64,000 nt of DNA from NCBI GenBank assembly GCA_038063055.1, contig JBBTVY010000005.1, positions 2,444-66,443 of the forward strand. Reading direction: 5' to 3'. The DNA comes from Patescibacteria group bacterium. GTDB lineage: Bacteria; Patescibacteriota; Minisyncoccia; UBA6257; 2-01-FULL-56-20. How positions within the stretch are numbered: the first letter of the stretch is position 1; each line of letters opens with the position of its first letter. The position numbers were made by a program, and so were the translations under genes. This document shows, piece by piece, positions 1 through 64,000 of the stretch. The notes beneath the pieces were generated by a model that did not search any database, was not told the origin of the DNA, and saw nothing but the letters and a program-made list of their open reading frames with translations.

Positions 1-124
1 TTGGATGTGGCGGGCTTGGCCAGATTATTCGGGAAAAGAAAATTTCTGGCATAGCCGTCGCTGACATCCTTCACTTCGAGGCGCTTTCCTATATTCCTGA
101 CGTCTTCGGTTAAAATAACTTTCA

Positions 125-1390
125 TTAAGATTTATTTGCTATTTCCTGCTTTATAATTTCCATGGCTTTGTCGAGCTGCGGGTCGCGTTTATTTTGAAAA
201 TCTTCGTCGGTCATTTTCACTTCAATGTCGGGATCCAGTCCCTCATTTTCAAGTATCTTTCCGTTCGGCAAAACCCAGTGCGCTATGGTCAGTTTTATCG
301 TCGAACCGTCAGCCAGCGATATCAGGCGCTGAACAGTGCCTTTTCCGAAACTTTTTTCGCCGATAAGTTTTATTCCCCTGTCGTCGTGAAGCGCTCCCGC
401 CAGAATTTCGGCGGCCGAAGCTGAACCGCCGTTTATGAGAACCACGACCGGAAAATCGGCCAGGGCGCCGTTTCCGTTCGCCCGTAATTCTTCAATATTC
501 CCGTCCCTGGATTCTTCCTTAACTATCAACGTGTTTTTCGGCAAGAACCAGCCGCCGAGATCAACGGCGACTTCCAGATACCCTCCCGGGTTGTTCCGCA
601 AATCCAAAATCATGCCTTTGGCGCCGCCCGAAAAAGCTTTCGAAGCCGCTTCGTAGAAAAGATATCCCGCGTTGGCGTTAAAGCTGTAAAGCTGAACATA
701 AGCGACTTCGCCGTCTTTCATCGCGAAGTCGAGTGTAGGCACGGTTATCGTCCCGCGGGTTATTTTAAAATCTTTCGGTTGGTCCCAGTCGTCACGCAAT
801 ATCGAAAGCGTTACTTCCGTGTTTTCCGGGCCGCGTATCATCCTAACGGCCTCGTCGACGGCCATTCCGTCCGTAGATGTGGAATTTACTTTAAGTATGA
901 TGTCGCCCGGTTTCAGGCCGGCTTTGCTGGCCGGAGTATCTTTTAGCGGAGCCACAATGACAATTTGATTTTTCTTTACGCCGATTTCGGCGCCGATGCC
1001 TCCGAAATTGCCCTGCACGTCTTGTTGAAATTTTTCGTTGTCGTTCGGGGAAAGAAAAATTGAATACGGGTCCTTGAGAGATTCTACAAGTCCGCTTATC
1101 GCGCCGTATACTTTATTCTGGGCGCCGATTTTGTCGGCTCTCAGATAATTATTATTAACCGCCTCCCAGGCCTGCCAGAAAGTTCCGAAATTTACGGCCG
1201 ACGGCTGTCCCGAAAAAGTATTGGTTAATTCTTTTACGATTATGGTTTGCGGAAACATCTCGCCTGACCTGAACCCTAGAGCGAAACCGCTGGCTATAAA
1301 AGCCGCGGCCGCTACGGCCGCCAAAACCCACCAAACTATTTTTTTGCCGGCATGGAGTTTCCTCTTTACGGAGTGGAGTATATTTTTCAT
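125..1390 (-). CDS. Carboxy-terminal processing (tail-specific) protease, S41 family, with PDZ domain
   Basis: N-terminal TM segment; PDZ-like '[40 protein letters not shown]'; S41 catalytic-region similarity '[13 protein letters not shown]'. Confidence 0.8.
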
Positions 1391-1492
1391 ATTGCTTAGT
1401 CAGTAAATTTTACAACCGACGCTCTTTTTTCGCAAATAAAAGACAGTATCAATATAAATTGAAATTTTCTGAAAATGCCTTAGAATGAAGCC

Positions 1493-1786
1493 GTGGCGCT
1501 TACGGAAGATTATATTAAAGAGCTCAGAAAAAGAGCCAGCCAATCCAAGGTTTACAGGAAATATCAGTTGGTGGGACTTGAAATATCCCAGCTTCTCGAA
1601 GACGAAGAACATAAGTCGCTATACATAAAGCTTGCAAAGCAAAACGACGCCGACAGGCTTCTTGCCATAGCAAAAGACATATCACAGAAAAAAAACGTCA
1701 AAAATAAAGGCGCTTATTTCATGAAAGTATGCCAGGCAGTGAAAATTCGACAGAAACAGCAATTACAAAATAAAGCAAAACTGTGA
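1493..1786 (+). CDS. Hypothetical lysine-rich small protein
   Basis: ORF only; no recognisable motif; start uncertain. Confidence 0.3.
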   Translation: MALTEDYIKELRKRASQSKVYRKYQLVGLEISQLLEDEEHKSLYIKLAKQNDADRLLAIAKDISQKKNVKNKGAYFMKVCQAVKIRQKQQLQNKAKL

Positions 1787-1926
1787 TTTAAAAATAATCG
1801 TCAGATAAATAAACAACATTAAAATACTAAGACACGAAAACAGTCGAATTCCTGTTGCCTGGTATGGTTCTGCCTGGTATGGTTTGATGCGACTCACCAT
1901 AAATGTTTCGATAAAACTCAACATAA

Positions 1927-2523
1927 ATGGAAGACAAAATCCTAATTGTAGAAAATAAAAAAGAGGAGAAATTTTTGCGGACAAAAATCCGGGAATTCGA
2001 TTTCAAAAAATTTACCAAGCGCGAAATAAACGACTTTGTCGGGCGGATGAAGAAAGCGATGAAACTGGCCAATGGAATCGGATTGAGCGCGAACCAGATT
2101 GGTCTGGATATGAGGGTTTTTGTCGCCCAAGTTCCTAAAACGCGGATTAACGCAGATGAAACGCAGATAGGCGCAGATGGTATCCGCGAAAATCCGCGTA
2201 AGCATCAGCGGGAATCAGCGTTTTACGCTATTTTCAATCCTGAAATAATAAAATTCTCCAAAGAAAAGACCCGACTGGAAGAAGGATGTTTGAGTATTCC
2301 GAAGGTTTACGGAAGCGTTGAACGCCCGGAAAAATTGACATTGGCCGGGTTCGACAAAAGCGGAAAAAAAATAAAAATAAAAGCATGGGGTCTTTTGGCC
2401 AAAGTTTTCCAGCATGAAATGGACCATTTGAACGGAAAACTTTTCATAGACAGAGCGGATAAAATATATCGCGTCCCCTCTTCCGAACGCCTGAAGGAAC
2501 GTCTCAAAGACCTCGAAAATTAA
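1927..2523 (+). CDS. def: Peptide deformylase
   Basis: The three PDF motifs 'GIGLSANQIG', 'EGCLSIP' and 'HEMDHLNG'. Contains an insertion between motifs 1 and 2. Confidence 0.85.
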   Translation: MEDKILIVENKKEEKFLRTKIREFDFKKFTKREINDFVGRMKKAMKLANGIGLSANQIGLDMRVFVAQVPKTRINADETQIGADGIRENPRKHQRESAFYAIFNPEIIKFSKEKTRLEEGCLSIPKVYGSVERPEKLTLAGFDKSGKKIKIKAWGLLAKVFQHEMDHLNGKLFIDRADKIYRVPSSERLKERLKDLEN

Positions 2524-2531
2524 AAACTAAT

Positions 2532-3383
2532 ATGAAGTACGTTTTCTTCGGCACGCCTGAATTTGCGGCCATTATAATTGAAAAGCTCGCGGATGCGGGT
2601 TTAATGCCGGCGGCCGTGATTTCAAACCCCGACAGACCCGCGGGAAGGAAAAAGATAATGACCCCTCCTCCGGCGAAGCTAATCGCAAACAGAAAGAACC
2701 TGAAAATTCTTCAGCCGGAAAATCCATCTTCGATAATCGAGGAATTATCGGAATTAAAAGCGGATTTTTTTGTCGTCGCGGCATACGCGAAAATACTTCC
2801 GAAAGAAATAATTGGTATCCCCCGACTTGGAACAATAGGCGTTCACCCTTCTCTTTTGCCGAAGTACCGGGGGGCTTCTCCAATTCAAAGCGTTATTCTG
2901 GCCGGAGAAACTGAAACTGGAGTTACCCTTTATCTAATGGACGAGAAAATGGACCATGGGCCAATTCTCGAAAATTCCAAATTCCAAATTCCAAATTCCA
3001 AAATTACTTACGAGAAATTGCTTAAGGAGTTGGCGGAGCTAGCCGGCAATTTGCTTGTCGAAACATTGCCAAAATTTTTAAGCGGAAAAATAAAGCCGGT
3101 GCCGCAAAACGAATCTGAGGCGACTTACACAAATAAAATATCCACCAAAGACGCCTTTGTGGACGAAAAAAAACTTGAGGAGGCGGTCGGCGGCAAAAAT
3201 ACCAAAGCCGCTCAAGAGATAGACAAAAAAATAAGAGCGCTTACGCCAGAGCCGGGTGTTTGGACCCTTCGACAAGCTCAGGGCAAGCAGCAAAGAGTAA
3301 AGCTTTTGGAGGCCGAATTTGCCGGCGGAAAATTAACTCTCAAAAAGATTCAAATCGAAGGCCAAAAGCCCAAAACCGCATAA
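2532..3383 (+). CDS. fmt: Methionyl-tRNA formyltransferase
   Basis: N-terminal 'VFFGTPEFA' and 'HPSLLPKYRGASPIQ' formyltransferase motifs; adjacent to def. Confidence 0.85.
   Translation: MKYVFFGTPEFAAIIIEKLADAGLMPAAVISNPDRPAGRKKIMTPPPAKLIANRKNLKILQPENPSSIIEELSELKADFFVVAAYAKILPKEIIGIPRLGTIGVHPSLLPKYRGASPIQSVILAGETETGVTLYLMDEKMDHGPILENSKFQIPNSKITYEKLLKELAELAGNLLVETLPKFLSGKIKPVPQNESEATYTNKISTKDAFVDEKKLEEAVGGKNTKAAQEIDKKIRALTPEPGVWTLRQAQGKQQRVKLLEAEFAGGKLTLKKIQIEGQKPKTA
2975..3003 (+). repeat. Tandem heptamer (CCAAATT)x3-4 inside fmt coding sequence
   Basis: 'ccaaattccaaattccaaattccaaaatt' is in frame and encodes 'KFQIPNSK'. Confidence 0.8.
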
Positions 3384-3458
3384 TTTTATTACCTGTCCAC
3401 AGAATATCTCTCCGACGGCGGTCGGCGGTGATACCGCGCCGCTCTGCGGCGCGGTTAT

Positions 3459-5579
3459 TCATTTTTCCGCGGATTCGGCTGTCTCCCAAATTTCTTTGTT
3501 CACATATTGACTTACAGTTTCAAGGTCATTGAGTAATTTCTCCTCGCGCATCTTTTCCTCCACGGAAAGTTCATTTTTGAGTTTGGCGCGGCGCATTAGG
3601 TCAAGTTCCAATTCTATATCCTTTCGCAGAACGGCGAAACCCCTCTTTATCGAATCCTCGGCGTCCTTGATTGCTTGTTTTAGGCGCTGGTTTTTGAGAC
3701 GGACATGGTAACCATGATAAAGCACGAATGCCAACAACCCCACGAAAGCAAGCGCGAAGATAATGAGTAAAAACAGGTAGAAATCCTCATAACTTAAGCG
3801 GGCGCCGCCTATCTGGATAGCTGTTTTGGCAACCAGGAGGTCGAATTTAGGGCTTGGGGGACTCACATCATTGGCAACTTTAAGCTGTGTCCAAGCAATG
3901 TAGCGGCTGGCTTCCAAAAATCGCGGGAAAGAGTAGAACCAAGCGCCGTTTTCATCGGTAACCGCCACCCGATTTTCCGTGGCTCCGGTGTCAATGTTTT
4001 GCAGATAGATTAAAACCTGGGCTTGGGGCACTCCGGCATTGCCGCCGATATAGAGAATTTCATCATTGGAAATTGACTTTGGGAAAAGAGTTACCACCGG
4101 AGGGTCCAGACGAACGTTGCTTAGAGAATCCTCGGCGGCTTGGGCGTGAAGGGTAAGAATACCGAAATTCACGACAAACATCAGATAAATAAGCATTAAA
4201 CCCTTATCCACGCCCCCTTCGCCGAAGCCAGGGCGAGGAGGCGAGCCGTAATCTTTTTGTTTTTCTTTGAGTTCGGCCAGCTTCCCGGAGATATTGGGAT
4301 GTTTCAAAATGTCCTTGACAAGGTATTTATCGATTTGCAGATGTCGTTTCCAGATCCATATCATTAAATAAACCATTAATCCTAAAAGAGCCAGGGCTAA
4401 AATCAAAACGTATGGCCACCCGAAGGTAACCCCGCCGACACTCAATCCCCCCGAATAGATAACTCCCAAGAAAGGCGCGGTTATTGTAAGTTTGCTCTCT
4501 GCTTGAAAGTAGTTGCCCGCCTGGTCGTAGGCGCGGACGACAATGTCGTATTTGCCTTGGTCTAAAACCCTTGAATATGGCGAATAAGCTTCGATAAAGA
4601 ACGGCGTGGTATTTTGGGCAACCAGGGCTTCCGGCAAATCCAAAGATATAATCTTCAGTTCATAGTGGTTTATCCCGGACACAACATCGGTTGTGACAAA
4701 ATCTATAATCGGGCGGTTGTTGGAAGTAATATGGCCTGGTGAAAAATTAAGTTTGAAAGCGGCAGGCGGCGTGTTATCAACTCGAATCACGTAATCGGTA
4801 ATGCCGCCCCAAGCGCCTTGCCGCAGACTTTTAATGTGGAAATAATAAACGCCGTCGGCAAGATTATTATAAACAACGCGATTTCGCGCTTCCTCCGATA
4901 TGTCATCGGGTTCGCCCCCTGGTTCCTGGTCCAGGACATAGCTGTATCCCTGTATATCGGGCGGCGCCGTCCATTCCAGCGTCACAGTTTTTGTGTTGTA
5001 CCACTTCTCCTGGTCAATGTTAGTGCGGGAAGTGACAGTCGGCCCCTGCGGCGGCGGCAGGGTGAGATAGTAAATCCCGTTCGTAGTTTGGCCCAACGTG
5101 TCAGTTCCGCGGCCGTCATTCAGAAGCACTTTCGAATCATCCAAGATTTTCAAAACGGCAGTACCGGTGCTTTTTACGCGAAAAGTAACGGTGGAAAGCA
5201 AACCGGCGTCGGTGTTGATGCCGGGAGTCGGAATAGTTCCCTGGAACTTAAGCGTGCCGTCGGTATTGGAATAGCTTGGTTGAACGACCCAAATCTGGAT
5301 TAAAGATTTTCCCGTTGTCGGTGAAACCACCTGAAGTTTATCCGCCGGAAAACTTAGGTCCGCCTCAATCGCGTTTATTGCCTGACCGCCGGTATTGACA
5401 TAGATTGAGACCGTAAAAGTGCCGCCTAAGGTAAAAGTTCCCGATGGCGGGGCCACGTAAAGAGAGGCGGCCGCCTCGGCGGAAACTCCGGAGAAAAACA
5501 TAAAAAACGCGGCAAGCAAAATAGCGGTCTTTGCCGCTATCTCGTGGATTTTCGCCAAGTAATTCATGCGTTCAAACAA
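3459..5579 (-). CDS. Membrane-anchored surface protein with N-terminal cohesin-like domain, Ig/FN3-like region, two TM helices and a cytoplasmic coiled-coil tail
   Basis: Signal/TM at N-terminus. Cohesin-like pattern 'LYVAPPSGTFTLGGTFTVSIYVNTGGQAINAIEADLSFPADKLQVVSP...GTDGTLKFQGTIP'. Hydrophobic helices 'YVLILALALLGLMVYLMIWIW' and 'LFLLIIFALAFVGLLAFVLY'. K/E-rich C-terminus. Confidence 0.6.
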   Translation of the reverse strand: MFERMNYLAKIHEIAAKTAILLAAFFMFFSGVSAEAAASLYVAPPSGTFTLGGTFTVSIYVNTGGQAINAIEADLSFPADKLQVVSPTTGKSLIQIWVVQPSYSNTDGTLKFQGTIPTPGINTDAGLLSTVTFRVKSTGTAVLKILDDSKVLLNDGRGTDTLGQTTNGIYYLTLPPPQGPTVTSRTNIDQEKWYNTKTVTLEWTAPPDIQGYSYVLDQEPGGEPDDISEEARNRVVYNNLADGVYYFHIKSLRQGAWGGITDYVIRVDNTPPAAFKLNFSPGHITSNNRPIIDFVTTDVVSGINHYELKIISLDLPEALVAQNTTPFFIEAYSPYSRVLDQGKYDIVVRAYDQAGNYFQAESKLTITAPFLGVIYSGGLSVGGVTFGWPYVLILALALLGLMVYLMIWIWKRHLQIDKYLVKDILKHPNISGKLAELKEKQKDYGSPPRPGFGEGGVDKGLMLIYLMFVVNFGILTLHAQAAEDSLSNVRLDPPVVTLFPKSISNDEILYIGGNAGVPQAQVLIYLQNIDTGATENRVAVTDENGAWFYSFPRFLEASRYIAWTQLKVANDVSPPSPKFDLLVAKTAIQIGGARLSYEDFYLFLLIIFALAFVGLLAFVLYHGYHVRLKNQRLKQAIKDAEDSIKRGFAVLRKDIELELDLMRRAKLKNELSVEEKMREEKLLNDLETVSQYVNKEIWETAESAEK

Positions 5580-6507
5580 GGCGTTTCTTTAAAAATATTA
5601 GTACTATCAACGACAATATTATTATAATCCAAATCAAATTCTGTTTATACCAAGGCTGTGGATACCGGGGCGGCAAAACCGATATTCTTGAATTTCCCGA
5701 TTTATCCACTGCTTTAACAGTTATATCTTTATCAAGCGATTGGTATTTCAAAAGATAGGGGCTTTCGGCGACAATAAAATGGTCGGCTCCTTCTTTTACC
5801 TCATAATGGTCTATGCCGCTTCCTTTGTCTTGGGCGTTGAACGCCAAAAACCATTTCCCATCAAGAACAGATTGGTCGTTGCTTACAATCGGGGAAAACG
5901 GGTCGGGCGGAATCGTATCGGCAGGCAAGAGAAGATTGTCTGCTACGGGTGCCTCGGATATCATAAAACTAAGTGCGGAAACTTTAGTTTTTGCGGCAGT
6001 TCCGAGTCCGTCGTTTAGAAACGCTTTCACGTCTTTCATCGAAATCAGTCCGTCCGTGACCCTATCCCCTTTTACAACGAAAGAAAATAGAAATCCTTTT
6101 ATGCCATTATATCCTCCAGGTATTATGCCGGAAAAGAAAATTTCTCCGTCGCCGGAAAGATGCGGCTTTTCCACCCACAAATTGACTATGGAATTGCCGT
6201 CGTGTATTTCCTTTAAATCGAGAATGTCGTGCGGGAACACAACTTTTCCCTGAACCGCATTTATTCTCTCATAATCGGAATTGAGGAAAACGGATACTTC
6301 GAAAAGCTGTCCCACTGCTGCGGTATTGGCCAGCGATGAAAATTCAAAAGTGGCGGCCCGGGCTGTTGATAATGTGCCAGCCGCGATAGACAAAGCAAGC
6401 AAAAAAGCAACAGCAATACGCAATGTCTGTGAATTTGAAATTTTGAATCTGGAATTTGGCATAAATGATTTATAATTAGAATTCTCTAGTTTTTTTAATA
6501 AAAGCAT
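5572..6507 (-). CDS. Cohesin-like domain protein with C-terminal TM anchor, paralogue of the adjacent gene
   Basis: Signal peptide. 'ATFEFSSLANTAAVGQLFEVSVFLNSDYERINAVQGKVVFPHDILDL' parallels the N-terminus of 3459..5579. C-terminal 'LIWIIIILSLIVLIFL'. 8-nt overlap with the downstream gene. Confidence 0.55.
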   Translation of the reverse strand: MLLLKKLENSNYKSFMPNSRFKISNSQTLRIAVAFLLALSIAAGTLSTARAATFEFSSLANTAAVGQLFEVSVFLNSDYERINAVQGKVVFPHDILDLKEIHDGNSIVNLWVEKPHLSGDGEIFFSGIIPGGYNGIKGFLFSFVVKGDRVTDGLISMKDVKAFLNDGLGTAAKTKVSALSFMISEAPVADNLLLPADTIPPDPFSPIVSNDQSVLDGKWFLAFNAQDKGSGIDHYEVKEGADHFIVAESPYLLKYQSLDKDITVKAVDKSGNSRISVLPPRYPQPWYKQNLIWIIIILSLIVLIFLKKRLV

Positions 6508-6853
6508 TTAGCAACTTATGAACGACAATTGACTGCTTCGAGAGATTGTCAAAATCTTCAGAATTAATATATTTAATGTCCCGCGCTATCAAAATTTGAT
6601 TTTGTAATTCTGTCAACGAGCCATGAGATATTGAATAGAATTGGATTTTCTCTTTCGCAGAATGTCTGGAAAACCCTTCGGCAATATTGGAAGTTATAGA
6701 AACCGCTGCGCGCCTAAGCTGTGAAATCAACCCAAAAGTTTCTTCTCTTGGAAAAGATTTAGTTAAACCATAAATCATTAAAACTAGTTTATGGGATTCT
6801 CTCCATACCTCTAAATCGGTAAATGATTTTATTTTGCTAATGCTATATTCCAT
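6476..6853 (-). CDS. Four-helix-bundle protein (23S rRNA intervening-sequence protein / Avd-like family)
   Basis: 125 aa. Motif 'EVWRESHKLVLMIYGLTKSFPREETFGLISQLRRAAVSITSNIAEGFSRHS' typical of TIGR02436/PF05635. Confidence 0.7.
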   Translation of the reverse strand: MEYSISKIKSFTDLEVWRESHKLVLMIYGLTKSFPREETFGLISQLRRAAVSITSNIAEGFSRHSAKEKIQFYSISHGSLTELQNQILIARDIKYINSEDFDNLSKQSIVVHKLLNAFIKKTREF

Positions 6854-6882
6854 ATTCTAAATTCTAAATTCCAGATTCCATA

Positions 6883-7986
6883 CTAACCTGTCCAGTAGAA
6901 CGCGAGTACGCTGAAATCGTCCAAATTAATCTTATTGTCGACTTTTAAGTCCAGACTGGATGGCGGATCCGAACGATTATACCAGTAGGCCAGTATCGAA
7001 AAATCGACAATGTTGATTTTGCAATCACCGTTCAGGTCCCTGAACAAGCTGGAACAGGAAACCTGCTGTTTGGCGGTCACATTTTTGGTTCCGACAATAA
7101 AGTTAACAATATTTCCGTAACCGCTGGCTTCAAGATTTCCTATGGAAGCTTTTGATTTCGCCGAGTACGAGCCATAATCGAGAACGGTCGTGTCGAAATT
7201 ATATAAATAAACTCCGTTCTTGTCCGAAATTGTCTTGCCAAAAAAATTTGGACTGGAAGATATCGTTATGACAATATCGGATTGCGGCGAACTTTGGCCG
7301 AAAATAATTATATCGTCCCCTCTTTTCACTTCCTCTTTGTCGACCTTGATTGTGGGCGCTATAAAAATACCGGTAACGTTCATGGTTATCCCATAAATCA
7401 CGCTGACCGGAAAAGCAAGGAGGCTGGAACGGACGTCGTTTTTGTCTTCGCCATAAAAAGAAAAAATATAATTTCCCGCGGAAATATTAGATAAGGTTAT
7501 CTGAAACAAAGCGTCGCTTCCGGCGATTGTCGTCGCCGCAACCTGAGCGTCTTTAAGAAGAGTCACTTCGCTTGAAGGATAGGCTCTTCCTGAAAAAACA
7601 ACTTGCGTCGGTGAGATAAAATATCCTCCCCCGCCACCAACGCCGACAACTCCACCACCGCCTCCGCCGCCAACGGTGCACGCGGAGGTGTCGAATGTGC
7701 AATCGACTTTACATCCTAAAATTCCTCCGCTAAATCCCTGACTGACGCAAGATTGTCCGCCAAGCGCGGCATCATCGCATTGCTCGCCTGCATCCAATAT
7801 CGCGTTTCCACACACTGAAGGAATCGAAGCGCTGATGTTTACGGAAGCCGCGAAAACAACTTGGTTATAATTTAGAAAATAGTCCGCCAAAGGCGTATCC
7901 GCTTCCGACGGAAAAACCAAAAATAAAATCGAGGCGAAAAATATTATCAGGGAAATCAATAAAAACCTGGAATAATTATTTGTCAT
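6883..7986 (-). CDS. Secreted/membrane-anchored Cys- and Gly-rich protein with C-terminal type-I dockerin module
   Basis: N-terminal TM. Cys-rich block 'CGNAILDAGEQCDD'; poly-Gly tract. Two dockerin Ca-binding repeats 'DLNGDCKINIVDFSILAYWY' and 'DLKVDNKINLDDFSVLAFYW'. Confidence 0.6.
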   Translation of the reverse strand: MTNNYSRFLLISLIIFFASILFLVFPSEADTPLADYFLNYNQVVFAASVNISASIPSVCGNAILDAGEQCDDAALGGQSCVSQGFSGGILGCKVDCTFDTSACTVGGGGGGGVVGVGGGGGYFISPTQVVFSGRAYPSSEVTLLKDAQVAATTIAGSDALFQITLSNISAGNYIFSFYGEDKNDVRSSLLAFPVSVIYGITMNVTGIFIAPTIKVDKEEVKRGDDIIIFGQSSPQSDIVITISSSPNFFGKTISDKNGVYLYNFDTTVLDYGSYSAKSKASIGNLEASGYGNIVNFIVGTKNVTAKQQVSCSSLFRDLNGDCKINIVDFSILAYWYNRSDPPSSLDLKVDNKINLDDFSVLAFYWTG

Positions 7987-8120
7987 TTATTTGTTGAATC
8001 TACGGGAATTAAAATTTTATGGGTTTCCATATCTTTTATTTTATTCCTTAATTTTCAAGATGCCAAAGCGCCCGCTTGATTAATCCGGACTTCTGAAAAT
8101 CGGTCATTCTTTCAAGATTT

Positions 8121-9092
8121 CTACTCCTTGTTTTCTATTTTCATATATCTCTCAATAACTCGCTGGTTATATTTTTTTACACCCCTCGTGGCTATCCAGA
8201 ATATCAAAAGCAACAGAAGCACGATGGGGACGATAATCTGCCAGGTCACCACGAAAAAACCGATTTCACCGTTAACCTGTTTATTCATGTTCCCGCCGTA
8301 ATTCAAAGACAAAACAGCCCTGTAAAAGCCGAATCCGAAGCCGCCCCATCCCGCTGATTCCGGAGTCGCTCTTATTTCTTTTTGGGAACGCGGGAGTATT
8401 TCCGCCCCATATCTGTTCACCGAAAGAATGGCGCTGGTTATTCCGAATACGTTTTTTATTACTATCTTTCCGCTCGGTTTAAGGTACACGTTGCCCGTGT
8501 TTTTAAAAACTATGTTGAAATTATCGGGTATTCGACTGAAAAGCCTGCTCCCGTCGGCGGTGTCGAATTTGTCTATCAGCGCGGTTTCCTGAATCTGGCC
8601 CGAAACATTCAGATAAACCAATATGCCCGCCCTGGTGACTATCGACGTGCCTCCGCCGCTGTTGTCGGGGGGTGAAGTTCCCCACCAGATGACCGCGAAA
8701 TGCCCGCCCGGCGGGGCGTCTTCGGGTATCTTTAAAATGTACGGCACGTCTTTGGATTCCCCGGTTTTTAGCGGCACGCCGTTTTCAATTTTAAACCAGG
8801 AACTCAAATCGGTGCGCTCGCCGGCCAAAAATTGTTTCTCGCCGTTCGTTTCCGTAAATTTTTCAAAAGAAGGATAAAGGGTCTGCTTTTCTCCTCCTTC
8901 GTTCATTAAAAAAAGTTTTCCTTCGATAACGCTCCCGGGGTCAAGACTGAATTCCATTTTAGCCGGGCCGACTGTCAGCGCCCTGGAAACATTCGGCAAA
9001 AAACCGGCGAACGCCAACAATGTCACGAAAATCGCCGAAAGAAACTTATTCTTCATTATGAAAAGAATACCACCCGCGAAGAGATTTTTCAA
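8121..9092 (-). CDS. Surface protein with signal peptide, Ig-like/PapD-like extracellular region and C-terminal TM anchor. Candidate assembly chaperone (DUF916-like)
   Basis: Signal 'FLSAIFVTLLAFAGFL'; beta-rich 'MEFSLDPGSVIEGKLFLMNEGGEKQTL'; C-terminal 'IIVPIVLLLLLIFWIA' followed by a basic tail. Confidence 0.45.
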   Translation of the reverse strand: MKNLFAGGILFIMKNKFLSAIFVTLLAFAGFLPNVSRALTVGPAKMEFSLDPGSVIEGKLFLMNEGGEKQTLYPSFEKFTETNGEKQFLAGERTDLSSWFKIENGVPLKTGESKDVPYILKIPEDAPPGGHFAVIWWGTSPPDNSGGGTSIVTRAGILVYLNVSGQIQETALIDKFDTADGSRLFSRIPDNFNIVFKNTGNVYLKPSGKIVIKNVFGITSAILSVNRYGAEILPRSQKEIRATPESAGWGGFGFGFYRAVLSLNYGGNMNKQVNGEIGFFVVTWQIIVPIVLLLLLIFWIATRGVKKYNQRVIERYMKIENKE

Positions 9093-9110
9093 CCGAACGA
9101 TTGAACTGGT

Positions 9111-9776
9111 TCAGTTAGCAAGGCAACTATAGGTGATAGTATCGACATACGTTGCGCCTGGAGTGGAAGAGGCAATGGCCGCGCCGTGAGTCACAATTAT
9201 TTCCCTGGCGCTTGTTGTGGCGCTCGTTGAGGCAAGAATTTGCGTGGTCGTAGTTAATCCTCCGAATATTAAAGTAGTTGTCGCGTAATTGTATCTTGGT
9301 CCCATTGAAAATTGTGCTCCCGCTCCGATGGTCGTTGTAGCCGACTGTACGCCGTATCCTTCCGTTCCTGCAGCGAGCGTTGCCGAAGCGTTAAAGGCCG
9401 CGTTAGGAGATTCGATAAGACTGTTACTGCTTGAAGAGTACAGTCCTCCGCCGGTCGTGCTGCTTCCGGTGTCGTTGATGCTCAAAGTGCAGCCGAGAGA
9501 ACTATTGGAGCAAGCCATCGTGCTGGAAACCTGTGGAGTTGAAGTCGAAATGCCGGTCAGGGTCCCGAACAAGGTGGTTGTCGTGCTGACGCTGCAGCTT
9601 ATGCTTACCGCCACCGAGGCGTTGACGTTCACGGCGGAAGAAGTGGCGGCGGTCGCGAATTCCGGCGAAATTGCCTGCCTGAGGAGGTCGCCGAACCAGC
9701 TTAAAACAACAAAAGCAAAAACCAAACCGATAGCCGACCAAAAACCGATGTTTTCTTTATTATTAAAACTCGTCAT
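9111..9776 (-). CDS. SCPU (spore coat protein U / Csu-type pilin) domain protein with N-terminal TM/signal
   Basis: 'ISCSVSTTTTLFG' (C..s....FG) and C-terminal 'GATYVDTITYSCLAN' (G.Y.DT.T motif). T/S/A-rich beta-protein. Confidence 0.55.
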   Translation of the reverse strand: MTSFNNKENIGFWSAIGLVFAFVVLSWFGDLLRQAISPEFATAATSSAVNVNASVAVSISCSVSTTTTLFGTLTGISTSTPQVSSTMACSNSSLGCTLSINDTGSSTTGGGLYSSSSNSLIESPNAAFNASATLAAGTEGYGVQSATTTIGAGAQFSMGPRYNYATTTLIFGGLTTTTQILASTSATTSAREIIVTHGAAIASSTPGATYVDTITYSCLAN

Positions 9777-9914
9777 TTGATTGAATTGATTTAATCAATG
9801 ATAATATGATGCTTTTCGACTTGGGTAGATTATAACATATGAGGTTTTAAGAAGATGTGGATAACTCCAACAGGGTAATAGGGTTTTAGGGGTTAGGGTA
9901 TAGAGTATGCGGAT

Positions 9915-10274
9915 TTAGCGTTTATTTTTTAGTTTTTTAATTAAAACAAACAACATTTTTTGAATCTCTGTAAGTAAATTTCCGGCTTTTAAAACATCAA
10001 CTTCGGGGTAAATGCTTTTGATGAGAATAATTTGTGTTTCTAATTCTGCGGCCGAAGCATCTGCAACACTCAAAAATTGTAAATATTCTCCTAACCCATG
10101 CCTTTTATAGCCTTCCGCAATATTTGATGGTACAGAAACAGCCGATCGTCTTATTTGACTAACCAATCCATAAATTTCACTTTTGGGAAGTTTATTGCTT
10201 AAATCGTAAACCTCTTTTACTAATAAAATAGATTTCTTCCAAACTTCTAATTCTTTATAAGATTTTAAATACAT
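9915..10274 (-). CDS. Four-helix-bundle protein (23S rRNA IVS protein / Avd-like), second copy
   Basis: 'ELEVWKKSILLVKEVYDLSNKLPKSEIYGLVSQIRRSAVSVPSNIAEGYKRHG' matches the PF05635/TIGR02436 pattern. Confidence 0.7.
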   Translation of the reverse strand: MYLKSYKELEVWKKSILLVKEVYDLSNKLPKSEIYGLVSQIRRSAVSVPSNIAEGYKRHGLGEYLQFLSVADASAAELETQIILIKSIYPEVDVLKAGNLLTEIQKMLFVLIKKLKNKR

Positions 10275-10324
10275 TTGTATTATACCCCCTACCCTTTTAC
10301 CCTACTACCCTATAACCCTATACC

Positions 10325-13114
10325 CTAGTTACTAACACAGCTAAACGTAATCGTGTCCGCATAGACCCCGCCGGTTGCGCTTGCTCCTACTGTGGCTTTG
10401 TGGGTAACCACTACTTCCCTGTTGGTTACGGCGGCAGTTGAAGAAGCGAGAATCACCGTAGTCGTGGCAAGGCCTCCCACCGTGTTGCCGCTTTGGAGAT
10501 AGCGGATATTCAGAGTAAGCGTTCCTCCGCTCCCGGCTGTTGTCGTGGCTCCCTGAATTCCGTAACCGTCGGTATTCGCGGCAAGGGTCGCGGTGGCGTT
10601 AAAAGCGGCATCCGGCGATTTGATTAAGTAGTTGATTGTCGTGGACGCGTACAATCCCCCGCCGGTGGTACTGCTGCCGTTATCGTTGACATAAAGAACA
10701 CAGCCAAGCGCTCCGTCGCAAGACATGGAAGTCGATGCGTTGGGAGAAGAAGTGAAGATGCCAGTCGTGTCTATCGTGCCGAAATCCGTGCTCGAAGCGC
10801 TGGCGGAACAGGAAACGGTTGCAGTCGGAGTGAAAGATGCGACTGCGTAAACGGAATAAGTCGTTAAACCCGTTCCGGCGTCGCTTACTCTGAAATAATA
10901 AGTCGCCGAAGAGGCGTTGGAAGTGGACATAATTGAATATTCAACTTCGGTAAATCGGATTCCGCTCAGAAGTTCGGAGTTCGCCTGATTTCTGCTTGTG
11001 GTCGCCACAACTTCGGCGGCGTTGAAAATTATGTTTTCGTCGGTCGTTCCTCCGGTGGAAGTGGCGATGTTCGTGGTTGCCGTGCCATCGGCAACCAAAC
11101 TCGACGTGGACATTTGCCACTCTCTCGTGCCTGCGGTCGAAGTCGCCAGTTGCGTCCACGTTCCGGAAGTAGAGTTGGCCTGATATTCTATTCTGAATTG
11201 GGCCGAACTGGTGGCATCGCCCTCGTTTGAAATTTCAAAACGCAGGCGCTTGACGGTTCCGATTCCTTGTATCGACAACGAAGTGTCTTCGCTGGCCGCC
11301 GCCGTCGAGGTCGCTTCACTGCCGTCGTCGTTGCGCCAATGGTAGTGGATTTGGGTCATGTTGGCGGCAAGGATGCTGGTTTGGCCGTATATGTTATAGC
11401 TGGCGTCGTTAATGCAGCTGCTTGTGCACCGGACTGAATTGACAACACTAGCCGAGAAGCCGGCCGACGAAGTGGCTGAAAAGGACTCGCCATAAGTATT
11501 TTCTAAGGTATTCGGGAAGCTGTAACTCGTGGTCGCGTTGTTTATACCCAATTCGAGAAATTGGGCCGCGACACCGTTGCCGGAGCTGCTGTCGTCGTAT
11601 TCGCCGTCAAGCCAGGCCCATTTGGCCGTGGTTGATGAGTCGGCGAGGGTTGTATTTATGCTTGTCGTTGCAAAACTGGTTCCGACCGACATATTCGATT
11701 GCGCCAAAAAAGAAAGATAATTGTTAAGGTTGGCGTTCGCCACCGGAGAGTTCGTATGGTCATAGCTCCAAAAAAGTTTCATGCCGCGTATGCTTGTGGC
11801 GCCAGAAGTGCTGAACGCCGAACAAACTATTTTGTCGCCGCCCGTTGTGGTCGCCAAATTGGCGGCAACGTTCCAAACAGGAGTTGCGTAACCGGTGGTG
11901 TCGTTGGCGGGCGGCGTTTCGGTTATGGCGGTTGTCGTCAGGTTTGTGCAGGGCGTGCCAGGGCCGAGAGTCGCGTTCATACCCGGATTCGCGGTTGCGG
12001 TGAAATTTGTCCTGCCTAAAAGAAACGCGTTAGTTGATGAAGGAGAGGTTTCTGGAATATTTATCGTGGTAGTCGCCAGCAGCGTAGCCGTACTCGCGGT
12101 GTTGGTATTTTGCATTAGCCAAACCTGGATGTTTTTGCGGAGTTTCGAACTTGCGTTGAAATTGAAAGTGTATGTGGCGACTGCGACTGCGTTGGGGTTG
12201 CTTAAAGAATTACTACTTATACTTTGCATTTTAAAAGTGTGATTGCCGGAAGGAGAAGCATCAGCGGTTGTCGGACTATTCAACATTAAAACGCTGTAAG
12301 AATCCCCTAATTGCGCGAAAGTAGCGGCGCTTGTCGCCTCCGAATCCCATCCTACGCCGACCGTTATCGCCGTCGTAGTCGAAATCCTCGCCCTGAATTC
12401 GGCCCAAAATTGGTTCGAGGAACTCGCGCCAACGGAAAAAGTCGTTGTGGCGCCGCTTTCCGGCAAACCGAAATTGAAATTCGCCGAAGTTACCAGCGCC
12501 TTGCCCATCTGCGAGCTGGTGGCGAACACGAATCTATAGTCGGTGTTTACCTGCGTGGGGGCAAACGGGTCATAGTCATAAGTAATAATAAGTTTTGCGC
12601 TTTCCGCGGACCGCGTGGGACCGGTAATTTTCGTGGTAAATATCATCGCGTAAGTTCCGCTGGCGTTGCCGATTAACGTTTGCATGGCGCTTGTCGCGTC
12701 AAGCCGAAAAGCAATCCATCTGTTCTCGGCGCTGTCGGTCAAAGTGCTCGGACAAGTCAAACTCTGGGCGATTCCGCCCTGAACGTTCAAAGTAAATGTA
12801 CAGGCCGAAATGCTTGCGGTGCTTGGGTGCGTATTATAAGAAATATACGCCGAACGGATTGGCTGGGAGGTGGGAACCATATCCGGAAGCGCGATGACAA
12901 ACGCGTAAGTCGACGTTACTCCGTTTGCGATGGGGGTCGTGGAAATAATCGAACCGATAAAAAACTCGATTGTCTTGGTTTTTGCGGCGGCTTCGGCGAC
13001 TTGAACCTGAAGAGTTAGGTCGCGCGATTTGAAACTCGATAAAAAATCAACCGGCGCGGGAATGGCGATAGTGGAAATCAAAAGCGCTACCAGAAATTTT
13101 CTTTTGGTATTCAT
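10325..13114 (-). CDS. Giant (929 aa) secreted T/S/A-rich adhesin-like protein ending in an SCPU/Csu-pilin-like domain
   Basis: Signal peptide 'LVALLISTIAIPAP'. C-terminus 'VSCSASASSTDFGTIDTTG...GGVYADTITFSCVSN' is paralogous to the C-terminus of 9111..9776. Confidence 0.6.
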   Translation of the reverse strand: MNTKRKFLVALLISTIAIPAPVDFLSSFKSRDLTLQVQVAEAAAKTKTIEFFIGSIISTTPIANGVTSTYAFVIALPDMVPTSQPIRSAYISYNTHPSTASISACTFTLNVQGGIAQSLTCPSTLTDSAENRWIAFRLDATSAMQTLIGNASGTYAMIFTTKITGPTRSAESAKLIITYDYDPFAPTQVNTDYRFVFATSSQMGKALVTSANFNFGLPESGATTTFSVGASSSNQFWAEFRARISTTTAITVGVGWDSEATSAATFAQLGDSYSVLMLNSPTTADASPSGNHTFKMQSISSNSLSNPNAVAVATYTFNFNASSKLRKNIQVWLMQNTNTASTATLLATTTINIPETSPSSTNAFLLGRTNFTATANPGMNATLGPGTPCTNLTTTAITETPPANDTTGYATPVWNVAANLATTTGGDKIVCSAFSTSGATSIRGMKLFWSYDHTNSPVANANLNNYLSFLAQSNMSVGTSFATTSINTTLADSSTTAKWAWLDGEYDDSSSGNGVAAQFLELGINNATTSYSFPNTLENTYGESFSATSSAGFSASVVNSVRCTSSCINDASYNIYGQTSILAANMTQIHYHWRNDDGSEATSTAAASEDTSLSIQGIGTVKRLRFEISNEGDATSSAQFRIEYQANSTSGTWTQLATSTAGTREWQMSTSSLVADGTATTNIATSTGGTTDENIIFNAAEVVATTSRNQANSELLSGIRFTEVEYSIMSTSNASSATYYFRVSDAGTGLTTYSVYAVASFTPTATVSCSASASSTDFGTIDTTGIFTSSPNASTSMSCDGALGCVLYVNDNGSSTTGGGLYASTTINYLIKSPDAAFNATATLAANTDGYGIQGATTTAGSGGTLTLNIRYLQSGNTVGGLATTTVILASSTAAVTNREVVVTHKATVGASATGGVYADTITFSCVSN

Positions 13115-13236
13115 CCCGTTAGAGACAGGCCGCCTTTAGACGGCCGTAAACCAGCGGCTATAACCGCAGCATACTTTTTTGATTTGCTACAAGAATATTT
13201 CATAAATTGTCATTGCTTAGTTGTCTCTAACGGGAT
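13113..13236 (-). promoter_or_regulatory. 15-bp perfect inverted repeat with a ~94-nt loop; the 3' arm covers the RBS region and AU of the start codon of 10325..13114. Contains a mini-uORF (MNPVRDN*)
   Basis: Arms 'atcccgttagagaca' at 13113..13127 and 'tgtctctaacgggat' at 13222..13236. Confidence 0.5.
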
Positions 13237-13310
13237 TCATCACAAACAATTCGGTCATATAATTTCCCCTTGTCGGCAATTCTATTTTTTATCTGCAAAT
13301 ACGTAGAGGT

Positions 13311-13649
13311 TCATTTCTTTTTCGCCGCCGCAAGCGCGAACCAGTCGAAATATGGCATAAGTCCGTTAAGCGTGCTTCCATAGAGCTTGCCGCCATAAAC
13401 CGCGTCCCCGAAAACTTCTCTGGCTCTGGCGATTTCCCGAAGCCGCCCTTTCCATCGAGGGTCATCGAGAGTCAAATCAAAAAGTTCAAAAGCGCGCTCC
13501 GCCGCCATTTGGAAATTTTCTTCGTTTTTGCCTTGCGCCGCGGCGGCGGCGCGAAAAACTTCACTACCGATATTGCCCATTTGTTCGGCCAAAGAAAGTT
13601 TCTGCCATTTCCCCGCGGCAAGTCCGCTATGAATAAATTTTTCGTTCAT
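13311..13649 (-). CDS. Hypothetical all-alpha protein, weakly MazG/HisE-like NTP pyrophosphatase
   Basis: 112 aa; weak match to the NTP-PPase helical pattern; 4-nt overlap with the upstream gene. Confidence 0.35.
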   Translation of the reverse strand: MNEKFIHSGLAAGKWQKLSLAEQMGNIGSEVFRAAAAAQGKNEENFQMAAERAFELFDLTLDDPRWKGRLREIARAREVFGDAVYGGKLYGSTLNGLMPYFDWFALAAAKKK

Positions 13650-14032
13650 TGTTTTATCAATTTTTTTACAACTTGTCTTATTTTTTCTTTCACAGCATCG
13701 CTTTCAACGTTCCGCGACCTGTTTCCGAAAGCGGGCTTCAAATTAATCATTGAATCAAATTCAATCCGTTCATCTTCCCTGCCTTCGCCAAGGCTTCGGA
13801 GGGCAGGCGGTTTTTTGGGATAGATATTTATTCCCCAAGTATTTTCCCGTTTCGAATTTTCTTGTTCCATAAGAATCGCTTCTTCGTCTGCGTGCAATTC
13901 GCCGCCAATGGCCATAATTTCTTGAGCTATATCCACCGCCGCTTTTACAAGGTCTCCAAATCCCTCGTTCGCCATCCGGAGAAGCTCTGAAATTTCAATC
14001 GGTTTTTCTGTTTTTATTATTCTGATATCCAT
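13646..14032 (-). CDS. Hypothetical conserved protein (DUF5674-like)
   Basis: 128 aa; 'IMAIGGELHADEEAILMEQENSKRENTWGINIYP...RIEFDSMINLKPAFGNRSR' resembles a conserved uncharacterised CPR/archaeal family. Confidence 0.4.
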   Translation of the reverse strand: MDIRIIKTEKPIEISELLRMANEGFGDLVKAAVDIAQEIMAIGGELHADEEAILMEQENSKRENTWGINIYPKKPPALRSLGEGREDERIEFDSMINLKPAFGNRSRNVESDAVKEKIRQVVKKLIKQ

Positions 14033-14044
14033 AATTTTGGTCTA

Positions 14045-15727
14045 TCACGGCCAATCGAACATCTGCGCCGGTATAAGATGCCGTGTCTGCGAATCGTAAT
14101 AAGCGGCGTCTACGGCGTATTTTCCAGGTATCATTTCAGATGTTTTTATCCCGTAATCAGGATTCGCGTCTGGAGCCACAATATCGAATTCCGCCTGCTT
14201 GGTAATCGGGTCGAAATCTTTCGCATAGAGCTGGGCAGAATCAAGAAATGACTTGTCTTGTACTCCGCCAAAGGAAAAGCCATTATCGGTGCCGTTTCTA
14301 TATAACTCGATATCGGCCGGGTAAAGGAAGACATTCAACGATTGTCCATAGAAATCACCGAGATACTGGATTTTAACGTGGACTGTGTCCGCTGTTTTCG
14401 TTATGGAAACGATTGTCGGCGGCGGAACGAACGGCGCGGGAACCGGCGGCGGGATTTCCATTGTCACATTCGGACTTACTTGTATTATCCGCGGCTGTTC
14501 CAGCTCGATATTTGCGGTGTTCGCGAAAGCCGGTGGCACGTCGTAATTGACCTTAAGAAGCATTCCGTCGAGGTATATAACCGGAACAGGGTTAAGGGAA
14601 GTCAGTATTATTTTTGCCTGGATTTGGAGCGTTTTCAACTCGTCCCATTTTGAAACCGGAATTGTCAGTTTAAGGTCGCGCCAGTTCTGCGGGCTAACTT
14701 TTTGAAGCTCAACCCAGTTCTGACCGTCCGTGCTGTAATTTATTTGAATAAAGTTTTCGTCCGGAATCGGAGCTTGAATTGGTATCGCGATGTCCGATTG
14801 CCCGCCCTGCTTGTCCCGAGTTATATCGAGGGGAGCCGCGTCGAAGGGCTCGCCCGAAGAAGATGATTTGGTTGAACTACCTGTTTCCGGAGAATTTTCC
14901 TGCGAAAATATGTTCAGTATGTTCGCGGATTCAAGAGAATCATTTTTTGCGTTTGGAGCTTGGCTCGGCGCGTCTGTTGTTGTAGCATCCGTTGTGTTTT
15001 CACTACTCGCAGAAACGGGTTGTTGCGTAGCCGTGTTGTCTTGCGGTGTTTGCCCGCCGGAAGTCGTTGAAGAAACTTCCTGCGCGAAGGCCTTGTTCAA
15101 AAATTTTGAAAATATATTAAAGAGAAAAGAAGTCGTAGAAGAAGAATTTTCGGGCGTCGAGGTTGGCGTTGTTTCCGGGACGACTGAATCGGAAGAACTT
15201 GGCGATGGCGCCGGCGGAGTTTCTCCGGACGAAATTATTTCTGTTTCGGATTGAACGTTCGTCTGAACGCTCTCCCCTATTTGCCAAACAAGCGACAACG
15301 CGACATTTTTGACATCTCCCTTAACCTCAAAATCGGAAGGAATAAAACTGCCGCAGAAGATAATTTTATCTCCCTCTGAATCAGATTGTCTGTAAACGGC
15401 GGAGTTCGATTCGTTAAACGAAGGGCTGACATTATCAATGGTTTCCGGAAGGCCTTGCGCGCCTGACGGATTTTGCCAGGTTCCAAGGCACGTTGCCGGA
15501 TAGAAATCCGCCAGTTCAGCTTTGGTAAGCACGTTGCGTATCATGAAAGTTCCGCCGATTACGATGGCCACAACCACGAGCAGAAACACGGGGCGATACT
15601 TTTCATAAAAAGAAGGTTTTAAGTTTACCGTAAAATCGTGAAATCGCCGGAAAATACCCCTTGATTTCGGCGCGGGATGGATATCCGAAAAACTGCGAGT
15701 CTGCTTCGCTTTTCCTGAAGCTTTCAT
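14045..15727 (-). CDS. Membrane-anchored protein with long S/T/P-rich low-complexity linker and C-terminal globular domain
   Basis: TM 'VFLLVVVAIVIGGTFMI'; about 150 aa of S/T/P/E-rich sequence. Confidence 0.5.
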   Translation of the reverse strand: MKASGKAKQTRSFSDIHPAPKSRGIFRRFHDFTVNLKPSFYEKYRPVFLLVVVAIVIGGTFMIRNVLTKAELADFYPATCLGTWQNPSGAQGLPETIDNVSPSFNESNSAVYRQSDSEGDKIIFCGSFIPSDFEVKGDVKNVALSLVWQIGESVQTNVQSETEIISSGETPPAPSPSSSDSVVPETTPTSTPENSSSTTSFLFNIFSKFLNKAFAQEVSSTTSGGQTPQDNTATQQPVSASSENTTDATTTDAPSQAPNAKNDSLESANILNIFSQENSPETGSSTKSSSSGEPFDAAPLDITRDKQGGQSDIAIPIQAPIPDENFIQINYSTDGQNWVELQKVSPQNWRDLKLTIPVSKWDELKTLQIQAKIILTSLNPVPVIYLDGMLLKVNYDVPPAFANTANIELEQPRIIQVSPNVTMEIPPPVPAPFVPPPTIVSITKTADTVHVKIQYLGDFYGQSLNVFLYPADIELYRNGTDNGFSFGGVQDKSFLDSAQLYAKDFDPITKQAEFDIVAPDANPDYGIKTSEMIPGKYAVDAAYYDSQTRHLIPAQMFDWP

Positions 15728-15887
15728 ACGTTAAATTATAACACCTGAAGACGGAATATCTCCAAAAAAAATTGTGGAAAAACGGCATATCCGTTTAACA
15801 TAATGATAACGATGCGAAACCCTATGCGAATAACGCAAAATTTTTTCGCATAATTCGCACGGTTAATTCGATAATTTCGCATTATGT

Positions 15888-15992
15888 CTAACGAAGAGGT
15901 ATGTTGGATATTCCGAGAAAACCGACAGCCACCACTATTATCAGCATTACCAGAATGGCCACGACAATTATCTTTTTGCCTTTCTTTGCCAT
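15888..15992 (-). CDS. Small single-TM membrane protein (34 aa; internal start preferred)
   Basis: 'MAKKGKKIIVVAILVMLIIVVAVGFLGISNIPLR'; the listed 62-aa ORF has an implausible N-terminal extension. Confidence 0.25.
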   Translation of the reverse strand: MAKKGKKIIVVAILVMLIIVVAVGFLGISNIPLR

Positions 15993-16126
15993 TTCCGTTA
16001 AATTATAAACGACATTTTGCCTGCCTGCTATTATATCCCGCTTATAACTGGGAGGTTGTCTAACTCGCCCCGCCAAATATAATATGAATTGCCGCCTTTA
16101 ACATATAAGAAACTTCTGCGCATTGC

Positions 16127-16197
16127 TGCGGGATCGTCTAATGGTAGGACACCGGCCTTTGAAGCCGGGTATGATGGTTCGAATCCATCTCCCGCAG
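16127..16197 (+). tRNA. tRNA-Gln (anticodon UUG)
   Basis: Cloverleaf with U1:A72, 7-bp acceptor TGCGGGA/TCCCGCA, anticodon loop CTTTGAA, T-loop TTCGAAT, G73. CCA not encoded. Confidence 0.75.
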
Positions 16198-16357
16198 CAA
16201 TGCGCAGAAGCTCGGGGCAGGAAAAGCTACTTATCCGGATAACACTGCTTGCAGTATTTATAGTTATCGGAGTCGGGCGAGCCGACATAGAAACAACTTG
16301 GAGTGGAAGCGAAAGCGGGAGCGCCGCCTGCCTGTCGGCAGGCAGGTATCCAGAGAA

Positions 16358-16396
16358 GAAAAACCGCTGATTAACTTCAGCGGTTTTTCTTTTGTG
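16358..16396. terminator. Rho-independent (bidirectional) terminator hairpin
   Basis: 'aaaaaccgctga ttaac ttcagcggttttt' flanked by A- and T-runs. A second hairpin 'gcctgcctgtcggcaggcagg' lies just upstream. Confidence 0.65.
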
Positions 16397-16417
16397 AAGA
16401 TTAAACGAGCCAGACTC

Positions 16418-19213
16418 TTATCGAATTCCTAATAACGGCCCAAAGGCACTTAACACTTGGGCGAAAAATCCCTGATTAACCGGTTCAATCATTGAACCCG
16501 GGCCGAACTGCTGGCATGCCGGATCCTGATAATTTTGCATGCAGTAGGCCTGGCATTCTTCGGGAGTTTTGCAGCCGCCTGGTCCAGTAAAATCAGCGCC
16601 ACCATCTCCCGATGTCGGCGTTTGCGATTGATATGCAGTACAACGAGAGTCACCTATATTGGCCTTACAAAATTCTTCCCATGAAGAGTATCCCTGCGGA
16701 ATCGCCGACTGGTCCCCGCCTTGTTGCTGTTGTACCCCACTATCTCCGCCCTTGGGCTGGCAGGACTGAAATTTAGCTTGAACAGACGGGTCGGGTGTTC
16801 CCTGCTGTTGTTCTCCGTCGCCACCGCCACCGCCTAAAGAATTAAGGCAGGCCTGAAATTCACCGCATGATTTAGTAAGACACGCGTTAACTTTTTCTTT
16901 TTGGCAGGCCTGGACTTTCGCATTAACTTTTGGATCGGGCGTACCTTGCGCTTGTGGCTGGCCGCTCGGCGCTTGATCGCCACCTTGCTGGAGAGACTTC
17001 ATGCAGGCGTCAAATTCCGAGCAAGAAAACGCAAGGCAAATATCTATCTTCTCCCGAAGACAGGATAACGCTCTTGCCTGTACTTTTTTCCCGCTTTCGT
17101 CCTGTGGTCCTTCTTGTCCGGATGATTGCTGATTGCCCTTAGGCAAAGCGTCAAAACACGAGTTGAACTCGGCACAGGTGGCTTTACTTAAACAGACCTC
17201 AATTTCTTTACGGATATCCTGACCCATCAAGCTCTCGCATTTTCTCTGTGCTGTTTCTAAGGCGGGTGACTTTGCTTCTGATTGTGTTATTTTTCCGGCC
17301 TTGAATCGTCCAAAAAAAGAGGGACCCAATTCTTTCTCCATGCAGGCAAGCCACTCTGGAGGAGCTTTATCAAGTGATGTCATAAACTTACGCTGTTCTT
17401 CAATGTTTTTAAGATCTTCTTCGCTGAGCATGCCGTGGTCCTTAGCCCAGTTAAAGCAGGTGTCCTGGTTAATGACACAGAATGCCTCACAGTCGGCTTT
17501 GCTCTTGCAACCGCCGGGGCCCGAGGTGATTTTAAATTTTTTGGCCATTTCCGCTTCTTCTTTTGAGATAAAGCCGGCGCGCACCGCAAAATCCACACAC
17601 TCATCAATGTGCGCTTCACTTTTGCAGTAACTGTCACACGCCTCTCGCGACCTGCAATTCCCCGGACCCTTACCGCCGGTTTTCTTCACGATATCGGCTT
17701 CCTCTCTTGTCATAAAACCAACTTTCACTGCAAAATCAATGCACTCATTAGTGTGAGTGTCGCTCGCGCAATAGGCATCGCATGATTCTTTTGTCGTGCA
17801 TCCGCCGGGCAACTTTCCGCCGCTCTTAAGATACGGGAGTATTTTATTGACCGCCTCGGCGTCTTCTTTTGGTATAAATCCGGCTTTCTGGGCAAATTCC
17901 ATGCACACAACCGCATTAGCCGAGTTTTCACAATACTTCAAACAACTTTCTTTGGTTTTGCAGTTTCCCGGAAACGCCACGCCCGCCTTTTTAACATCGG
18001 TTATCTTGCGTATTTCTTTTAATTCGTCGGCACTGGCCAATTTAAACTTTTCCACAAAATTGACGCATTCCTCCAGGTGGTCAATGTCTTCGCAGTATGT
18101 TCGGCAGGCAACCTCATCTTTGCACTGGCCGGGACTTTCTCCTTTTTCCATTGCCGCAAAAACACCTTTTTTCTCCTCAGGCACTTCTATCGTTAATCCG
18201 ACTTTTTTGGCAAATGTGACACATTTTGAGTAATTGCTTGATACACTGCAGTAGGTTTTGCAATCTTCTTGGCTACCACAACTCCCCAACTCTACTACCG
18301 GGTATGCAATGGCCACTGGTTCAGGTATTAACATTCCCCGTGGTTCAGATGTCTGTGGTTCAGACCCTAGATACGACTGACACCTGCTATCGTTGCCCAC
18401 ATTGAATGTGGACACAATTTCTGATTGACTCAACGTCCTGTTGTATACGGAAACCCCACCGATCACGCCGAAGAAAGGTTCGGCAGCGCCACCCCGGTCC
18501 CATGCCCCGAGCGTGAATGGCGCCTCGCTTGTGGTGTTGGCGCCCGGAGCTTCGGCGGTTCCTTTCAGCTTGCCATCTACATATAATTTCATGGTACCGG
18601 AGCCGTCTCTCGTAGCAACGACATGGTACCAAGTATCCGTGTTAATAGTCGTAGTGATTTTACCTCGGGATTCGCCAGAGATACCGGCGGATTCTCCTGC
18701 AAAAAACTCCAACATTCGATCATCCCCGCCCGCTTTCAGCCAATATCCATACCCGGGACCTCTCACTGGATAATTTGACTTTCTGATGATGTTACCTGCG
18801 GGTATTCCACTGCCGCGGAGCCCCAAACGAAACCAAACTTCCAATGAAAACGGGCCTGTTCCAAAATTTAAACTCTTGGAATTTTCCATCCTGATATATC
18901 CGCTGGATCCATCAGGATGAAAATTATTCCCATTTTCCCAAGAACGAATAGTGACTCCGCCATGGATCGTTCCATTATTTCTCGCCTTCATATCCGCGAC
19001 GGTTTTCATCTCCGAGGCGGTTTTCCCCGTAACCGTATCTCCATTCCACCGACTAACCAAACCAGAAGGGGGTTCTGGGCAAATCTTTCCAGATAGTGAG
19101 GTCTGTCCAATTCCTTCTCCTTCGTTTTGAGCAAAAACGATATAAGTGCTGACTAAAAACAACAAGACTATTATTGATGGGAATATAAAAGTTTTCTTCG
19201 GAGAGATTGGCAT
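16418..19213 (-). CDS. Large secreted protein: N-terminal signal, LamG/concanavalin-like domain, about 8 tandem Cys-containing ~45-aa repeats, C-terminal Cys-rich Q/G-rich region
   Basis: 'MPISPKKTFIFPSIIVLLFLVSTYIVFA' signal (internal start preferred over the listed 19429 start). 'WYHVVATRDGSGTMKLYVDGKL' LamG hallmark. Repeats of 'C..YC......C..FA.K.G....E'. Confidence 0.6.
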   Translation of the reverse strand: MPISPKKTFIFPSIIVLLFLVSTYIVFAQNEGEGIGQTSLSGKICPEPPSGLVSRWNGDTVTGKTASEMKTVADMKARNNGTIHGGVTIRSWENGNNFHPDGSSGYIRMENSKSLNFGTGPFSLEVWFRLGLRGSGIPAGNIIRKSNYPVRGPGYGYWLKAGGDDRMLEFFAGESAGISGESRGKITTTINTDTWYHVVATRDGSGTMKLYVDGKLKGTAEAPGANTTSEAPFTLGAWDRGGAAEPFFGVIGGVSVYNRTLSQSEIVSTFNVGNDSRCQSYLGSEPQTSEPRGMLIPEPVAIAYPVVELGSCGSQEDCKTYCSVSSNYSKCVTFAKKVGLTIEVPEEKKGVFAAMEKGESPGQCKDEVACRTYCEDIDHLEECVNFVEKFKLASADELKEIRKITDVKKAGVAFPGNCKTKESCLKYCENSANAVVCMEFAQKAGFIPKEDAEAVNKILPYLKSGGKLPGGCTTKESCDAYCASDTHTNECIDFAVKVGFMTREEADIVKKTGGKGPGNCRSREACDSYCKSEAHIDECVDFAVRAGFISKEEAEMAKKFKITSGPGGCKSKADCEAFCVINQDTCFNWAKDHGMLSEEDLKNIEEQRKFMTSLDKAPPEWLACMEKELGPSFFGRFKAGKITQSEAKSPALETAQRKCESLMGQDIRKEIEVCLSKATCAEFNSCFDALPKGNQQSSGQEGPQDESGKKVQARALSCLREKIDICLAFSCSEFDACMKSLQQGGDQAPSGQPQAQGTPDPKVNAKVQACQKEKVNACLTKSCGEFQACLNSLGGGGGDGEQQQGTPDPSVQAKFQSCQPKGGDSGVQQQQGGDQSAIPQGYSSWEEFCKANIGDSRCTAYQSQTPTSGDGGADFTGPGGCKTPEECQAYCMQNYQDPACQQFGPGSMIEPVNQGFFAQVLSAFGPLLGIR

Positions 19214-19214
19214 A

Positions 19215-19454
19215 TTATTCAAAAGGGTTTTTATAAATTGTATCAAAGGGATTTTTTTGTTCTTTGAAGGGATTAGTATCCGGCACCTGACCCTGAAGTT
19301 GGTTTTGTGTCTTGTCAAAAATTTCGCTCCCCAGCGAAGGAACTCCTTCCGAAGACGGGGCTTGCTTACTCTTTGACCAATACCAAAAACCGACCCCGCC
19401 GACCGCGAGAACCAATACAGCGACAACAATAGAGATGAGTTTCTTATTACCCAC
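19215..19454 (-). CDS. Small single-TM membrane protein
   Basis: 'LISIVVAVLVLAVGGVGFWYW' TM; abuts the start of the large protein. Confidence 0.4.
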   Translation of the reverse strand: MGNKKLISIVVAVLVLAVGGVGFWYWSKSKQAPSSEGVPSLGSEIFDKTQNQLQGQVPDTNPFKEQKNPFDTIYKNPFE

Positions 19455-19662
19455 AGTTATTATTTTATTATATTTTAATTATACCTTATTATACCTTATA
19501 CCAAAATTATCGACGCGAGAGGCACAACCCAAACTTGGAGGCCCGCTAATAACGATTTTATCGAGAGGCCGAATAGCCCTGAAAACGCTCAATAAACGCT
19601 CAATAAACCGATTTATTTCACCGACTTGACAGACCGCTGATTTCGGCCTACCGTTAAAACAT

Positions 19663-20904
19663 ATGAAAAAAATACTTTTCCTTACTCTTATTGCGGTCAT
19701 CGCGCTGGTTTCCGTAAGCGCGGTCTTGGTCGCCTCAAGCGCCAGCGACCGTTTACCCGGGCAGGTGCTCGTCAAATTTAAAGAAGGTACGCCCGCGCAT
19801 ACAGTTGAAGCGGTTATTAATTCCGGCAGAGGAAAAATTGCCGATAGAATCGAAGCGCTCGGCGTTTTGGTGGTAAGCGTTCCGGCGGCTCAAGAAGAGA
19901 GAGTCGTCGCCGCGCTTTCCCGCAATCCGCACGTTGAGTACGCGGAGTTGGATTATCTCGCCTTCGCCGTGCTTACTCCAAACGACCCATCTTTTGCGCC
20001 GAATCAGTGGGGATTGGAAAACACGGGACAGAGTATAGGAGGACAGGAGGGTTCGGTGGATGCTGATATTGATGCTCCCACTGCCTGGAATACGACTCTG
20101 GGTAGCAGTAGCGTGCGGATAGCCATTCTCGATTCCGGTATTGACCAAGACCATGAGGACCTCTCCGCTAAAATTGTTGTTCATCGGAATTTTACGACTT
20201 CTACCACAACTGACGACCTCTACGGTCATGGCACTCATGTAGGAGGAATAGCGGCGGCTATAACCAATAATGGAATTGGAGTTGCCGGGGGCTGTCCGAA
20301 TTGCGTTTTAATGAACGGGAAGGTGCTGGGCGATAACGGCTCCGGAGCATACTCGTGGATAACCAATGGAATCATCTGGGTGGCTGACAACGGCGCCAAA
20401 GTGATTAACTTGAGCCTCGGCGGAACCTCTCCTTCCAAGACACTGGAGAGAGCGGTGAATTATGCCTGGAACAAGGGCGTGGTGGTAGTGGCAGCGGCAG
20501 GAAACTGCGGCTGCAGGCAGAAAATTTATCCCGCCGCATATAAGAACGTGATTGCGGTTGCCGCAACCAACAATCTGGATAAAAAAGCGTCTTTCTCGAG
20601 TTATGACGCGCGCTGGGTGGATATAGCGGCGCCCGGAGAAAACATCTTCTCGACTTTTCCGAACCACGCATTTTACATCCAGACACTATACGGCCGCTCC
20701 CAGAACTACGATTTTGCGAACGGGACCTCCATGGCTTCCCCAATGACTGCCGCCGCAGCCGCGCTTGTTTGGTCAACCCCTTACGGGACATCGGCCGCGG
20801 CAGTGCGGTCGCGCTTGGAACAAACAGCCGACAAGATTGGCGGCACCGGAACATATTGGTTCTCGGGACGGGTCAACGCCGGCGCGGCGGTTGCGCCTCA
20901 ATAA
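19663..20904 (+). CDS. Subtilisin-like serine protease (S8) with signal peptide and propeptide
   Basis: Asp/His/Ser triad motifs 'DSGIDQDHEDL', 'HGTHVGGIAAA' and 'GTSMASP'. Confidence 0.85.
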   Translation: MKKILFLTLIAVIALVSVSAVLVASSASDRLPGQVLVKFKEGTPAHTVEAVINSGRGKIADRIEALGVLVVSVPAAQEERVVAALSRNPHVEYAELDYLAFAVLTPNDPSFAPNQWGLENTGQSIGGQEGSVDADIDAPTAWNTTLGSSSVRIAILDSGIDQDHEDLSAKIVVHRNFTTSTTTDDLYGHGTHVGGIAAAITNNGIGVAGGCPNCVLMNGKVLGDNGSGAYSWITNGIIWVADNGAKVINLSLGGTSPSKTLERAVNYAWNKGVVVVAAAGNCGCRQKIYPAAYKNVIAVAATNNLDKKASFSSYDARWVDIAAPGENIFSTFPNHAFYIQTLYGRSQNYDFANGTSMASPMTAAAAALVWSTPYGTSAAAVRSRLEQTADKIGGTGTYWFSGRVNAGAAVAPQ

Positions 20905-20926
20905 GCCGACTAAACGCTGATTTCCA

Positions 20927-20965
20927 AAACAAATAGCGCCTAACGGCGCTATTTGTTTTTATTTT
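20927..20965. terminator. Bidirectional rho-independent terminator between convergent genes
   Basis: 'aaacaaatagcgcc taac ggcgctatttgttttt'. Confidence 0.65.
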
Positions 20966-20995
20966 TCCGGCCGCAGATAACTCGCTCCTTTGAAT

Positions 20996-22258
20996 TTACC
21001 TTCTCCTCCATTTCGGGGGATTGAATCGGCGCTGTTGCGGGCGTCCCTGGTATCGGCTGAAACTGGAACCGGGACGGCCGCGGCCCGGAACGGGACGCCT
21101 TGCCCCGGCGTAAGACGGAGCGGAAGATGTCATCATTCGCGCCGGAGGAAGTTCGGGAAGTTTTGAAAGCGGCAGGACGGAACGGATAAGGCGCTCAATG
21201 TCGCGGACGTCGCCTTTCTGGCTGGGCATGGCGAATGAAATTGCGTGACCGGCGCCGCCCGCGCGCGCGGTCCGCCCGATGCGATGGACGTAATCTTCCG
21301 AGCTTTGCGGAAGGTCGTAATTAAGAACGAGTTCTATTCCCTTCACGTCTATGCCTCTCGCGGCAATGTCGGTCGCGACAAGAATGCGGTATTTGCCGTT
21401 GCGAAATCCTTCAAGCGCCTCTTTCCGCTGTCCGAGCGAGCGATTGGAGTGCAATTCGGCGGATGAATATCCGAGTGAGCGGATTCCGGCGGCAAGTTTT
21501 TTGGCTCCGTGTTTAGTTCGGGAAAAAACGAGCGCCGAACCGCGGTATTCCCCCAATATTTTTTCCAAAAGCCGCGACTTGTCATGTTTCTCCACAAAGA
21601 AAAGTTCCTGGGTGACTTTCTCGACAGTAGTGCCGGAAGGAGCGATTTCTATTCGCACGGGGAGTTTCATGTAACCCCTCGCTATCGCGACGATTGCCTG
21701 GGGCATCGTCGCCGAAAAAAGCATTGTCTGCCGTTCGCGGGGAAGAACGTTCAATATCCGTTTCAGTTGCGGAGCGAAACCCATATCGAGCATCCGGTCG
21801 GCTTCATCGAGCACGAGAATGGCCACCGACTTCAAAGAAACCGTCTTTTGTTCCATATGGTCGATGATTCTTCCCGGCGTTCCGATAACGATTTGCGGAT
21901 TTTTGCGGAGCGCTTGAATCTGGCGGCCGATTGGTTCGCCGCCTATCAAAACCGCGGCCCTTACCCCGAGAGTCGTTCCAACTTTATGAAAAACATCGTG
22001 TACTTGAAGGGCAAGTTCCCGGGTCGGCAGGATAACAAGTCCCTGCTTCCCGCTAAGAGCCATCTGAAGCATGGGTACTCCGAAAGCCAGGGTTTTTCCG
22101 GTTCCCGTTTGCGCGACGCCTATGAGGTCTTTCCCTTCGATTGCCGGAGGAATCGATTTTTCCTGAATAGGGGTGGGAATCTTAAAGTGAAGGCGGTCGA
22201 GCACCCCCAAAATATTCGGCGCGATGCCCAGATTATGGAAACCGGAATGTTGGTTCAT
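20996..22258 (-). CDS. DEAD-box ATP-dependent RNA helicase with Arg-rich C-terminal tail
   Basis: 'AQTGTGKT', 'DEAD', 'SAT', 'HRIGRTARAG'. Confidence 0.85.
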   Translation of the reverse strand: MNQHSGFHNLGIAPNILGVLDRLHFKIPTPIQEKSIPPAIEGKDLIGVAQTGTGKTLAFGVPMLQMALSGKQGLVILPTRELALQVHDVFHKVGTTLGVRAAVLIGGEPIGRQIQALRKNPQIVIGTPGRIIDHMEQKTVSLKSVAILVLDEADRMLDMGFAPQLKRILNVLPRERQTMLFSATMPQAIVAIARGYMKLPVRIEIAPSGTTVEKVTQELFFVEKHDKSRLLEKILGEYRGSALVFSRTKHGAKKLAAGIRSLGYSSAELHSNRSLGQRKEALEGFRNGKYRILVATDIAARGIDVKGIELVLNYDLPQSSEDYVHRIGRTARAGGAGHAISFAMPSQKGDVRDIERLIRSVLPLSKLPELPPARMMTSSAPSYAGARRPVPGRGRPGSSFSRYQGRPQQRRFNPPKWRRR

Positions 22259-22345
22259 ATTATGAATACCATAACATAAAATCCCCGACCGAAAATAATG
22301 TCAGAAATCAGAACGCAAAAAAGTTTCATCGTGACAATTCCATAA

Positions 22346-23362
22346 TTATAGAATTTTTATTTGGGACAAAGAAACATACTGGTTGATGAGTAAAATGCCG
22401 ACAACAAGAAGAAGAATTAGAAGTCCATTCATTATAAGGCGCGCGTGCTGAACTTCTATTTTTACGAATATATTAAGCGCAAGGGCGATAATGGTGAGGA
22501 GTCCGGCCGCATAAAATAGGTAATTTAAAGTTTTTCTCGGAGATGCCGTAATTGATTCTATGCTTCCCGTCTTATCCGAAACGCCCGCTATGGTTCCGGG
22601 CCTTGAAACCGAAGAAGAATCAGCCGCAACTTCATCTCCTTTTACGGCAACAAACCCCGCGGAACCGGAAGTACCGGCAACTGTTTCATCTTTTATGATT
22701 GAAAGCTGGGCAGGATAACCGGCAGCCGATGTCTGTTTTATTCCCGGCAACGGCGCTTCGGCGGCATAGGACTTTGCCGGTCTGCCGAAAAACTGCACAA
22801 CAAAATTTGCCTCCCGTCCCTTATAGATTCCCTTAGCGGCGGCAACGCCTATTTCGGTAAAATTGACGCTTAAAACATTTTCCCTGTGCGACGGCGAACT
22901 CATCCACGCGTTTACCACGTCGCTTGAATCAATGAAATTAACCGCCAAATTTTCCCCGGCGTAAGAAAACTTGTAGCCGACATCCGCGAACCAATACCAT
23001 GGCGCAACGCCGTCAGGACTTGTATGCGCGAAATACCCTTTTTCGGCCATATCTTTGACCTTTTCCATCGCAGCCGCATCAAGGAGAGAATTTCTTTTAA
23101 GCGAAGTTAGATTATAAAGCTCCCTGCTTGTATTTGTTTCATCGACAATCGCGCCGGGCATTATAAGCCCAAAAAATCTCGAATCCGGGAGAATAAAAAA
23201 CGCGCCCAGCAAAAACATGATTTCCGCGCCGGCAAGGATAATTGCCAGAAAAAGCACCGATTTGCTTCTCAAAATATGCGGTTGGTCGTCGTTTTCCTCA
23301 TGAGGAATGAAATATTTTTTGAACCAGGCGAACACGTCCGCATTATACAATACAACAAACAA
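22346..23362 (-). CDS. Membrane-anchored CAP (SCP/PR-1-like) domain protein
   Basis: N- and C-terminal TM segments. 'HTSPDG...GENLA...WMSSPSHRENVL' CAP-domain signature. Confidence 0.6.
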   Translation of the reverse strand: MFVVLYNADVFAWFKKYFIPHEENDDQPHILRSKSVLFLAIILAGAEIMFLLGAFFILPDSRFFGLIMPGAIVDETNTSRELYNLTSLKRNSLLDAAAMEKVKDMAEKGYFAHTSPDGVAPWYWFADVGYKFSYAGENLAVNFIDSSDVVNAWMSSPSHRENVLSVNFTEIGVAAAKGIYKGREANFVVQFFGRPAKSYAAEAPLPGIKQTSAAGYPAQLSIIKDETVAGTSGSAGFVAVKGDEVAADSSSVSRPGTIAGVSDKTGSIESITASPRKTLNYLFYAAGLLTIIALALNIFVKIEVQHARLIMNGLLILLLVVGILLINQYVSLSQIKIL

Positions 23363-23433
23363 AAATTCAACCCCGTGTATTTCCGGGGCTGAATCGAGGT
23401 TTTCGCGCCGCTGTCTTTCGGGACTCCCGTTTT

Positions 23434-26400
23434 TTATCCGGGAACTTGAGACCTAAGAATTTCGGACAATTGCTGCAACAGGCCGAGAAGCTTGACTTGT
23501 AGCGCCAAAACTTGGGCGTTGAGAGCTTCTCGGCTGGCCGAGGTCGTGCTGGCTCCGGCAACCTGACTGCCGTTCAGTCGCGCTCGGGTAAGCGGGCCGA
23601 CAAATCCAGTAGCGGAAATGCCGTATTTTTGCTGATAGGCCTTTACTCCTTTTTCGGTCAGCGGGCCGAAGTATCCCGTAACTCCTCCGGAATAAATTCC
23701 CTCTTCCGCGAGCCGTTTTTGAAGCTCCTCGACATCTGAACCGCGCGAGCCGACTTTAAGGTTTTGAGTGAACTGGAAGACAGAAACTCCGAGTACTTGT
23801 CCGGATGGCAAGGCGGAAGCAGGAACTGGAGTTGGGGCTTCTTGCGTCTGGATAAAACCACCGCCTCCGCCTCCTCCAGTGCCGCCACCGCCGCTATTGG
23901 CCGGAGGACCGCCTACCACCGGTCCTTGAGTGTATGTAGTGAAACTGGTGAAGTGCTTGGTCCAAATTACCAGGTCGGAACCAACGTCAATCTTGCAGTC
24001 CCCCGCCGTTCCAAGCTGGGCATCAACCGCCGCTTGGTTGTCCGCATCGCAAACGGTGGTTATGTTCGTGAACGCGCCACCGCGGGAATAACCCGCATAT
24101 TTGCCCGCCTGTCCCGCTATAAGAATTCTCACGGCTTTGCTAAAGAGCAATTCGGTGTCCCCATAACCAATTTCTATAACCGAGGATACATCAGCGGTGT
24201 TGCCGGGCAGAGGTACGGGGTTTACGCTTGAATTTGCTTTGACCTGCGGAAGGTTCACGATGCCTGTCCATTCGGAACCGCTCGGCGCAGTGATAGTCGT
24301 ACCGGACGAAATGGCTACACTGACATTCCCCACAGTTGTATCGGAATTCACGGTAATGGCAACTGGAAGAGTTGCCGAATCGCCGCTTTGAAGCGCGGCA
24401 ACATTGAGAGTTGCGTCATTAACATCTTCCGGCACCGTGATTGTTGAGTCGCCGACAACAGAACCGTCCACAACGGCTTCCGTAAAAGTTACATCGAGAG
24501 TCGTGCTGGGAGCAAGAATTACTTGGTCTTCTAAGAGAACATTAACAGTCACCGTATGCGTTCCCACCACCAAATTGTCAGCGGTATCCACCAGTTCGTA
24601 TGTAATGGTGTAGGAGCCGGCCGGTGCGTTGGAGTTGAATTTGATTTTGTCTGCGTTGGTGAAGACGTCGTTTGTAACCAATGAAAATCCGATATCGGTA
24701 GTGCAAGTATTGGGATCATCATGACCGCTCGGGAGTACCGCATCGCAGGAGCCGGTAGCGACTAAATCATTGCCAACTGCCGCAAGCGGATAATGATATG
24801 CGTCGGTTAAGGAATCAGTTTGATCTTTCCAACCGACTTCATCCAAGTCCACCATGTCGGCGGTAAGAGCCGATGGCCCGTTAACCGTCACTTTCCATTT
24901 GATGGTTTCGGGGTCTCCAGTTCCAATCGCAGGGCCGGTATAAGTTGTGGCGCGGCCGATGTATGCGTCACTGCCACGGGCAAGAGTTGAACCGATTTGA
25001 GGAGAAAAATCCACGTTGACATCAGCTGGGTCAGCGAGAGTGATGACAGAGGTAATAACCTCAACCGTTACCACATGCGTTCCCACCACCGAATTGTCAG
25101 CGGTATCCACCAGTTCGTATGTAATGGTGTAGGAGCCGGCCGGTGCGTTGGAGTTGAATTTGATTTTGTCTGCGTTGGTGAAGACGTCGTTCGCATCAAG
25201 CGAGAAGCCAACCAGAGTGGCGCAACCATTGTCGTGCAAGTCGGCGACATCGCAAGAGCCAGTTACGATAAGATTGACGCCCACTTGTGTAAATGGATAA
25301 TGGAATGTGCTCGCGACTATTCCGGCGCCGTCAGGGTCATTGAACCCGACTTCGTCTAAATCCACCATGTTCGGTGTAAGAACCCCAGGCCCGCTAACCG
25401 TCACTTTCCATTTGATGGAGTCAGTGTCTGCTCCGAGAACAGGGCCTGTGTAGGTCGTGGCGCGGCCGATGTATGCGTCACTGCCACGGGCAAGAGTGGT
25501 GTCGATTTGAGGAATGAAAATTTCACTGACTACAGTCGGATTCGCAATGGTGATGATGGCGGGATAAACAACTTCAATCGTTGCAGCGGTAAGTTCGTTG
25601 GAAACTGGACCGCTACCATTTGCATATACTAATTGGCGTTTAATTGTGTAAGTGCCGAGAGGCGCTAAGTTCGTAAATCTTATTCTATCTACATTGGTAA
25701 AATTATCATTAAGGTCAACCCCAAAGGAATCTACTGCTCCTCCTCCATGATCAGGTGTAGATTCAGAACCTTGCGCTACTAAAGTGCCGCTTCCCGTAAA
25801 TGGGTAATGGAAAGTTTCAATATTAGTGGTAACTAAATCTTTCCAACCAATCTCGTCTAAATCCACCATGCTGGAGACGAATCCCGCTGGACCTTCTATT
25901 GTAATTTTCCATTGAACACCTGGAATGATTTCAGCAAAACTTGAAACTGAATTAATGCTATAATAAGCATTTATGTTTTGAGCTAAGGGACTTTCAAGCG
26001 CCGGTTCAAATGTTGTAGCGTTAATTGTAAGATCATCAGGACTCGGTCGTGTTAGGGTAACTTCTCCCGTAACGTTCACATTTACGACGTAGGCATTACT
26101 TAATACAAAATCTGGGTCTGGAGATGTATTTACAAGTTCGTAGGTAATAATGTAATTACCCAGCGAAGCATTGGAATTGAATTTAATTTTGTCGGCGTTG
26201 GTGAAGACATCGTTTTCATCAAGCGAGAAGCCAATATCGGTCGCGCAATCGGTATGGTCGGTCATATCAACCGTATCGTCGCAGGAGCCGGTGGCAACAA
26301 GACTGCCATCCTCTTGTTCCATAAATGGATAATGGAATACATCGGTTGGGGCGGAGGAATCGGTTTGGTCAGTCCAACCAACCTCGTCCAAATCCACCAT

Positions 26401-27105
26401 GTCAGAGGTGAGAGCGGAAGGCCCGTTAACCGTCACTTTCCATTTGATGGAATCGGTCTCTGCTCCAAGAACAGGACCTATGTAGTTCGTGGTGCGGCCG
26501 AGATACGCTTCACTGCCCCGGGCAAGAGTGGTGTCGATTTGAGGAATGAAATCTTCATTGACATCAGCTGGATCGGCGGAAGCGATGGAGGCAACATACC
26601 CCTTTGTAGGTGTAGAAGTTATAGACCAAGAAGTGCCGTCGAAGACCGCGGACTGAACTACAGATGGCGCGGAAACGTCTACCCCGGGATCACTGCCGTA
26701 GCTAACGCTGTGAATGGGAGTGTCAGTGTCATCAAATATAGTAATCGTTTCCGTATCGGGAGTATTATTCAGCCAGCCGGAGGCGTGCTCAAAAACGACA
26801 ATGCCATTCGCTGGGATAGTGCCGAGGTCGGAAAGTAATTGAGGATTAGCTAAATCCTGAATAGTCCATCCAGTCAAATCAACCGGACTTGCGGTTGTAT
26901 TCAATAACTCCACCCATTCCGGGTCAGAAGCCGATGAAAATTCATTGATAACGACATCGCCATCGCCGGGGCTTACGGCAAAAACAGGCGTGTAAAAAAA
27001 GCCGCTCATTGCCACCAATGCCACGGCTGTAAAAATTAAAGCCGACTTTTTAATCTTGCTACCCCCCACTAATACGACACGAAACGCAGATTCAATCTGG
27101 TTCAT
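23434..27105 (-). CDS. Giant (1223 aa) cell-surface protein: signal peptide, lamin-tail domain, four ~175-aa tandem repeats, Gly-rich linker, PG_binding_1 domain, C-terminal coiled coil
   Basis: 'VVINEFSSASDPEWVELLNTTASPVDLTGWTIQD' is LTD-like. Repeats begin 'DFIPQIDTTLARGS.AY.GR'. 'GYFGPLTEKGVKAYQQKYGISATGFVGPLTRARL' is a peptidoglycan-binding domain. Confidence 0.7.
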   Translation of the reverse strand: MNQIESAFRVVLVGGSKIKKSALIFTAVALVAMSGFFYTPVFAVSPGDGDVVINEFSSASDPEWVELLNTTASPVDLTGWTIQDLANPQLLSDLGTIPANGIVVFEHASGWLNNTPDTETITIFDDTDTPIHSVSYGSDPGVDVSAPSVVQSAVFDGTSWSITSTPTKGYVASIASADPADVNEDFIPQIDTTLARGSEAYLGRTTNYIGPVLGAETDSIKWKVTVNGPSALTSDMVDLDEVGWTDQTDSSAPTDVFHYPFMEQEDGSLVATGSCDDTVDMTDHTDCATDIGFSLDENDVFTNADKIKFNSNASLGNYIITYELVNTSPDPDFVLSNAYVVNVNVTGEVTLTRPSPDDLTINATTFEPALESPLAQNINAYYSINSVSSFAEIIPGVQWKITIEGPAGFVSSMVDLDEIGWKDLVTTNIETFHYPFTGSGTLVAQGSESTPDHGGGAVDSFGVDLNDNFTNVDRIRFTNLAPLGTYTIKRQLVYANGSGPVSNELTAATIEVVYPAIITIANPTVVSEIFIPQIDTTLARGSDAYIGRATTYTGPVLGADTDSIKWKVTVSGPGVLTPNMVDLDEVGFNDPDGAGIVASTFHYPFTQVGVNLIVTGSCDVADLHDNGCATLVGFSLDANDVFTNADKIKFNSNAPAGSYTITYELVDTADNSVVGTHVVTVEVITSVITLADPADVNVDFSPQIGSTLARGSDAYIGRATTYTGPAIGTGDPETIKWKVTVNGPSALTADMVDLDEVGWKDQTDSLTDAYHYPLAAVGNDLVATGSCDAVLPSGHDDPNTCTTDIGFSLVTNDVFTNADKIKFNSNAPAGSYTITYELVDTADNLVVGTHTVTVNVLLEDQVILAPSTTLDVTFTEAVVDGSVVGDSTITVPEDVNDATLNVAALQSGDSATLPVAITVNSDTTVGNVSVAISSGTTITAPSGSEWTGIVNLPQVKANSSVNPVPLPGNTADVSSVIEIGYGDTELLFSKAVRILIAGQAGKYAGYSRGGAFTNITTVCDADNQAAVDAQLGTAGDCKIDVGSDLVIWTKHFTSFTTYTQGPVVGGPPANSGGGGTGGGGGGGFIQTQEAPTPVPASALPSGQVLGVSVFQFTQNLKVGSRGSDVEELQKRLAEEGIYSGGVTGYFGPLTEKGVKAYQQKYGISATGFVGPLTRARLNGSQVAGASTTSASREALNAQVLALQVKLLGLLQQLSEILRSQVPG
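24400..26560. repeat. Four tandem ~530-bp coding repeats inside the giant surface-protein gene
   Basis: Near-identical stretches, e.g. 'gtgaagacgtcgtt...ggtgtaggagccggccggtgcgttggagttgaatttgattttgtctgcgttggtgaagacgtcgtt', recur around 24600 and 25130 and more diverged around 26170. Confidence 0.7.
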
Positions 27106-27290
27106 ATAAATTTACTTATGGTTTATTATTGGCCTTTGCGTGAGAATACCCCCCCTAAAAGCCTGTCAAGGGAAAAGTGGTATAAGGGGTGTATAATTTG
27201 TGCATTAGTAAAACGCTTTTGAGATTCTGACAATAGGACTGATAGCGCAACAATACCTAATTTAAAATCCAATTTGGTATAATATTACGG

Positions 27291-27755
27291 ATGGTTAAAA
27301 AAGATATTATTATCGCTGCGGCGGCGATTGTCATCGTCGGAGCCGGCTGGCTGTTTTATTCCGGCCAGCGGCAGTTTGTTCAACAGGCAATAACCCAGCA
27401 AACGACGGATGTGTCGGCAAGTGCCGCGCAAGCTAAAAACTTAATAATAGGCCAGTTTAACGTAGCGATGGTGACTTATACCGATAAAGGCTTTTCGCCT
27501 TCGGTCGCTACGATACCAAAAGGAGGGGTGGTTATCTTCGGGAATTTTTCTTCAAAAAATCTGCGAATGGCTTCAAATCCGCACCCCTCGCACGAAGGAT
27601 ATCCGACCACGAACGGCTGCGTCGGAAGCACATTCGATTCATGTAGCAACATTCCTCCAAAAGTTTCCTGGTCGTTTATTTTCAACGTTACCGGCGCCTG
27701 GGGTTATCACAATCATTTAAATCCGGGCATGAGCGGGATAGTTGTGGTTGAATAG
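27291..27755 (+). CDS. Membrane-anchored cupredoxin-like domain protein (possibly degenerate copper site)
   Basis: N-terminal TM; 'FSPSVATIPKGGVVIFGNFS...NPHPSH' and C-terminal 'YHNHLNPGMSGIVVV' resemble a plastocyanin-like fold. Confidence 0.4.
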   Translation: MVKKDIIIAAAAIVIVGAGWLFYSGQRQFVQQAITQQTTDVSASAAQAKNLIIGQFNVAMVTYTDKGFSPSVATIPKGGVVIFGNFSSKNLRMASNPHPSHEGYPTTNGCVGSTFDSCSNIPPKVSWSFIFNVTGAWGYHNHLNPGMSGIVVVE

Positions 27756-27782
27756 CTGATTTTTAAAATTTTTGCGGCAAAG

Positions 27783-27815
27783 AAAAACGTTCCGACATCA
27801 GTCGGAACGTTTTTC
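27783..27815. terminator. Bidirectional rho-independent terminator
   Basis: 'aaaaacgttccgac atcag tcggaacgttttt'. Confidence 0.65.
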
Positions 27816-27838
27816 ACAATCAAGCTTGTTTATCCTGA

Positions 27839-28285
27839 TTAGCGCGTAATCGAAATGCTCTGTCCGAGTTCGGCCGCCGGCGCGTCAACAGTCACGCGGC
27901 TGGTGCTGCTGGACACAAAAACATTATAGCCCGCGTCGTAATCAGTAACGCTCGTCCAGTGGGCTCCGCTGGCCGACGGGTCGAAAGGCATGCTTGGCAA
28001 GTACGTTGGAACCAGACACCCGGCAATGTCATAAGTGCTTGTGGACATCTTAGTCGTGCTTGACGGAAGCGATCCGGCTGAGCACGTGAAAATTCCCCTG
28101 TTGTCGGCCATATTCTGCCCAATGCCGTTAAGTATGGCGAGAACGTTGGCCTGTCTTTGCGTGTTCCTGGCCTGGGCGAACTGTCTTGCCGGGTTCAAGG
28201 CAACGATAACTATCGCGGCCAGAATGGCGATAATTCCGATTACGACGAGAAGCTCTATCAAAGTAAAACCTTTTCTTGAATTCAT
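27839..28285 (-). CDS. Type IV pilin (candidate major pilin)
   Basis: Class III signal 'MNSRKG|FTLIELLVVIGIIAILAAIVIVALNPA'; internal start at 28285 preferred over the listed 28357. Confidence 0.7.
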   Translation of the reverse strand: MNSRKGFTLIELLVVIGIIAILAAIVIVALNPARQFAQARNTQRQANVLAILNGIGQNMADNRGIFTCSAGSLPSSTTKMSTSTYDIAGCLVPTYLPSMPFDPSASGAHWTSVTDYDAGYNVFVSSSTSRVTVDAPAAELGQSISITR

Positions 28286-28369
28286 AAAATTATCGAAATC
28301 TTTTGCGACCTTTTTATTAAGTGAATTATAACAAAAAAGCGGATAATTTTTATCCACAAGCCGCCATTT

Positions 28370-28771
28370 TCAGAAATTCGGCAATTCCTCCCACGATACG
28401 ATGGAAAGAGTGCTGGAATTGACGGCTACGCGAAGATTGGTGAATGAACTTTGAATTTGAGCCTGCGTCGAAATTACCTTCTGGGCCGTGCCGCTCGCGA
28501 CCACGGAAATTATCCGGCATGTGTCGCTCGCGACCGCGATTGTTTCGTTTCCGGAGTAAGAAGGATTCTGGGCGAGATTGAAAAAGGTTTTCTGGACGCA
28601 AGCCCTGGCAAGCGAATAACTCATTTCCTTGAAAGAACCCGTTGAAATGTTCAATCTGGCCAAAAAAGAACCCATGCTGATTACCAAAACAATCACGAAG
28701 AGCATAATGCTGATGAGAATTGCGGCGGTCACGGCGATATAACCTTTTTTGTTTTTTAAAAAATAAATCAC
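28370..28771 (-). CDS. Pilin-like/minor pseudopilin membrane protein
   Basis: N-terminal hydrophobic helix within the pilin operon; lacks the canonical G-F-T-L-I-E motif. Confidence 0.4.
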   Translation of the reverse strand: MIYFLKNKKGYIAVTAAILISIMLFVIVLVISMGSFLARLNISTGSFKEMSYSLARACVQKTFFNLAQNPSYSGNETIAVASDTCRIISVVASGTAQKVISTQAQIQSSFTNLRVAVNSSTLSIVSWEELPNF

Positions 28772-29304
28772 GGCAAGTAGATGGTGTTTTGGAGAGTTGT
28801 CGAAGCTTTTCTGATGTTTTCCGAAGTGGAAGCGACAATTGATATTGAAATCCGGACTGCCTCCGTTTGCGAACCGGACGGCGGAAAATGAGAAAAAAGC
28901 AGCTGGCTTACCGTCACGCTGCCGTTGGTCAGAGAAACAGGGGTTCCTGCGGCGCGGCTCAGCCGCGCCGTTCCCGAATACGCGTCGAACGTCAACGGAT
29001 TTTGCGAAAAGCCGTATTTATTCAAAGTCAAAACAGACGAAGTGGCGCCGACCGCGGGTTGAGAAACGCTTTGCGCGGAAGACAAAGCCCAGGTTATTTT
29101 TCTCATAAGGAAATCCGCTTCCGTCTCGACTTCGCGTCTCGCTCTGTTTTGCGATTCCGAAGAAAGAACCTGATAAAAAATTATTATGGAAAAACCGATT
29201 ACCATTGAGAACAAAGCCGAATAAAGCAAAGTTTCGATAAGAGTAAATCCGGCGGTTGGCGGAAAATTTTTAGCGTAGCCCCGGAGAATCCCGTTTTTTT
29301 TCAT
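28768..29304 (-). CDS. Type IV minor pilin
   Basis: 'PTAG|FTLIETLLYSALFSMVIGF' prepilin signal. Confidence 0.6.
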   Translation of the reverse strand: MKKNGILRGYAKNFPPTAGFTLIETLLYSALFSMVIGFSIIIFYQVLSSESQNRARREVETEADFLMRKITWALSSAQSVSQPAVGATSSVLTLNKYGFSQNPLTFDAYSGTARLSRAAGTPVSLTNGSVTVSQLLFSHFPPSGSQTEAVRISISIVASTSENIRKASTTLQNTIYLP

Positions 29305-29305
29305 T

Positions 29306-30727
<1,422 letters not shown>

Positions 30728-30804
30728 ATTTCCCCTAAATTATAAGACTTTTTTAATATTTTCAAATTCTATTTTCTATTTGCTACTTTCTAGATTCTAG
30801 TTTT

Positions 30805-31278
30805 TCACCAATCTATTCTGCCTTCCGAATTAACGCCGATGTCCAGCGACTTTATGCCGTTTGAAACGGAAATTGTTCCGGAAACGCTGGAGCCGGCGTC
30901 CAATGAAGAAAAGGTCAGCTCGTCCGGCCCGGTGAGATTCATGCCGCCCGTCCTGCTGAATATCTCGTCATAGGCGTTGTTTCTTGACGCATAGGTGTTG
31001 CCCTGGAAAATTACGTAACTTAAAGACAGGCCGAAATACACGCCGTGGTTCGATTGATTAACGTTATTTTGGGCTTCGTTGCGGGCTCTTTTAAGGACGG
31101 CCGCTATTGTTTCCCTTTCTGCCCCCAAAATCTTTTGTCTGTAAAAATCCATGCTGAAAATAAGGCCTAAAGAAAACAAAATGCCCATCAATCCGATGGC
31201 TATTAAAATTTCCCACAAAGTGAATCCCCCGCATAAATTCGTTATGTGGGGGATAAACCCCCTTTTATTCTTATCCAT
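30805..31278 (-). CDS. Pseudopilin (GspH/FimT-like minor pilin)
   Basis: 'GG|FTLWEILIAIGLMGILFSL'; start at 31278 (MDKNKRGF) or 31299. Confidence 0.55.
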   Translation of the reverse strand: MDKNKRGFIPHITNLCGGFTLWEILIAIGLMGILFSLGLIFSMDFYRQKILGAERETIAAVLKRARNEAQNNVNQSNHGVYFGLSLSYVIFQGNTYASRNNAYDEIFSRTGGMNLTGPDELTFSSLDAGSSVSGTISVSNGIKSLDIGVNSEGRIDW

Positions 31279-32356
31279 GTACGCCGGAAGTAACTTCATA
31301 AATCGGAGTGATAATCGAAAGAGCCACGAAACCGACGATTATTCCCATAACCAGAAGAAGAAGCGGTTCCAGAAGGCTCGTAAGGTTGCTGACCGTGATT
31401 CCGACTTCCTCGGAGTAGTATTCGGAAAGGTAAAAAAGATTGTCTTCGAGATTACCGGTGCTTTCCCCTATTTCGATGAGGCTTGAAAGAATCACCGGAA
31501 AAAGTTTTTTATCTTTGGAGATAAGGGCAACGAATTGCTCGCCTCGGCCCACGCTGTCGGCGGCATCAAGAAGAATTTTCCGGTAAACAAGATTGTCCAT
31601 CGTATAAGCGGTTACCTTAATGGCTTCAACTATTCTGACTCCGCTTTTCAGAAGCACGCCCATTGTCCTGGTGAAATTGGACATGGCGATGTTTATCGTC
31701 ATGGAAGAAATGACTGGGATGTAAAACAGAAACTTATGGAAAAAATATTTTATCGGCTGAAAGCGTATGGAAATCCTGAAGAGCGCGAAAACCGCCGCGA
31801 AACCGAGCGCCATAATCAACCAATAATTAAGCATGAAGTTGAAGACGGCGATGAGTATTTTTGTCGTCAGCGGCAATTCTATCCTGAGGCTCGAAAATAT
31901 CGGCAGGACTTTCGGGAAAATGGAAAACGTCAGAAGAGCCGTTATGCCGATTGTGGCCAGGAAAATTATTACCGGATAAACCATCGCGGAACGAATTTTA
32001 GTTTTAAGATCCTTGGATTTTTTCATTTCTTCGGACAAGTAAAGAAGATTCTGCGGAAGGGTGCCGCTTTGTTCGCCGATACGCACGATACTTACGAAAA
32101 AATCGTTGAAAATGTTTTTGTGTTTTTCAAGCACCTGCGCCAAAAATTGCCCGTTTTCCACGCCATCCATAAGGTCGCCGATTACCGCGTCCAGCGTTTT
32201 CGACTGGGTTTGCTTTTTCATTATCCTGAGAGCATCCATCAGAGGCAACCCGGCCCTGATGGTAAGGGAAAGATGGCGCGCGAAATTTATCTTTTCCTGG
32301 TCCGAAACGCGGCTGAAAATCCGGCTCCAGAAAAATTTTCCCCGTTTTTTATTCAT
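31271..32356 (-). CDS. pilC: Type IV pilus assembly platform protein PilC (GspF family)
   Basis: Two T2SSF-like halves and three TM regions; adjacent to pilB. Confidence 0.8.
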   Translation of the reverse strand: MNKKRGKFFWSRIFSRVSDQEKINFARHLSLTIRAGLPLMDALRIMKKQTQSKTLDAVIGDLMDGVENGQFLAQVLEKHKNIFNDFFVSIVRIGEQSGTLPQNLLYLSEEMKKSKDLKTKIRSAMVYPVIIFLATIGITALLTFSIFPKVLPIFSSLRIELPLTTKILIAVFNFMLNYWLIMALGFAAVFALFRISIRFQPIKYFFHKFLFYIPVISSMTINIAMSNFTRTMGVLLKSGVRIVEAIKVTAYTMDNLVYRKILLDAADSVGRGEQFVALISKDKKLFPVILSSLIEIGESTGNLEDNLFYLSEYYSEEVGITVSNLTSLLEPLLLLVMGIIVGFVALSIITPIYEVTSGVHG

Positions 32357-33578
32357 GTATTATTCTCAGAACTTCTTCTATCGTCGTGATTCCCTGTTTC
32401 GCTTTTTCAAGGCCATCTTGCAGCATCGTTGTCATTCCGGCGCGTACGGCTGCCTCCTTTATCTGCTGGGAGCTGGCGCGCGACATTATAAGGTCGCGTA
32501 TTTTTTCGTCTATTTCCAGAACTTCGCGTATGCCTATTCTACCCTCATAACCCGTATTGCCGCATTTATCGCAGCCAACGCCAACATAAAAAGTTTTCGT
32601 GTCGCCGATTTCCGGAATTATCTCTTTAAGGCTGGATAATTCCTCTTTGTTCATTGAGCGCCCGCTTTTACATTTCTGGCAAATAGTTCTGACAAGGCGC
32701 TGACCCATGGCGATGTTGACCGTCGAGGCCGCGAGAAACGGCGGAACACCCATGTCGATGAGGCGCGGAAAAGTAGTGGCGGCGTCGTTGGTGTGAAGAG
32801 TCGAAAGAACAAGGTGTCCGGTTAAAGAAGCGTTGACGGCGATATCGGCCGTTTCCTGGTCGCGGATTTCGCCGACCATAACCACGTTCGGGTCCTGGCG
32901 GAGAATGGAACGGAGGCCGTTGGCGAAGGTCAGCCCGACTTTATTGTCAACCTGAATCTGGGTCGTCCCCTCCAGTGAATATTCAATGGGGTCTTCTATG
33001 GTGATTATGGAAACTTCCGGGCTGTTAAGTTTTTTTAAAATCGTGTAGAGCGTTGTCGTTTTTCCGGAACCGGTCGGGCCGTTGGCGAGAATCATTCCGT
33101 ACGGCTTGGTCATTTCGCGTTTCACTTTTTCCAAATCTTTTTTGGCGAATCCCAAATCTTCAATGCTGAACGAGCTGGTTTCGGCAAGAATTCTGAGAAT
33201 GGCGTTTTCGCCGTAGTAAGTCGGCATTATGGAAACCCGGACATCAACGTTGCCAAATCCCTCTATTTCCACCCTGAAGCGGCCATCCTGCGGCAAAAGA
33301 TGTTCGTCGGTGCGAAGCCCCGACAGAACTTTGATGCGGCTGATAAACTCCTGATGGATGATTTTAGGAATCCCCTTTTCCAAAATGTCGCGGAGTATTC
33401 CGTCTATTCTGAAACGGAGCCGGACGGTTTCCGCCGTCGGTTCTATGTGTATGTCGGAAGCGCGCGAGCTGTAGGCGTATTCTATGAACAAATCTACGAC
33501 TTCAACCACGGAAACATCTTCGGCTTTGCCGGAGAGTTTCTTTTCAATCAACGTCCTGATAGTTTTTATGTCACGCAT
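32349..33578 (-). CDS. pilB: Type IV pilus assembly ATPase PilB/GspE (core only, no N-terminal GSPII domains)
   Basis: Walker A 'GPTGSGKTT'; His box; C-terminal tetra-Cys 'CQKC...CDKC'. Confidence 0.85.
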   Translation of the reverse strand: MRDIKTIRTLIEKKLSGKAEDVSVVEVVDLFIEYAYSSRASDIHIEPTAETVRLRFRIDGILRDILEKGIPKIIHQEFISRIKVLSGLRTDEHLLPQDGRFRVEIEGFGNVDVRVSIMPTYYGENAILRILAETSSFSIEDLGFAKKDLEKVKREMTKPYGMILANGPTGSGKTTTLYTILKKLNSPEVSIITIEDPIEYSLEGTTQIQVDNKVGLTFANGLRSILRQDPNVVMVGEIRDQETADIAVNASLTGHLVLSTLHTNDAATTFPRLIDMGVPPFLAASTVNIAMGQRLVRTICQKCKSGRSMNKEELSSLKEIIPEIGDTKTFYVGVGCDKCGNTGYEGRIGIREVLEIDEKIRDLIMSRASSQQIKEAAVRAGMTTMLQDGLEKAKQGITTIEEVLRIIHE

Positions 33579-33624
33579 TGGATTTTGTTAAGTTTATTAT
33601 AACACACAAAGAGGACAAAAAGAG

Positions 33625-33652
33625 CCCGATGTCGGGGCTTTTTAAAAATTCG
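33625..33652 (-). terminator. Possible terminator hairpin between ftsX and pilB
   Basis: 'gagcccgatgtcggggcttttt'. Confidence 0.4.
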
Positions 33653-33672
33653 ACGCGATTTTGGCGGCAAAA

Positions 33673-34581
33673 TCAGTTTTTAAGATAGCGCCTTACCGCT
33701 ATGAAACTCGAAAGTCCGCCTATCACGGCCGCGAGAAGAACCTGGTACATCGTCAGCCTAAAAACGCTTGAAGCAAAATAATTGAAAACATTAAGCTGCG
33801 GTATGAAGGAATTAAGATATGGCGAAGCCAAATAAATAATCGGCGCTGAAATTATCACGCTGGAAAGCGCGGCTATGACTCCGCCGACCACTCCCTCGAC
33901 TATATACGGACCGCGCACGAGGCCGTTGGAAGCCCCGACCGACCGCATTATGCCTATTTCATCGCGGTTCGAATATATGGCCAGGCGTATCGTGTTGAAA
34001 ACGACAAGTCCGGCCACCAGCGCTATGGTTATCGTCAAAACGATTCCGCCGCGGCTGACGTTCTGGATAATGGCGTTAAGCCTTTCTATAGCCAGCTGGT
34101 TTTTGGCGTAGCTGACGCTGTCCACGAATTTTTTCAAATCGGGAGCGTTGAAATAATCCGCGATAGCCGCGTACTGGTTCGGCTTCTTCGCCCTTATATT
34201 AAGAGAGGCCTCCAATGGATTGCTGTTAAGTTCGCTGATGGCCTGACTGATGGTCTGGTCGTCGCTGTGCTTGCTTTTGAAAATCTCCAGCGCCTGGTCG
34301 CTCGACACGTATTCGACGTTTTTAACTTCCGCCATGTTTTCAAGCGAATTTTTTATGTTAAGTATCTCGTCTTCCGGCGCGTTGGTTTTGAAATAAACGC
34401 TGATGTCTATTTTGTCCTGAATGGAAACCAGCGCCTCCTGCGTCACAAAATTGAAAATAATCAAGCCCATCGAGACGAGCAGCGCCAAAATCATGATTGC
34501 GACCGTGGCCGCGGACAGCCAGCCGTTCCTCCAGAAGTTTTTCATCCCGTATTGAAATATTCTTGAAATGACAGTGAACAT
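33673..34581 (-). CDS. ftsX: Cell-division ABC transporter permease FtsX
   Basis: 4-TM FtsX topology with a large extracellular loop; follows ftsE. Confidence 0.75.
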   Translation of the reverse strand: MFTVISRIFQYGMKNFWRNGWLSAATVAIMILALLVSMGLIIFNFVTQEALVSIQDKIDISVYFKTNAPEDEILNIKNSLENMAEVKNVEYVSSDQALEIFKSKHSDDQTISQAISELNSNPLEASLNIRAKKPNQYAAIADYFNAPDLKKFVDSVSYAKNQLAIERLNAIIQNVSRGGIVLTITIALVAGLVVFNTIRLAIYSNRDEIGIMRSVGASNGLVRGPYIVEGVVGGVIAALSSVIISAPIIYLASPYLNSFIPQLNVFNYFASSVFRLTMYQVLLAAVIGGLSSFIAVRRYLKN

Positions 34582-34630
34582 TAATTTAACAATTAGTTAA
34601 TTGAGCAATTGCGCAATTGCTTCTCTTTTA

Positions 34631-35314
34631 TTATACCAATATGTATTTTCCTTTTTCCTCGTCCCTTATTATTCTGCCTCTGTCTATCGTCACGACGCGC
34701 TTGCCGAGGTCGTTGATTATGTCTTTGTCGTGGGTCGCGAGAATCAGCGTCGTCCCGAGTTCATTTATCTTCTTCAGAAGCGCGATAATTTCGGATGTGT
34801 GAAAAGGGTCGAGATTTCCCGTCGGCTCGTCGGCGATGATAACTTCAGGCCGGTTGACCATGGCGCGCGCGATGGCGACCCTCTGCTGTTCGCCGCCTGA
34901 AAGTTCGTGCGGGAAGTTTTTAAACTTGTCGCTGAGGCCGACCATCTCGAGAACCTGCGGCACCATTTCTTTTATTTCGCTCTGCAGCCTGCCTGCGGCT
35001 TCCATGGCGAAAGCGACGTTTTCGTAGGTATTCTTGTTTGACAAAAGCCGGAAATCCTGGAAGACGACTCCGATATGACGCCTGAAAAGCGGAAGTTTAT
35101 GGTCGTCAAGTTTGTTCACTTCGTACTGTCCGAAAAATATGCGGCCGCGAGTCGGTTTTTCTTCGCCTATCAATAGCTTGATGGCTGTGGATTTTCCGGC
35201 CCCGGAACGTCCAACTAAACAAACAAATTCCCCCGGATTTATCCTGAGATTGAAGTCTTCAAGGGCCACCGAGTGGCTGTTATAGATTTTAAATATCGAT
35301 TGAAAGGCAATCAT
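34631..35314 (-). CDS. ftsE: Cell-division ABC transporter ATPase FtsE
   Basis: 'GRSGAGKST', '[14 protein letters not shown]', '[11 protein letters not shown]'. Confidence 0.85.
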
Positions 35315-35405
35315 AATGGGCGAGAATCTAGAAGCTAGAAAATGGAATCTAGAAACGATTTAACTCTCGTATTATAACCTAATTCAGATAAATTTATCAA
35401 CTTGA

Positions 35406-36460
35406 TTACAATTTTTCCACTTCTGCCTCGATAAAAACGTCTAAATTGCCGTTTAGCACTTCGTCCACCTGCGTCGTTTCGGCCTCCGTCCTGTGGTCTT
35501 TTACGAGCTTATACGGATTCATCACATAAGAGCGTATCTGGCTGCCCCATTCGGGTTTGACGTTGACGCGGAGGTTGGCCAGTTCTTCAACCTTGTGCTT
35601 TTCCATAAGTTGCGAGAGTTTGGATTTCAATAAGCTCAAGGCGCGCTGGCGGTTTTGTTCCTGCGAGCGTTCCGCGCGCGAACCAGCCGACAATCCCGTC
35701 GGAATATGGACTATTCTGACGGCGGTTTCAACTTTGTTGACGTTCTGTCCGCCTGGGCCCCCGGAACGTGAAAATTCCAGCTTCAAATCCTTTTCAGGAA
35801 TTTCTATTTTAGATTCTTCCACCGCGGGAAGTTCAGGCGTCACTTCAACCAGAGCGAAAGAAGTGTGCCGCAATTGTTTTGACGAAAACGGCGAAACTCT
35901 TACCAGCCGGTGGACGCCTGATTCGCCTTTCAAATATCCGAAAGCGTACTCCCCTTTTATTTCGAGCGTCCGCCGATTCGGCGTGTCGTCCAAAACTTCG
36001 GCTTTCCATCCGCGCCTGACCGCGTAGCTCTTGTACATATCAAAAAGCATCAAAGCCCAGTCGCCGGCGTCCTCTCCTCCCGCGCCGGGATAAACCGAGA
36101 CTACCGCCGTTTCTTTGTCGTACTTGCCCTTGAAAAGTTCCACGAGTTCCAGCTGCCTGAATTTTCTTTTGGCTTCGTGAAATTTATTTATGGTAAGCGG
36201 AGTCGAACCACTTTTGTTCAATTCCTTCTCGAGTTCTTCGATTAAATTTTCCACTTCGCGGTGACGCTTTATCAAAGCATCGAGCTCGCCGAAAGTTTTT
36301 ATTTTTTCGTCCGCCGTTTGCCTGTTCAGCCAAAAATCAGGCCGCGACATTCCGGCTTCGATTTCGTTCTTCAGTTTTTCTTTTCCGGCGACGTCAAAGC
36401 CGGCCGCCTAAACGGCGGCATTCGGTTTTAAGCTCCTGTAATTCTTGTTTGATATCCATG
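35406..36460 (-). CDS. prfB: Peptide chain release factor 2 with programmed +1 ribosomal frameshift (CUU UGA C) at about 36393..36399
   Basis: Frame 0 '[21 protein letters not shown]' then UGA. The +1 frame continues '[22 protein letters not shown]...' into the listed ORF. 'SPF' and 'GGQ' motifs present. Confidence 0.85.
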
Positions 36461-36466
36461 GGGAGA

Positions 36467-36712
36467 TTATAGTTCTTTTTTAATTTGATTCCAATCAACT
36501 TCGCTTATCTCTTCTAATTCTTTGAGTACATATTTTAAAGTTTGTTTGGGCAGATAAAAAGGAATAGTTACGGATTTCTGATTTCTCGGCCATATTGCTT
36601 TAAAATGGCTTCCGTTTCCGCCAACTTTATTAATTTCAAAACCTACCCTTTGCAGGGCTTTACAAAAACGATTCTGCTTAATTTCTCCAGGTAATTCACT
36701 AAGCGAGGGCAT
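36467..36712 (-). CDS. hicA: HicA-family mRNA interferase toxin
   Basis: YcfA/HicA-like 'LQRVGFEINKVGGNGSHFKAIWP...VTIPF'. Confidence 0.6.
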   Translation of the reverse strand: MPSLSELPGEIKQNRFCKALQRVGFEINKVGGNGSHFKAIWPRNQKSVTIPFYLPKQTLKYVLKELEEISEVDWNQIKKEL

Positions 36713-37025
36713 AGGCGTTCTGCCGTTCCCCTTCCCTAATTATTGCTGCCTCTTTTTTGTAAGAAGAAGGAACTTCGAATGAAGTCAAAATCGCATCTCT
36801 CACGTTTTTATCGAGTTCTTCCAAATTACGCCCATGGGCAATTATGCTGCCGTATTTAAAATTAGTACTAACAGAAACTATAAGACCATCGTCTTTATGA
36901 TTTTTGAATTCAATCGCGCCATACTGCCTGAAATATTTATTAAGCTCATAAAGCCCGCTGGGAACGACCGCCTTCCCCAACAAAACCTTTATCGCCTTGT
37001 CTTTTGCTACTTTAATTAAGTTCAT
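36699..37025 (-). CDS. hicB: HicB-family antitoxin (RNase H-like N-terminal domain)
   Basis: UPF0150-like 'YGAIEFKNHKDDGLIVSVSTNFKYGSIIAHGRNLEELDKNVRDAI'; 14-nt overlap with hicA. Confidence 0.5.
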   Translation of the reverse strand: MNLIKVAKDKAIKVLLGKAVVPSGLYELNKYFRQYGAIEFKNHKDDGLIVSVSTNFKYGSIIAHGRNLEELDKNVRDAILTSFEVPSSYKKEAAIIREGERQNAYALA

Positions 37026-37235
37026 TTATGGTGAGCTATGTCGAACTATTAGATGCTCTTTAATACGACCTAATTTAATATATGTCAATGCAATTTCTAT
37101 TTATTTTAAATTATAGCATATTCTATTCGCTTAGTCCTTGCTTGAGGTCCATGGGGAGATTATACATAAATTGTTGGATTTTGAAAGTTATAAAAATGAA
37201 GCAGGCATTGCCGAGTTCAGATATCTCGGTCAGAT

Positions 37236-37994
37236 TTAATTTTGAACCTTATAATCGTGGATGACGGCATCATCTGGCAAGGAAGAAATATCAAAGCCCG
37301 CTTCATTATAAGTTATAATTCTTTGTAGTTCTGTTTTATCAATGGGCTTTTTTTGGATTATTTTTCCAAAAATAATGCAGTTTGGATGCCAAACTCCCGG
37401 ATCACCATTTGTCACTTGTAAATGTAGGGCGATGGCGTGGTGATTTTTTTCAGCTTTTACGGTTTTGACAGCGATGCTCTGAGGCAAAATTTCTGATACT
37501 CTAGTAAAATCAAGTTCTACCGAAAGCTCGTAAAAACTGATTTGTGGGCATTGCACACTTTCCCATTCGAAAATTATCAAATCCTCACTTTCCCTTTTTG
37601 TTGCCAAATTATATTTAGGCAGATATTCACGTGGAGCTGGGGTAAAAACACAATGCAGGCGAAACCCATGCTCGTTAAATGGTTGAGGCTCGACTTCTTC
37701 TATCAGGTGTTCTTCCTTGCTTCCAATGCTTCTCCTTTTTAAATAAAGACGTTTTGGGTGAATAGAAAGGTGAATTTCCTCACCATTTTCGACTACCCGT
37801 TTTTTTAATTTGTTTGTAGAAAAATCGCCGAAAGATCTCAATAAATGAAACGGTTCAGCAACGTCGAGCGGAGTTTTTTCGTCTGCGAGATGGTTATATA
37901 AGAAATAACTTCCGTCCTTTCCTGAATAAAAAATGGACAAAAACTTGTAATAATCTTTTTTGGTTTTTAGGAGAACGATTATTCTTTTTCTCAT
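37236..37994 (-). CDS. Hypothetical protein (252 aa) between tRNA-Ile and hicAB
   Basis: ORF only; no recognisable motif. Confidence 0.45.
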   Translation of the reverse strand: MRKRIIVLLKTKKDYYKFLSIFYSGKDGSYFLYNHLADEKTPLDVAEPFHLLRSFGDFSTNKLKKRVVENGEEIHLSIHPKRLYLKRRSIGSKEEHLIEEVEPQPFNEHGFRLHCVFTPAPREYLPKYNLATKRESEDLIIFEWESVQCPQISFYELSVELDFTRVSEILPQSIAVKTVKAEKNHHAIALHLQVTNGDPGVWHPNCIIFGKIIQKKPIDKTELQRIITYNEAGFDISSLPDDAVIHDYKVQN

Positions 37995-38061
37995 AATAGT
38001 AGCATGGTCAGTTTCATAATATCCTAGAGTGGAAATGGTATCTCGATGAAAATATCGTTTG

Positions 38062-38134
38062 TGGGCCAGGAAGGACTCGAACCTTCGATCCTCAAGGTAT
38101 AAGCTTGATGCTTTAGCCGCTAAGCTACTGGCCC
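38062..38134 (-). tRNA. tRNA-Ile with UAU anticodon (reads AUA)
   Basis: Clean cloverleaf GGGCCAG/CTGGCCC, anticodon stem TCAAG/CTTGA, loop CTTATAC (U33, A37), T-loop TTCGAGT, A73. Confidence 0.7.
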
Positions 38135-38144
38135 AAAACTGAGA

Positions 38145-39980
<1,836 letters not shown>

Positions 39981-40162
39981 TTATTTAAAAAGTTTGGGTT
40001 AAATGAAACAGTAAGATTTTAACTTAATTTATGGACGCCGTCAAAAAAAGCAGTAGTCCGCTCCGGGCGGATCACTTATCGGAAAAAACAATGGCTCTTC
40101 GCGGAAAACTTCCCGCGAAGAGCCGGAACATACTGGCGCCCCAAACAGGTAAAGGGCTTGCC

Positions 40163-40576
40163 TTACTGCCCGACAAACACCGGGGTGTTGTAGGCCTTCT
40201 GGGCAAGCTGATGGCCTCGAACCGTAGCCACTTCTTCGCAAACGGCATCATAAAAAACGAGTCCGACGCCGAAATTGATTGCCTGAGCGATAAGTCCGCC
40301 ACCGGGAACAGAAAAACCCCACGTCTCCGTTACGGACAGTATGCCAATGACCGCGCAGAACACGAAGCATAGTTCGCTTACCAGGAAATACAATGCGGGC
40401 AAGTTCTTGTTGATAGTGCCCCCGCCGATATCCAGGAGGATTTTGAACGTTGACTCCGGCCGGAATTTTTCGTCCGGCGCGAAAAAGAGCAGCCACGACG
40501 CAAGAGCGATTGACGCCAAAATCAGCGCCGGACTGGCCAAAAAAGCCAGCAACAGCAAAAACTCATTCATATTCAT
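40163..40576 (-). CDS. Hypothetical membrane protein
   Basis: Hydrophobic ORF; competing ORFs on the same span judged less plausible. Confidence 0.35.
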   Translation of the reverse strand: MNMNEFLLLLAFLASPALILASIALASWLLFFAPDEKFRPESTFKILLDIGGGTINKNLPALYFLVSELCFVFCAVIGILSVTETWGFSVPGGGLIAQAINFGVGLVFYDAVCEEVATVRGHQLAQKAYNTPVFVGQ

Positions 40577-40856
40577 GATATTATTCCCTTTTCAAGTTTC
40601 TGTTTCTGTTCTCCACGGTAGAATTACCGCGAAGGCTATCCTTCAATGACCATAAAAAATACAACTTTTATTATGAAAAGTCAATTCTTCGACCTTGCTC
40701 AGGATTGACACTGAGCTTACTTGTGGTGAGCTTGCCCGCAGTGAGCTTGTCGAACCTGTCGAACCCATCGAATGTATCAAAAAAACGAGCACCTGGTGGA
40801 AAAACCATAGTGCTCGGCTGATTAAAATATTCCTGAAGCGCGGGGAATGTCCTTGT

Positions 40857-41555
40857 TTATTCGTTTTTGTTTTTGACGGCCGCCGCCAAAATTCGAAGCA
40901 GGAAAACGAGAATTATAAATAACGAAGATATCAAAGTAATGGAAATCAATCCGTACTGGTAGCTTGCCGGGTCGAACCATCCCTTGAAGCCCATGATGGC
41001 GACATGGAGAAGTGTGAAAAAATAAGCAAGATAACCCAGCCGTTGGACTGATTTCCAATGTCCGGGTTTCATTCTTTCTTCAATCGCCGGAACGGAAGCA
41101 ATGGAAACAGCGGAAAAAACAAGGAAAGCCAAAACTCCGAAAAGAAGAGAAGTTTCTCCGATAAAGTTCATTTTCCCGCCCAAATCGAAAAATCTCGGAT
41201 AGTAAGCCGGGCTAAGAATCGCGAGCGAAATGAGTGAATGCAGGGCGGCCGTGCCGAACCCCAGAACACCGAGCGGTTTCCTTAAATAAAGCTTTGAATC
41301 AAAAATTTGCGGCCAGAACCGCGCCAGTGGGCCAAGAACAAACGACAAACCGATAATTATTAAAGCGGAAAGTGCGATAGCTTTATTGGCTATGAAAAGC
41401 GGAATCTGCTCTAATGGAACATTGCGTACGATATTATATCGCACGAACGCATATAAAAAAGACAAGCCGAAAACCAGCAAAGAAATAAAAAATCCTTTTT
41501 TCCATCCCCCTGTCTGCGCAGGCAGGCCGGACTGATTTGGGTTCGTTACGTCCAT
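40857..41555 (-). CDS. Ferric-reductase-like transmembrane domain protein (YedZ/MsrQ-like, 6 TM, conserved His)
   Basis: Six predicted TM helices with His in 'AALHSLISL' and 'LLHVAIMG'. Confidence 0.4.
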   Translation of the reverse strand: MDVTNPNQSGLPAQTGGWKKGFFISLLVFGLSFLYAFVRYNIVRNVPLEQIPLFIANKAIALSALIIIGLSFVLGPLARFWPQIFDSKLYLRKPLGVLGFGTAALHSLISLAILSPAYYPRFFDLGGKMNFIGETSLLFGVLAFLVFSAVSIASVPAIEERMKPGHWKSVQRLGYLAYFFTLLHVAIMGFKGWFDPASYQYGLISITLISSLFIILVFLLRILAAAVKNKNE

Positions 41556-41606
41556 AAGATTATTTCTTGATGCGTTATAACAAATTTCTCGTAAGCGCGT
41601 CAGGAA

Positions 41607-41867
41607 TTATATTGCTGCCGTAAAGGCAGTTATTATTCCCAAAACAACGGCAGGCACGTTGCAGACGATAATCGGCCAAGATTTTTTTTCCAAGAAAGAG
41701 CCGTAGGTTGTCCACGCGGCTCCGTTTATCGCCGCAATAATCGGCAAAATGAGTGAGCCGGGATGTCCGGATAAATTCAATCTTATCTGGTCTATAAACG
41801 AAAAATACATGGCAATCGCCATCATGGAAGCGAACCATCCGATTCTTTCCACTATTTTTTGGTCCAT
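41607..41867 (-). CDS. SemiSWEET-like (PQ-loop/MtN3 family) small 3-TM transporter
   Basis: 86 aa; 'FIDQIRLNLSGHPGSLILPIIAAINGAAWTTYG' parallels the SemiSWEET 'Q.IK..R.......S......L.G...W..YG' pattern. Confidence 0.45.
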   Translation of the reverse strand: MDQKIVERIGWFASMMAIAMYFSFIDQIRLNLSGHPGSLILPIIAAINGAAWTTYGSFLEKKSWPIIVCNVPAVVLGIITAFTAAI

Positions 41868-41881
41868 AATCTTAAAGGATT

Positions 41882-42289
41882 TTATTTTCCTCTCTTAGCG
41901 TCCAAGCTCCACTGTCCGGCACCGGCCGCCGAGAAATAAAGGAATATGAAAGCGTAAAGAACCGCGGCGACTCCCCCGTTCATAACGGGCCAGAAACCGC
42001 CCGGGAAATGAAACTGGAAATAAGCCACGGCCATCATGCCGGAGAGAATAAACGCAACCGGGCGCGTAAAGAGCCCTAGGATTAGTAAAACGCCGCCGAC
42101 TACTTCAAGAATTCCAGCTATTCCCATCTGGGACATTAATTCCACGGTTCCGCCTGCCGGCGGGATTCCCGCCGGAAAAGCAAACAGTTTCATCGTGCCC
42201 GCGAGCAGGAACATGAATGCCGCGACTATCCTCAAAACGCTCTGGAAATAAGGGCTCCAGGAAACCCATTTTGATGTGATGTTGTTCAT
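41882..42289 (-). CDS. DoxX-family membrane protein
   Basis: 'LRIVAAFMFLLAGTMKL...GILEVVGGVLLILGLFTRPVAFIL' DoxX pattern. Confidence 0.65.
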   Translation of the reverse strand: MNNITSKWVSWSPYFQSVLRIVAAFMFLLAGTMKLFAFPAGIPPAGGTVELMSQMGIAGILEVVGGVLLILGLFTRPVAFILSGMMAVAYFQFHFPGGFWPVMNGGVAAVLYAFIFLYFSAAGAGQWSLDAKRGK

Positions 42290-42296
42290 GTCTGTA

Positions 42297-42536
42297 TTAT
42301 AGCAAATGCTTATTTCTAAACGCTATACCAGAACCAGTTTTGAGATATGATTCAAATTCCAGCGCTTGGCTCTTTTTAGGAAAAGCGCAGAACCAAACAA
42401 GTTTAAATGGATAGCGAGCTCGAGAATATCTTTGAGTGCCGGAGTTATGCTCATCTAATCGTCTGCGCAAATCACTTGTGATGCCAGTATAATAACTCTT
42501 GTCTTTTTCGCTGCGTAAAAGATATGTAAAATACAT
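42297..42536 (-). CDS. GIY-YIG nuclease-domain small protein
   Basis: 'FTYLLRSEKDKSYYTGITSDLRRRLDEHNSG'. Confidence 0.7.
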   Translation of the reverse strand: MYFTYLLRSEKDKSYYTGITSDLRRRLDEHNSGTQRYSRARYPFKLVWFCAFPKKSQALEFESYLKTGSGIAFRNKHLL

Positions 42537-42716
42537 TATAAATATAATAAAGCCCTCCTTCGCATAAAGCTATGGAGGACTACTTCGCTACCCAAAACAC
42601 AGGCTTTTGGTGAATGTTGCTAAAGAATCATAATGTAAGCGTGTGCTTAGCACTACGAAGCTTTAGCGAAGTAGTGCGTCGGGCAGGAATCTCACTACTG
42701 ACTATGCTGCTTGAGA

Positions 42717-42804
42717 TGGTGCGTGGGGCAGGATTCGAACCTGCGTAGCCCATTGGGCGTCAGATTTACAGTCTGATGCGATTGGCCGCTCCGCCACCCA
42801 CGCA
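42717..42804 (-). tRNA. tRNA-Tyr (anticodon GUA), long variable arm, CCA encoded
   Basis: GCGTGGG/CCCACGC acceptor, anticodon loop CTGTAAA, 16-nt variable arm, T-loop TTCGAAT. Confidence 0.8.
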
Positions 42805-42813
42805 CCATCTCAA

Positions 42814-43056
42814 TCAACGGTTTATTAATTTTTTAAAGGCTTCTCCGCCTTTGTATGCTTTTATTTCTCTTTCACGCCCAACTGCCCGGGCGCGAGTTCT
42901 AAAATTCTCTGCATACACTACCTTATATGGCGTACGCGACCTTGTAAAGCGGGAATGGCCTGCGTTGTGTCTTTTTAATCTAGATTTTAAATCACTAGTA
43001 GAACCGATATAATGCGAGCCGTCTTTAAGGCTCTTAATGATATAAACAAGGTACAT
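42814..43056 (-). CDS. GIY-YIG nuclease-domain small protein (second copy)
   Basis: 'MYLVYIIKSLKDGSHYIGSTSDLKSRLKRHNAGHS'; the listed N-terminal extension runs over a tRNA-fragment repeat, so the internal start is preferred. Confidence 0.65.
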   Translation of the reverse strand: MYLVYIIKSLKDGSHYIGSTSDLKSRLKRHNAGHSRFTRSRTPYKVVYAENFRTRARAVGREREIKAYKGGEAFKKLINR

Positions 43057-43091
43057 TTCAATAGCCAATTTGGGCGTCCCGCCAGCGGCGG

Positions 43092-43125
43092 GATGCGATT
43101 GGCCGCTCCGCCACCGACGCATTCA
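43092..43125. repeat. Partial direct repeat (~31 bp, 2-3 mismatches) of the tRNA-Tyr 5' half (42775..42806)
   Basis: 'gatgcgattggccgctccgccaccgacgca' versus 'gatgcgattggccgctccgccacccacgca'. Confidence 0.75.
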
Positions 43126-43208
43126 CGCCAATGATAATACTGATATCTATATTCGTCAAAAAACCTTATCAAAAATCAATATGTTCCTGTTCGAAAATAC
43201 GCAGAAAA

Positions 43209-43571
43209 CTAATTGTTTTCAGAACCAGATATCTTTTCCTTCTTTTCCTCGATTGCGGACGGAGAATCTTCAGCCAAATCTTTGAAATCTATCTTTGGTT
43301 TGCCGTTGCCATTAGGCGAAACTTTTTTGAGCTTGTCGTTGATGAAATTGTCCACCTTCATAAGAACGACTTTCATTTTCCGCAGGAATTTAGTCAAAAA
43401 ACCGTTGAAAGCGGCGTCTATTTTTTCCGGAATTTCCGAAGAAGAAAAACGTTCAAAAAAATCAGGTTTGTCCGAAAATTCTTCATCGACGCGCGGTAGC
43501 GAACGGACAACAAGATAAAGCATCGTTCCGAGAGACGCCATCAAAATCGTTGTTAAAATGAATTGGAGCAT
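43209..43571 (-). CDS. Hypothetical small membrane protein
   Basis: N-terminal TM 'ILTTILMASLGTMLYLVV'. Confidence 0.4.
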   Translation of the reverse strand: MLQFILTTILMASLGTMLYLVVRSLPRVDEEFSDKPDFFERFSSSEIPEKIDAAFNGFLTKFLRKMKVVLMKVDNFINDKLKKVSPNGNGKPKIDFKDLAEDSPSAIEEKKEKISGSENN

Positions 43572-43704
43572 GATTACTAAAATTTCTAAGCACTAATATC
43601 TAATTTCTAAATAAATTCCAATGTCTTAAAATTACAAATGTTTGAGAAATTGAAATTTGTGACTTTGTTTAGAATTTCGCGATTAGAATTTAGGATTTTA
43701 TAAA

Positions 43705-44151
43705 TTATAACTCCAATCTGGAAAAAGCTTTAACTTTTATATTTTCACCGACTTGGGCGATGGTCAGCTTTATAAGTTCGTCTATCGTTTTGGACTCGTC
43801 TTTAATATACGGCTGTTTCAAAAGTTCTTCAACATTGGCTGGGCCAATGGCCGCTATTTGCATGGCAAGTTCGTGGGCCAGTTTCCGGAACGGTTCGGAG
43901 CGAACCACGAAGTCCGTCTCCGCGCGGACATCAAGAACAACTCCTATACGCTCGTTATGCACATAAGATTCTATCAGGCCGGCTCCGGCTTCTCTGCCCG
44001 CTCTTTTTTCCACTTTTGCCAAACCGCGTTCGTGTATTATTTTGACAGCCGCGTCTAAATCGCCTTTGCTTTCCGCGAAAGCCCGCTTGCACTCCATTAC
44101 TCCCGCTCCCGTCATGTCGCGCAATTTTTTTATGGAATCAACGGCTGTCAT
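43705..44151 (-). CDS. tsf: Elongation factor Ts (short form)
   Basis: 'IKKLRDMTGAGVMECKRAF' UBA-like N-terminus; internal start preferred; downstream of rpsB. Confidence 0.8.
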   Translation of the reverse strand: MTAVDSIKKLRDMTGAGVMECKRAFAESKGDLDAAVKIIHERGLAKVEKRAGREAGAGLIESYVHNERIGVVLDVRAETDFVVRSEPFRKLAHELAMQIAAIGPANVEELLKQPYIKDESKTIDELIKLTIAQVGENIKVKAFSRLEL

Positions 44152-44164
44152 AAAATATATCGAT

Positions 44165-44938
44165 TCAACTTGTTTTTGTTTCCGAAACCGCTTCAGCCGG
44201 TTCCTTCGGCTGGGCAACCACTGCGGCCCTGCCTTCTTTAATCGTTTCACTCATTTTACCCAAAAACCAAATGATGCTTTTTCTCGCCTTTGTGTTTCCG
44301 ACAATCGGGTACTCAACGATTCCAGGGTCTATATCGGTGTTTACGTAAGCGACAACCGGAATTCCGGCACGGTTGGCTTCGAGGACGGCAGTCATGTGCT
44401 GAGTCGTGTCAATGACAATAAGAACTTCCGGAAGGGCGGCGTAATTTTCAAGTCCGCCGAAAAGTTCCTCAAGGCGCCGTAATTCTTTTTCAAAACCAAG
44501 CTGTTCTTTTTTGGTGTATTTCCCCAGGGCGCCGCTTTTAAGTTCCGATTTTAATTTCCTGTAATATTCTATCCTTTTTGAAAGCACTTTGAAATTGGTT
44601 ATAAGCCCGCCGAGCCAGCGCACGTTGACGTACAGCAGATTCAGTTCTTTGGCGAAATCCGTCACCGCGTCGGACGCCTGAGGCTGCGTTCCGACAATCA
44701 TAACCGTTCCCCCGTTCCTGACTTTTTCTTTTACGAATGCGGACGCTTTTTCGAGTCCGTCAACGGTCTTTTGGAGGTTGATTATTTCTATTTCGTTACG
44801 CGTCGTCAGAATGTAGGGCTTCATCCGCGGATGCGTTTTTGTTTTTTTGCGTCCGAGAAAAACGCCCGCCTCGGTCAGGTCTTTGAACGCTCCTTCCGGG
44901 TAAAGGTCGGTTAAATTGTCCTGTTTTGTTTCTTCCAT
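44165..44938 (-). CDS. rpsB: 30S ribosomal protein S2
   Basis: 'LTEAGVFLGRKKTKTHPRMKPYI' S2 signature. Confidence 0.9.
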   Translation of the reverse strand: MEETKQDNLTDLYPEGAFKDLTEAGVFLGRKKTKTHPRMKPYILTTRNEIEIINLQKTVDGLEKASAFVKEKVRNGGTVMIVGTQPQASDAVTDFAKELNLLYVNVRWLGGLITNFKVLSKRIEYYRKLKSELKSGALGKYTKKEQLGFEKELRRLEELFGGLENYAALPEVLIVIDTTQHMTAVLEANRAGIPVVAYVNTDIDPGIVEYPIVGNTKARKSIIWFLGKMSETIKEGRAAVVAQPKEPAEAVSETKTS

Positions 44939-44985
44939 TGGTTACTAATTTACAGATTTTTACGAATATACGAATAGATTTTATT
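44939..44985. repeat. Truncated copy of the 78-bp palindromic 5'-UTR element, directly upstream of the rpsB start
   Basis: 'ggttactaatttacagatttttacgaatatacgaata' has 2 mismatches against 50621..50657. Confidence 0.7.
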
Positions 44986-45081
44986 TACTCATTACGTAAA
45001 ATCGCGCATTGTTATTTGGGGTTTATTGAGATTACGGTTAATAATTGTAAGCGATAACGGCTTTTTTTGCAAATCATTTTT

Positions 45082-45609
45082 TCAGAACTCTATTCCGTAT
45101 TTCGCGAGCTCGCCGTCGTTGAAGGGATGTTTTATTTCCTTCATTTCGGTCACCAGATTGGCAATATCAACGAATTCCTGCGGTGCGTTCCGTCCGCTCA
45201 AAATGAGCAAATTTTCTTTTGGATAATCCTTTATGGCCTCGAGAACACGCTCAGCATTGAGAATCCCGATTGAAACGGCGACATTGATTTCGTCAAGAAC
45301 TATCAACTGCCATTTTCCCGAAGCCGCCTCTTTTTTAAAAAACTCCAGCGCTTTTTCCGCCGCCTTCCGGTGTTCTTCGCGGGGCAATTTGTCGCCGAGT
45401 ATTCCGACGAACCCAAGACCCATTTTTACAATCTTAAATCTTAAATCATCAATCTTAAATCTTTCTCCGAACTCGTCTTCGCCTGAACGCCACGGACCCT
45501 TGATGAACTGAATCATCAAGGCGTTTTTGCCTCTGCCGATAACACGCACCATCTGCCCCAATGAAGCGGTCGTTTTTCCTTTACCATTCCCTGTAAATAA
45601 TAAAATCAT
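45082..45609 (-). CDS. ATP:cob(I)alamin adenosyltransferase (CobO/BtuR family)
   Basis: 'FTGNGKGKTTAS', 'QFIKG', 'GE', 'LDE', 'SGR', 'KHPF' in E. coli BtuR order. Contains an in-frame (AATCTTAAATC)x3 mini-repeat. Confidence 0.75.
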   Translation of the reverse strand: MILLFTGNGKGKTTASLGQMVRVIGRGKNALMIQFIKGPWRSGEDEFGERFKIDDLRFKIVKMGLGFVGILGDKLPREEHRKAAEKALEFFKKEAASGKWQLIVLDEINVAVSIGILNAERVLEAIKDYPKENLLILSGRNAPQEFVDIANLVTEMKEIKHPFNDGELAKYGIEF

Positions 45610-45610
45610 T

Positions 45611-46849
45611 TTATTTTATTACTCCACCACCGAGCACTTCCATGTCCTCCGTAGCCTCGGCGAAGGAGGAACTTGATTTCGAACCCGCCGTCGTTAAAGC
45701 TTTGGCGGGCACGTAGAATACCGCGGACTGGCCTGCGGCAACGAATTTTTGGGGCTTGTCGAAAACAAGCTTCAGTTCTCTGCCTTTTTCAAATTCGAGC
45801 GACGCTCTAAAAAGCGGCTGACGGTAGCGGACTCTGGCAAATACGGAAATCGGCAATTTGTCATCGGTTATTTGGTTGATGAAATTCAAATCCGTCAGCC
45901 CAACTTCTTCCCTGAAAAGCGATTCGTCGCTTTCGCCTTCGGCAACTACTAAGGTGTTATTGCGGACGTTTTTGCCAGAAACGTAAAACGGCTTGTTCCC
46001 TTCGTCAGTCCTTTTCCAGTCGCCAGAATAAAGCCCATGCCTTTGTCCAATGGTATAGAAATGCGCGCCGGAATGTTTTCCTATTTTCTTTCCGGAGACG
46101 TTTAAAACAACTCCCTTTTTGACCGGCAAATAATTTCTCAAAAAATCAGAGAGGGTCACTTTGCCGAGAAAACAAATTCCCTGCGAATCTTTCTTTTCGG
46201 CCGTGGGTAAGCCGGCTTTTTTAGCGATTGCTCTGACTTCCGGTTTTAAGTAATCGCCTATTGGAAAAAGACAATGCTTAAGCTGCTCCTGGTTCAAAGT
46301 CCACAAAAAATAACTCTGGTCCTTGCTCTTGTCTTTGGCTGCATAAAGCGAAAAACGGCCGTTTTTTTCTTTGATTCTTACGTAATGTCCGGTAGCCACG
46401 TAATCCGCTCCGAACTTCAGCGCTTTTTCAAGAAACAGGCCGAATTTTATTTCTTTGTTGCACATTACGTCCGGATTCGGGGTGAGCCCGCGGCGGTAGC
46501 CGTCAACCATGTAATCGACGACTTTCTTTTTATATTCCTCCTCGAAATCCCAGACATAGAAAGGAATGCCGAGTTTTCCGGCGACGCGGCGCGCGTCTTC
46601 CGCGTCGGTTTCGGCGCAGTTTACCCCGAGCGATTTATCCCGAGCCGCGTCGAGGGAAGTCGAGGGGCCGTTATCGCTTCCCAAGCAACGCATAAAAACG
46701 CCGATTACGTCGTAACCTTTTTTTTTGAGCAAAAGGGCGGCCACCGACGAATCAACGCCTCCCGACATGGCGACAAAAACCAATTTCTTTTTTGAAACTG
46801 ATTTGCGCTTGGACATTCCGACAAATACGTTTTCTCCTTTAGACATCAA
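45611..46849 (-). CDS. mnmA: tRNA 2-thiouridylase MnmA
   Basis: PP-loop 'SGGVDSS'; length and motifs typical of MnmA. Confidence 0.85.
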   Translation of the reverse strand: MMSKGENVFVGMSKRKSVSKKKLVFVAMSGGVDSSVAALLLKKKGYDVIGVFMRCLGSDNGPSTSLDAARDKSLGVNCAETDAEDARRVAGKLGIPFYVWDFEEEYKKKVVDYMVDGYRRGLTPNPDVMCNKEIKFGLFLEKALKFGADYVATGHYVRIKEKNGRFSLYAAKDKSKDQSYFLWTLNQEQLKHCLFPIGDYLKPEVRAIAKKAGLPTAEKKDSQGICFLGKVTLSDFLRNYLPVKKGVVLNVSGKKIGKHSGAHFYTIGQRHGLYSGDWKRTDEGNKPFYVSGKNVRNNTLVVAEGESDESLFREEVGLTDLNFINQITDDKLPISVFARVRYRQPLFRASLEFEKGRELKLVFDKPQKFVAAGQSAVFYVPAKALTTAGSKSSSSFAEATEDMEVLGGGVIK

Positions 46850-48117
46850 TCTTTGCCTTCATATTCCCTCGCCAGAAGCTGAGAATCAATCTGCCGCATC
46901 ATATCGAGAACAACCGCGACGACGATAAGAAGCGCCGTTCCGCTTACGTTCAAAACAGATATTTTGGTGAACGCCTGAACCACCAGCGGCAAAATCGCTA
47001 TCGTCCCGAGAGCCACCGCTCCGAGAAAAGTAACCCTGCCAATCAGCTTGGAAAAATAATTTGCCGTCGCTTCGCCCGGCCTGATGCCCGGCACGAAACC
47101 GCCGCTCCTCTGAAGATTTTTTGAAACTTCTTCCGGATTGAAAGTTATCGCCGTGTAAAAATACGTGAAAAGAACAACCAGCAAAAAGTAAAAAATTCCG
47201 TAAAAAAGTGTATTGTTCAAAAAACCGGTAACCAGGTCGTTGAGTTTCAACGCCAAATTAACTGAAAAAATAGACGTTATCTGGGCCAAAAACTGGGGAA
47301 ACAGAAGGACGGAAATGGCGAATATAAGCGGAATCATTCCGGCCTGGTTGACTTTAAGCGGGAGATAGCTTTGCACTCCTCCGAACATTTTCATTCCCCT
47401 GACACGCCTGGCGTAAGCCACGGGAACTTTTCTCTGGCCTTCGTTCAGATAAACGACGCCCGCCACCAAAAACAACGTTACTAAAATGAAACCGATGTAA
47501 GTAGGCAGAGCGGACGGAGTATACGACAAAAGCGCCTGCTGAACCCCGACGGGCAAACTGCTTACGATGCCCGCTAAAATTATAAGGGAAACTCCGTTGC
47601 CGATTTTCTGTTCGCTTATGAGTTCGCCGAACCAGAGAGCTATCATGGAACCGGCGGTAATCGCGAGAACGTTTCCTATCATGTCGAAAGCGCTCGGTCG
47701 CTGAATGATATTTTGCGAAATCAGGAGGCTCAAAAAACCGTAGGCCTGAAGAAAGGCGAGCGGGACGGTCAACATGCGCGAATACTGGTTGAATTTGGCC
47801 TGTCCTCTGGCGCCTTCTTCGTACATCATTTCTTTGAGGCGCGGAAAAATAATCGTTAAAAGCTGCATTATGATTGTCGCCGTGATGTAGGGGCCAACTC
47901 CCAACATCGCCACCGACAGTGTGGATAAACCGCCGCCGGAGAAAATATTAAGAAAACCGAAAAGCTGGTTAGACGAGAAAAACTGTTCAAGGCGCAACGC
48001 GTCTATTCCAGGAATCGGCACCGCGGCCAAAACACGGAAAGAAACCAGAAGCCCGAGAACTACGAGAATTTTCTTCCGCAAATCCTTGATTTTAAATATC
48101 TGCAAGAAACGGTTCAT
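46846..48117 (-). CDS. secY: Preprotein translocase subunit SecY
   Basis: 10-TM SecY pattern; positioned after rplO. Confidence 0.9.
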   Translation of the reverse strand: MNRFLQIFKIKDLRKKILVVLGLLVSFRVLAAVPIPGIDALRLEQFFSSNQLFGFLNIFSGGGLSTLSVAMLGVGPYITATIIMQLLTIIFPRLKEMMYEEGARGQAKFNQYSRMLTVPLAFLQAYGFLSLLISQNIIQRPSAFDMIGNVLAITAGSMIALWFGELISEQKIGNGVSLIILAGIVSSLPVGVQQALLSYTPSALPTYIGFILVTLFLVAGVVYLNEGQRKVPVAYARRVRGMKMFGGVQSYLPLKVNQAGMIPLIFAISVLLFPQFLAQITSIFSVNLALKLNDLVTGFLNNTLFYGIFYFLLVVLFTYFYTAITFNPEEVSKNLQRSGGFVPGIRPGEATANYFSKLIGRVTFLGAVALGTIAILPLVVQAFTKISVLNVSGTALLIVVAVVLDMMRQIDSQLLAREYEGKD

Positions 48118-48141
48118 TTAAAAAATATCAAAAAGAATTTT

Positions 48142-48630
48142 TTACTTTTTGGACTTTGATTTTTCATTTTTTATTTCGGCCTTTGGACTTTGAATTTCCA
48201 GTTTACCGCCGGCTTTTTCTATCTTTTCGCCGGCCGACTTGGAAAAATGAATCCCCTTGATTGAAACGGGAGAATCTATGTTGCCGCCCAAAATCTTGAC
48301 TTCTCCCCGATAATACATCGGCAAAATTCCTATTTCTTTCAGAAAGTTCCTGTCGATTTCAACTATTTTCTTTTCTTTGGAAAAGATACCGATTTTTTTG
48401 GATAATTCAGAAAGACCGACAATGAACGGCTTTTCCGAAACCGGCCGGTTCTGGTATCCGCGCCTTTTCGGCAGGCGGAGAATAAGATCCCTTATCGCCG
48501 GCCTTATTCTGCGGCCAGCCCTGGATTTTTGCCCCTTCGTTCCGCGTCCGGAAAAGGTTCCACGTTTGCCGCCTCGGCCGATGCGCTTCTTGGATTTTTT
48601 ATTTCTAGGAATTAAATTATGGAGCTGCAT
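48142..48630 (-). CDS. rplO: 50S ribosomal protein L15
   Basis: 'RIGRGGKRGTFSGRGTKGQKSRAG'. Confidence 0.9.
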   Translation of the reverse strand: MQLHNLIPRNKKSKKRIGRGGKRGTFSGRGTKGQKSRAGRRIRPAIRDLILRLPKRRGYQNRPVSEKPFIVGLSELSKKIGIFSKEKKIVEIDRNFLKEIGILPMYYRGEVKILGGNIDSPVSIKGIHFSKSAGEKIEKAGGKLEIQSPKAEIKNEKSKSKK

Positions 48631-48640
48631 GATTTTATTT

Positions 48641-49123
48641 TTATTGCATCGCTTTGCCCGGCGCTTCGGATCTCAGTTTCTTCAAGGCTTCAATCGTAGC
48701 CATAGCATTGGTAAGTTTGTTTGATGTGCGGCCCAAACATTTGGCGGTTGCGTCACGAACGCCGGAAAGCGCCAAAACCGAACGCACCGCTCCCCCGGCT
48801 TTTAACCCGTGTCCCGCAACCGCCGGTTTTATCAAAACTTTCGCGGCGCTGTATTTGGCATCGACTTCATGCGGAATAGTCCTGTTGTCTTTGAGATGGA
48901 TAAAAATAATCTTTTTCTTGGCGGCCGTTTTCGCCTTTTCAACCGAGCTTTGAACATCAAGTCCCTTAGCTACACCCACGCCGATTCTTCCCTTTTCGTC
49001 GCCTATAACTACGGTCGCCCTGAAACGGAAACGCTTTCCGCCGGCGACAACGCGAGTTACCCTCCGAATGTCGAGCACTTTTTCCTTAAATTCTTCTTTT
49101 TTTACGTATCTTTCTCTTCTCAT
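48641..49123 (-). CDS. rpsE: 30S ribosomal protein S5
   Basis: 'RVTRVVAGGKRFRFRATVVIGDEKGRIGVGVAKG'; directly abuts rplO with no L30 gene. Confidence 0.9.
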   Translation of the reverse strand: MRRERYVKKEEFKEKVLDIRRVTRVVAGGKRFRFRATVVIGDEKGRIGVGVAKGLDVQSSVEKAKTAAKKKIIFIHLKDNRTIPHEVDAKYSAAKVLIKPAVAGHGLKAGGAVRSVLALSGVRDATAKCLGRTSNKLTNAMATIEALKKLRSEAPGKAMQ

Positions 49124-49240
49124 GCCAATTTTATTTGTGAAAACAAGTTTAACTCATTAACTCAGTTTGAGCAAGCATAAAATTGAGCACCATGTTAGAT
49201 AGAAAATTCTTCGCTTTCAGCTCTAATTTTTTAACAAACT

Positions 49241-49603
49241 CTAAATTTTTAAGCCGCCTTTTTTTGCTCCTTCGGCGATTGCCTTAACGCGGCCGTGATA
49301 TTTGTACGAACCACGGTCAAAAATTGCCTGCTTGACTCCCGCGGCCATGGCTTTTTTCGCGAGTTCTTCTCCGACGCGCGAAGCCTGCGCCGTTTTCGAA
49401 TCCTTATGCGCCGATTTTTTTATTCCGGGCGCCGAAACACCCGCCAGAGTACGACCCTTTTCATCGTCGATCAGCTGCGCATAAACATACCGGTTGCTCC
49501 TAAAAACTGAAAGTCTCGGTTTTTGCGCTGTTCCGAAAATTTTAGCCCTTGTTCTTCTTTGTCGCCGCGTTTTTATTTCATTTAATATTTTTTTCTGATT
49601 CAT
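49241..49603 (-). CDS. rplR: 50S ribosomal protein L18
   Basis: 'RLSVFRSNRYVYAQLIDDEKGRTLAG'. Confidence 0.9.
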   Translation of the reverse strand: MNQKKILNEIKTRRQRRTRAKIFGTAQKPRLSVFRSNRYVYAQLIDDEKGRTLAGVSAPGIKKSAHKDSKTAQASRVGEELAKKAMAAGVKQAIFDRGSYKYHGRVKAIAEGAKKGGLKI

Positions 49604-49609
49604 GTTTCT

Positions 49610-50155
49610 TTATGCCGCGGCTGTGGCTACTTTCTTGCCGGCCTTTCTTCTGATGACTTCATTTTTATAACGGATGCCTTTGCCCTTGTAAGGTTCCGGT
49701 TTTTTAAGCTGTCTTATTTTAGCCGCCGTTTCTCCCACGAGTTGCTTGTCCATCCCGGACACCGTGATTACGTTTTTTTCGACGGTTATCGAAATGCCCT
49801 CCGGAACCTCGAATTTTACCGGTTTTACGTATCCGAGCGACAGCATGAGATTTTTGCCTTCTGTGTTCGCGCGATAACCTATTCCCTCTATTTCAAGAAT
49901 TTTAGAAAAGCCGGCTGAAACTCCCTGCGAGGCGTTTTTAACAAGAGACCACATTGTGCCGGCGTTGGCGCGCGCCTGTCTGACATTATTGGTCTGTGAA
50001 ATTTCCGCCAAGCCGCCATCGGTCTTTATTTTCAAAAAAGGCAGAATAGAAACCTTCAATTCGCCTTTCGGCCCCTTTAAAAACAAAATTCCGGATTCCT
50101 CCCTAACCGTCACTCCTTCGGGCAATATTACTGGTTTTTTTGCTAGTCTGCTCAT
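49610..50155 (-). CDS. rplF: 50S ribosomal protein L6
   Basis: 'MSRLAKKPVILPEGVTV'; internal start preferred. Confidence 0.85.
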   Translation of the reverse strand: MSRLAKKPVILPEGVTVREESGILFLKGPKGELKVSILPFLKIKTDGGLAEISQTNNVRQARANAGTMWSLVKNASQGVSAGFSKILEIEGIGYRANTEGKNLMLSLGYVKPVKFEVPEGISITVEKNVITVSGMDKQLVGETAAKIRQLKKPEPYKGKGIRYKNEVIRRKAGKKVATAAA

Positions 50156-50237
50156 GAATCGTTTCTGCAAATGGTGCGGGGTAAGGTTTGGCAACCAATC
50201 GCACTGCGCTTATTGCTTGCGCTCTTGGGCCAAGCCC

Positions 50238-50618
50238 TTACCATATTTCGAACAAATATTCCCCGCCGACTTTTTTCTTGCGCGCGTCGCGGTCCGCCAA
50301 AATTCCCTGGGTCGTGGAAAACATGCCAAGCCCGTATCCCTGCTTCACTTTCCTGACTTCTCCGCTTCTGACGTAAATATGGCGGCTTGGACGGCTTATT
50401 ATTTTAAAATCGTTGAATGATGAAGAATTGTTTTTGTAATTAATTTTTATTTCGATGAAATTTCTGTTTCCCACCGTTTTTTTCTGGACATCCTTCAAAT
50501 ATCCGTTGGCGGCGAGAATTTTTGCCACCTCGAAATCAAAATTAGAAAAAGGAGTTGAAAAATTTTCCTTTTTCGCGTTGACTGCGTTTTTAATTTTTGC
50601 CAAAAGGTCGTAGTACAT
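50238..50618 (-). CDS. rpsH: 30S ribosomal protein S8
   Basis: S8 family pattern and operon position. Confidence 0.9.
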   Translation of the reverse strand: MYYDLLAKIKNAVNAKKENFSTPFSNFDFEVAKILAANGYLKDVQKKTVGNRNFIEIKINYKNNSSSFNDFKIISRPSRHIYVRSGEVRKVKQGYGLGMFSTTQGILADRDARKKKVGGEYLFEIW

Positions 50619-50625
50619 TGGGTTA

Positions 50626-50703
50626 CTAATTTACAGATTTTTATGAATATACGAATAAAAATTTTGTTTATTTATAAAATTCGTATATTCGTACTGATTC
50701 GTA
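50626..50703. repeat. 78-bp palindromic element in the rpsH 5' UTR, identical to 53996..54073
   Basis: 'ctaatttacagatttttatgaatatacgaataaaaattttgtttatttataaaattcgtatattcgtactgattcgta' contains the inverted repeat gaatatacgaata/tattcgtatattc. Confidence 0.85.
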
Positions 50704-50713
50704 CTTCGTAAAA

Positions 50714-50899
50714 TCACCATGAAGCTTTTTTAACGCCCGGTATCTCGCCCCGGCTGGCCATTTCCCTGAAACAAATCCTGCACAGGCCAAAAGTTCTCAT
50801 ATATCCCCTTTTTCGTCCGCACCGAAAACAGCGCCTTACGGACCTTGTGGAAAATTTTGGAGTTTTTTTGCTCCGGGCTATTACTGAAAGTTTTGCCAT
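50714..50899 (-). CDS. rpsN: 30S ribosomal protein S14 (type Z, zinc-binding)
   Basis: 61 aa with '[23 protein letters not shown]'. Confidence 0.9.
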
Positions 50900-50900
50900 T

Positions 50901-51422
50901 TTATTTTTTCAGCGGCACGCCAAGACGGCGATATTCGCCTATTGCTTCTTCGCGGTTTTTTTTCTTCGGCACGACGTTGATTCCAAAAGAAAAAATGATT
51001 GGCGATTCTTCCGGGTTTATTTCCGGAAACACCATTTGCTCCGGAAAACCGAGGTTAAGCGTTCCTACCTTGTCTATAAAATCCTGATCAACGCCCCTGA
51101 AATCGCGCACGCGGGGCAATACTATTGTAATCAGGCGCTCAAAAAAATCAACCATTTTATGGCGACGCAGGGTTACCTTGATTCCGACAATTTGCCCTTC
51201 CCTGACTTTGAATCCGGCGATTGATTTTTTCGCTTTTGCCGTTTCTGGTCTCTGCCCTGCGATCGCCGAAATATCACGGATTAACTGCGGCAGGATCTTT
51301 TCGTCAAAATTCGGCTGTTGGCTCAAACGGCCAACGCCGGCGTTGATTACTATCTTTTCCAGAAACTTGGAAATTTCTGGTTTGCGTCCTGTTTTTATTT
51401 TTGAAACGTTAATTTTGGTCAT
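50901..51422 (-). CDS. rplE: 50S ribosomal protein L5
   Basis: L5 family pattern and operon position. Confidence 0.9.
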
Positions 51423-51454
51423 CTTGTGGTGAGTTTTATCGAACCATTTTTATT

Positions 51455-51772
51455 TCAGATTTTGGCTCCGCATTTTTTGCAGTGGCGCGTTTTTAGTCCG
51501 CCGCCCGACGAACCTTCAATTTGGAAACCGACGCGGGTATGCTTTTTGCAGTTCGGGCAGATAATCATCGCGTTTGAAGACGAAAACGGCCTGGAGACCA
51601 TTACCGTTTCTCCTTTTTCTCCCTGGCGGCGGGGTTTTACCCGCTTTTTGTAGATATTGACTCCCTCCACGGTTATTCTGGATTCCTCCGGAAAAACGCG
51701 GATAACGGCCCCGGTTTTGCCGCGGTCTTTCCCGCTGATTATTTTAACTTGGTCTCCTTTTTTTATTTTCAT
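51455..51772 (-). CDS. rplX: 50S ribosomal protein L24 with C-terminal zinc-ribbon extension
   Basis: KOW 'KIKKGDQVKIISGKDRGKTGAV' followed by 'CPNCKKH...CKKCGAKI'. Confidence 0.85.
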   Translation of the reverse strand: MKIKKGDQVKIISGKDRGKTGAVIRVFPEESRITVEGVNIYKKRVKPRRQGEKGETVMVSRPFSSSNAMIICPNCKKHTRVGFQIEGSSGGGLKTRHCKKCGAKI

Positions 51773-51818
51773 GTTAGTTTTTCTTAACGAACGTAAGTGA
51801 GTTTAGAAACAACTTACA

Positions 51819-51929
51819 CCCCGCACCTTTGCTGCAAAAATTCAGAATGCGACCCAAAATAAAGCGGAGCGATTCGCCTGCGGCTTTGTTTTGATTTGTT
51901 TTCATAATCTTTGCCATAAAGGTGCGGGG
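51819..51929 (-). repeat. 12-bp perfect inverted repeat with an 87-nt loop in the rplN-rplX spacer (long structured 5' UTR of rplX)
   Basis: 'ccccgcaccttt' at 51819..51830 pairs with 'aaaggtgcgggg' at 51918..51929; the 193-bp spacer is otherwise atypical in this compact operon. Confidence 0.55.
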
Positions 51930-51965
51930 TTTAGAACTTGTAATTCGCTTCGCTCATAACAATTT

Positions 51966-52334
51966 CTAAACTATTTCTTCGGCCATCGTCATTATTTTTT
52001 CAAAACCCCTGCCTTTCAGTTCCCGCGGCAAAGGCCCGAAAATTCTGGTTGCCACGGGTTCTTTTTTGGCGTCGACAATAACGGCGGCGTTTTCGTCAAA
52101 GCGTACATAGGAACCGTCCGCTCTTCTGTACGGCTTTCTGCTTCTCACAAGAACCGCCCTGACAATGTCTTTATTTTTTATGTTTTTTCTTGGTTCGGCT
52201 TCCTGTACGGACGCTATGAAAATATCTCCGATTCCGGCATAGCGGCGTCTGGTTCCCCCCAAAATGCGGAAACAGCGTATTTTTTTCGCACCGCTGTTAT
52301 CAGCGACTTTTAATATTGAACGTTCCTGAATCAT
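51966..52334 (-). CDS. rplN: 50S ribosomal protein L14
   Basis: 'MIQERSILKVADNSGAKK'. Confidence 0.9.
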   Translation of the reverse strand: MIQERSILKVADNSGAKKIRCFRILGGTRRRYAGIGDIFIASVQEAEPRKNIKNKDIVRAVLVRSRKPYRRADGSYVRFDENAAVIVDAKKEPVATRIFGPLPRELKGRGFEKIMTMAEEIV

Positions 52335-52338
52335 TTTA

Positions 52339-52623
52339 TTATTCCGATTCTTTTCTTTTTTCCGACAGACCGATAATCGTCCACCTTTTATCCTTTGACA
52401 GCGGCCTGGTTTCCTCGATAACGACTTTATCGCCGGCGCGGTATTCGTTTTTTTCGTCGTGCGCCTTGAATTTGGCGGTGACTTTATAGTACTTCAGATA
52501 TTTCGGATGTTTTTTCAGGCGGGTAACCGCAATCACCCGGGTCTTTTGCATTTTGTCCGAAACAATCATGCCGGTTAATCTCCTTTTTCTTTTTTGGGTT
52601 TCTTTAGTCATTTTGATATTCAT
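52339..52623 (-). CDS. rpsQ: 30S ribosomal protein S17
   Basis: S17 family pattern and operon position. Confidence 0.85.
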
Positions 52624-52829
52624 ATTTTCCCGCCGTCCGATTTACCTTTAATGAAAGTGATGGTTCTGGCAATGTCTTTTTTAAGAGAGCGGAGGTCCTT
52701 CACGTTTTTAACTTTGCCTGCAGCCAGATCGAATTTTAAAACGCGGAGCTTCTCCCTGGAATCTTTGACGAATTTTTCCAATTCCGCGAGCGGTTTGTTT
52801 TTTAATTCTGTTATTTCTTTTCTTTTCAT
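52620..52829 (-). CDS. rpmC: 50S ribosomal protein L29
   Basis: 69 aa helical; operon position. Confidence 0.85.
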
Positions 52830-52842
52830 GTTTTCCCGGTTA

Positions 52843-53262
52843 TTAAGCTTTTGGTTTTGAAACCACGCGGCTCTTGAACGGCAGCTTGTGGGCGGCCCGG
52901 CGAAGCGCTTCGCGAGCCACTTCTTCTCCGACTCCGTCCACCTCGAGAATTATCCTTCCCGGCCTGACTGGGAAAACATAATGGTCGACGCTACCCTTGC
53001 CTCCGCCCATCGTGGTTTCCGGCGGACGCTTGGTAATCGGCTTGTCCGGAAAAACCCTTATCCAAAGCCTGCCTTGTCTCTTAAGAAAATGGGTGACGGC
53101 GCGGCGCGCGGCTTCTATTTGCCGAGAAGTAAGCCAAGCCGCTTCCGTGGCCTTCAATCCGAATTCACCGTAATTAATGAGCACCCCTCTTCCTTCTTTA
53201 AGGCGGCCGCGAGACCTGCCTTTTTGCCATTTCCTGTGTTTTACTTTTTTTGGTATAAGCAT
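52843..53262 (-). CDS. rplP: 50S ribosomal protein L16
   Basis: '[16 protein letters not shown]'. Confidence 0.9.
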
Positions 53263-53304
53263 GTTAGTTTCTAAATTTGTAAGGTTAATTTATAATTTAT
53301 AACT

Positions 53305-53988
53305 TTATGAACTTTTAACTTTTGAAAATACTTCGCCCTTATATATCCAAACTTTTATTCCGATGGTTCCGTAAGTGGTAAAAGCTGTTGCCGTCCCGTA
53401 ATCAATATCGGCGCGAAGATTTTGCAAAGGCAAAGCGCCTTTCTTCAGCGATTCGTCTCTGGCGATTTCAGCGCCGCCAAGGCGGCCCGCCAAAAGAATC
53501 TTTGCTCCCTTTACTTCCCTGTTCTGCACCATCTGCTCCATATATTTTTTCATGGTCCTGCGGAAAGGCATGCGTTTTTCCAAATCCCAGGCTATTTGTT
53601 GAGCCACGTAAGGCGCTGCGATTTCAGACCTCTTGAGTTCTTCAATATTGACGCTCACGTTGACCCGACCCTTGGCTTCTTTTCCTTTTTTGAGAGAATC
53701 TTCCAAAGCTTTCGTGAACTCTTCGATTCCTTTTCCGCCGCGTCCGATTATGAATCCGGGCCGCGCCGCCTTGATGAAAACTTTCAGGTTGTTTATGGTT
53801 CTTTCTATTTCAACCGAAGCGATGCCGGCCATATTCAGTTTCTCGCGTATAAGTTTTCTGATTATCTCGTCTTCGGCGAGATATTTTGGGTAAGTGGAAC
53901 GTCCTCCCTTGTCCGGCAAAAACCAGCGAACCGGCCAGTTCTTTATTATTCCTAAACGAAAAGATTGTGGATTTATTTTCTGTCCCAT
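53305..53988 (-). CDS. rpsC: 30S ribosomal protein S3
   Basis: 'MGQKINPQSFRLGI' and KH domain. Confidence 0.9.
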   Translation of the reverse strand: MGQKINPQSFRLGIIKNWPVRWFLPDKGGRSTYPKYLAEDEIIRKLIREKLNMAGIASVEIERTINNLKVFIKAARPGFIIGRGGKGIEEFTKALEDSLKKGKEAKGRVNVSVNIEELKRSEIAAPYVAQQIAWDLEKRMPFRRTMKKYMEQMVQNREVKGAKILLAGRLGGAEIARDESLKKGALPLQNLRADIDYGTATAFTTYGTIGIKVWIYKGEVFSKVKSS

Positions 53989-53995
53989 GGTGTTG

Positions 53996-54073
53996 CTAAT
54001 TTACAGATTTTTATGAATATACGAATAAAAATTTTGTTTATTTATAAAATTCGTATATTCGTACTGATTCGTA
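53996..54073. repeat. 78-bp palindromic element in the rpsC 5' UTR, identical to 50626..50703
   Basis: Exact 78/78 match by eye. Confidence 0.85.
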
Positions 54074-54083
54074 ATTTCGCATA

Positions 54084-54614
54084 CTAAACTGATTTTCTTC
54101 TGAAAATCTTTTTGAAGAAACCCGGTTTCTGGTGGGTGGCCTGTTCCGCCGACTTTCTTTCTGCAGAAAGTTTCTTTTCTTTTTTTGGTTCTTCCTGCGC
54201 GGTTTTTTTGGTTTTTTTCCTGATTTCCATCCTGAAGCGGGCTTTCTTTAATTCGGGATTTTCGGACAAAACAAGGGTAACATGACTCATTTTCTTTTGG
54301 ATAGGGGTGGCTATTCCTTTCGCCCGCGGCAGTATTCTTTTGAGCATCGGGCCCTGGTCGACGCGAATGCTTTCAATGTAAAGTTTGTCCGGACTGGATT
54401 TGAAATTACGTACGGCTCCGGCAACCGCAGAACGCAGCAATTTCAAAATCGGCTTGGCGGCCCGTCTGTTTTGAACGACAAGCTGAGCTTCGGCTTCGTT
54501 TACCGTCAAGCCCTTCAACAAACCGGCAATGGCTCTTGCTTTTCGTGGCGCCATCCGCAGATAACTCAAACGGGCCGTTTCTTTCATTTTTTTGTCGGCA
54601 GTTTGTTCGGTCAT
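54084..54614 (-). CDS. rplV: 50S ribosomal protein L22 with Lys-rich C-terminal extension
   Basis: 'RMAPRKARAIAGLLKGLTVNEAEAQL'. Confidence 0.85.
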   Translation of the reverse strand: MTEQTADKKMKETARLSYLRMAPRKARAIAGLLKGLTVNEAEAQLVVQNRRAAKPILKLLRSAVAGAVRNFKSSPDKLYIESIRVDQGPMLKRILPRAKGIATPIQKKMSHVTLVLSENPELKKARFRMEIRKKTKKTAQEEPKKEKKLSAERKSAEQATHQKPGFFKKIFRRKSV

Positions 54615-54617
54615 GTT

Positions 54618-54935
54618 TTAAGAAGTTTTAGCCGCCGGTTTTTGGGCTGTTTCGGTCTTTTGTTCCAATTCTTTCTGCATCTTTCCGCCGTGCCTCACGA
54701 ACTTTCTTGTCGGAGAAAATTCTCCGAGACGGTGCCCGACCATATCTTCGTTTACCCTGACCTCAATGAAATTTTTTCCGTTGTGGACGGAAAAAACATA
54801 CCCGACCATTTCTGGCGAAATTTCCGAAGCGCGCGACCAGGTTTTTATGGGACTTCCCTCGCCGGCTTTTTGGCGGGAAATTTTTTTCAGAATATCAGAC
54901 GCCACGTAGGGCGGTTTTTTTGATGAACGCGACAT
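54618..54935 (-). CDS. rpsS: 30S ribosomal protein S19
   Basis: '[16 protein letters not shown]...[13 protein letters not shown]'. Confidence 0.9.
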
Positions 54936-55031
54936 AATCGTTTTGTGGTATCGATACCAATATACGTAATGATGCTAATTATACAAATACAATTCGTATC
55001 ATTAGTAAATTAGTATATTCGCATCGATACA

Positions 55032-55853
55032 TTACTTTCTTCGTTTAATTATCATCTTACTCGACCACTTTTTCTTATTTCTGGTTTTTCTTCCGCCGGT
55101 AATTTTACCCCAAAGCGTTTTCGGGCGGCGCGTGCCTCGCGGCTGTCTGCCTTCGCCTCCGCCGTACGGATGGTCAACCGGGTTCATGGCCGTGCCTCTT
55201 ACCGTCGGCCTGATGCCGAGCCAGCGTGAACGCCCTGCTTTGCCGATAACCGTAAGATTGTGCTCGGAATTCGAAACTTTTCCCAACGAAGCATAGCCGC
55301 CCCACTGGACGCGTCTTATTTCACCGGAAGAAAGCTTAAGGTCGGTGTATCCGCCGTCGTTGGCCAGAACTTCCGCGAAAGAACCGGCCGACCTGGCCAT
55401 TTGGCCGCCGCGGCCCGGAGTAAGCTCAACGTTGTGAACCTGATATCCAACTGGTATGTTTTTCAGCATCAGCCTGTTGCCGGTTTTCAGCGGCGCCGAT
55501 TCGGCCGAAATTATTTCGGAGCCGATTTCGAGCCCACTCGGAGCAAGAACGTAGCGGCGTTCTCCGTCTTTGTATTTCAACAGGACTATGAAAGCGGTGC
55601 GATACGGGTCATATTCCAATGTTTCCACCCTGGCCGATTGATTGAACTTGTTCTGCCTGAAATCTATATCGCGATAAAGCTTTTTGTGTCCGCCGGATTG
55701 ATGGCGCGTCGTTATTCTGCCCTGGCTGTTCCGGCCGGCGTGCGCCTTAAGCCGCCTAGTAAGCTGTTTTCGCGGTTTTGTTTTTGAAAGACCGGAATAA
55801 TCCGGATGGGTGGTTTGCCGCCTGGAAGGGGTTGTCGGTGAATAAGTTTTCAT
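55032..55853 (-). CDS. rplB: 50S ribosomal protein L2
   Basis: 'GGGEGRQ' and L2 family pattern. Confidence 0.9.
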   Translation of the reverse strand: MKTYSPTTPSRRQTTHPDYSGLSKTKPRKQLTRRLKAHAGRNSQGRITTRHQSGGHKKLYRDIDFRQNKFNQSARVETLEYDPYRTAFIVLLKYKDGERRYVLAPSGLEIGSEIISAESAPLKTGNRLMLKNIPVGYQVHNVELTPGRGGQMARSAGSFAEVLANDGGYTDLKLSSGEIRRVQWGGYASLGKVSNSEHNLTVIGKAGRSRWLGIRPTVRGTAMNPVDHPYGGGEGRQPRGTRRPKTLWGKITGGRKTRNKKKWSSKMIIKRRK

Positions 55854-55854
55854 T

Positions 55855-56130
55855 TTAGTTTATTTCTATTTTTTGTCCTTCCTTAAGGGTTACGATGGCT
55901 TTCTTGTGGCCGGACCTGGCGCCTGCTTTGTTCCGGAATTTCTTTACTTTCGGATGACGCGTCACTGTCTTGATTTTCACGACATCGATTCCATAAATCT
56001 TTTTAAGCGCTTTTTTTATTTCGTTTTTTGTGGACGAAAGTTCTACCATAAAAACATATTTTCCGGCTTTGCTCAAATCAGTGGCTTTCTCGGTGATATG
56101 CGGCTTTTTTATGACAAATGAGCTTTTCAT
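55855..56130 (-). CDS. rplW: 50S ribosomal protein L23
   Basis: Operon position and L23 pattern. Confidence 0.85.
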   Translation of the reverse strand: MKSSFVIKKPHITEKATDLSKAGKYVFMVELSSTKNEIKKALKKIYGIDVVKIKTVTRHPKVKKFRNKAGARSGHKKAIVTLKEGQKIEIN

Positions 56131-56194
56131 TTTAGTTTGTAATTAAACTTTTGTTTAATCAATCGGTTCGCTCGGCTAAAATTAAAATAGAATT

Positions 56195-56854
56195 TCATTT
56201 TACTCCTCGCTGCCGATTGTAATGCTTGGTTATCGACGGAACGGCTTTCTGGTCTATGAAAACGTTTTTGTGTTTCATTATTTCGTAAACATTAAGCGAT
56301 TCCGGACTTATTACTCCTGCCTTTTGAAGGTTAGCGGCCGCCCTGAAAATTTTTTTATTCTCCATATCCGGAACGAAAAGAATGTCGTACTTATTTGAAT
56401 TTTTCCGGAGTTTAACGAGATTTTTCAAAAGCTCCGCGAGGATTTTTGTTTTAGCCGATTCTATTTCCAGCGTTTCAAAAAATTTGACTTCGCCGTCATT
56501 GAGTTTTTTCGAAAGAAGGCTCATAAGCGCGATGCGGCGCATTTTTTTGTTCACTTTTTGCGAATAATCCCTCTCCTTGCTCGGTCCGTGGGCTTTGCCG
56601 CCGCCCTTCCAGAGCGGAGAGCGTATTGAGCCGTGACGGGCGCGTCCGGTTCCTTTTTGCCTCCACGGTTTCTTGCCTCCTCCTCTGACTTCGCCTCTTC
56701 CTTTGGCGTGCGCCCAGGGACGGCGCAAATTGGCGAGTTGCGCGCTGAGAATCTGGGCGATGAGAGATGCTTTCCACGGCGCGCCGAAAACCTTCTCCGG
56801 CAAATCTATCTCGCCGACTTTTTCATTTTTCCAGTTGTAGATATTCGTTTTCAT
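56195..56854 (-). CDS. rplD: 50S ribosomal protein L4
   Basis: L4 family pattern; start at 56854 (MKTNIYNW) preferred over the listed 56917, which would run into a palindromic spacer. Confidence 0.8.
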   Translation of the reverse strand: MKTNIYNWKNEKVGEIDLPEKVFGAPWKASLIAQILSAQLANLRRPWAHAKGRGEVRGGGKKPWRQKGTGRARHGSIRSPLWKGGGKAHGPSKERDYSQKVNKKMRRIALMSLLSKKLNDGEVKFFETLEIESAKTKILAELLKNLVKLRKNSNKYDILFVPDMENKKIFRAAANLQKAGVISPESLNVYEIMKHKNVFIDQKAVPSITKHYNRQRGVK

Positions 56855-56929
56855 GAAAATTGATTTATGATTTAAGATTTTGGATTTAAGAATAATTATT
56901 TCGTGTTCATAATTCATAAATCATAATTC

Positions 56930-57502
56930 TTAAATCTTTTGTATCTCAAGTAGTCCTCCGCGGGCTCCCGGAACGGCTCCTTTTATCATTAAAATGTTTT
57001 TATCCACGTCGACTCCGGCTACGGTGAGATTTTTGACGGTAACGCGGTCGCCGCCCATCCGTCCGGCCATTTTCCTTCCCGGAAAAACTTTTTGCGGAGC
57101 GGTTGAACCTATCGAACCGGGGGCGCGCAAGCGGTTCTTCTGCCCGTGCGTTTTTGGACCACCATGGAAACCGTGCCTTTTGACTACGCCCTGGAATCCG
57201 CGCCCCTTGGAAACTCCGCTTACTCTGACAATGTCGCCTTCCTTGAAAACGGAAATGTTAACAGCATCGTCAACTTTGAACTTTTCCGCCAGAGGCGGAT
57301 CCGCCTTCGGCGGAGAACTTTGAACTTTGAACTCTCGCTTTCGTTTGCCGAAAGCGAGCTGGACGGCTTCATAACCGTCTTTTTCTTTTGTGCGGACGAG
57401 AGTTACCTTGTTTTTGGAAACTTCAACCAAAGTCACCGGAATGACCTTGTCTTCTTTCCAAATCTGGCTCATGTTCAGTTTTTTGCCCAATATGAAAGAC
57501 AT
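56930..57502 (-). CDS. rplC: 50S ribosomal protein L3
   Basis: 'MSFILGKKLNMSQIW'; internal start preferred. Confidence 0.85.
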   Translation of the reverse strand: MSFILGKKLNMSQIWKEDKVIPVTLVEVSKNKVTLVRTKEKDGYEAVQLAFGKRKREFKVQSSPPKADPPLAEKFKVDDAVNISVFKEGDIVRVSGVSKGRGFQGVVKRHGFHGGPKTHGQKNRLRAPGSIGSTAPQKVFPGRKMAGRMGGDRVTVKNLTVAGVDVDKNILMIKGAVPGARGGLLEIQKI

Positions 57503-57590
57503 CTTGGTTTTCTGCGAAAATCGGTATGTATACGATTTGGCGCATGCCGGAATATTGTATACAAACAAACGGCTCCCGTCAATATGGGTA

Positions 57591-57634
57591 ATAAAAAAAA
57601 TGAATCGCCGGGCTTCCCGAAGGAAGTCCCGGCT
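57591..57634 (-). terminator. Rho-independent terminator on the minus strand, downstream of the inserted 107-aa gene
   Basis: 'gccgggacttccttcgggaagcccggc' followed by 'gattcatttttttt' on the minus strand. Confidence 0.7.
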
Positions 57635-57722
57635 TGATGCTTGGAGATATGTTGATGTACTATAGTATGTCGACTCAATGCCCTCCTCGCTTTTGCATTA
57701 GCCCTTTTTGCCGGATGCTATC

Positions 57723-58046
57723 TTAGAAAGCGTCGATGGCACGAGCTTTTTTCCTTCTCGCCTCCTGGTATTCAGAGGTGCACCGGGTTTTTTCGGCAGC
57801 GATATGGGTGAATAAGTTTTCCCGCCCAGGCAGACCTTGATCCCTGAATTTTTGCTCGAACACATTATGAATGGCGTCATGATTTGCCGGAATGACGGAT
57901 GACTGAACAATGTCCGCCAATGCTGAAAGCACAGCCACATCAATCGTTCTTGTGTTGTGGTCTCTTCTGCCGGATTGGTTGACCCAGTTCGACGTGCTGT
58001 TGACTTGTAACACTATTGCTTCGTGAAACGGTTTCGGCGCTGACAT
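57723..58046 (-). CDS. Hypothetical 107-aa protein inserted between rpsJ and rplC; atypical composition; candidate autoregulated DNA-binding protein
   Basis: Not lysine-rich. Preceded by a canonical AGGAG Shine-Dalgarno (58056..58060) that native genes lack, and by the 18-bp palindrome 'catggcgaatttgccatg' (58069..58086). Has its own terminator. Confidence 0.5.
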   Translation of the reverse strand: MSAPKPFHEAIVLQVNSTSNWVNQSGRRDHNTRTIDVAVLSALADIVQSSVIPANHDAIHNVFEQKFRDQGLPGRENLFTHIAAEKTRCTSEYQEARRKKARAIDAF

Positions 58047-58125
58047 AGCAGGAAACTCCTAATATTCACATGGCGAATTTGCCATGATTATTAAAACACT
58101 AGAAACTAAAAACTACAAGCGTAGA

Positions 58126-58250
58126 TTTTCGGTTTAAGAGAAGCTATCGCAGACACAAAAAGCTTGGTCTCGCGGAGCGAGTTTTTGTGTCGAGATGCAA
58201 GAATGCCCATCCGCTGGAGATGGGCAATTCTGGTTCTCTTAAACCGAAAA
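58126..58250 (-). other. Structured non-coding leader: 17-bp perfect inverted repeat enclosing two nested hairpins
   Basis: 'ttttcggtttaagagaa' at 58126..58142 pairs with 'ttctcttaaaccgaaaa' at 58234..58250. Inner stems gcccat/atgggc and gacacaaaaa/tttttgtgtc. Confidence 0.55.
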
Positions 58251-58262
58251 TTGGAGCCCCCT

Positions 58263-58592
58263 TTAAGCCATTTTTATCTCTATATCAACACCGGCGGGAA
58301 GATTCAGGTTCGAGAGCGATTCTATTATCTTCTGGTTTGGATTGGAGATGTCTATCAGGCGCTTATGTATTCTCAGCTCGAATTGTTCGCGGGAGTCCTT
58401 ATGGACGAAAGTCGAGCGGTTGACGGTAAATCTTTTTATTTCCGTCGGAAGAGGAATCGGGCCGGTAATTTTGGCATCGTTTCTTTCGGCGGCTTCTATA
58501 ATCTGGCGCGCCGAATTGTCTATGAGCTTGTGGTCGTAGGACTTCAAGCGTAAGCGGAGTTTCTGGGGAAGCTCGTTGTCTTTCTTGGCCAT
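58263..58592 (-). CDS. rpsJ: 30S ribosomal protein S10
   Basis: S10 family pattern; follows tuf. Confidence 0.9.
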
Positions 58593-58704
58593 GTTCGTTT
58601 TACTTCATCAGCGAATAACGAATAATTTTCGAATTTACGAATGGATTTCGACTTTGCTCATCATAAATTCGTATATTCGTAATGGATTCGTTATTCGTTG
58701 ATGG

Positions 58705-59904
58705 TTACTTCAATATTTTGGTTACGACACCGGCGCCCACTGTTTTTCCTCCTTCCCTGATTGCGAATCTCTGTTTTTCTTCAAGGGCAACCGGGGAAAT
58801 AAGCTTGCCGGTTACGTTGACTGTGTCTCCGGGCATTACCATTTCCGTTCCTTGAGGGAGAGTCACGTCGCCGGTTACGTCAGTGGTCCTGATGTAGAAC
58901 TGCGGCTTGTATCCCGTGAAAAACGGAGTGTGTCGTCCGCCTTCCTCTTTGCTGAGCACGTAAACTTCGGCTTCGAATTCGGTGTGCGGAGTCACGCTGC
59001 CGGGTTTCGCGATAACTTGTCCCCTCTCGACGTCCTCTTTCTTTAGTCCGCGGAGTAGGATTCCGACGTTGTCGCCCGCGAGCCCTTCATCGAGAAGCTT
59101 GTTGAACATTTCGATTCCCGTGACGACGGTCTTCTGGGTCGGTTTCAGTCCGATTACTTCCACTTCTTCGTTGACTTTTATCCTACCGCGCTCGGCCCTG
59201 CCGGTGACAACCGTACCTCGGCCTTCGATTGAGAAAATGTCTTCAACCGGCATAAGAAAAGGTTTGTCGAGTTCGCGGACCGGCTCGGGGATGTAATCGT
59301 CAAGGGCTTTTACCAAATCCAAAATCGGTTTCGCGTCCGGGTCGTCGGGGGACTTTGCATTCAAGGCCTTAAGTGCCGAACCGCGTATGACCGGGGTGGC
59401 GTCGCCGTCATAGTTGTATTTTTTCAAAAGCTCCCTTACTTCCGATTCAACGAGGTCAATCAGTTCTTTGTCCTCGACCTGGTCTACCTTGTTCAAAAAC
59501 ACGACGATTTTAGGCACGCCTACCTGATAAGCGAGCAGAATGTGCTCTCTTGTCTGAGGCATCGGGCCGTCGGTGGCCGCGACCACGAGAATCGCGCCGT
59601 CCATCTGGGCGGCGCCCGTTATCATGTTTTTGATGTAGTCCGCGTGTCCCGGAGCGTCGATGTGCGCGTAGTGGCGCTTCTCCGATTCGTATTCGGAGTG
59701 GTGAAGGGCGATAGTGATGCCGCGCGCTTTTTCTTCTGGCGCGTTGTCAATCTGATCGATGCCTTCCTCTTTTTTCGCCAGACCCTTCATAAAAAGGATG
59801 TGGGTCATCGCCGCGGTCAATGTGGTTTTGCCGTGGTCGACATGACCTATGGTGCCGACGTTTACGTGCGGCTTGCCTCTTGTAAACTTTTCTTTTTCAG
59901 CCAT
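58705..59904 (-). CDS. tuf: Elongation factor Tu
   Basis: '[10 protein letters not shown]', 'DAPGHADY', 'NKVD'. Confidence 0.95.
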
Positions 59905-59969
59905 TTTTTAAAATTTATACTTTTTTATTTATTCCTAAGTTTTTCGACCTAGTTTTCGACAGTTCGGTA

Positions 59970-59997
59970 ATTTTAACGCCAAACCGAGAATTGTCAA
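59970..59997 (-). promoter_or_regulatory. Candidate sigma70-type promoter for tuf in the fusA-tuf spacer
   Basis: Minus-strand TTGACA (59992..59997), 16-nt spacer, TAAAAT (59970..59975). Confidence 0.5.
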
Positions 59998-60029
59998 CCC
60001 CCGTGCCATAACGGCGATGGGACATACCG

Positions 60030-62135
60030 CTACTTCCTTTTACCCTCGATTATTAATTGCGCGATATTGTTTGGTGTGGGTTCATAACTGCTAAATTCCA
60101 TGCTAAAACTGCCTCGTCCCTGCGTCAGCGAGCGGAGCGCCGTGGCGTAACCGAACATTTCCGACAGCGGGACTTTGGCGTCTATAACTTTGATATTGGC
60201 CCTGTCGCCGATGGTTTCTATTTTGCCGCGCCTGGAATTTATATCCCCCGTTGTTTCTCCGAGAAAGTCCTGCGGGATTATTACCTGTGTTTTCATTATC
60301 GGTTCGAGAATAACGGCTTTGGCGCGCTTGGCGGCTTCCTGAAAAGCCATTGAACCGGCGATTTTGAAAGCGGCCTCCGAAGAGTCCACTTCATGAAATG
60401 AACCGTCGTAGAGCGACACTTCGACGTCAACCACCGGATAGTGCGCGAGCACGCCTCTGTCCAGCGCTTCCTTTACTCCTTTCTCGACGGCGGGAATGAA
60501 TTCGTTCGGGATTATTCCTCCTCTAATCTTGTTAACGAAAACAAAACCCTGTCCGCGCTCGAGCGGCTTTACTTTCAGCCAGACATGGCCGTACTGGCCG
60601 CGGCCGCCGGACTGGCGGATATATTTGCCTTCGGCTTCGGCTTCGCCGCTGATTGTTTCCTTGTATGCGACCTGCGGGCGGCCGACATTGGCTTCGACGC
60701 CGAATTCCCTTTTCATTCTGTCAACGATTATTTCCAAGTGAAGTTCGCCCATGCCGGAAATTATCGTCTCTCCGGTTTCAGGGTCGCCGGCGACGCGGAA
60801 AGTCGGGTCTTCGTCGGCCAGGCGGTGCAACGCGGTACCCATTTTTTCCTGGTCGGCTTTTGTCTTGGGTTCGATTCTGATGCCGATAACCGGTTCCGGA
60901 AATATTATTCTTTCCAGAATTATCGGGGAATCTGGATTGCATATGGTGTCGCCCGTACCCGTGTTTTTCAATCCGACTATGGCGGCTATTTCTCCGGCGT
61001 AAACTTCTTCCACTTCTTCGCGCTGGTTGGCGTGCATCCTTACGATACGCCCGACGCGCTCCTGCTCGCCTTTTGTGGCGTTCAAAACGTAAGAGCCGCG
61101 CTTAATAACCCCCGCGTAATTCCTGAAATAAGTCAGACTGCCGACGTAAGGGTCGTTCGCTATCTTGAAAGCGAGAGCGGTGAACGGTTCTCCGTCATCC
61201 GCCTTTCTGAAAATTTCTTCTCCTGTTTTTAAATCGATTCCCTTGACCGGTGGCAAATCCGAAGGCGAAGGAAGATAATCGACTACCGCGTCCAGAACCA
61301 GCTGAACTCCTTTATTCTTCAGCGCCGAACCGGTGAACACCGGAATTATTTTGTTTTCGATAGTCGCTTTTCTCAGGGCGCGCCTCAGGTCGTCGATGTG
61401 AATTTCTTCTCCGGCAAGATATTTTTCCATGAGCGCGTTGTCGTTGTCGACAACTGCTTCAATCAGTTTCCGGCGATATTTTTCCATATCCGCTTTCATT
61501 TCTTCCGGAATCGGTATTTCAACGACGCGCTCGCCGTGTTCTCCCTGGAATTCGAAAGCTTTCTTTTGCAATAAATCGACGAGCCCGCGGAAATTTGATT
61601 CCGAGCCGATTGGCAGCTGGACTGGAAAAGCGCAGTTGGTCAGGCGCTCTTTTATGGAAGCCAGGCTTTTTTCGAAACTCGCGCCCATGCGGTCCAGTTT
61701 GTTTATGAAGCAGACCCTCGGAACTTTGTATTCTTCGGCGTAATGCCAGTTCGTTTCCGACTGCGGCTCCACGCCGGCGACGCCGTCGAAAACCACCACG
61801 GCTCCGTCGAGAACGCGCAACGAACGCTTTACTTCAACGGTGAAATCGATGTGACCCGGAGTGTCTATGAGGTTTATGCGGTATTCGAAATTTTTGTCGC
61901 CGTCGCGGTAAGTGGGAACCCAGAAAGCGGTTGTGGCCGCGGCGGTAATGGTAATGCCGCGTTCCCTTTCCTGCTCCATCCAGTCCATGACCGTGTCGCC
62001 CTCATGCACTTCTCCGATTTTGTGCGAAACGCCGGTGTAAAAAAGAACGCGTTCGCTGACGGTGGTTTTTCCCGCGTCAATGTGGGCGATTATTCCTATA
62101 TTCCTTGTTTTTTCGATGGGATATTGTCTGGGCAT
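60030..62135 (-). CDS. fusA: Elongation factor G
   Basis: 'AHIDAGKTT', 'DTPGHIDF' and EF-G domains. Confidence 0.95.
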
Positions 62136-62228
62136 AATCTTAAAGAATCTAGAATCTAGAAAATAGAATCTAGTAGGATTTTTTTAAAACTAATCTGAAT
62201 TCTGGATTCTAGTTTCTGATTTCTGAAT

Positions 62229-62696
62229 TTACCTGGCGAAATGCGCGAAAGCTCTGTTGGCTTCGGCCTGGCGGTGCATGTCCTGTTTTTTCTTGACCGC
62301 GTCTCCTTCGTTTTTGGACGCGGCAATTATTTCGGTTGCCAGCTTATCGGCTATCGGCTTTCCCTTTTTTGCTCTGGCGGCCTGGATTATCCAGCGCACC
62401 CCCAAAATGAAACGCCGCTCCGGTCTGACCTCGCGCGGCACCTGATAATTGGCTCCTCCTACGCGCTTCGAAAAAACCTCGAGCATCGGCGAAGCGTTGG
62501 CCAGCGCCTGTTCGAAAATTTCCATCGGTTCTTTTTTGGTTTCTTTCTTTATTTTTTCAAAAGCTCCATAAACGGCTTTACGCGCGATAGTTTTCTCGCC
62601 TTTCCGCATTACGTAATTTATGAAACGCCCGACGTCCACCCGGTTATATTTAGAATCCGCCTGATGATATTTTTTGTAAACTCGTTTCTTCCTCAT
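62229..62696 (-). CDS. rpsG: 30S ribosomal protein S7
   Basis: S7 family pattern; str operon position. Confidence 0.9.
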   Translation of the reverse strand: MRKKRVYKKYHQADSKYNRVDVGRFINYVMRKGEKTIARKAVYGAFEKIKKETKKEPMEIFEQALANASPMLEVFSKRVGGANYQVPREVRPERRFILGVRWIIQAARAKKGKPIADKLATEIIAASKNEGDAVKKKQDMHRQAEANRAFAHFAR

Positions 62697-62796
62697 AAGA
62701 TTAAAATTCGAAATTACAATATCGAAATTCTAAACAATATTTAAATTACAATTATTCAAACGTTTAAAATTTGAGATTTGAAACATTGGAATTTGT

Positions 62797-63231
62797 TTAG
62801 GATTTAGAATTTCGTGCTTCGGATTTCGGCCGTTTTGCTCCATACTTTGACCTCTGCTGCTTTCTACCTTCGACGCCTGTCGTGTCGAGGACGCCGCGAA
62901 CTATATGATAGCGGATTCCCGGCAGGTCTTTTACGCGTCCGCCGCGGATAACAACGATTGAGTGCTCCTGCAACTGATGGCCTTCACCGGGAATATAAGC
63001 GGTCACTTCCATGCCGTTTGTCAGCCGCACGCGGGCGACCTTCCGGAGAGCCGAGTTCGGCTTCTTCGGAGTGGTGGTGAAAACTTTCAGGCAAACCCCT
63101 CTTTTGAACGGCGAGCTGGAATATACGGGACGATTATCAATGGTATTGAAATAATACGACAAAGCGGGCGATTTCGTTTTTGATTTCGTCTTTTTTCTGC
63201 CTTTCTTTATGAGTTGGGTTACTGTCGGCAT
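62797..63231 (-). CDS. rpsL: 30S ribosomal protein S12
   Basis: '[12 protein letters not shown]...'; short basic C-terminal extension. Confidence 0.9.
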
Positions 63232-63290
63232 TTATTTTTAGTTGTAATTAAATGATTAACAAAATAAGCTGCGGGTCGCAGCCGATGAAA

Positions 63291-63320
63291 ATTTTAAACC
63301 AATAGGCATCCCTATGTCAA
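63291..63320 (-). promoter_or_regulatory. Candidate str-operon promoter upstream of rpsL
   Basis: Minus-strand TTGACA (63315..63320), 18-nt spacer, TAAAAT (63291..63296); 5'-UTR hairpin gctgcg/cgcagc. Confidence 0.5.
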
Positions 63321-63346
63321 ACTTGAGTTTGCTAAAAGGTCGTTCG

Positions 63347-63988
63347 CTAAAAACCGGTAATTATCTTAAAAATCCAGTGAATTATAGGCGCTATAAGACC
63401 GAATCCAAAAAATATAAAAATCAGAAGAAAAAATAAACCGTAACGCTCAAGAAAAATTATCAGTCGCAAGCTTGTTTCGCCCGGCGGCAACAGCGAAAAA
63501 AGAACTTTAGAACCGTCGAGCGGCGGCAGGGGCACAAAATTAAAAACGGCAAGAAGAATGTTTATGTAAACGATTGAGCCAAAAAAGACGTAAAGCGTCG
63601 AATCGGCCGGATATCCGAACAGCGGCATAATCCGCAAAAGAATTCCGAATGTCGCGGCGATTATCAGATTGCTGACGGGTCCGGCTAACGCTATTTTGCC
63701 TCCGCCTGTTTTCGGATTCTTCAGATAAGCCGGGTTGTATGGCACCGGTTTCGCCCAACCGAAAATAATTGACGATTGTCCAAAAAAAATCGGGATTGAA
63801 AGAATTAACGGCAATATCACGGAACCGAAAGGGTCGATGTGCTTCGCCGGATTAAGCGTCAGCCGCCCCGCCAGGCGCGCCGTCGGGTCTCCGAGATGCT
63901 CGGCGACGTATCCGTGAGAAATCTCGTGGAGCATCACCGAAAAAATCAGAACAGCGAGCTGGAAAATAAGAAAAGTTATTTGGTCCAT
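63347..63988 (-). CDS. Site-2 protease family (peptidase M50-like) membrane metalloprotease
   Basis: 'HEISHG' HExxH in a TM helix; multiple TM segments; 213 aa. Confidence 0.65.
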   Translation of the reverse strand: MDQITFLIFQLAVLIFSVMLHEISHGYVAEHLGDPTARLAGRLTLNPAKHIDPFGSVILPLILSIPIFFGQSSIIFGWAKPVPYNPAYLKNPKTGGGKIALAGPVSNLIIAATFGILLRIMPLFGYPADSTLYVFFGSIVYINILLAVFNFVPLPPLDGSKVLFSLLPPGETSLRLIIFLERYGLFFLLIFIFFGFGLIAPIIHWIFKIITGF

Positions 63989-64000
63989 AGTTAAATAATA

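Follow-up and report, generated by a model that had tools for sequence, protein, structure and literature searches.

The two cohesin proteins and the dockerin protein

In the window, i.e. the whole stretch of 64 kb of DNA analysed here, three open reading frames lie next to each other on the minus strand, coh1 (3459..5579), coh2 (5572..6507) and doc (6883..7986), and are transcribed in the order doc, coh2, coh1. The source is a Patescibacteria/Parcubacteria MAG, a candidate-phyla-radiation (CPR) bacterium with a tiny genome. The trio consists of one dockerin protein, doc, predicted to be secreted, and two membrane-anchored cohesin proteins, and the NCBI auto-annotation already labels its members as cohesin- or dockerin-containing.

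Based on the ORF, Pfam, hydropathy and an AlphaFold2 (AF2) model, coh1 (706 aa) is built from a signal peptide, a cohesin, two FN3/Ig-like domains, a first transmembrane (TM) segment, a cytoplasmic loop, a second TM segment, a second beta-sandwich ectodomain, a third TM segment and a helical cytoplasmic tail. The cohesin domain (residues ~36-175; 5055..5474, minus strand) matches the Pfam Cohesin family PF00963 over residues 52-168 with 36.6 bits, which is above the gathering cut-off of 24.1 bits, and most coh1 orthologues carry PF00963 as well. The AF2 model has a mean pLDDT of 82, with residues 40-170 above 90. Its best match in the PDB by Foldseek is 2w1n, a cohesin+FN3 construct of C. perfringens GH84C (E 5.6e-13), and a single-domain match to CohA2 of C. 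acetobutylicum (6kge_A) covers 148 columns with a TM score of 0.78 and an rmsd of 2.4 Å. The N-terminal domain is thus predicted to have the nine-stranded beta jelly-roll fold of cohesins, and the structure prediction proposed in the first-pass annotation bore out the cohesin assignment for coh1.

Hydropathy gives coh1 a signal peptide, three TM segments and a charged helical tail of 86 aa. The tail (residues 621-706; 3462..3719, minus strand), delimited by hydropathy, the AF2 model and the orthologue alignment, is predicted by AF2 as two long helices, and many of its residues are invariant or nearly so among 63 orthologues. TM1 (residues 391-409), the cytoplasmic loop and TM2 (461-479), assigned by hydropathy, are encoded at 4143..4409 on the minus strand; shorter orthologues of 575-592 aa lack residues ~367-490 and with them this segment.

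The coh2 ORF (311 aa) overlaps coh1 by 8 nt, and its true start is probably the ATG at 6462 (M16). According to BLASTP, hhalign, HMM and hydropathy analyses of the ORF, it encodes a signal peptide, a cohesin-like domain, an Ig-like (Big_13/OmpL47-like) domain, a single C-terminal TM segment (residues 288-306) and a tail of only 5 aa. The claim that both cohesin proteins have cytoplasmic coiled-coil tails is therefore true for coh1 alone. The cohesin-like domain of coh2 (residues ~52-176; 5980..6354, minus strand) was found with the HMM of the coh1 cohesin domain (E 1.5e-19) and by hhalign. The Pfam scan of coh2 itself gave no match, and three of 19 orthologues match PF00963, weakly. BLASTP aligns coh2 to coh1 with E values of 4e-16 in the cohesin part and 4e-7 in the Ig part, and hhalign relates the two families with a probability of 100% and an E value of 1.2e-40. 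By sequence, coh2 is a short paralogue of coh1. The first-pass annotation had described paralogous N-terminal cohesin-like domains on membrane-anchored proteins, and both statements agree with the profile matches and with the TM segments found here. The hydropathy topology predicts an extracellular cohesin in either protein, carried on two Ig/FN3 spacers in coh1 and on one in coh2. The cohesin modules of the trio are real, judged from sequence and, for coh1, from the predicted fold.

The third protein, doc (367 aa), was analysed by ORF, Pfam, family profiles, AlphaFold and Foldseek. Its layout is a signal peptide, a Cys-rich head, a poly-Gly linker, two Ig-like stalk domains and a C-terminal dockerin, in line with the earlier description of a Cys/Gly-rich dockerin protein. 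The family alignment defines the head (residues ~57-105; 7672..7818, minus strand), in which five Cys are invariant across the family and a sixth is nearly so. It resembles the Cys-rich acidic repeat TIGR02232/DUF4215, and TIGR02232 is matched in seven of 55 family members. Head domains differ between lineages; the Ig domains are usually two. The stalk (7087..7608, minus strand) is Big_6 / Ca_tandemer-like, i.e. of the adhesin extender type, according to family profiles and Foldseek: 30 of the 55 family members match Ca_tandemer, and in Foldseek the stalk resembles the extender domains of MpIBP, SiiE and Bap. By its Ca_tandemer, TIGR02232 and Foldseek stalk matches, doc resembles a small adhesin.

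The dockerin module (residues 314-367; 6886..7047, minus strand) has two repeats of an intact Ca-binding loop and a helix, DLNGDCKINIVDFSILAYWY and DLKVDNKINLDDFSVLAFYW, which are seen directly in the sequence at residues 317-336 and 346-365. On its own, doc reaches 17.1 bits (E 0.006) against Pfam Dockerin_1 (PF00404), below the gathering cut-off of 22.9 bits. Hence, of the Pfam searches put forward in the first-pass annotation, the one for coh1 gave a match above the cut-off, the one for coh2 none and the one for doc a match below it. The family as a whole matches clearly: 54 of 55 members match Dockerin_1 (best E 5.4e-9), relatives of doc score 30-35 bits, and the first matches of a profile of the C-terminal module are solved, enzyme-borne dockerins (E 1.6e-5). 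At the Ca-loop positions 1, 3, 5, 9 and 12, 68 of 74 orthologues have DNDND in loop 1 and 44 of 74 have DNDDD in loop 2; loop 2 of doc in the window is D-K-D-N-D, with a Lys at position 3. Both helices, DFSIxAYWY and DFSIMAYYWTG, are almost invariant in the family, and of the top 150 representatives, nearly all have the module at the extreme C terminus. This is the layout of a type I dockerin, two repeats of ~22 residues at the protein terminus, each with an EF-hand-like Ca loop (Asp/Asn at the five positions named) and a helix, and the two-repeat dockerin recognised in the first-pass annotation is upheld, as judged from the sequences of the family.

Cellulosomes are the best-known setting of cohesin and dockerin, and one may ask whether the trio serves, as a minimal cellulosome or amylosome-like system, to assemble enzymes for polysaccharide degradation on the cell. 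A few members of the doc family weakly match a CelK model, through the dockerin. However, Pfam and profile scans found no catalytic or carbohydrate-binding module in doc or its variants, coh1 and coh2 have a single cohesin each, the 64 kb window encodes only one dockerin, and no CAZyme family was found among the 38 window ORFs scanned. We therefore regard such a system as hardly credible. A cellulosome, with its multi-cohesin scaffoldin, many dockerin-bearing carbohydrate-active enzymes and a carbohydrate-binding module (CBM), is effectively refuted for this locus by these scans. The setting is non-cellulolytic, as had been proposed; the idea of a cellulosome-style scaffold gives way to a dedicated trio, one dockerin gene with two genes for single-cohesin proteins, that does not serve many clients.

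Gene order and upstream neighbours

The order of the three genes is kept almost without exception. In all loci that extend far enough downstream, doc is followed by coh2 (52/52), and coh1 follows coh2 in 27/27 informative loci. In 3/3 distant loci found by way of coh1, a gene with a C-terminal dockerin is followed by coh2 and then by coh1. The dockerin proteins in this position range from 166 to 652 aa. In one locus (L117) the dockerin protein has only residues 317-367 in common with doc, and coh2 (E 9e-69) and coh1 still follow; in another (L119) a single ORF, a fusion of coh2 and coh1, retains two cohesins and every TM segment. The dockerin gene, coh2 and coh1 thus stay adjacent even where the rest of the dockerin protein is replaced. 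The trio is a lineage-wide, highly conserved feature of Parcubacteria and not unique to this genome, and of the earlier picture of a module repurposed in one small-genome organism, the non-cellulolytic use is retained. The near-absolute synteny shows that the three genes are functionally coupled; it does not show direct contact of their products.

Upstream of doc, mid323, sm221 and big929 complete a larger conserved cluster, of which the trio makes up the downstream half. mid323 (8121..9092, minus strand), which has a signal peptide, two beta-sandwich domains and a C-terminal TM segment, lies directly upstream of doc in 48/51 loci. The profile of its family matches EfmWxLIP1 with an E value of 5.6e-4 over most of both proteins, and PF06030 is matched by six of 15 family members (best 6.3e-5); the Pfam scan of mid323 of the window gave no match. 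By these sequence comparisons mid323 resembles a distant WxLIP (DUF916/DUF3324) protein. The mature part of the small, secreted sm221 (9111..9776, minus strand) is equivalent to the C-terminal domain of big929 (10325..13114, minus strand), a large, Ser/Thr-rich secreted protein; the C-terminal 163 aa of big929 are 54% identical to sm221. The shared domain has no WxL match in Pfam and no match in the PDB, and a W-x-L motif is absent from the window copies in the alignment. Some short relatives of the domain have a 'WTL'.

With such a cluster, the cohesins and the dockerin could be genuine homologues that do not bind each other: each module would contact something else (peptidoglycan, S-layer, WxL-like proteins, a host surface), and the genes would be co-operonic only because all belong to one envelope structure. 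The other surface proteins of the cluster could serve as partners. Ca loops of the DxNxDG type are also found in FG-GAP/VCBS repeats, and FG-GAP_3 is matched by a few members of the doc family. AF2 models residues 300-367 of doc as strands and with a pLDDT below 50-70, so that the model is unusable for the dockerin part. On the other hand, the two-repeat architecture, the extreme C-terminal position and the profile matches indicate dockerins and not propeller repeats, and in L117 it is the dockerin that keeps its link with the cohesin pair. To our knowledge, cohesins and dockerins bind each other in every characterised case of co-occurrence. Independent partners for the modules appear unlikely.

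A putative cohesin-dockerin tether

That the trio is conserved across the lineage suggests a non-cellulolytic docking system with which a cell-surface structure is built. The reading that we favour, and consider reasonably probable, is that the trio is a dedicated, non-cellulosomal, Ca2+-dependent cohesin-dockerin tether of the parcubacterial cell envelope, by which doc is held on the membrane-anchored cohesins. doc would be exported via Sec and its signal peptide cleaved. Ca2+-dependent binding of its dockerin to the cohesin of coh1, of coh2 or of both would then keep it on the cell, and the head would thereby be projected away from the membrane, like that of a small adhesin. The conserved cytoplasmic helical tail of coh1 may tie the complex to a cytoplasmic partner. 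The trio, the WxLIP-like mid323 and the pair of sm221 (small) and big929 (large) would together form one conserved surface structure, which would most likely serve to attach the cell to a host or substrate, or to organise the envelope. If this is true, a tiny-genome CPR bacterium uses cohesin-dockerin docking to build a surface structure. The identity of doc across Parcubacteria classes, ~55-60%, is very high; this is unusual for a host-specific adhesin and counts against the favoured reading. So do the score of doc below the Pfam cut-off, the Lys in its second Ca loop and the low-confidence AF2 model of its dockerin part.

The dockerin could also bind both cohesins simultaneously, one per near-symmetric repeat; its core function would then be to clamp the two cohesin proteins together at the membrane in a 1:1:1 complex, in which the head of doc is secondary. 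This would fit the presence of always two different cohesin proteins for each dockerin gene, the coh2-coh1 fusion, the almost invariant helices of both repeats and the small size that the dockerin protein can have (166 aa). But symmetric conservation is expected equally under the ordinary dual-binding mode, with one cohesin bound at a time, and the variable heads, Gly linkers and adhesin-type stalks resemble displayed cargo. We regard the clamp as quite improbable.

The proposed tether has parallels in known systems. In the glycoside-hydrolase toxins of C. perfringens, cohesin-dockerin interactions assemble extracellular proteins outside cellulose degradation, as proposed here. In GH84C (PDB 2w1n), the best structural match of coh1, the cohesin is directly followed by an FN3/Ig domain, as in coh1. 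The clostridial modules, however, are found on secreted enzymes, whereas the trio has its cohesins on transmembrane proteins that lack catalytic domains and its dockerin on a small protein resembling an adhesin, and a fixed operon of one dockerin and two cohesins is conserved across the CPR lineage. In the anchoring scaffoldins of cellulosomes a cell-bound cohesin holds a dockerin-bearing partner at the surface, as is proposed for the trio, and TM-anchored single-cohesin scaffoldins with C-terminal TM helices are reported for a presumably non-cellulolytic Lachnoclostridium (PMC11557425). Unlike anchoring scaffoldins, the trio has no SLH or sortase anchor, CBM, enzyme clients or multi-cohesin scaffoldin, and coh1 differs further by its three TM segments and by the conserved helical tail in the cytoplasm.

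The upstream half of the cluster is laid out like the WxL/WxLIP (DUF916-DUF3324) clusters of Firmicutes (PMC10599100): sm221 consists of the shared domain only, big929 ends in it, and mid323 is a two-Ig protein with a C-terminal TM segment. sm221 and big929 differ from WxL proteins in the missing Pfam, PDB and motif evidence given above, and cohesin or dockerin genes are not described among the members of the WxL clusters known so far, whereas this cluster has both. In CPR bacteria, the envelope protein SEML1_0315 of the saccharibacterium Southlakia epibionticum has Ig-like domains and a reported dockerin domain and is essential in Tn-seq (PMC10633639). It combines Ig-like domains and a dockerin as doc does, but it has 927 aa, another architecture and no adjoining cohesin genes and is, therefore, not an orthologue of doc.

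Between coh2 and doc, an ORF for a four-helix-bundle '23S rRNA intervening sequence protein' (PF05635 by Pfam; 6476..6853, minus strand) is inserted. It is bracketed by an 18-nt inverted repeat (6445-6462 / 6861-6878), is absent from the closest relative (L001) and is no part of the trio. At the other end, between the convergent genes fmt and coh1, lies a GC-rich hairpin with a 10-bp stem and nine GC pairs (3433..3455, not assigned to a strand), which is likely the terminator of the cluster.

Cohesin and dockerin modules

The first of the two cohesin proteins, coh1 (3459..5579, minus strand, 706 aa), does contain the cohesin domain assigned to it in the first-pass annotation: Pfam Cohesin matches residues 52-168 with 36.6 bits against a curated threshold of 24.1. 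A PDB search with the single coh1 sequence gave no match, and with the family profile a cohesin came up at no better than E 0.043, so the question was settled by fold comparison. An AlphaFold2 model based on 63 orthologues has a mean pLDDT of 82, with values above 90 across the N-terminal domain. In Foldseek its top PDB match is 2w1n, the cohesin-FN3 double module from GH84C of C. perfringens (E 5.6e-13), and the single-domain matches include C. acetobutylicum CohA2 in complex with a dockerin (TM 0.78, rmsd 2.4 Å, 148 columns).

The second cohesin protein, coh2 (5572..6507, minus strand, 311 aa), has no Pfam match on its own. Judged by sequence comparison it is clearly a paralogue of coh1, in line with the earlier proposal: BLASTP aligns the cohesin parts with E 4e-16 and the following Ig-like domains with E 4e-7, the profile-profile alignment covers cohesin, Ig domain and transmembrane helix (E 1.2e-40), and the coh1 cohesin-domain HMM finds coh2 with E 1.5e-19. 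These are the only two cohesin-like domains found in the window by HMM search.

From hydropathy, coh1 has a signal peptide, transmembrane segments at 391-409, 461-479 and 602-620 and then a charged tail of 86 residues, which forms two long helices in the AlphaFold model and in which many positions are invariant or near-invariant among orthologues. Coh2 has a signal peptide, a single C-terminal transmembrane segment and a tail of five residues. Cytoplasmic coiled-coil tails had been suggested for both proteins; this fits the helical tail of coh1, but not coh2. Shorter orthologues of coh1 (575-592 aa) lack residues ~367-490, that is, the first two transmembrane segments and the loop between them, and have the N-terminal ectodomains fused straight onto the second ectodomain. 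Long and short forms are both consistent with a second ectodomain outside the cell.

The dockerin protein doc (6883..7986, minus strand, 367 aa) was described as ending in a clear two-repeat type-I dockerin. Both repeats are present within its last 54 residues and 54 of 55 orthologues match Dockerin_1 (best E 5.4e-9), but doc alone stays below the Pfam threshold (17.1 bits against 22.9; E 0.006). Relatives of doc score 30-35 bits. In the PDB, the three best matches by sequence are all dockerins, with weak E-values; a profile of the C-terminal module ranks solved enzyme-borne dockerins first (E 1.6e-5) and covers both repeats. The Ca-coordinating positions 1, 3, 5, 9 and 12 read DNDND in loop 1 of 68 of 74 orthologues and DNDDD in loop 2 of 44 of 74; doc from the window has a Lys at position 3 of loop 2. 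At the family level, these sequence matches make the dockerin assignment firm. The AlphaFold model draws the dockerin part as strands at low confidence (pLDDT below 50-70), and Foldseek reported only generic tandem Ig/FN3 adhesin domains for the doc model.

Outside the dockerin, doc has a signal sequence, a Cys-rich head, a poly-Gly linker and two Ig-like domains. Five Cys of the head are invariant across the family and a sixth nearly so; the head is TIGR02232-like in 7 of 55 members, and its Cys-rich module is also found in DPANN archaea and Myxococcota. The Ig-like domains look like extender repeats of adhesins: 30 of 55 members match Ca_tandemer, and Foldseek matches are to MpIBP, SiiE and Bap.

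Linkage of the dockerin to two cohesin genes

A contig search with the single doc protein mostly picked up unrelated loci, with nothing but the Cys-rich repeat in common, and one true orthologous locus, L001. From metagenomes, searched with the family alignment, and from assemblies, 79 non-identical loci were gathered via doc. Where 1.5 kb or more of sequence is available downstream (52 loci), coh2 always comes directly after doc, with one 4-nt overlap; where there is 4 kb or more (27 loci), coh1 always comes next after coh2. Directly upstream of doc is a homologue of mid323, a further gene of the cluster, in 48 of 51 loci. Starting instead from three distant coh1 homologues, we found the same order in each locus: a gene ending in a doc-type dockerin, coh2 and coh1.

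A dockerin-only profile, run against 1.84 billion representatives, returned 1101 proteins at E ≤ 1e-10. Among the top 150, the module is nearly always at the extreme C-terminus; most have the Ig-Ig stalk in common and the N-terminal heads differ. In the related locus L117 the dockerin protein (437 aa) has only residues 317-367 in common with doc, and is followed by coh2 (E 9e-69) and coh1. The dockerin protein of L120 has only 166 aa. In L119, coh2 and coh1 are fused into one ORF of 968 aa (7001-9907) with cohesin domains at 29-157 and 327-464 and all transmembrane segments kept, the coh2 transmembrane segment and the coh1 signal segment being retained as a transmembrane hairpin; this fusion protein was found on several contigs. 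What remains coupled to the pair of cohesin genes is thus the dockerin module itself, and both cohesin proteins act like components of a single unit. Across paired dockerin-cohesin loci the dockerin is almost invariant.

Taken from gene order and sequence, this is strong comparative evidence for a functional coupling of dockerin and cohesins, though it falls short of proving contact. That the two kinds of module do not bind each other at all would agree with coupling of this kind, and we regard it as unlikely.

A putative surface tether

The system is real, occurs throughout the lineage and can be tackled by experiment; its central interaction we infer. The reading that we favour, and hold to be reasonably probable, is a dedicated Ca2+-dependent tether. 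Doc would be exported and its signal peptide probably cleaved, as judged from A-x-A-like sites after the hydrophobic segment. Its C-terminal dockerin would then keep it at the cell by binding the membrane-distal cohesin of coh1 and/or coh2, with stalk and Gly linker pushing the lineage-variable head outward. Since the cytoplasmic tail of coh1 is conserved, it may lead to a putative cytoplasmic partner. A variant of the tether, in which one dockerin clamps both cohesins simultaneously, appears rather improbable to us. The adhesin-like parts and the CPR lifestyle suggest a role in attachment to a host or substrate, or in envelope organisation.

A cellulosome-like enzyme scaffold is effectively excluded for this locus. 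The first-pass annotation had seen a cellulosome-style assembly, repurposed for the cell surface; enzyme and CBM modules are absent from doc and its variants, each cohesin protein has a single cohesin and the 64 kb window holds one dockerin. Its remark that carbohydrate-active enzymes are missing nearby is borne out, as none of their families was found among the 38 window ORFs scanned.

Non-cellulosomal cohesin-dockerin pairs are already known. The C. perfringens toxin system supplies the best fold match to coh1 (2w1n), and a genome survey described transmembrane-anchored single-cohesin scaffoldins in presumably non-cellulolytic Lachnoclostridium (PMC11557425). Relatives of the proteins described here are named "cohesin domain-containing" and "dockerin type I repeat-containing" proteins at NCBI. 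SEML1_0315, an essential dockerin protein of Saccharibacteria, was checked as an orthologue of doc and rejected. In the literature on cohesins and dockerins in CPR, Patescibacteria or Parcubacteria we found no description of this system, nor did we find described the fixed one-dockerin/two-cohesin operon of Parcubacteria, its conserved cytoplasmic tail, its interchangeable head domains or its association with a WxLIP-like cluster.

CPR/Patescibacteria account for a large part of bacterial diversity, and the majority of them probably live attached to other cells. To our knowledge, the surface machinery of Parcubacteria has hardly been characterised; almost none of their members are in culture. 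The locus is a testable candidate, a highly conserved, lineage-wide cluster in whose parts the chemistry of interaction can be recognised: cohesin-dockerin, a WxLIP-like anchor, and a stalk of the adhesin type that bears an exchangeable head. Should the docking prove correct, the known cohesin-dockerin systems would be joined by a fixed transmembrane complex of one dockerin and two cohesins that does not serve polysaccharide degradation. It would give a handle (antibodies, tagged dockerins, cryo-ET landmarks) on how ultra-small cells build their envelope or hold a host, and add a compact, orthogonal pair for protein engineering.

Upstream genes and setting of the cluster

The three genes belong to eight co-directional ORFs on the minus strand (3459-13114) with short gaps or overlaps. 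Upstream of doc are mid323 (8121..9092), sm221 (9111..9776) and big929 (10325..13114), all on the minus strand. Over its last 163 residues, big929 is 54% identical to sm221 (E 4e-49). Mid323 combines a pair of beta-sandwich domains with a C-terminal transmembrane segment; its family profile matches the solved WxL-interacting protein EfmWxLIP1 of Enterococcus faecium (PDB 9i25/9i1y) over most of both proteins (E 5.6e-4), and 6 of 15 family members match PF06030. In Firmicutes, WxL clusters are described as pairing a small protein with a large one that ends in the same domain, along with a transmembrane-anchored protein with two Ig domains (PMC10599100); sm221, big929 and mid323 reproduce this layout exactly. 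However, the sm221 family profile found no consistent family and no WxL match in Pfam and PDB, and because the domain shared by sm221 and big929 lacks such a match we did not file the cluster as a WxL cluster. By analogy of layout, 8121-13114 could be a distant CPR counterpart of the Firmicutes WxL/WxLIP loci.

One may speculate, at long odds, that doc, coh1 and coh2 form the membrane-spanning base of an attachment organelle specific to Parcubacteria. A near-symmetric dockerin would bridge coh1 and coh2 at the same time, in a 1:1:1 clamp that displays a swappable head. Outside the cell the clamp would connect to WxL/WxLIP-like fibres (mid323, sm221, big929), and inside it, via the conserved helical tail of coh1, to a cytoplasmic partner. 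If true, this would be a new use of cohesin-dockerin chemistry, linking the cytoplasm of an episymbiont with the surface that touches its host.

In L117 (1-6640), three tandem mid323-like paralogues are found upstream of the dockerin protein, which outside its dockerin is unrelated to doc. The dockerin-protein heads of L119 and L120 have a different small N-terminal motif in common, F-I/L-RDPVI ... GFLY.

The remaining two ORFs of the cluster (6476..6853 and 9915..10274, minus strand) are inserted and encode four-helix-bundle proteins annotated as "23S rRNA intervening sequence protein" (PF05635/TIGR02436). Each is flanked by an imperfect inverted repeat, of 18 nt at 89% (6445-6878) and of 23 nt at 78% (9869-10330), respectively. 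The start codon of coh2, probably the ATG at 6462, falls within the left arm of the first repeat. Among related loci, ORFs of this type occupy other intergenic positions of the cluster or are missing, and L001, the closest relative, has none in the cluster. They look like insertable, hairpin-bracketed cassettes between protein genes.

A strong GC-rich hairpin (3433-3455) between coh1 and the convergent fmt was the sole signal exceeding shuffles in the promoter/terminator scan, and an Rfam search of the window found three tRNAs and nothing else. In the database, the exact doc protein is a hypothetical protein from a MAG named "Patescibacteria group bacterium"; the closest relatives of doc and coh1 come from Candidatus Liptonbacteria. 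The rest of the window contains housekeeping genes (EF-Tu, EF-G, SecY, FtsH, PrfB, FtsX), PilB/PilC-type genes and several more secreted proteins.

The PilC-like (T2SSF) and PilB-like (T2SSE) genes of type IV pilus machinery (31271-33578), ~18 kb from the cluster, are the other candidate attachment apparatus of the window. The region around 23434-27105 is rich in secreted proteins. It encodes there a 1223-aa surface protein with a Lamin-tail and a PG_binding_1 domain and three internal tandem repeats of ~515 nt (61-86% identical), and nearby a 1003-aa Laminin_G_3 protein (16418..19429), an S8 subtilase (19663..20904) and a CAP-domain protein (22346..23362). A direct repeat of 91 nt, 96% identical (50616-50706 and 53986-54076, spacing ~3.4 kb), has an internal palindrome, GAATATACGAAT ... 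ATTCGTATATTC, and may be a small mobile or regulatory element.

Follow-up and report, generated by a model that had tools for sequence, protein, structure and literature searches.

Heptanucleotide arrays in the spacers and reading frames of a groundwater Patescibacteria genome: candidate slippage-generated simple-sequence repeats

Short repeats in bacterial genomes are known in several guises. Simple-sequence contingency loci underlie phase variation in Haemophilus, Neisseria and Campylobacter. In the inc18 plasmid pSM19035, the ribbon-helix-helix protein omega acts both as a repressor and in binding the centromere, and it recognises WATCACW heptads in runs; its operators are contiguous 7-bp heptads without spacers, direct and inverted, with several units near promoters. 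Rickettsia palindromic elements (RPEs) lie in frame in genes as net insertions of 100-150 bp and diverge like ordinary sequence. Simple repeats with a 7-nt unit have been described from cyanobacteria, Xanthomonas and Beggiatoaceae (PMC4679880, PMC4692102). Mrazek 2007, in the summary given by PMC4679880, found heptanucleotide units to make up the most frequent class of long simple-sequence repeats (SSRs) and proposed polymerase-linked slippage. Repeats of Xanthomonas and Nostoc prefer four units (Rehm et al. 2015, PMC4692102), with a G-quadruplex offered as the cause (PMC4692102), and TAACTGA repeats were proposed to be translation-related leader sites (MacGregor 2015, PMC4679880); in Beggiatoa nearly all of the latter run forward, with one indirect repeat among 170 sets (PMC4679880). 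Loss of the anti-Shine-Dalgarno (anti-SD) motif has already been described for a subgroup of Parcubacteria (PMC9297842).

Here, we analysed a 64,000-nt stretch (the window) of a contig from a Hainich groundwater Patescibacteria (CPR) genome, which is reduced, and found period 7 to be the only tandem-repeat period in excess. Four arrays score 12 or more at period 7, against 0.0 in 20 dinucleotide-preserving shuffles and 0-1 at other periods. The intergenic share of array bases is 49%, with 11% expected; GAWTCTAGA occurs 6 times against 0.76 expected, and TAGAANNTAGAANNTAGAA, at two mismatches or fewer, 21 times against 0.14. A sequence-only reading of this DNA had pointed out the arrays and proposed k-mer and tandem-repeat enrichment as a check; within the window, the enrichment of the units and their preference for intergenic over coding DNA confirm a real, non-random class of repeats. 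Its label for them, GAWTCTAGA-like, fits one unit family but not the several others: the window holds at least four, unrelated to each other, with (TAGAAWN)n as the main one. The five core positions of this TAGAA family are conserved and positions 6-7 vary between neighbouring units as well as between genomes, in a scan that had itself selected on the core. Arrays are typically ~31 nt long with a mode of ~4.5 units, rarely exceed 5.5 units, and group in length at n + ~0.5 units, which we read as slippage seeded by 3-4 nt of microhomology. Coding arrays are perfect and intergenic ones degenerate, both orientations relative to the downstream gene occur, the genes next to arrays share no functional theme, and of 78 arrays a single one falls within the conserved coding sequence of a ribosomal protein or elongation factor.

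With Tandem Repeats Finder (TRF) and a self-shift scan, eight of the ten places singled out earlier proved to hold true, correctly placed tandem 7-nt arrays. The other two, 62697-62796 and 43560-43704, are instead related imperfect palindromes of ~120 nt made of AAATTC/GAATTT words. One covers the rpsL-rpsG spacer and the 3' end of rpsL (62697..62828, minus strand; inverted repeat I2, 52-nt arms, 71% complementary; fold z = -1.7), the other the spacer from tsf to the next ORF (43572..43704, minus strand; AAATTCT/AGAATTT words; -19.5 kcal/mol, z = -2.0), and the two align in blocks. Among true arrays, adjacent inverted pairs are frequent; they occupy the spacers from stop to start codon, where they form imperfect hairpins. 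TAGAA-type pairs reach z = -2.0 to -3.6 against shuffled sequence, and TACGAAT-type pairs go as low as -6.3. The rpsG-fusA spacer (62143..62226, minus strand) is fully taken up by two inverted TAGAA-type arrays (62198-62226 and 62143-62177; in TRF 62194-62229 and 62144-62173; -18.9 kcal/mol, z = -2.0), the 3' arm ending 8 nt upstream of the fusA ATG. A second hairpin (56855..56938, minus strand; z = -2.3) consists of inverted arrays at 56861-56887 (to 56888 in TRF) and 56906-56938 (I6, I13, I18) and ends 6 nt upstream of the rplD ATG; as the true rplD start is ATG 56854, with L4 homology beginning at residue ~22, both arrays assigned to rplD belong to the rplC-rplD spacer. TACGAAT heptads build the hairpin leader before rpsC (53986..54076, minus strand; families D7, D8, D11), of which a 96% identical copy precedes rpsH (50616-50706) and a partial one rpsB (44940-44976); hairpins related to it lie at 58593-58704 and 54936-55031. 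Folds of this type give z = -4.0, -5.9 and -6.3.

The (TRGAATN)6 array before the 23S-rRNA-IVP ('Avd-like') gene (6839/6845..6882, minus strand; 5-6 units) occupies the entire 29-nt spacer and continues into the first codons of the gene. Its distant inverted partner, sharing an exact 13-nt inverted match read from the sequences (GAATCTGGAATTT), is an AAATTC-type array of 4.1 copies (6431..6459, minus strand; TRF period 7, family D6) that forms codons 2-11 of ORF 5572-6462 (PNSRFKISNSQ). Five degenerate TAGAA-type heptads, which fall under the TRF threshold, separate the ftsE ATG from a promoter-like site (35322..35356, minus strand). This array matches the fusA leader at 83% identity over 41 nt (family D6), is unstructured on its own (z = -0.3) and is likely a 5' UTR, judging by the promoter-like TTGATA-18-TATAAT before ftsE (35400..35371; 11/12 matches). 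The earlier placement of the arrays in 5' UTRs has this promoter-like support only at ftsE; most of the others lie in intercistronic spacers. Nor are only two reading frames involved, as had been thought: arrays also occur in ORF 5572-6462 and in rplC, where a short (GAACTTT)2.7 array (57315..57333, minus strand; TRF, I12) sits in an in-frame segment with two GC-rich hairpins.

A perfect (TAGAAAG)4.6 array (30679..30713, minus strand; sense CTTTCTA; TRF (AGAAAGT)4.6 at 30680-30711, 100% matches) makes up codons 6-16 of the prepilin-like leader of a 473-aa LVIVD protein, which reads MKKPNILLSTFYFLLSRRFG followed by QSALE. A degenerate (TAGAANN)5 array (30765..30799, minus strand; in TRF 30767-30803, 5.3 units, 80% matches) lies upstream of both the TATAAT box of this gene and its start codon. 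Together they form the inverted repeat I5 (33 nt, 85% complementary; 5' arm 30765-30799, 3' arm 30679-30713), which encloses the start codon. For 30670-30810 as a whole, the fold reaches -27.9 kcal/mol (z = -3.6), matched by none of 200 shuffles. Since the (GAAAGTA)4.6 tract lies within codons 6-16, one unit gained or lost would turn the gene off; the exact same protein is present on 4 contigs, with no variant among them.

But what about arrays in housekeeping genes? In fmt, a perfect (AAATTCC)4.4 array (2972..3002, plus strand; 100% matches in TRF) encodes NSKFQIPNSK in frame. At this position, Fmt site 1, orthologous arrays are found at the DNA level in six lineages, the window and five others, all perfect or nearly so at ~31 nt and 4.4-4.7 units, with differing unit sequences: AATTTCC (4.4 units) in lineage L166, and AAGTATC, AAGTGTC and AAGTGGC in L168, L171 and L170, respectively. 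The identical A-to-T change in every unit between the window and L166 shows concerted evolution of the array. A heptamer-compatible signature is present at the site in 58 of 109 Fmt homologs, and by alignment the segment is only 1 aa longer than in Fmt chains of the PDB. No variant Fmt alleles were seen, one identical protein occurring on 5 contigs, and the 90%-identity cluster is a single sequence without a variant. In distant Fmt proteins, the TACGAAT unit family is found in frame as NYELRI. The in-frame AAGATTT-type array of cobO (45430..45463, minus strand; 4.9 units in TRF) spans codons 49-60 (FKIDDLRFKI), counted from the start at 45609, and adds only 3 aa relative to Salmonella CobA. 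In 120 cobO homologs every heptamer-compatible window falls at one site, that of the window's array, and the site behaves in the same way as Fmt site 1. Length classes of +/-7 aa are almost absent at these coding sites, and the lineages keeping the arrays at fixed site and length have Fmt proteins only 57-73% identical. This retention of arrays at the same codons across many related lineages, perfect while the unit changes, is new and unusual.

In 2.2 Mb of related loci, period 7 again ranks top, with 42 arrays against at most 16 for any other period (46 against at most 15 in a second scan). The distribution is sporadic: 19 of 167 loci of relatives carry at least two arrays, and the nearest relatives mostly lack them altogether. 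The TAGAA core family recurs at non-orthologous positions (in L086 before rpsL; in L166; in the def-fmt spacer of L170), and one locus, L011, combines at least six unit families within 22 kb. No copy-number variation was seen across 4-6 independent assemblies.

We see an even chance that the arrays are heptanucleotide simple-sequence repeats, generated by slippage and evolving in concert, with side effects on RNA structure. That they belong to one class with the cyanobacterial STRRs, the Xanthomonas/Nostoc GGGAATC repeats and the Beggiatoa TAACTGA repeats, here in Patescibacteria (Parcubacteria-type), we hold with equally balanced confidence. Slipped-strand misalignment in a 7-nt register, or conversion, would give rise to the arrays and keep them homogeneous, probably helped by exchange between arrays of one unit family, and they would settle at ~4-5 units (~31 nt). 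They would persist only where harmless, in stop-to-start spacers and in permissive protein segments with all three frames open, and may have no dedicated function. Their chief molecular effect would be structural: adjacent opposite arrays could make the spacer transcript (or DNA) fold back on itself as a long imperfect hairpin, with 5-bp paired cores and 2-nt mismatches. At the RNA level, such hairpins could shape mRNA processing, mRNA stability or access to the start codon, as in the pilin-like gene, whose start codon would sit in the hairpin loop. The earlier suggestion that arrays within coding regions are prone to slippage is supported: the sequences are of the slippage type, and the fmt array changed in every unit between two lineages. 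However, several observations argue against slippage. Decay should be even over all seven positions, and the TAGAA core is conserved with positions 6-7 variable; its recurrence at non-orthologous loci of relatives hints at a sequence-specific constraint. From free slippage in neutral DNA one would expect the reverse of perfect coding and degenerate intergenic arrays, the constancy of site and length leaves a homogenising route without length change unexplained, and the lack of copy-number variation in 4-6 assemblies also speaks against it.

The conserved core with its two variable positions per heptad, found in several related genomes at different loci and in both orientations, would suit cis-regulatory operators, cooperatively bound by a trans-acting protein that controls the flanked genes or organises DNA. 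The two arrays on either side of the pilin-like gene's TATAAT box and start codon, the ftsE array just downstream of a strong promoter-like site, and a constant length of ~4-5 units, as for a defined oligomer, are in line with this. We nevertheless regard it as unlikely: with several unrelated unit families per genome, a single binder cannot explain all arrays, many of which lie in intercistronic spacers without a promoter-like site or inside ORFs, the flanked genes lack a functional theme, and the window's small ORFs yielded no ribbon-helix-helix protein or any other candidate for a binder. The arrays could instead be leaders for initiation on a ribosome that works without SD: standby or enhancer sites, as the sequence-only reading had proposed for them and MacGregor 2015 for TAACTGA repeats (PMC4679880). 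S1, a cold-shock protein or a similar factor would then bind them. Its premise is borne out, as an SD core (GGAG, GAGG or AGGA at -20..-4) precedes only 2 of 71 window genes, compared with 9.5% of random 17-mers. Arrays end 0-8 nt before the start codons of the IVP gene, fusA, ftsE and rplD in the window, and likewise before rpsL and tuf in L086, fmt in L170, tuf and others in L011 and fusA in L040. Loci with at least two arrays are almost confined to SD-poor genomes of the sample (10/47, against 0/13 SD-rich and 1/8 intermediate), and SD-poor Beggiatoaceae leaders, including those of ribosomal-protein operons, provide a published parallel (PMC4679880). Still, we judge this role rather improbable. 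About 60 of the 71 genes (~85%) have neither SD nor array, so that arrays hardly compensate for the missing SD, and among the 47 SD-poor loci 37 carry at most one array; the SD-poor association is confounded by phylogeny. Units differ from gene to gene, and so does orientation, with a GA-rich array before the IVP gene and UC-rich ones before fusA and ftsE. Several leaders are stable hairpins rather than open sites, and other arrays lie upstream of the likely promoter, as in the pilin-like gene, or inside ORFs. Because arrays fill whole stop-to-start spacers in a compact genome, abutment on the start codon is expected from geometry alone. SD-less initiation would then be a genome-wide trait independent of the arrays, which would not replace the SD.

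Could perfect in-frame or promoter-proximal arrays be contingency loci, kept because selection favours frequent ON/OFF switching, in the pilin-like adhesin gene, as the sequence-only reading had suggested, and perhaps in fmt? Loss of fmt bypasses the need for deformylase. Each 7-nt unit gained or lost in an ORF shifts the frame, coding arrays are perfect, like those of classical contingency genes, a surface protein has the LVIVD array in its leader, and perfect arrays lasting at fixed fmt and cobO sites are hard to explain neutrally. Yet no variant alleles were seen, with identical proteins on 4-6 contigs and a single sequence in the Fmt 90% cluster; all six lineages have 4.4-4.7 units, a constancy not usual in contingency tracts, which tend to differ widely in length; four units are short for high switching rates; and fmt and cobO are housekeeping genes, which makes this quite improbable to us. 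Small mobile palindromes (REP/BIME-, MITE- or Rickettsia-RPE-like) entering spacers and, in frame, genes would account for dispersed families with shared sequence (D6-D8, D13), for the hairpin architecture of many arrays, and for unit families yielding the same peptides (KFQIPNS, KFEIRNS, FKIDDLR, NYELRI) in unrelated proteins. This origin, however, seems very improbable, as there is no net insertion at Fmt site 1 relative to non-CPR Fmt and little in cobO (+1 and +3 aa), arm lengths vary, and neither defined ends, target-site duplications nor an associated transposase accompany the arrays. Overall, the sequence-only interpretation is partly supported.

Finally, we would like to place these arrays, read as slippage-generated repeats, among the known systems. 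Like contingency loci, the LVIVD gene carries perfect repeats of a non-multiple-of-three unit at the 5' coding end or promoter of a surface-protein gene; unlike there, the arrays have 4-5 units of constant length, without copy-number variation in assemblies, and also occupy housekeeping genes and operon spacers. With omega operators they share contiguous 7-bp heptads in direct and inverted orientation; they differ in being chromosomal and genome-wide, in their multiple unit families per genome, in lying often far from promoters or in genes, and in that no cognate binder was found among the window's small ORFs. They resemble RPEs as hairpin-capable repeat DNA that is translated where conserved proteins permit it and kept in orthologous places, but at ~31 nt they cause hardly any gain in length, and each remains perfect within itself even as its unit changes. 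The TAACTGA repeats of marine Beggiatoaceae, some Cyanobacteria and Bacteroidetes are similar in placing 2-6 heptamers a few nt upstream of starts (PMC4679880), in ribosomal-protein operons, in leaders without canonical ribosome-binding sites and sometimes inside ORFs (PMC4679880); their unit differs, both orientations are common and inverted pairs frequent only here, and conserved coding-site arrays are not reported there (PMC4679880). The long SSRs of Mrazek 2007, the STRRs of Calothrix/Nostoc and the GGGAATC/GGGGAYT repeats of Xanthomonas and Nostoc are alike in that 7-nt units are the dominant long-SSR class with a sporadic distribution, in excess in non-coding DNA, mostly where neighbouring ORFs run in the same direction and no more than ~50 nt from a start or stop codon, at about four units and with occasional inverted pairs of stem-loop potential. 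Unlike the STRR and GGGAATC repeats, those of the window belong to a reduced CPR genome and have A/T-rich units without G-tracts, so that the G-quadruplex explanation for the four-unit preference cannot apply. They also comprise several unit families, the main one a 5-nt core plus two variable positions, and are kept at orthologous in-frame sites of housekeeping genes, something not described in those papers (PMC4692102).

Are the heptamer arrays real, and do they share a common design? The observation made in the sequence-only reading is confirmed, and its interpretation is supported in part. Eight of the ten places listed there are true tandem 7-nt arrays; 43560-43704 and 62697-62796 are instead related imperfect palindromes of shared words. 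Period 7 accounts for 17 of the 68 Tandem Repeats Finder rows in the window, and a self-shift scan of the window found four period-7 arrays with a score of at least 12, compared with 0.0 in 20 dinucleotide-preserving shuffles and with none or one for each other period from 2 to 13. The predicted intergenic enrichment was also borne out: 202 of 412 array bases (49%) are intergenic versus 11.1% expected, with coding regions taken from the gene calls of the contig itself, transferred to the window, and the arrays adjoin stop and start codons. The main family, (TAGAAWN)n, has a five-base core. Pairs of TAGAA within 35 nt are spaced by 7, 14 or 21 nt only, runs of at least three consecutive TAGAA heptads number seven versus 0.1 in shuffles, and the three-heptad pattern matches 21 times versus 0.14 expected; positions 6 and 7 vary between adjacent units in a scan that itself selected on the core. 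Further unit families in the window are AAATTCC/GGAATTT, AAGATTT and TACGAAT. A scan of viral contigs for (TAGAANN)4 gave at least 120 matches, many in giant-virus MAGs, and was uninformative.

Inverted array pairs are frequent and occupy complete stop-to-start spacers. The pair in the rpsG-fusA spacer folds at -18.9 kcal/mol (z = -2.0 relative to shuffled sequence), and that in the rplC-rplD spacer folds with z = -2.3. In the pilin-like gene, which encodes a 473-aa LVIVD protein, an upstream array (30766-30798) is 85% complementary over 33 nt to an array in the coding sequence (30680-30712); the 53 nt separating the two hold a TATAAT box and the start codon, and for this region the fold energy is -27.9 kcal/mol (z = -3.6). 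Single arrays, such as those in the ftsE 5' UTR and in the leader of the IVP gene, showed no structure on folding. Judged by G·U strand asymmetry, most window spacers fold slightly better in antisense and the relatives are mixed, which does not settle which strand's RNA folds. A promoter-like TTGATA-18-TATAAT lies upstream of the ftsE array, and its position implies a leader of about 50 nt that contains the array; no promoter-like site was found upstream of fusA. Of all the arrays, just the one at ftsE, and possibly those of the pilin gene, have a promoter-like neighbour. Rfam, searched at gathering thresholds over the whole window, returned three tRNAs only, and no array or leader matches a known RNA family. 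Elsewhere, ftsH and the ORF that follows it are separated by a tRNA-Ile (38061-38134, minus strand) whose anticodon, UAU, is unusual in bacteria, and the 524-nt 'spacer' after tRNA-Tyr (42290-42813) contains an apparent second, uncalled GIY-YIG-like frame (…YTGITSDLRRRLDEHNSG…) beside the called GIY-YIG ORF 42814-43122.

Structures are also found in the ribosomal-protein operons. The TACGAAT family forms strongly folding leaders before rpsH, rpsC, rpsB, rpsJ and rpsS. Both rpsH (50616-50706) and rpsC (53986-54076) are preceded by a 91-nt leader, with 96% identity between the two and a partial copy before rpsB (44940-44976); this leader contains a perfect 12-bp hairpin (GAATATACGAAT / ATTCGTATATTC) made of TACGAAT heptads. 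Related, highly stable hairpins are found in the tuf-rpsJ spacer (58593-58704, z = -5.9) and the rplB-rpsS spacer (54936-55031, z = -6.3); neither these nor the rpsH, rpsC and rpsB leaders have an Rfam match. The 193-nt rplN-rplX spacer (51773-51965) holds a palindrome with 51-nt arms (51815-51865 / 51883-51933); the palindrome includes the word CCCCGCACC, which recurs before rplF. Two further features of these operons deserve mention. An uncalled gene for a Zn-ribbon type S14 of about 61 aa (50715-50900, minus strand) lies in the 282-nt rplE-rpsH 'gap', and a 107-aa ORF without a Pfam match (57723-58046, minus strand) is inserted between rpsJ and rplC; its flanking spacers (57503-57722 and 58047-58262) measure about 220 nt, and in one of them there is a perfect inverted repeat of 18 bp (58125-58142 / 58234-58251).

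Several arrays lie inside genes, and arrays also misled the gene callers. L4 homology starts at about residue 22 of the called rplD protein, which puts the true start at ATG 56854; the call is overextended by 21 codons into the array hairpin (56854-56917). Both arrays described as preceding rplD therefore belong to the rplC-rplD spacer. Similarly, the cobO call lacks 19 codons (45552-45609) and with them the P-loop (GNGKGKTT), which lies upstream of the called start, so that cobO spans 45082-45609 and its array falls in codons 49-60. The pilin-like gene carries its (GAAAGTA)4.6 tract (30680-30711) in codons 6-16, where it translates to part of a 20-residue prepilin-like leader, MKKPNILLSTFYFLLSRRFG, followed by QSALE. 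The two reading frames first noted are not the only ones with in-frame arrays: ORF 5572-6462 carries another in codons 2-11 (6431-6459; peptide PNSRFKISNSQ). In rplC (57272-57333, minus strand), an in-frame L3 segment (EFKVQSSPPKADPPLAEKFKV) consists of two short GAACTTT arrays around two GC-rich hairpins, and the L3 of the window lacks about 20 residues of the usual loop relative to homologs. The 'Avd-like' genes at 6476-6853 and 9915-10274 encode four-helix-bundle proteins of PF05635 (23S_rRNA_IVP), and a search of the window detected no reverse transcriptase; these genes therefore do not speak for a diversity-generating retroelement in this window. G-rich period-8 TAGGGTNN / TTAGGG-like repeats flank the second IVP gene (9915-10274) at 10289-10332 and 9880-9914.

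Could the arrays stand in for Shine-Dalgarno (SD) motifs, as had been suggested? The absence of SD motifs itself is confirmed: GGAG, GAGG or AGGA occurs at -20 to -4 in 2 of 71 genes, which is under the 9.5% background, and A-rich regions lie upstream of window genes. The lack of SD is an already published trait: Tsurumaki et al. 2022 (PMC9297842) describe a Parcubacteria subgroup whose 16S rRNA has no anti-SD motif. The heptamer repeat class, too, is known in kind. A role of the arrays as SD substitutes is not supported, because most genes have neither an SD nor an array, most SD-poor relatives have fewer than two arrays, the orientation relative to the downstream gene is variable, and several leaders are structured. 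Among the related loci, those rich in arrays belong almost exclusively to SD-poor genomes: at least two arrays were found in 10 of 47 SD-poor, 1 of 8 intermediate and 0 of 13 SD-rich loci, leaving 37 of the 47 SD-poor loci with fewer than two.

The relatives also show how far the system extends. The window is the reverse complement of 3076-67075 in a contig of 194,945 bp (ENA ERZ1292629), which comes from the 0.1-µm fraction of groundwater taken at well H43, Hainich. Its genes for type IV pili and its numerous unknown surface proteins place it in the CPR, and ribosomal protein L30 is missing between S5 and L15, a Patescibacteria/CPR feature. The best EF-G matches, one from the genome collection (73% identity) and one from the metagenome collection (84%), are both uncultured Patescibacteria. 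At NCBI the Fmt protein goes under 'Patescibacteria group bacterium', and the labels on close homologs of Fmt and CobO read Liptonbacteria, Harrisonbacteria, Jorgensenbacteria or Paceibacterota. A cyanobacterial origin, considered in view of the STRR and HIP1 repeats, is ruled out, as HIP1 occurs once versus about one expected and gene content, L30 absence and closest relatives point to Patescibacteria. Around fusA, period 7 is the commonest repeat class, with 42 arrays in 1.34 Mb of genome loci (other periods at most 16) and 46 in 0.84 Mb of metagenome loci (other periods at most 15). Array length has its mode near 4.5 units (49 arrays), with a steep drop beyond 5.5, unlike periods 6, 8 and 9, whose copy number declines monotonically. 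The distribution is sporadic. A Yanofskybacteria locus (L011) carries 20 arrays in 22 kb, so that almost no spacer of the str, S10 and spc operons is without one, and L124, L111, L010 and L040 are also array-rich; most of the closest relatives (L079, L006-L008, L087, L088) have zero arrays at their fusA-centred loci. L011 also has an in-frame (AGCCATC)4.4 array (10214-10244) near residue 75 of its EF-G gene, the only one of 78 arrays within conserved ribosomal-protein or elongation-factor coding sequence. The closest relative, L086 (84% EF-G identity), has a TAGAA-type array before rpsL and none in the rpsG-fusA spacer, and L166 and L170 carry TAGAA-type arrays at other loci again, which indicates that the unit family is conserved across the clade and the intergenic array positions are not. 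In L170, an inverted array pair stops exactly at the fmt ATG. A 0.8-kb 'insertion' that the fusA of relatives seemed to carry was a tblastn artefact, the match continuing into tuf.

What surprised us most was the behaviour of the arrays inside fmt and cobO. The fmt array of the window (2972-3002; here Fmt site 1) is (AAATTCC)4.4 and encodes NSKFQIPNSK. At the DNA level, perfect or near-perfect arrays of 31-33 nt occupy the same place in five other lineages whose Fmt is 57-73% identical: (CAATTTC)4.4 in L166, (AGTATCA)4.6 in L168, (TAGCCAC)4.4 in L169, (TGGCAAG)4.7 in L170 and (AGTGTCA)4.4 in L171. Copy number thus stays at 4.4-4.7 units across six lineages. Between the window and L166, an identical A-to-T change is present in all four units, and in a common phase the units of L168, L171 and L170 read AAGTATC, AAGTGTC and AAGTGGC; these changes shared by all units imply concerted evolution. 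The translation of a perfect heptamer array matches at least 8 of the 10 residues of the site in 58 of 109 close homologs (3.5% for control segments), and most control matches mark a second fmt hot spot about 78 residues upstream, which the DNA of L169 and L170 confirms. Sampling more broadly, with 150 representatives of 50%-identity clusters, still gave 10 that match at site 1 and 0 control segments that do. CobO behaves likewise, with 152 of 152 heptamer-compatible windows from 120 homologs at one site. Across these lineages, perfect arrays sit at the same codons, at two sites in fmt and one in cobO, and hold their length while the unit changes in every copy at once. The coding arrays use the same few unit families as the intergenic hairpins (TAGAAWN, AAATTCS, TACGAAT, AAGATTT). 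Units, and hence peptides, are common to CobO arrays, Fmt arrays and intergenic families: KFQIPNS from AAATTCC, KFEIRNS from AAATTCG, FKIDDLR, which is also present in a distant Fmt protein, and NYELRI of the TACGAAT family.

How could such arrays arise? Slipped-strand misalignment would generate and homogenise them, and they would persist in spacers and permissive protein loops; inverted pairs would give rise to intercistronic hairpins, which may influence how mRNA is processed, how stable it is or how accessible the start codon is. A mobile palindromic element of the REP, MITE or RPE type is not supported, since there is no net insertion with defined ends: the fmt site is only one residue longer than in solved Fmt structures (PDB chains) and therefore not an insertion, 119 of 120 homologs have it at the same length, and the cobO site adds a net three residues. 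By inspection, a G-quadruplex seems not to fit, as the units contain no G-tracts, and neither does intrinsic DNA bending, as a 7-bp period is out of phase with the helix. Phase variation of the pilin-like gene, the switch proposed earlier, is mechanistically possible; no variant alleles at array genes were found in four to six assemblies, all of which carry identical alleles.

Homogenisation over evolutionary time is evident. Simple slippage leaves four points unexplained, however: that the TAGAA core is conserved next to two positions that vary, that identical unit families turn up again at other loci and in other genomes, that coding arrays are perfect compared to the degenerate intergenic ones, and that homogenisation occurs at fixed length inside essential genes; length classes differing by 7 aa, as expected from in-frame slippage of three units, are essentially absent at the coding sites. 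These four points leave room for another reading, which we regard as rather unlikely: that arrays of about 31 nt are actively maintained, and not just tolerated, in a large clade of Parcubacteria, implying either a dedicated process that writes or homogenises them or a nucleic-acid reader with a 7-nt register. A Pfam scan of the 10 small or unknown window ORFs yielded no candidate for a heptad-binding protein, and ORF 58263-58592 is S10. If true, active maintenance would make the arrays a bacterial system of a new kind, in which coding microsatellites evolve in concert.

Either way, the arrays form intercistronic hairpins in the ribosomal-protein operons of a streamlined, SD-less genome, and those in frame in fmt and cobO amount to a long-running natural experiment on concerted evolution with frame and length constrained, which could expose the homogenising mechanism. 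The CPR clade offers an unusually clean system for asking why heptamer repeats have seven bases and about four units, and as its units are A/T-rich, a G-quadruplex explanation of the four-unit preference cannot apply there. On the practical side, arrays corrupt gene calls, as the wrong starts of rplD and cobO illustrate.

Finally, we would like to compare the arrays with known repeat systems. Full-text literature searches returned nothing on such repeats in CPR genomes or in fmt. As relayed in PMC4679880, Mrazek 2007 found heptanucleotide units to be the commonest long simple-repeat class in repeat-rich prokaryotes, and a polymerase-footprint slippage model has been put forward for them. With this LSSR/STRR class, the window arrays share head-to-tail 7-nt units longer than chance, the dominance of period 7 over 4-12-nt units and a non-coding excess near gene ends. 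In Xanthomonas and Nostoc, GGGAATC-type repeats occupy non-coding DNA between co-directional ORFs, with a preference for four units and now and then an inverted pair (PMC4692102); the authors stated that no detailed literature on heptameric repeats existed. The four-unit preference (Rehm 2015) is matched here by the mode of 4.5 units. The TAACTGA repeats of Beggiatoaceae lie directly upstream of start codons in SD-poor leaders, with S1, cold-shock proteins or CsrA as proposed readers (MacGregor 2015, PMC4679880). However, the units differ, being TAGAAWN, AAATTCC, AAGATTT and TACGAAT here, and repeats of TAACTGA have a forward orientation, whereas start-proximal arrays occur in both orientations here. 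The arrays in the pilin-like gene, fmt, cobO and at 6431-6459 share with SSR contingency loci a unit not divisible by three within an ORF, and contiguous 7-bp units in direct and inverted order are shared with omega-like ribbon-helix-helix operators. Membership in the heptanucleotide simple-repeat class is the best-supported reading of the heptad arrays; what appears to be new is the CPR setting, the spacer hairpin architecture and, most of all, that arrays at orthologous coding sites evolve in concert.

Follow-up and report, generated by a model that had tools for sequence, protein, structure and literature searches.

The window, a 64,000-nucleotide stretch of a Patescibacteria genome, contains three neighboring open reading frames on the reverse strand, 8121..9092 (323 aa), 9111..9776 (221 aa) and 10325..13114 (929 aa). 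The first-pass annotation had reported these genes and a paralogous domain that the 221-aa protein has in common with the C-terminal part of the 929-aa protein, and both observations were confirmed. The three products are a membrane-anchored chaperone-like protein, a small subunit and a large secreted protein. Together the three genes, a triad, form the core of a seven-gene operon of Paceibacteria/Parcubacteria-type Patescibacteria, and all seven products are exported or membrane proteins (Table 1).

A total of 35 loci were examined for the module, and the operon is conserved in 24 Patescibacteria loci. When other genomes were surveyed for the triad, as the first-pass annotation had proposed, the order large, small and membrane-anchored was found again in 23 other loci. 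The longer order of large, small, chaperone-like, dockerin, cohesin and cohesin genes holds in the window and in loci L001 to L019 wherever the contig is long enough. Additionally, the order from the large gene to the cohesin genes occurs in four of four loci seeded independently from the chaperone-like protein. The recurrence of the shared domain together with the gene order is far beyond chance. The module is seven genes long, and the first-pass annotation had not included its genes for a dockerin protein and for two membrane proteins with cohesin domains. A search of the literature on donor strands, SCPU, WxL or dockerin-cohesin in Patescibacteria or CPR did not find the operon described.

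The opening gene, F560, belongs to a family found upstream of the large protein in nine loci, the window counted. The family alignment shows two conserved parts, a module with Cys (FYPxSCLGxW...NSAV...IFCG) and a C-terminal domain, along with a low-complexity S/T/P linker. F560 has a single TM-like segment (residues 43-70), and its Pfam scan gave no match. Two inserted genes for four-helix-bundle proteins lie outside the proposed mechanism, and only some loci have such a gene at the position of the first one (9915..10274). Because these inserts gave bAvd-like matches, a diversity-generating retroelement was considered. It was rejected: the inserts match PF05635 (1e-31 to 1e-39) and bAvd only marginally, and none of the scanned ORFs matched a reverse transcriptase. 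The hairpin beyond the last operon gene is probably where the transcription unit ends, but it is a weak terminator candidate because overall terminator counts there do not exceed those of shuffles. Scans for promoters and terminators gave counts no higher than in shuffled sequence, and the Rfam scan of the window returned three tRNAs and nothing else.

Table 1. Features of the operon, in order of transcription.
Feature	Position	Strand	Description
F560	14045..15727	-	N-terminally TM-anchored; opening gene of the conserved operon
Large secreted protein, 929 aa	10325..13114	-	Variable S/T/A-rich N-terminal region and C-terminal pilin-like domain
Pilin-like domain of large protein, residues 748-929	10325..10873	-	hmmsearch, family profile A1, E 6e-62
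Inserted four-helix-bundle gene, 119 aa	9915..10274	-	'23S rRNA intervening sequence protein' PF05635, Pfam 1.6e-31
Small subunit, 221 aa	9111..9776	-	Signal peptide/anchor, AxA site, N-terminal extension, Csu/SCPU-like pilin domain with 4 Cys
Candidate donor strand of small subunit, residues 44-58	9603..9647	-	AATSSAVNVNASVAVS; between AxA cleavage motif and first Cys
WxLIP-like/PapD-like two-Ig protein, 311 aa	8121..9056	-	Signal peptide and C-terminal TM anchor
Conserved hairpin of chaperone-like protein, residues 117-151	8604..8708	-	GGHFAVIWWGT, Gly-rich loop, SIVTRAGILVYLNV; candidate complementing strand
C-terminal TM helix of chaperone-like protein	8172..8243	-	Followed by invariant cytoplasmic KKYNxW motif
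DOC367, secreted	6883..7986	-	N-terminal donor-like motif, Cys-rich module, Gly-rich linker, Big_6 Ig domain(s), C-terminal dockerin
DOC367 N-terminal motif, residues 47-59	7810..7848	-	ASVNISASIPSVC; VxVxAxV pattern as in small subunit
Dockerin-like C-terminal module of DOC367, residues 317-361	6904..7038	-	Pfam Dockerin_1, 17.1 bits (cut-off 22.9)
Second inserted four-helix-bundle gene	6476..6853	-	PF05635, Pfam 5.7e-39
COH311	5572..6507	-	Signal peptide, cohesin-like domain, DxxSGIxHYE beta domain, C-terminal TM anchor
COH706	3459..5579	-	N-terminal cohesin, further extracellular domains, three internal TM-like segments, C-terminal coiled-coil-like tail
GC-rich hairpin, 10 bp	3433..3455	.	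Between last operon gene and convergent fmt gene

The shared pilin-like domain and the usher

Residues 59-221 of the small subunit and residues 767-929 of the large protein are 54% identical over 166 aa (BLASTP, E 4e-49). The N- and C-terminal motifs quoted in the first-pass annotation are real. The small subunit carries SCSVSTTTTLFG and, at its C-terminus, GATYVDTITYSCLAN, and C61, G71, Y210, D212, T213, T215, Y216, C218 and N221 are near-invariant among 63 homologues. At E≤1e-3 the pilin-domain family comprises 906 representative clusters; in every one of the 150 matches listed from them, the domain match lies at the extreme C-terminus. Homologues of the large protein range from 400 to 3576 aa, and the pilin-like domain is always last.

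The AF2 model of the shared domain (pLDDT 86) is predicted to adopt the Ig fold of chaperone-usher pilins. When compared with the PDB by Foldseek, CsuA/B ranked first and nearly all of the top 40 matches were chaperone-usher pilins, with E-values of only about 1e-2 and 15-18% identity to CsuA/B. An alignment of family A1 with the CsuA/B family by hhalign reached a probability of 59% (E 9e-5) over the N-terminal 80 columns only, while the controls gave 0.07% and 2%. Specifically, it superimposed the AxA site, the donor strand, the following Cys, the FG motif and the second Cys. Single-sequence scans of the three triad proteins against Pfam and NCBIfam found no matches, nor did the window proteins match SCPU, PapD_N, DUF916 or WxL in Pfam at E≤1. 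Sub-threshold matches to SCPU (PF05229) appeared in 12 of 63 relatives (best 1.2e-3), and other families in at most two members each. Profile A1 retrieved zero chains from the PDB sequences at E≤10. Of the SCPU/Csu-type identity that had been proposed, the predicted fold and the structural rank of CsuA/B stand; the first-pass annotation had named the lack of a significant SCPU HMM match as a refuting condition, and the window protein gives no such match. The small subunit was also considered for a type IV prepilin signal, which was ruled out, as the G/F-x-x-x-E motif is missing and the n-region is KEN-like.

No usher (PF00577) was found among the scanned neighboring ORFs of the window, of which those with Pfam matches have unrelated functions and several have no match, and none was identified among the conserved neighborhood families of the surveyed loci. 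The lack of an usher stated in the first-pass annotation is borne out in both places. Patescibacteria have no outer membrane, so an usher would not be needed. A classical archaic (Csu-type) chaperone-usher system acquired from a diderm, with its usher located elsewhere or lost and the rest a non-functional remnant, could explain the fold similarity to CsuA/B and CsuC as well as the weak SCPU matches. This origin is very improbable, because the family is large and strongly conserved in Patescibacteria-type MAGs, as the 906 clusters and the 35 loci indicate, identity to CsuA/B is so low, and the conserved neighborhood lacks an usher. Moreover, the chaperone-like protein is TM-anchored in every case, and the sole locus labeled Gammaproteobacteria is flanked by genes common in monoderms (VanW, G5, PG_binding_4).

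The VxVxAxV motif and the dockerin and cohesin proteins

Between the cleavage motif and the first Cys of the small subunit lies an extension in which V49, V51 and A53 are near-invariant. Residues 44-58 form no strand in the monomer model. In the hhalign comparison the extension falls on the CsuA/B donor strand AVTGQVDVKLNIST, the position of which was verified from PDB constructs. Within their first 90 aa, 19 of 21 small subunits and 18 of 19 DOC367 proteins carry the pattern VxVxAxV; none of the large (0/38), chaperone-like (0/36) and cohesin (0/34) proteins does, and 6 of 442 other ORFs contain it. That the small subunit and dockerin protein share the pattern, and the large proteins lack it, suggests a structure made of a tip adhesin, one or more subunits and a donor-only base seated on cohesin anchors. 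The large protein is accordingly a candidate tip adhesin that acts as acceptor only, and DOC367 a candidate donor-only base subunit.

The DOC367 family occurs in 19 loci of the first survey and also in L034 to L037. In the first survey, its gene comes immediately after that of the chaperone-like protein wherever both were called. Family members match Dockerin_1 in 16 of 16 cases (best 2.4e-9) and Big_6 in 15 of 16. The COH311 and COH706 families are conserved in 17 loci. COH706 matches Pfam Cohesin (6.1e-9; 36.6 bits against a cut-off of 24.1), and COH311, which has a TM-like segment at residues 286-311, shares 30% identity with the cohesin region of COH706 (E 3e-16). Profile matches to both Dockerin_1 and Cohesin are present in the operon, although the dockerin of the window falls below the cut-off.

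It could be argued that VxVxAxV is a processing or sorting signal, or merely a first beta-strand, and that the operon encodes independent, co-transcribed Ig-like surface proteins. The motif directly follows the signal peptide, and the chaperone-like protein likewise starts with (A/L)VTVGPAK. Within genomes, the motifs of the small subunit and DOC367 paired no better than shuffled ones (permutation, p ~0.2; the regular expression mis-picked two sequences). Additionally, in the distant clade L020 to L030 the equivalent VxVTAxV is internal, following a domain of 150-200 aa, and the Cys residues are missing. Such an arrangement is harder to reconcile with a simple N-terminal donor strand. A mere signal would, however, hardly be limited to two families out of the seven in the operon and so rare among other ORFs, nor would it be expected to align with an experimentally defined donor strand or to be near-invariant yet outside any strand of the monomer model. 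In the distant loci, moreover, the gene after the chaperone-like gene begins with SV(N/T)VxA/G.. and continues with an Ig domain and one or more C-terminal TM segments. These positional equivalents retain the motif while the remainder of the protein differs; two members of family f58 match Big_1 in the Ig domain, and members of family f21 have no Pfam match. We therefore regard the signal or first-strand explanation as improbable and retain the donor strand as the working interpretation of the motif.

The membrane-anchored chaperone-like protein

Public gene calls and homologues place the start of the chaperone-like protein at ATG 9056 (311 aa), with TTG 9092 (323 aa) as the alternative. As first described, it has a signal peptide and a single C-terminal TM segment, and the TM anchor is always present across the family. 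In the AF2 model (pLDDT 91.5), two Ig-like domains are predicted in a chaperone arrangement. The best PDB match of the model is EfmWxLIP1, an Enterococcus WxLIP of DUF916-DUF3324-TM architecture, and PapD-like domains and chaperone-usher chaperones come next. Its architecture of signal peptide, two predicted Ig-like domains and C-terminal TM helix is that of a WxLIP, which is also its nearest predicted fold. The C-terminal helix spans residues 272-310 in the model and the TM-like segment residues 263-295, and Y296 and N297 are invariant.

At the sequence level the relationships are more distant. PapD_N did not match the window protein and is absent from the 25 most frequent families of its 65 relatives, and in an hhalign comparison with PapD/FimC the chaperone-like family reached a non-significant probability of 0.4%. 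PF06030 (DUF916) matches 54 of the 65 relatives (best 7e-6) and PF11797 (DUF3324) 4 of 65; the window member matches neither at E≤1. Family profile A2 did not retrieve the WxLIP 9i1y from the PDB sequences at E≤10. What survives of the Ig- and PapD-like character first assigned to this protein is the pair of predicted Ig domains and the structural matches that rank behind WxLIP; the relatives match DUF916 weakly, and the window protein does not match it.

The protein has a conserved hairpin in which G117, G118, H119, V122, W125, I139, R142, G144 and L146 are invariant. In the model, residues 127-144 are unassigned to any strand and the block 131-140 has a mean pLDDT of 59. This predicted feature matches the disordered hairpin of WxLIP, which AF2 predicts to insert into WxL (PMC10599100). 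Near-invariant K33 in the first strand and invariant R142 in the hairpin strand occupy positions that may be comparable to those of Arg8 and Lys112, the cleft residues with which PapD-like chaperones anchor the C-terminus of the subunit. After the signal peptide, the family consensus is AVTVGPAKLEYxxDPG, and the N-terminal WxLIP motif NQIDKxxxYFDLK (PMC10599100) is missing from the family. The protein is a candidate membrane-tethered chaperone.

Given a WxLIP as the best structural match of this neighbor and the lack of an usher, the gene architecture comes closest, among those known, to the Firmicutes WxL cluster, a parallel that the first-pass annotation had not drawn. Such a cluster encodes a small protein consisting of the domain only, a large protein that ends in this domain, and a WxLIP with signal peptide, two Ig domains and C-terminal TM helix (PMC10599100, PMC9772566). 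It is defined by at least one WxLIP and at least two proteins with a common C-terminal domain within four genes. The same arrangement, with a small and a large protein and the domain always C-terminal, is found here, although the correspondence is purely formal: the domain in question is no WxL domain. In the comparison, which consisted of a Pfam scan and a motif check, neither the 221-aa nor the 929-aa protein contained a W-x-L motif, and none of 63 shared-domain members matched PF13731, the WxL domain, at E≤1.

In an alternative reading, each pilin-domain protein, small or large, stays bound 1:1 to a WxLIP-like protein, whose hairpin would permanently complete the fold, an arrangement already proposed for WxL and WxLIP of Firmicutes. 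The result would be a static WxL-type surface complex and not a fibre, with the dockerin and cohesin proteins as a separate or loosely associated surface scaffold. The formal identity with the cluster definition (PMC10599100) and the frequency of PF06030 among the chaperone-like relatives favor this arrangement. Nevertheless, a static complex seems rather unlikely, as the shared domain has neither W-x-L nor a PF13731 match and its predicted fold is closest to that of polymerizing chaperone-usher pilins. It also leaves unexplained why VxVxAxV is conserved in the small subunits and the dockerin protein and missing from the large proteins.

Proposed assembly and comparison with known systems

On balance, it is probable that the operon builds an usher-free, donor-strand-complemented surface stalk or fibre. 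From the sequences and predicted structures, we infer an open groove in the pilin domain, strand insertion and polymerization. All components would be exported by Sec; the signal peptides or anchors are visible in their sequences. As a point against the model, the putative AxA site of both the small subunit and DOC367 in the window lies 15-20 residues past the hydrophobic core, a spacing that is atypical for signal peptidase I. The WxLIP/PapD-like two-Ig protein would be anchored by its C-terminal helix at the outside of the cytoplasmic membrane, and its hairpin (..GGHFAVIWW-loop-IVTRAGILVYL..) may complete the incomplete Ig fold of freshly exported pilin domains. The large protein would form the distal adhesin, with its sole pilin domain, an acceptor, at the extreme C-terminus. 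The small subunit, which combines the putative donor strand ATSSAVNVNASVAV with an acceptor domain, would join below the adhesin by donor-strand exchange, either as a single copy or as a polymer. Finally, the dockerin protein, with a donor motif and no acceptor domain, may cap the base, and its dockerin could dock onto the cohesins of the two membrane-anchored proteins, thereby tethering the structure to the cell. The model predicts which proteins are strand donors and which are acceptors, and this can be checked with recombinant proteins.

According to the prevailing view, Patescibacteria (CPR) live in attachment to a host cell; to our knowledge, their known attachment machinery consists essentially of type IV pili alone. 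Widespread and strongly conserved, the operon may encode a second surface structure that works by a different mechanism and carries a hypervariable tip protein of 400 to over 3500 aa, which makes it a concrete candidate for the recognition of hosts or surfaces. More tentatively, it may represent a new class of surface pilus: a Csu-like polymer formed by donor-strand exchange, in which a membrane-anchored WxLIP/PapD-like chaperone replaces the usher, the tip is a hypervariable giant adhesin, and a donor-only base is plugged via dockerin into membrane cohesins. If this were true, a host-attachment organelle of episymbiotic ultra-small bacteria would have been identified.

Several known systems resemble parts of the operon. 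The WxL clusters (Csc clusters of Lactobacillus, Enterococcus and Listeria) have the same triad, large proteins with variable N-terminal domains, monoderm hosts and no usher. WxLIP and the chaperone-like protein both possess a conserved disordered hairpin, which in WxLIP is predicted to complete a partner beta-sandwich. In contrast, the shared domain of the Patescibacteria lacks the dual W-x-L motif and the PF13731 signal and is Csu/SCPU-pilin-like instead, the chaperone-like protein has VTVGPAKLEY where WxLIP has NQIDKxxxYFDLK, and the operon encodes no LPxTG protein but has extra genes for a dockerin protein and for two membrane proteins with cohesins. The hosts also differ, being Patescibacteria and not Firmicutes. 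We know of no Firmicutes WxL system that forms fibres.

The dockerin and cohesin genes recall the cellulosome, where a secreted protein with a C-terminal dockerin is likewise encoded beside genes for cell-bound cohesin proteins. However, the cargo here is no enzyme, and TM helices, not SLH domains or sortase, keep the cohesin proteins in place. The pairing is putative, and the window dockerin scores below the Pfam cut-off.

Among fibres, the TLP-1a/b fibrils from the Tsinghua Lotus Pond reportedly take their donor from protomer n+4 in a tubular helix, and their nearest predicted model is said to come from a Flavobacteriales MAG. These fibrils (CryoSeek; PDB 9ikk) are 13% identical to the shared domain, for which profile A1 found no PDB chain at E≤10. 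TasA fibres of Bacillus subtilis and the archaeal bundling pili or threads are donor-strand-exchanged and usher-free, and their makers lack an outer membrane; 8aur and 7ueg were among the structural matches. These fibres indicate that usher-free donor-strand exchange is workable in envelopes without an outer membrane.

The archaic (sigma) chaperone-usher pili, such as Csu of Acinetobacter baumannii (CsuA/B, CsuC, CsuD, CsuE) and CupE of Pseudomonas, have the predicted pilin fold in common with the operon. The likeness extends to the alternating small hydrophobic residues at the N-terminus, the Cys, the FG motif, a second Cys consistent with an A-B disulfide, the C-terminal G.Y.DT.T, a tip adhesin whose C-terminal pilin domain has no donor strand, and a two-Ig-domain chaperone-like partner. 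Despite these similarities, the Patescibacteria system has no usher and no outer membrane. Its chaperone-like protein is held by a C-terminal TM helix, whereas PapD-like chaperones are soluble and periplasmic, and shows no detectable sequence homology to PapD or FimC. The window protein has no Pfam SCPU match, its domain of about 165 aa carries long inserts, and anchoring appears to proceed via dockerin-cohesin or a TM protein. The combination of a pilin fold, a WxLIP-type anchored chaperone-like protein and cohesin-dockerin modules suggests how donor-strand assembly could dispense with the usher, and it connects the Gram-negative chaperone-usher pili and the Gram-positive WxL clusters, which have been studied separately. 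Should the operon indeed encode a new class of pilus, the WxL clusters of Firmicutes and the chaperone-usher pili of diderms would be two branches of one ancient strand-complementation system.

Paralogy, predicted folds and family relationships of the triad

All three ORFs of the first-pass annotation exist at the coordinates it gave. Residues 767-929 of the large protein and residues 59-221 of the small subunit share 54% identity (E 4e-49), which establishes the paralogy that the annotation had read from the sequence. Its placement of the genome among CPR-like bacteria also holds, because identical proteins at NCBI are labelled 'MAG: Patescibacteria group bacterium' and the closest relatives belong to Candidatus Liptonbacteria. 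The features discussed here are collected in the table.

Features of the operon and its surroundings
Feature	Position	Strand	Product or remark
Cohesin protein COH706	3459..5579	-	706 aa
Cohesin protein COH311	5572..6507	-	311 aa
'23S rRNA intervening sequence protein' gene (PF05635)	6476-6853	-	four-helix bundle
Dockerin protein DOC367	6883..7986	-	
Chaperone-like ORF	8121..9092	-	323 aa; 311 aa from the ATG at 9056 used by public gene calls and homologues
KKYNxW(I/V) motif	8121-8171	-	within the chaperone-like gene
Small-subunit ORF	9111..9776	-	221 aa
'23S rRNA intervening sequence' protein (PF05635)	9915..10274	-	119 aa, four-helix bundle; between large and small genes
Large-protein ORF	10325..13114	-	929 aa
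Two small overlapping genes	13311-13649, 13646-14032	-	one 128-aa DUF5674 protein, one 112-aa protein without match
F560	14045..15727	-	TM-anchored; first operon gene
Laminin_G_3 protein	16418-19429	-	1003 aa, secreted
1223-aa protein, CAP-domain protein and S8 subtilase	23434-27105 (-), 22346-23362 (-), 19663-20904 (+)		surface/secreted
tRNA-Ile	38061-38134	-	anticodon TAT

The SCPU/Csu identity proposed for the shared domain does not extend to Pfam-level membership: none of the three triad proteins matched any Pfam or NCBIfam family at E<=1, and PDB sequence searches with profiles of the pilin-like and chaperone-like families returned no relatives. When every family member was scanned against Pfam, the signals were weak but consistent. 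SCPU (PF05229) matched 12 of 63 pilin-like members (best 1.2e-3), no other family matched more than two, and WxL matched none. Among 65 chaperone-like relatives, 54 matched WxLIP_PGBD (PF06030, formerly DUF916; best 7e-6) and four matched WxLIP_HBD (DUF3324). Both families are large: searches with the small subunit and the chaperone-like protein recovered 71 and at least 233 relatives, respectively, and a search of 1.84 billion proteins with the pilin-like domain profile gave 906 representative clusters at E<=1e-3. The domain formed the extreme C-terminus in all 150 matches listed. These proteins were up to 3576 aa long, and the short ones, from about 130 aa, are probably partial.

AF2 models of good confidence support the predicted folds. 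In the small-subunit model (pLDDT 86), unstructured residues 37-57 separate an N-terminal helix (10-36) from a beta domain (58-220). Nearly all of its top 40 Foldseek matches in the PDB were chaperone-usher pilins, of which CsuA/B was the best (prob 0.99, TM 0.51-0.54), although E-values were modest (9e-3 for CsuA/B). In the 311-aa chaperone-like model (pLDDT 91.5), two beta-sandwich domains lie between a signal peptide and a long C-terminal helix. Its relationship to PapD is visible at the level of the predicted fold only, and the hhalign comparison of its family with PapD/FimC was not significant (0.4%).

Comparison by hhalign of the pilin-like family with the CsuA/B family gave a probability of 59% (E 9e-5, 80 columns), far above the controls (pilin-like family versus PapD/FimC, 0.07%; chaperone-like family versus CsuA/B, 2%), and a remote SCPU relationship is therefore plausible. 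In this alignment the AxA signal-peptidase sites of both families coincide, and ATSSAVNVNASVAV of the small subunit lies opposite the CsuA/B donor strand AVTGQVDVKLNIST. As checked against the PDB, this strand is the first 14 residues of CsuA/B, re-attached C-terminally in the self-complemented construct 6fm5. The next Cys pairs with Cys, FG pairs with FG, and 'MAC' stands opposite 'VTC', which provides the partner in the classical A-B disulfide of pilins.

Candidate complementing strands

Directly after their signal peptide, small subunits begin with the motif xVTV(S/T)A(T/S)Vxx(S/T)(I/V)(S/T)C, and in several homologues a canonical AxA site precedes it without a spacer. DOC367 proteins carry this motif at their N-terminus as SVTVTAxVPxxC (ASVNISASIPSVC in the window), ahead of a Cys-rich module. 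In the small subunit and the DOC367 protein of the window, the AxA site lies unusually far from the hydrophobic core. A regular expression applied to the first 90 residues of each ORF found the motif in 19/21 small subunits and 18/19 DOC367 proteins, and in none of 38 large, 36 chaperone-like or 34 cohesin proteins; other ORFs carried it in 6 of 442 cases. What large proteins have in common with it is confined to the final three or four residues ahead of the Cys, and a Pro/Ala-rich linker leads to these from the upstream domain. Within genomes, a test for pairing of the small-subunit and DOC367 motifs was not significant.

In the more distant loci (L020-L030) the motif is internal rather than N-terminal. 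The gene 3' of their chaperone-like gene is unrelated to DOC367 and begins SVNVGAIVPSKAC or SVTVGGY(T/V)PLL, followed by an Ig domain (a Big_1 match in both members of family f58; members of family f21 had no Pfam match) and one or more terminal TM segments. Short ORFs of 76-93 aa on the opposite strand (L022 7055-7336 (-), L028 11921-12154 (-), L029 11483-11713 (-)) adjoin distant versions of the module, bear the same motif as QTVT(I/V)TA.V and match the pilin profile weakly over its N-terminal part; they may encode mini-proteins made of a donor strand alone or may be spurious.

The most conserved segment of the chaperone-like protein runs from GGHFAVIWW through a variable Gly-rich loop to SIVTRAGILVYL, with G117, G118, H119, V122, W125, I139, R142, G144 and L146 invariant. 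No strand is assigned to residues 127-144 in the monomer model, and block 131-140 has a pLDDT of 59. Hassan et al. (PMC10599100) describe the same for the hairpin of WxLIP, whose insertion into the WxL domain is an AlphaFold2 prediction. A near-invariant Ala at the centre of an alternating hydrophobic pattern is common to the N-terminal extensions of the small subunit and DOC367 and to the strand of the chaperone-like protein, suggesting that all three candidate strands would fit the same groove. On the cytoplasmic side of the chaperone-like TM helix, an invariant KKYNxW(I/V) (Y296, N297) is a hint of a conserved partner, either intracellular or in the membrane.

A conserved operon and its neighbourhood

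Scanning for the pilin-like motif, with one genome per species, gave 31 loci, all from Patescibacteria-type or unclassified 'bacterium' MAGs by record title except L031 (contig CAZGFX010000003.1), labelled Gammaproteobacteria and surrounded by VanW, G5 and PG_binding_4, which are common in monoderms. Protein P0150, named 'Spirochaetota', is encoded within a complete Patescibacteria operon copy (L035). Both labels look wrong.

Gene order, obtained from HMM searches of six-frame ORFs and clustering, is conserved on one strand as F560, large, small, chaperone-like, DOC367 (~350 aa), a ~300-aa and a ~600-700-aa protein, in the window and in L001-L019 as far as contigs reach. Four further loci were picked solely because a long contig encoded a chaperone-like homologue, and each has the same six downstream genes. 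No usher occurs among scanned or conserved neighbours, as the annotation had stated. L020-L030 hold one to three pairs of pilin-domain and chaperone-like proteins per locus. In L023, L024, L026, L027 and L030 there are up to three such diverged pairs, their pilin domains are without Cys pairs, and a ~265-aa membrane protein of the conserved family f11 lies upstream.

Profile matches assign the dockerin and cohesin components. Among 16 full-length DOC367 members tested, Dockerin_1 matched all (best 2.4e-9) and Big_6 matched 15. Cohesin matched COH706 above the Pfam cut-off, and COH311 is homologous to its cohesin region (E 3e-16); both have TM segments. The DOC367 dockerin would presumably bind these cohesins.

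The 119-aa PF05635 gene is an insertion, present in some related loci only. Small genes occupy differing intergenic positions in the window, L006, L010, L016, L017, L036 and L037, and include GIY-YIG (L035, L036) and PDDEXK_3 (L037) genes elsewhere, as though selfish small genes tended to insert into the spacers of this operon. The overlapping pair between F560 and the large gene, found in the window genome only, is probably another insertion. Envelope proteins are abundant in this part of the genome. The 1003-aa protein carries Laminin_G_3, about ten Cys-rich repeats (C..eeC..YC......C..F..K.G) and a Gln/Gly-rich low-complexity end. The 1223-aa protein has lamin-tail, collagen-binding-like, T-Q ester-bond and PG_binding_1 domains, and the nearby subtilase has a fervidolysin-like prodomain. 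In most bacteria AUA is read by a lysidine-modified CAT tRNA, so the tRNA-Ile with a UAU anticodon would be uncommon.

Proposed assembly and comparison with known systems

In chaperone-usher pili, the tip adhesin is an acceptor only, the subunit is both donor and acceptor, and the base subunit donates a strand and cannot be extended. The motif pattern here, absent from the large protein and present in the small subunit and DOC367, fits this logic of tip, subunit and base. The pilin domain would have an open groove into which the hairpin of the chaperone-like protein may insert, as may the N-terminal extensions; the small subunit would polymerise, the base subunit would be tethered directly by a TM helix or via dockerin and cohesin, and the assembled structure may mediate attachment. 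As the module's mechanism, donor-strand complementation or exchange taking place on a chaperone anchored in the membrane is slightly favoured. The full model of a pilus with a dockerin anchor is rather unlikely.

No description of the module was found in the literature searched. It differs from WxL systems in missing the defining WxL motif, from the SCPU family in not reaching the profile threshold, from the chaperone-usher pathway in having no usher, and from PapD systems in having no soluble PapD-type chaperone. Overall, the module unites working parts of the WxL, SCPU and chaperone-usher families with cohesin-dockerin modules.
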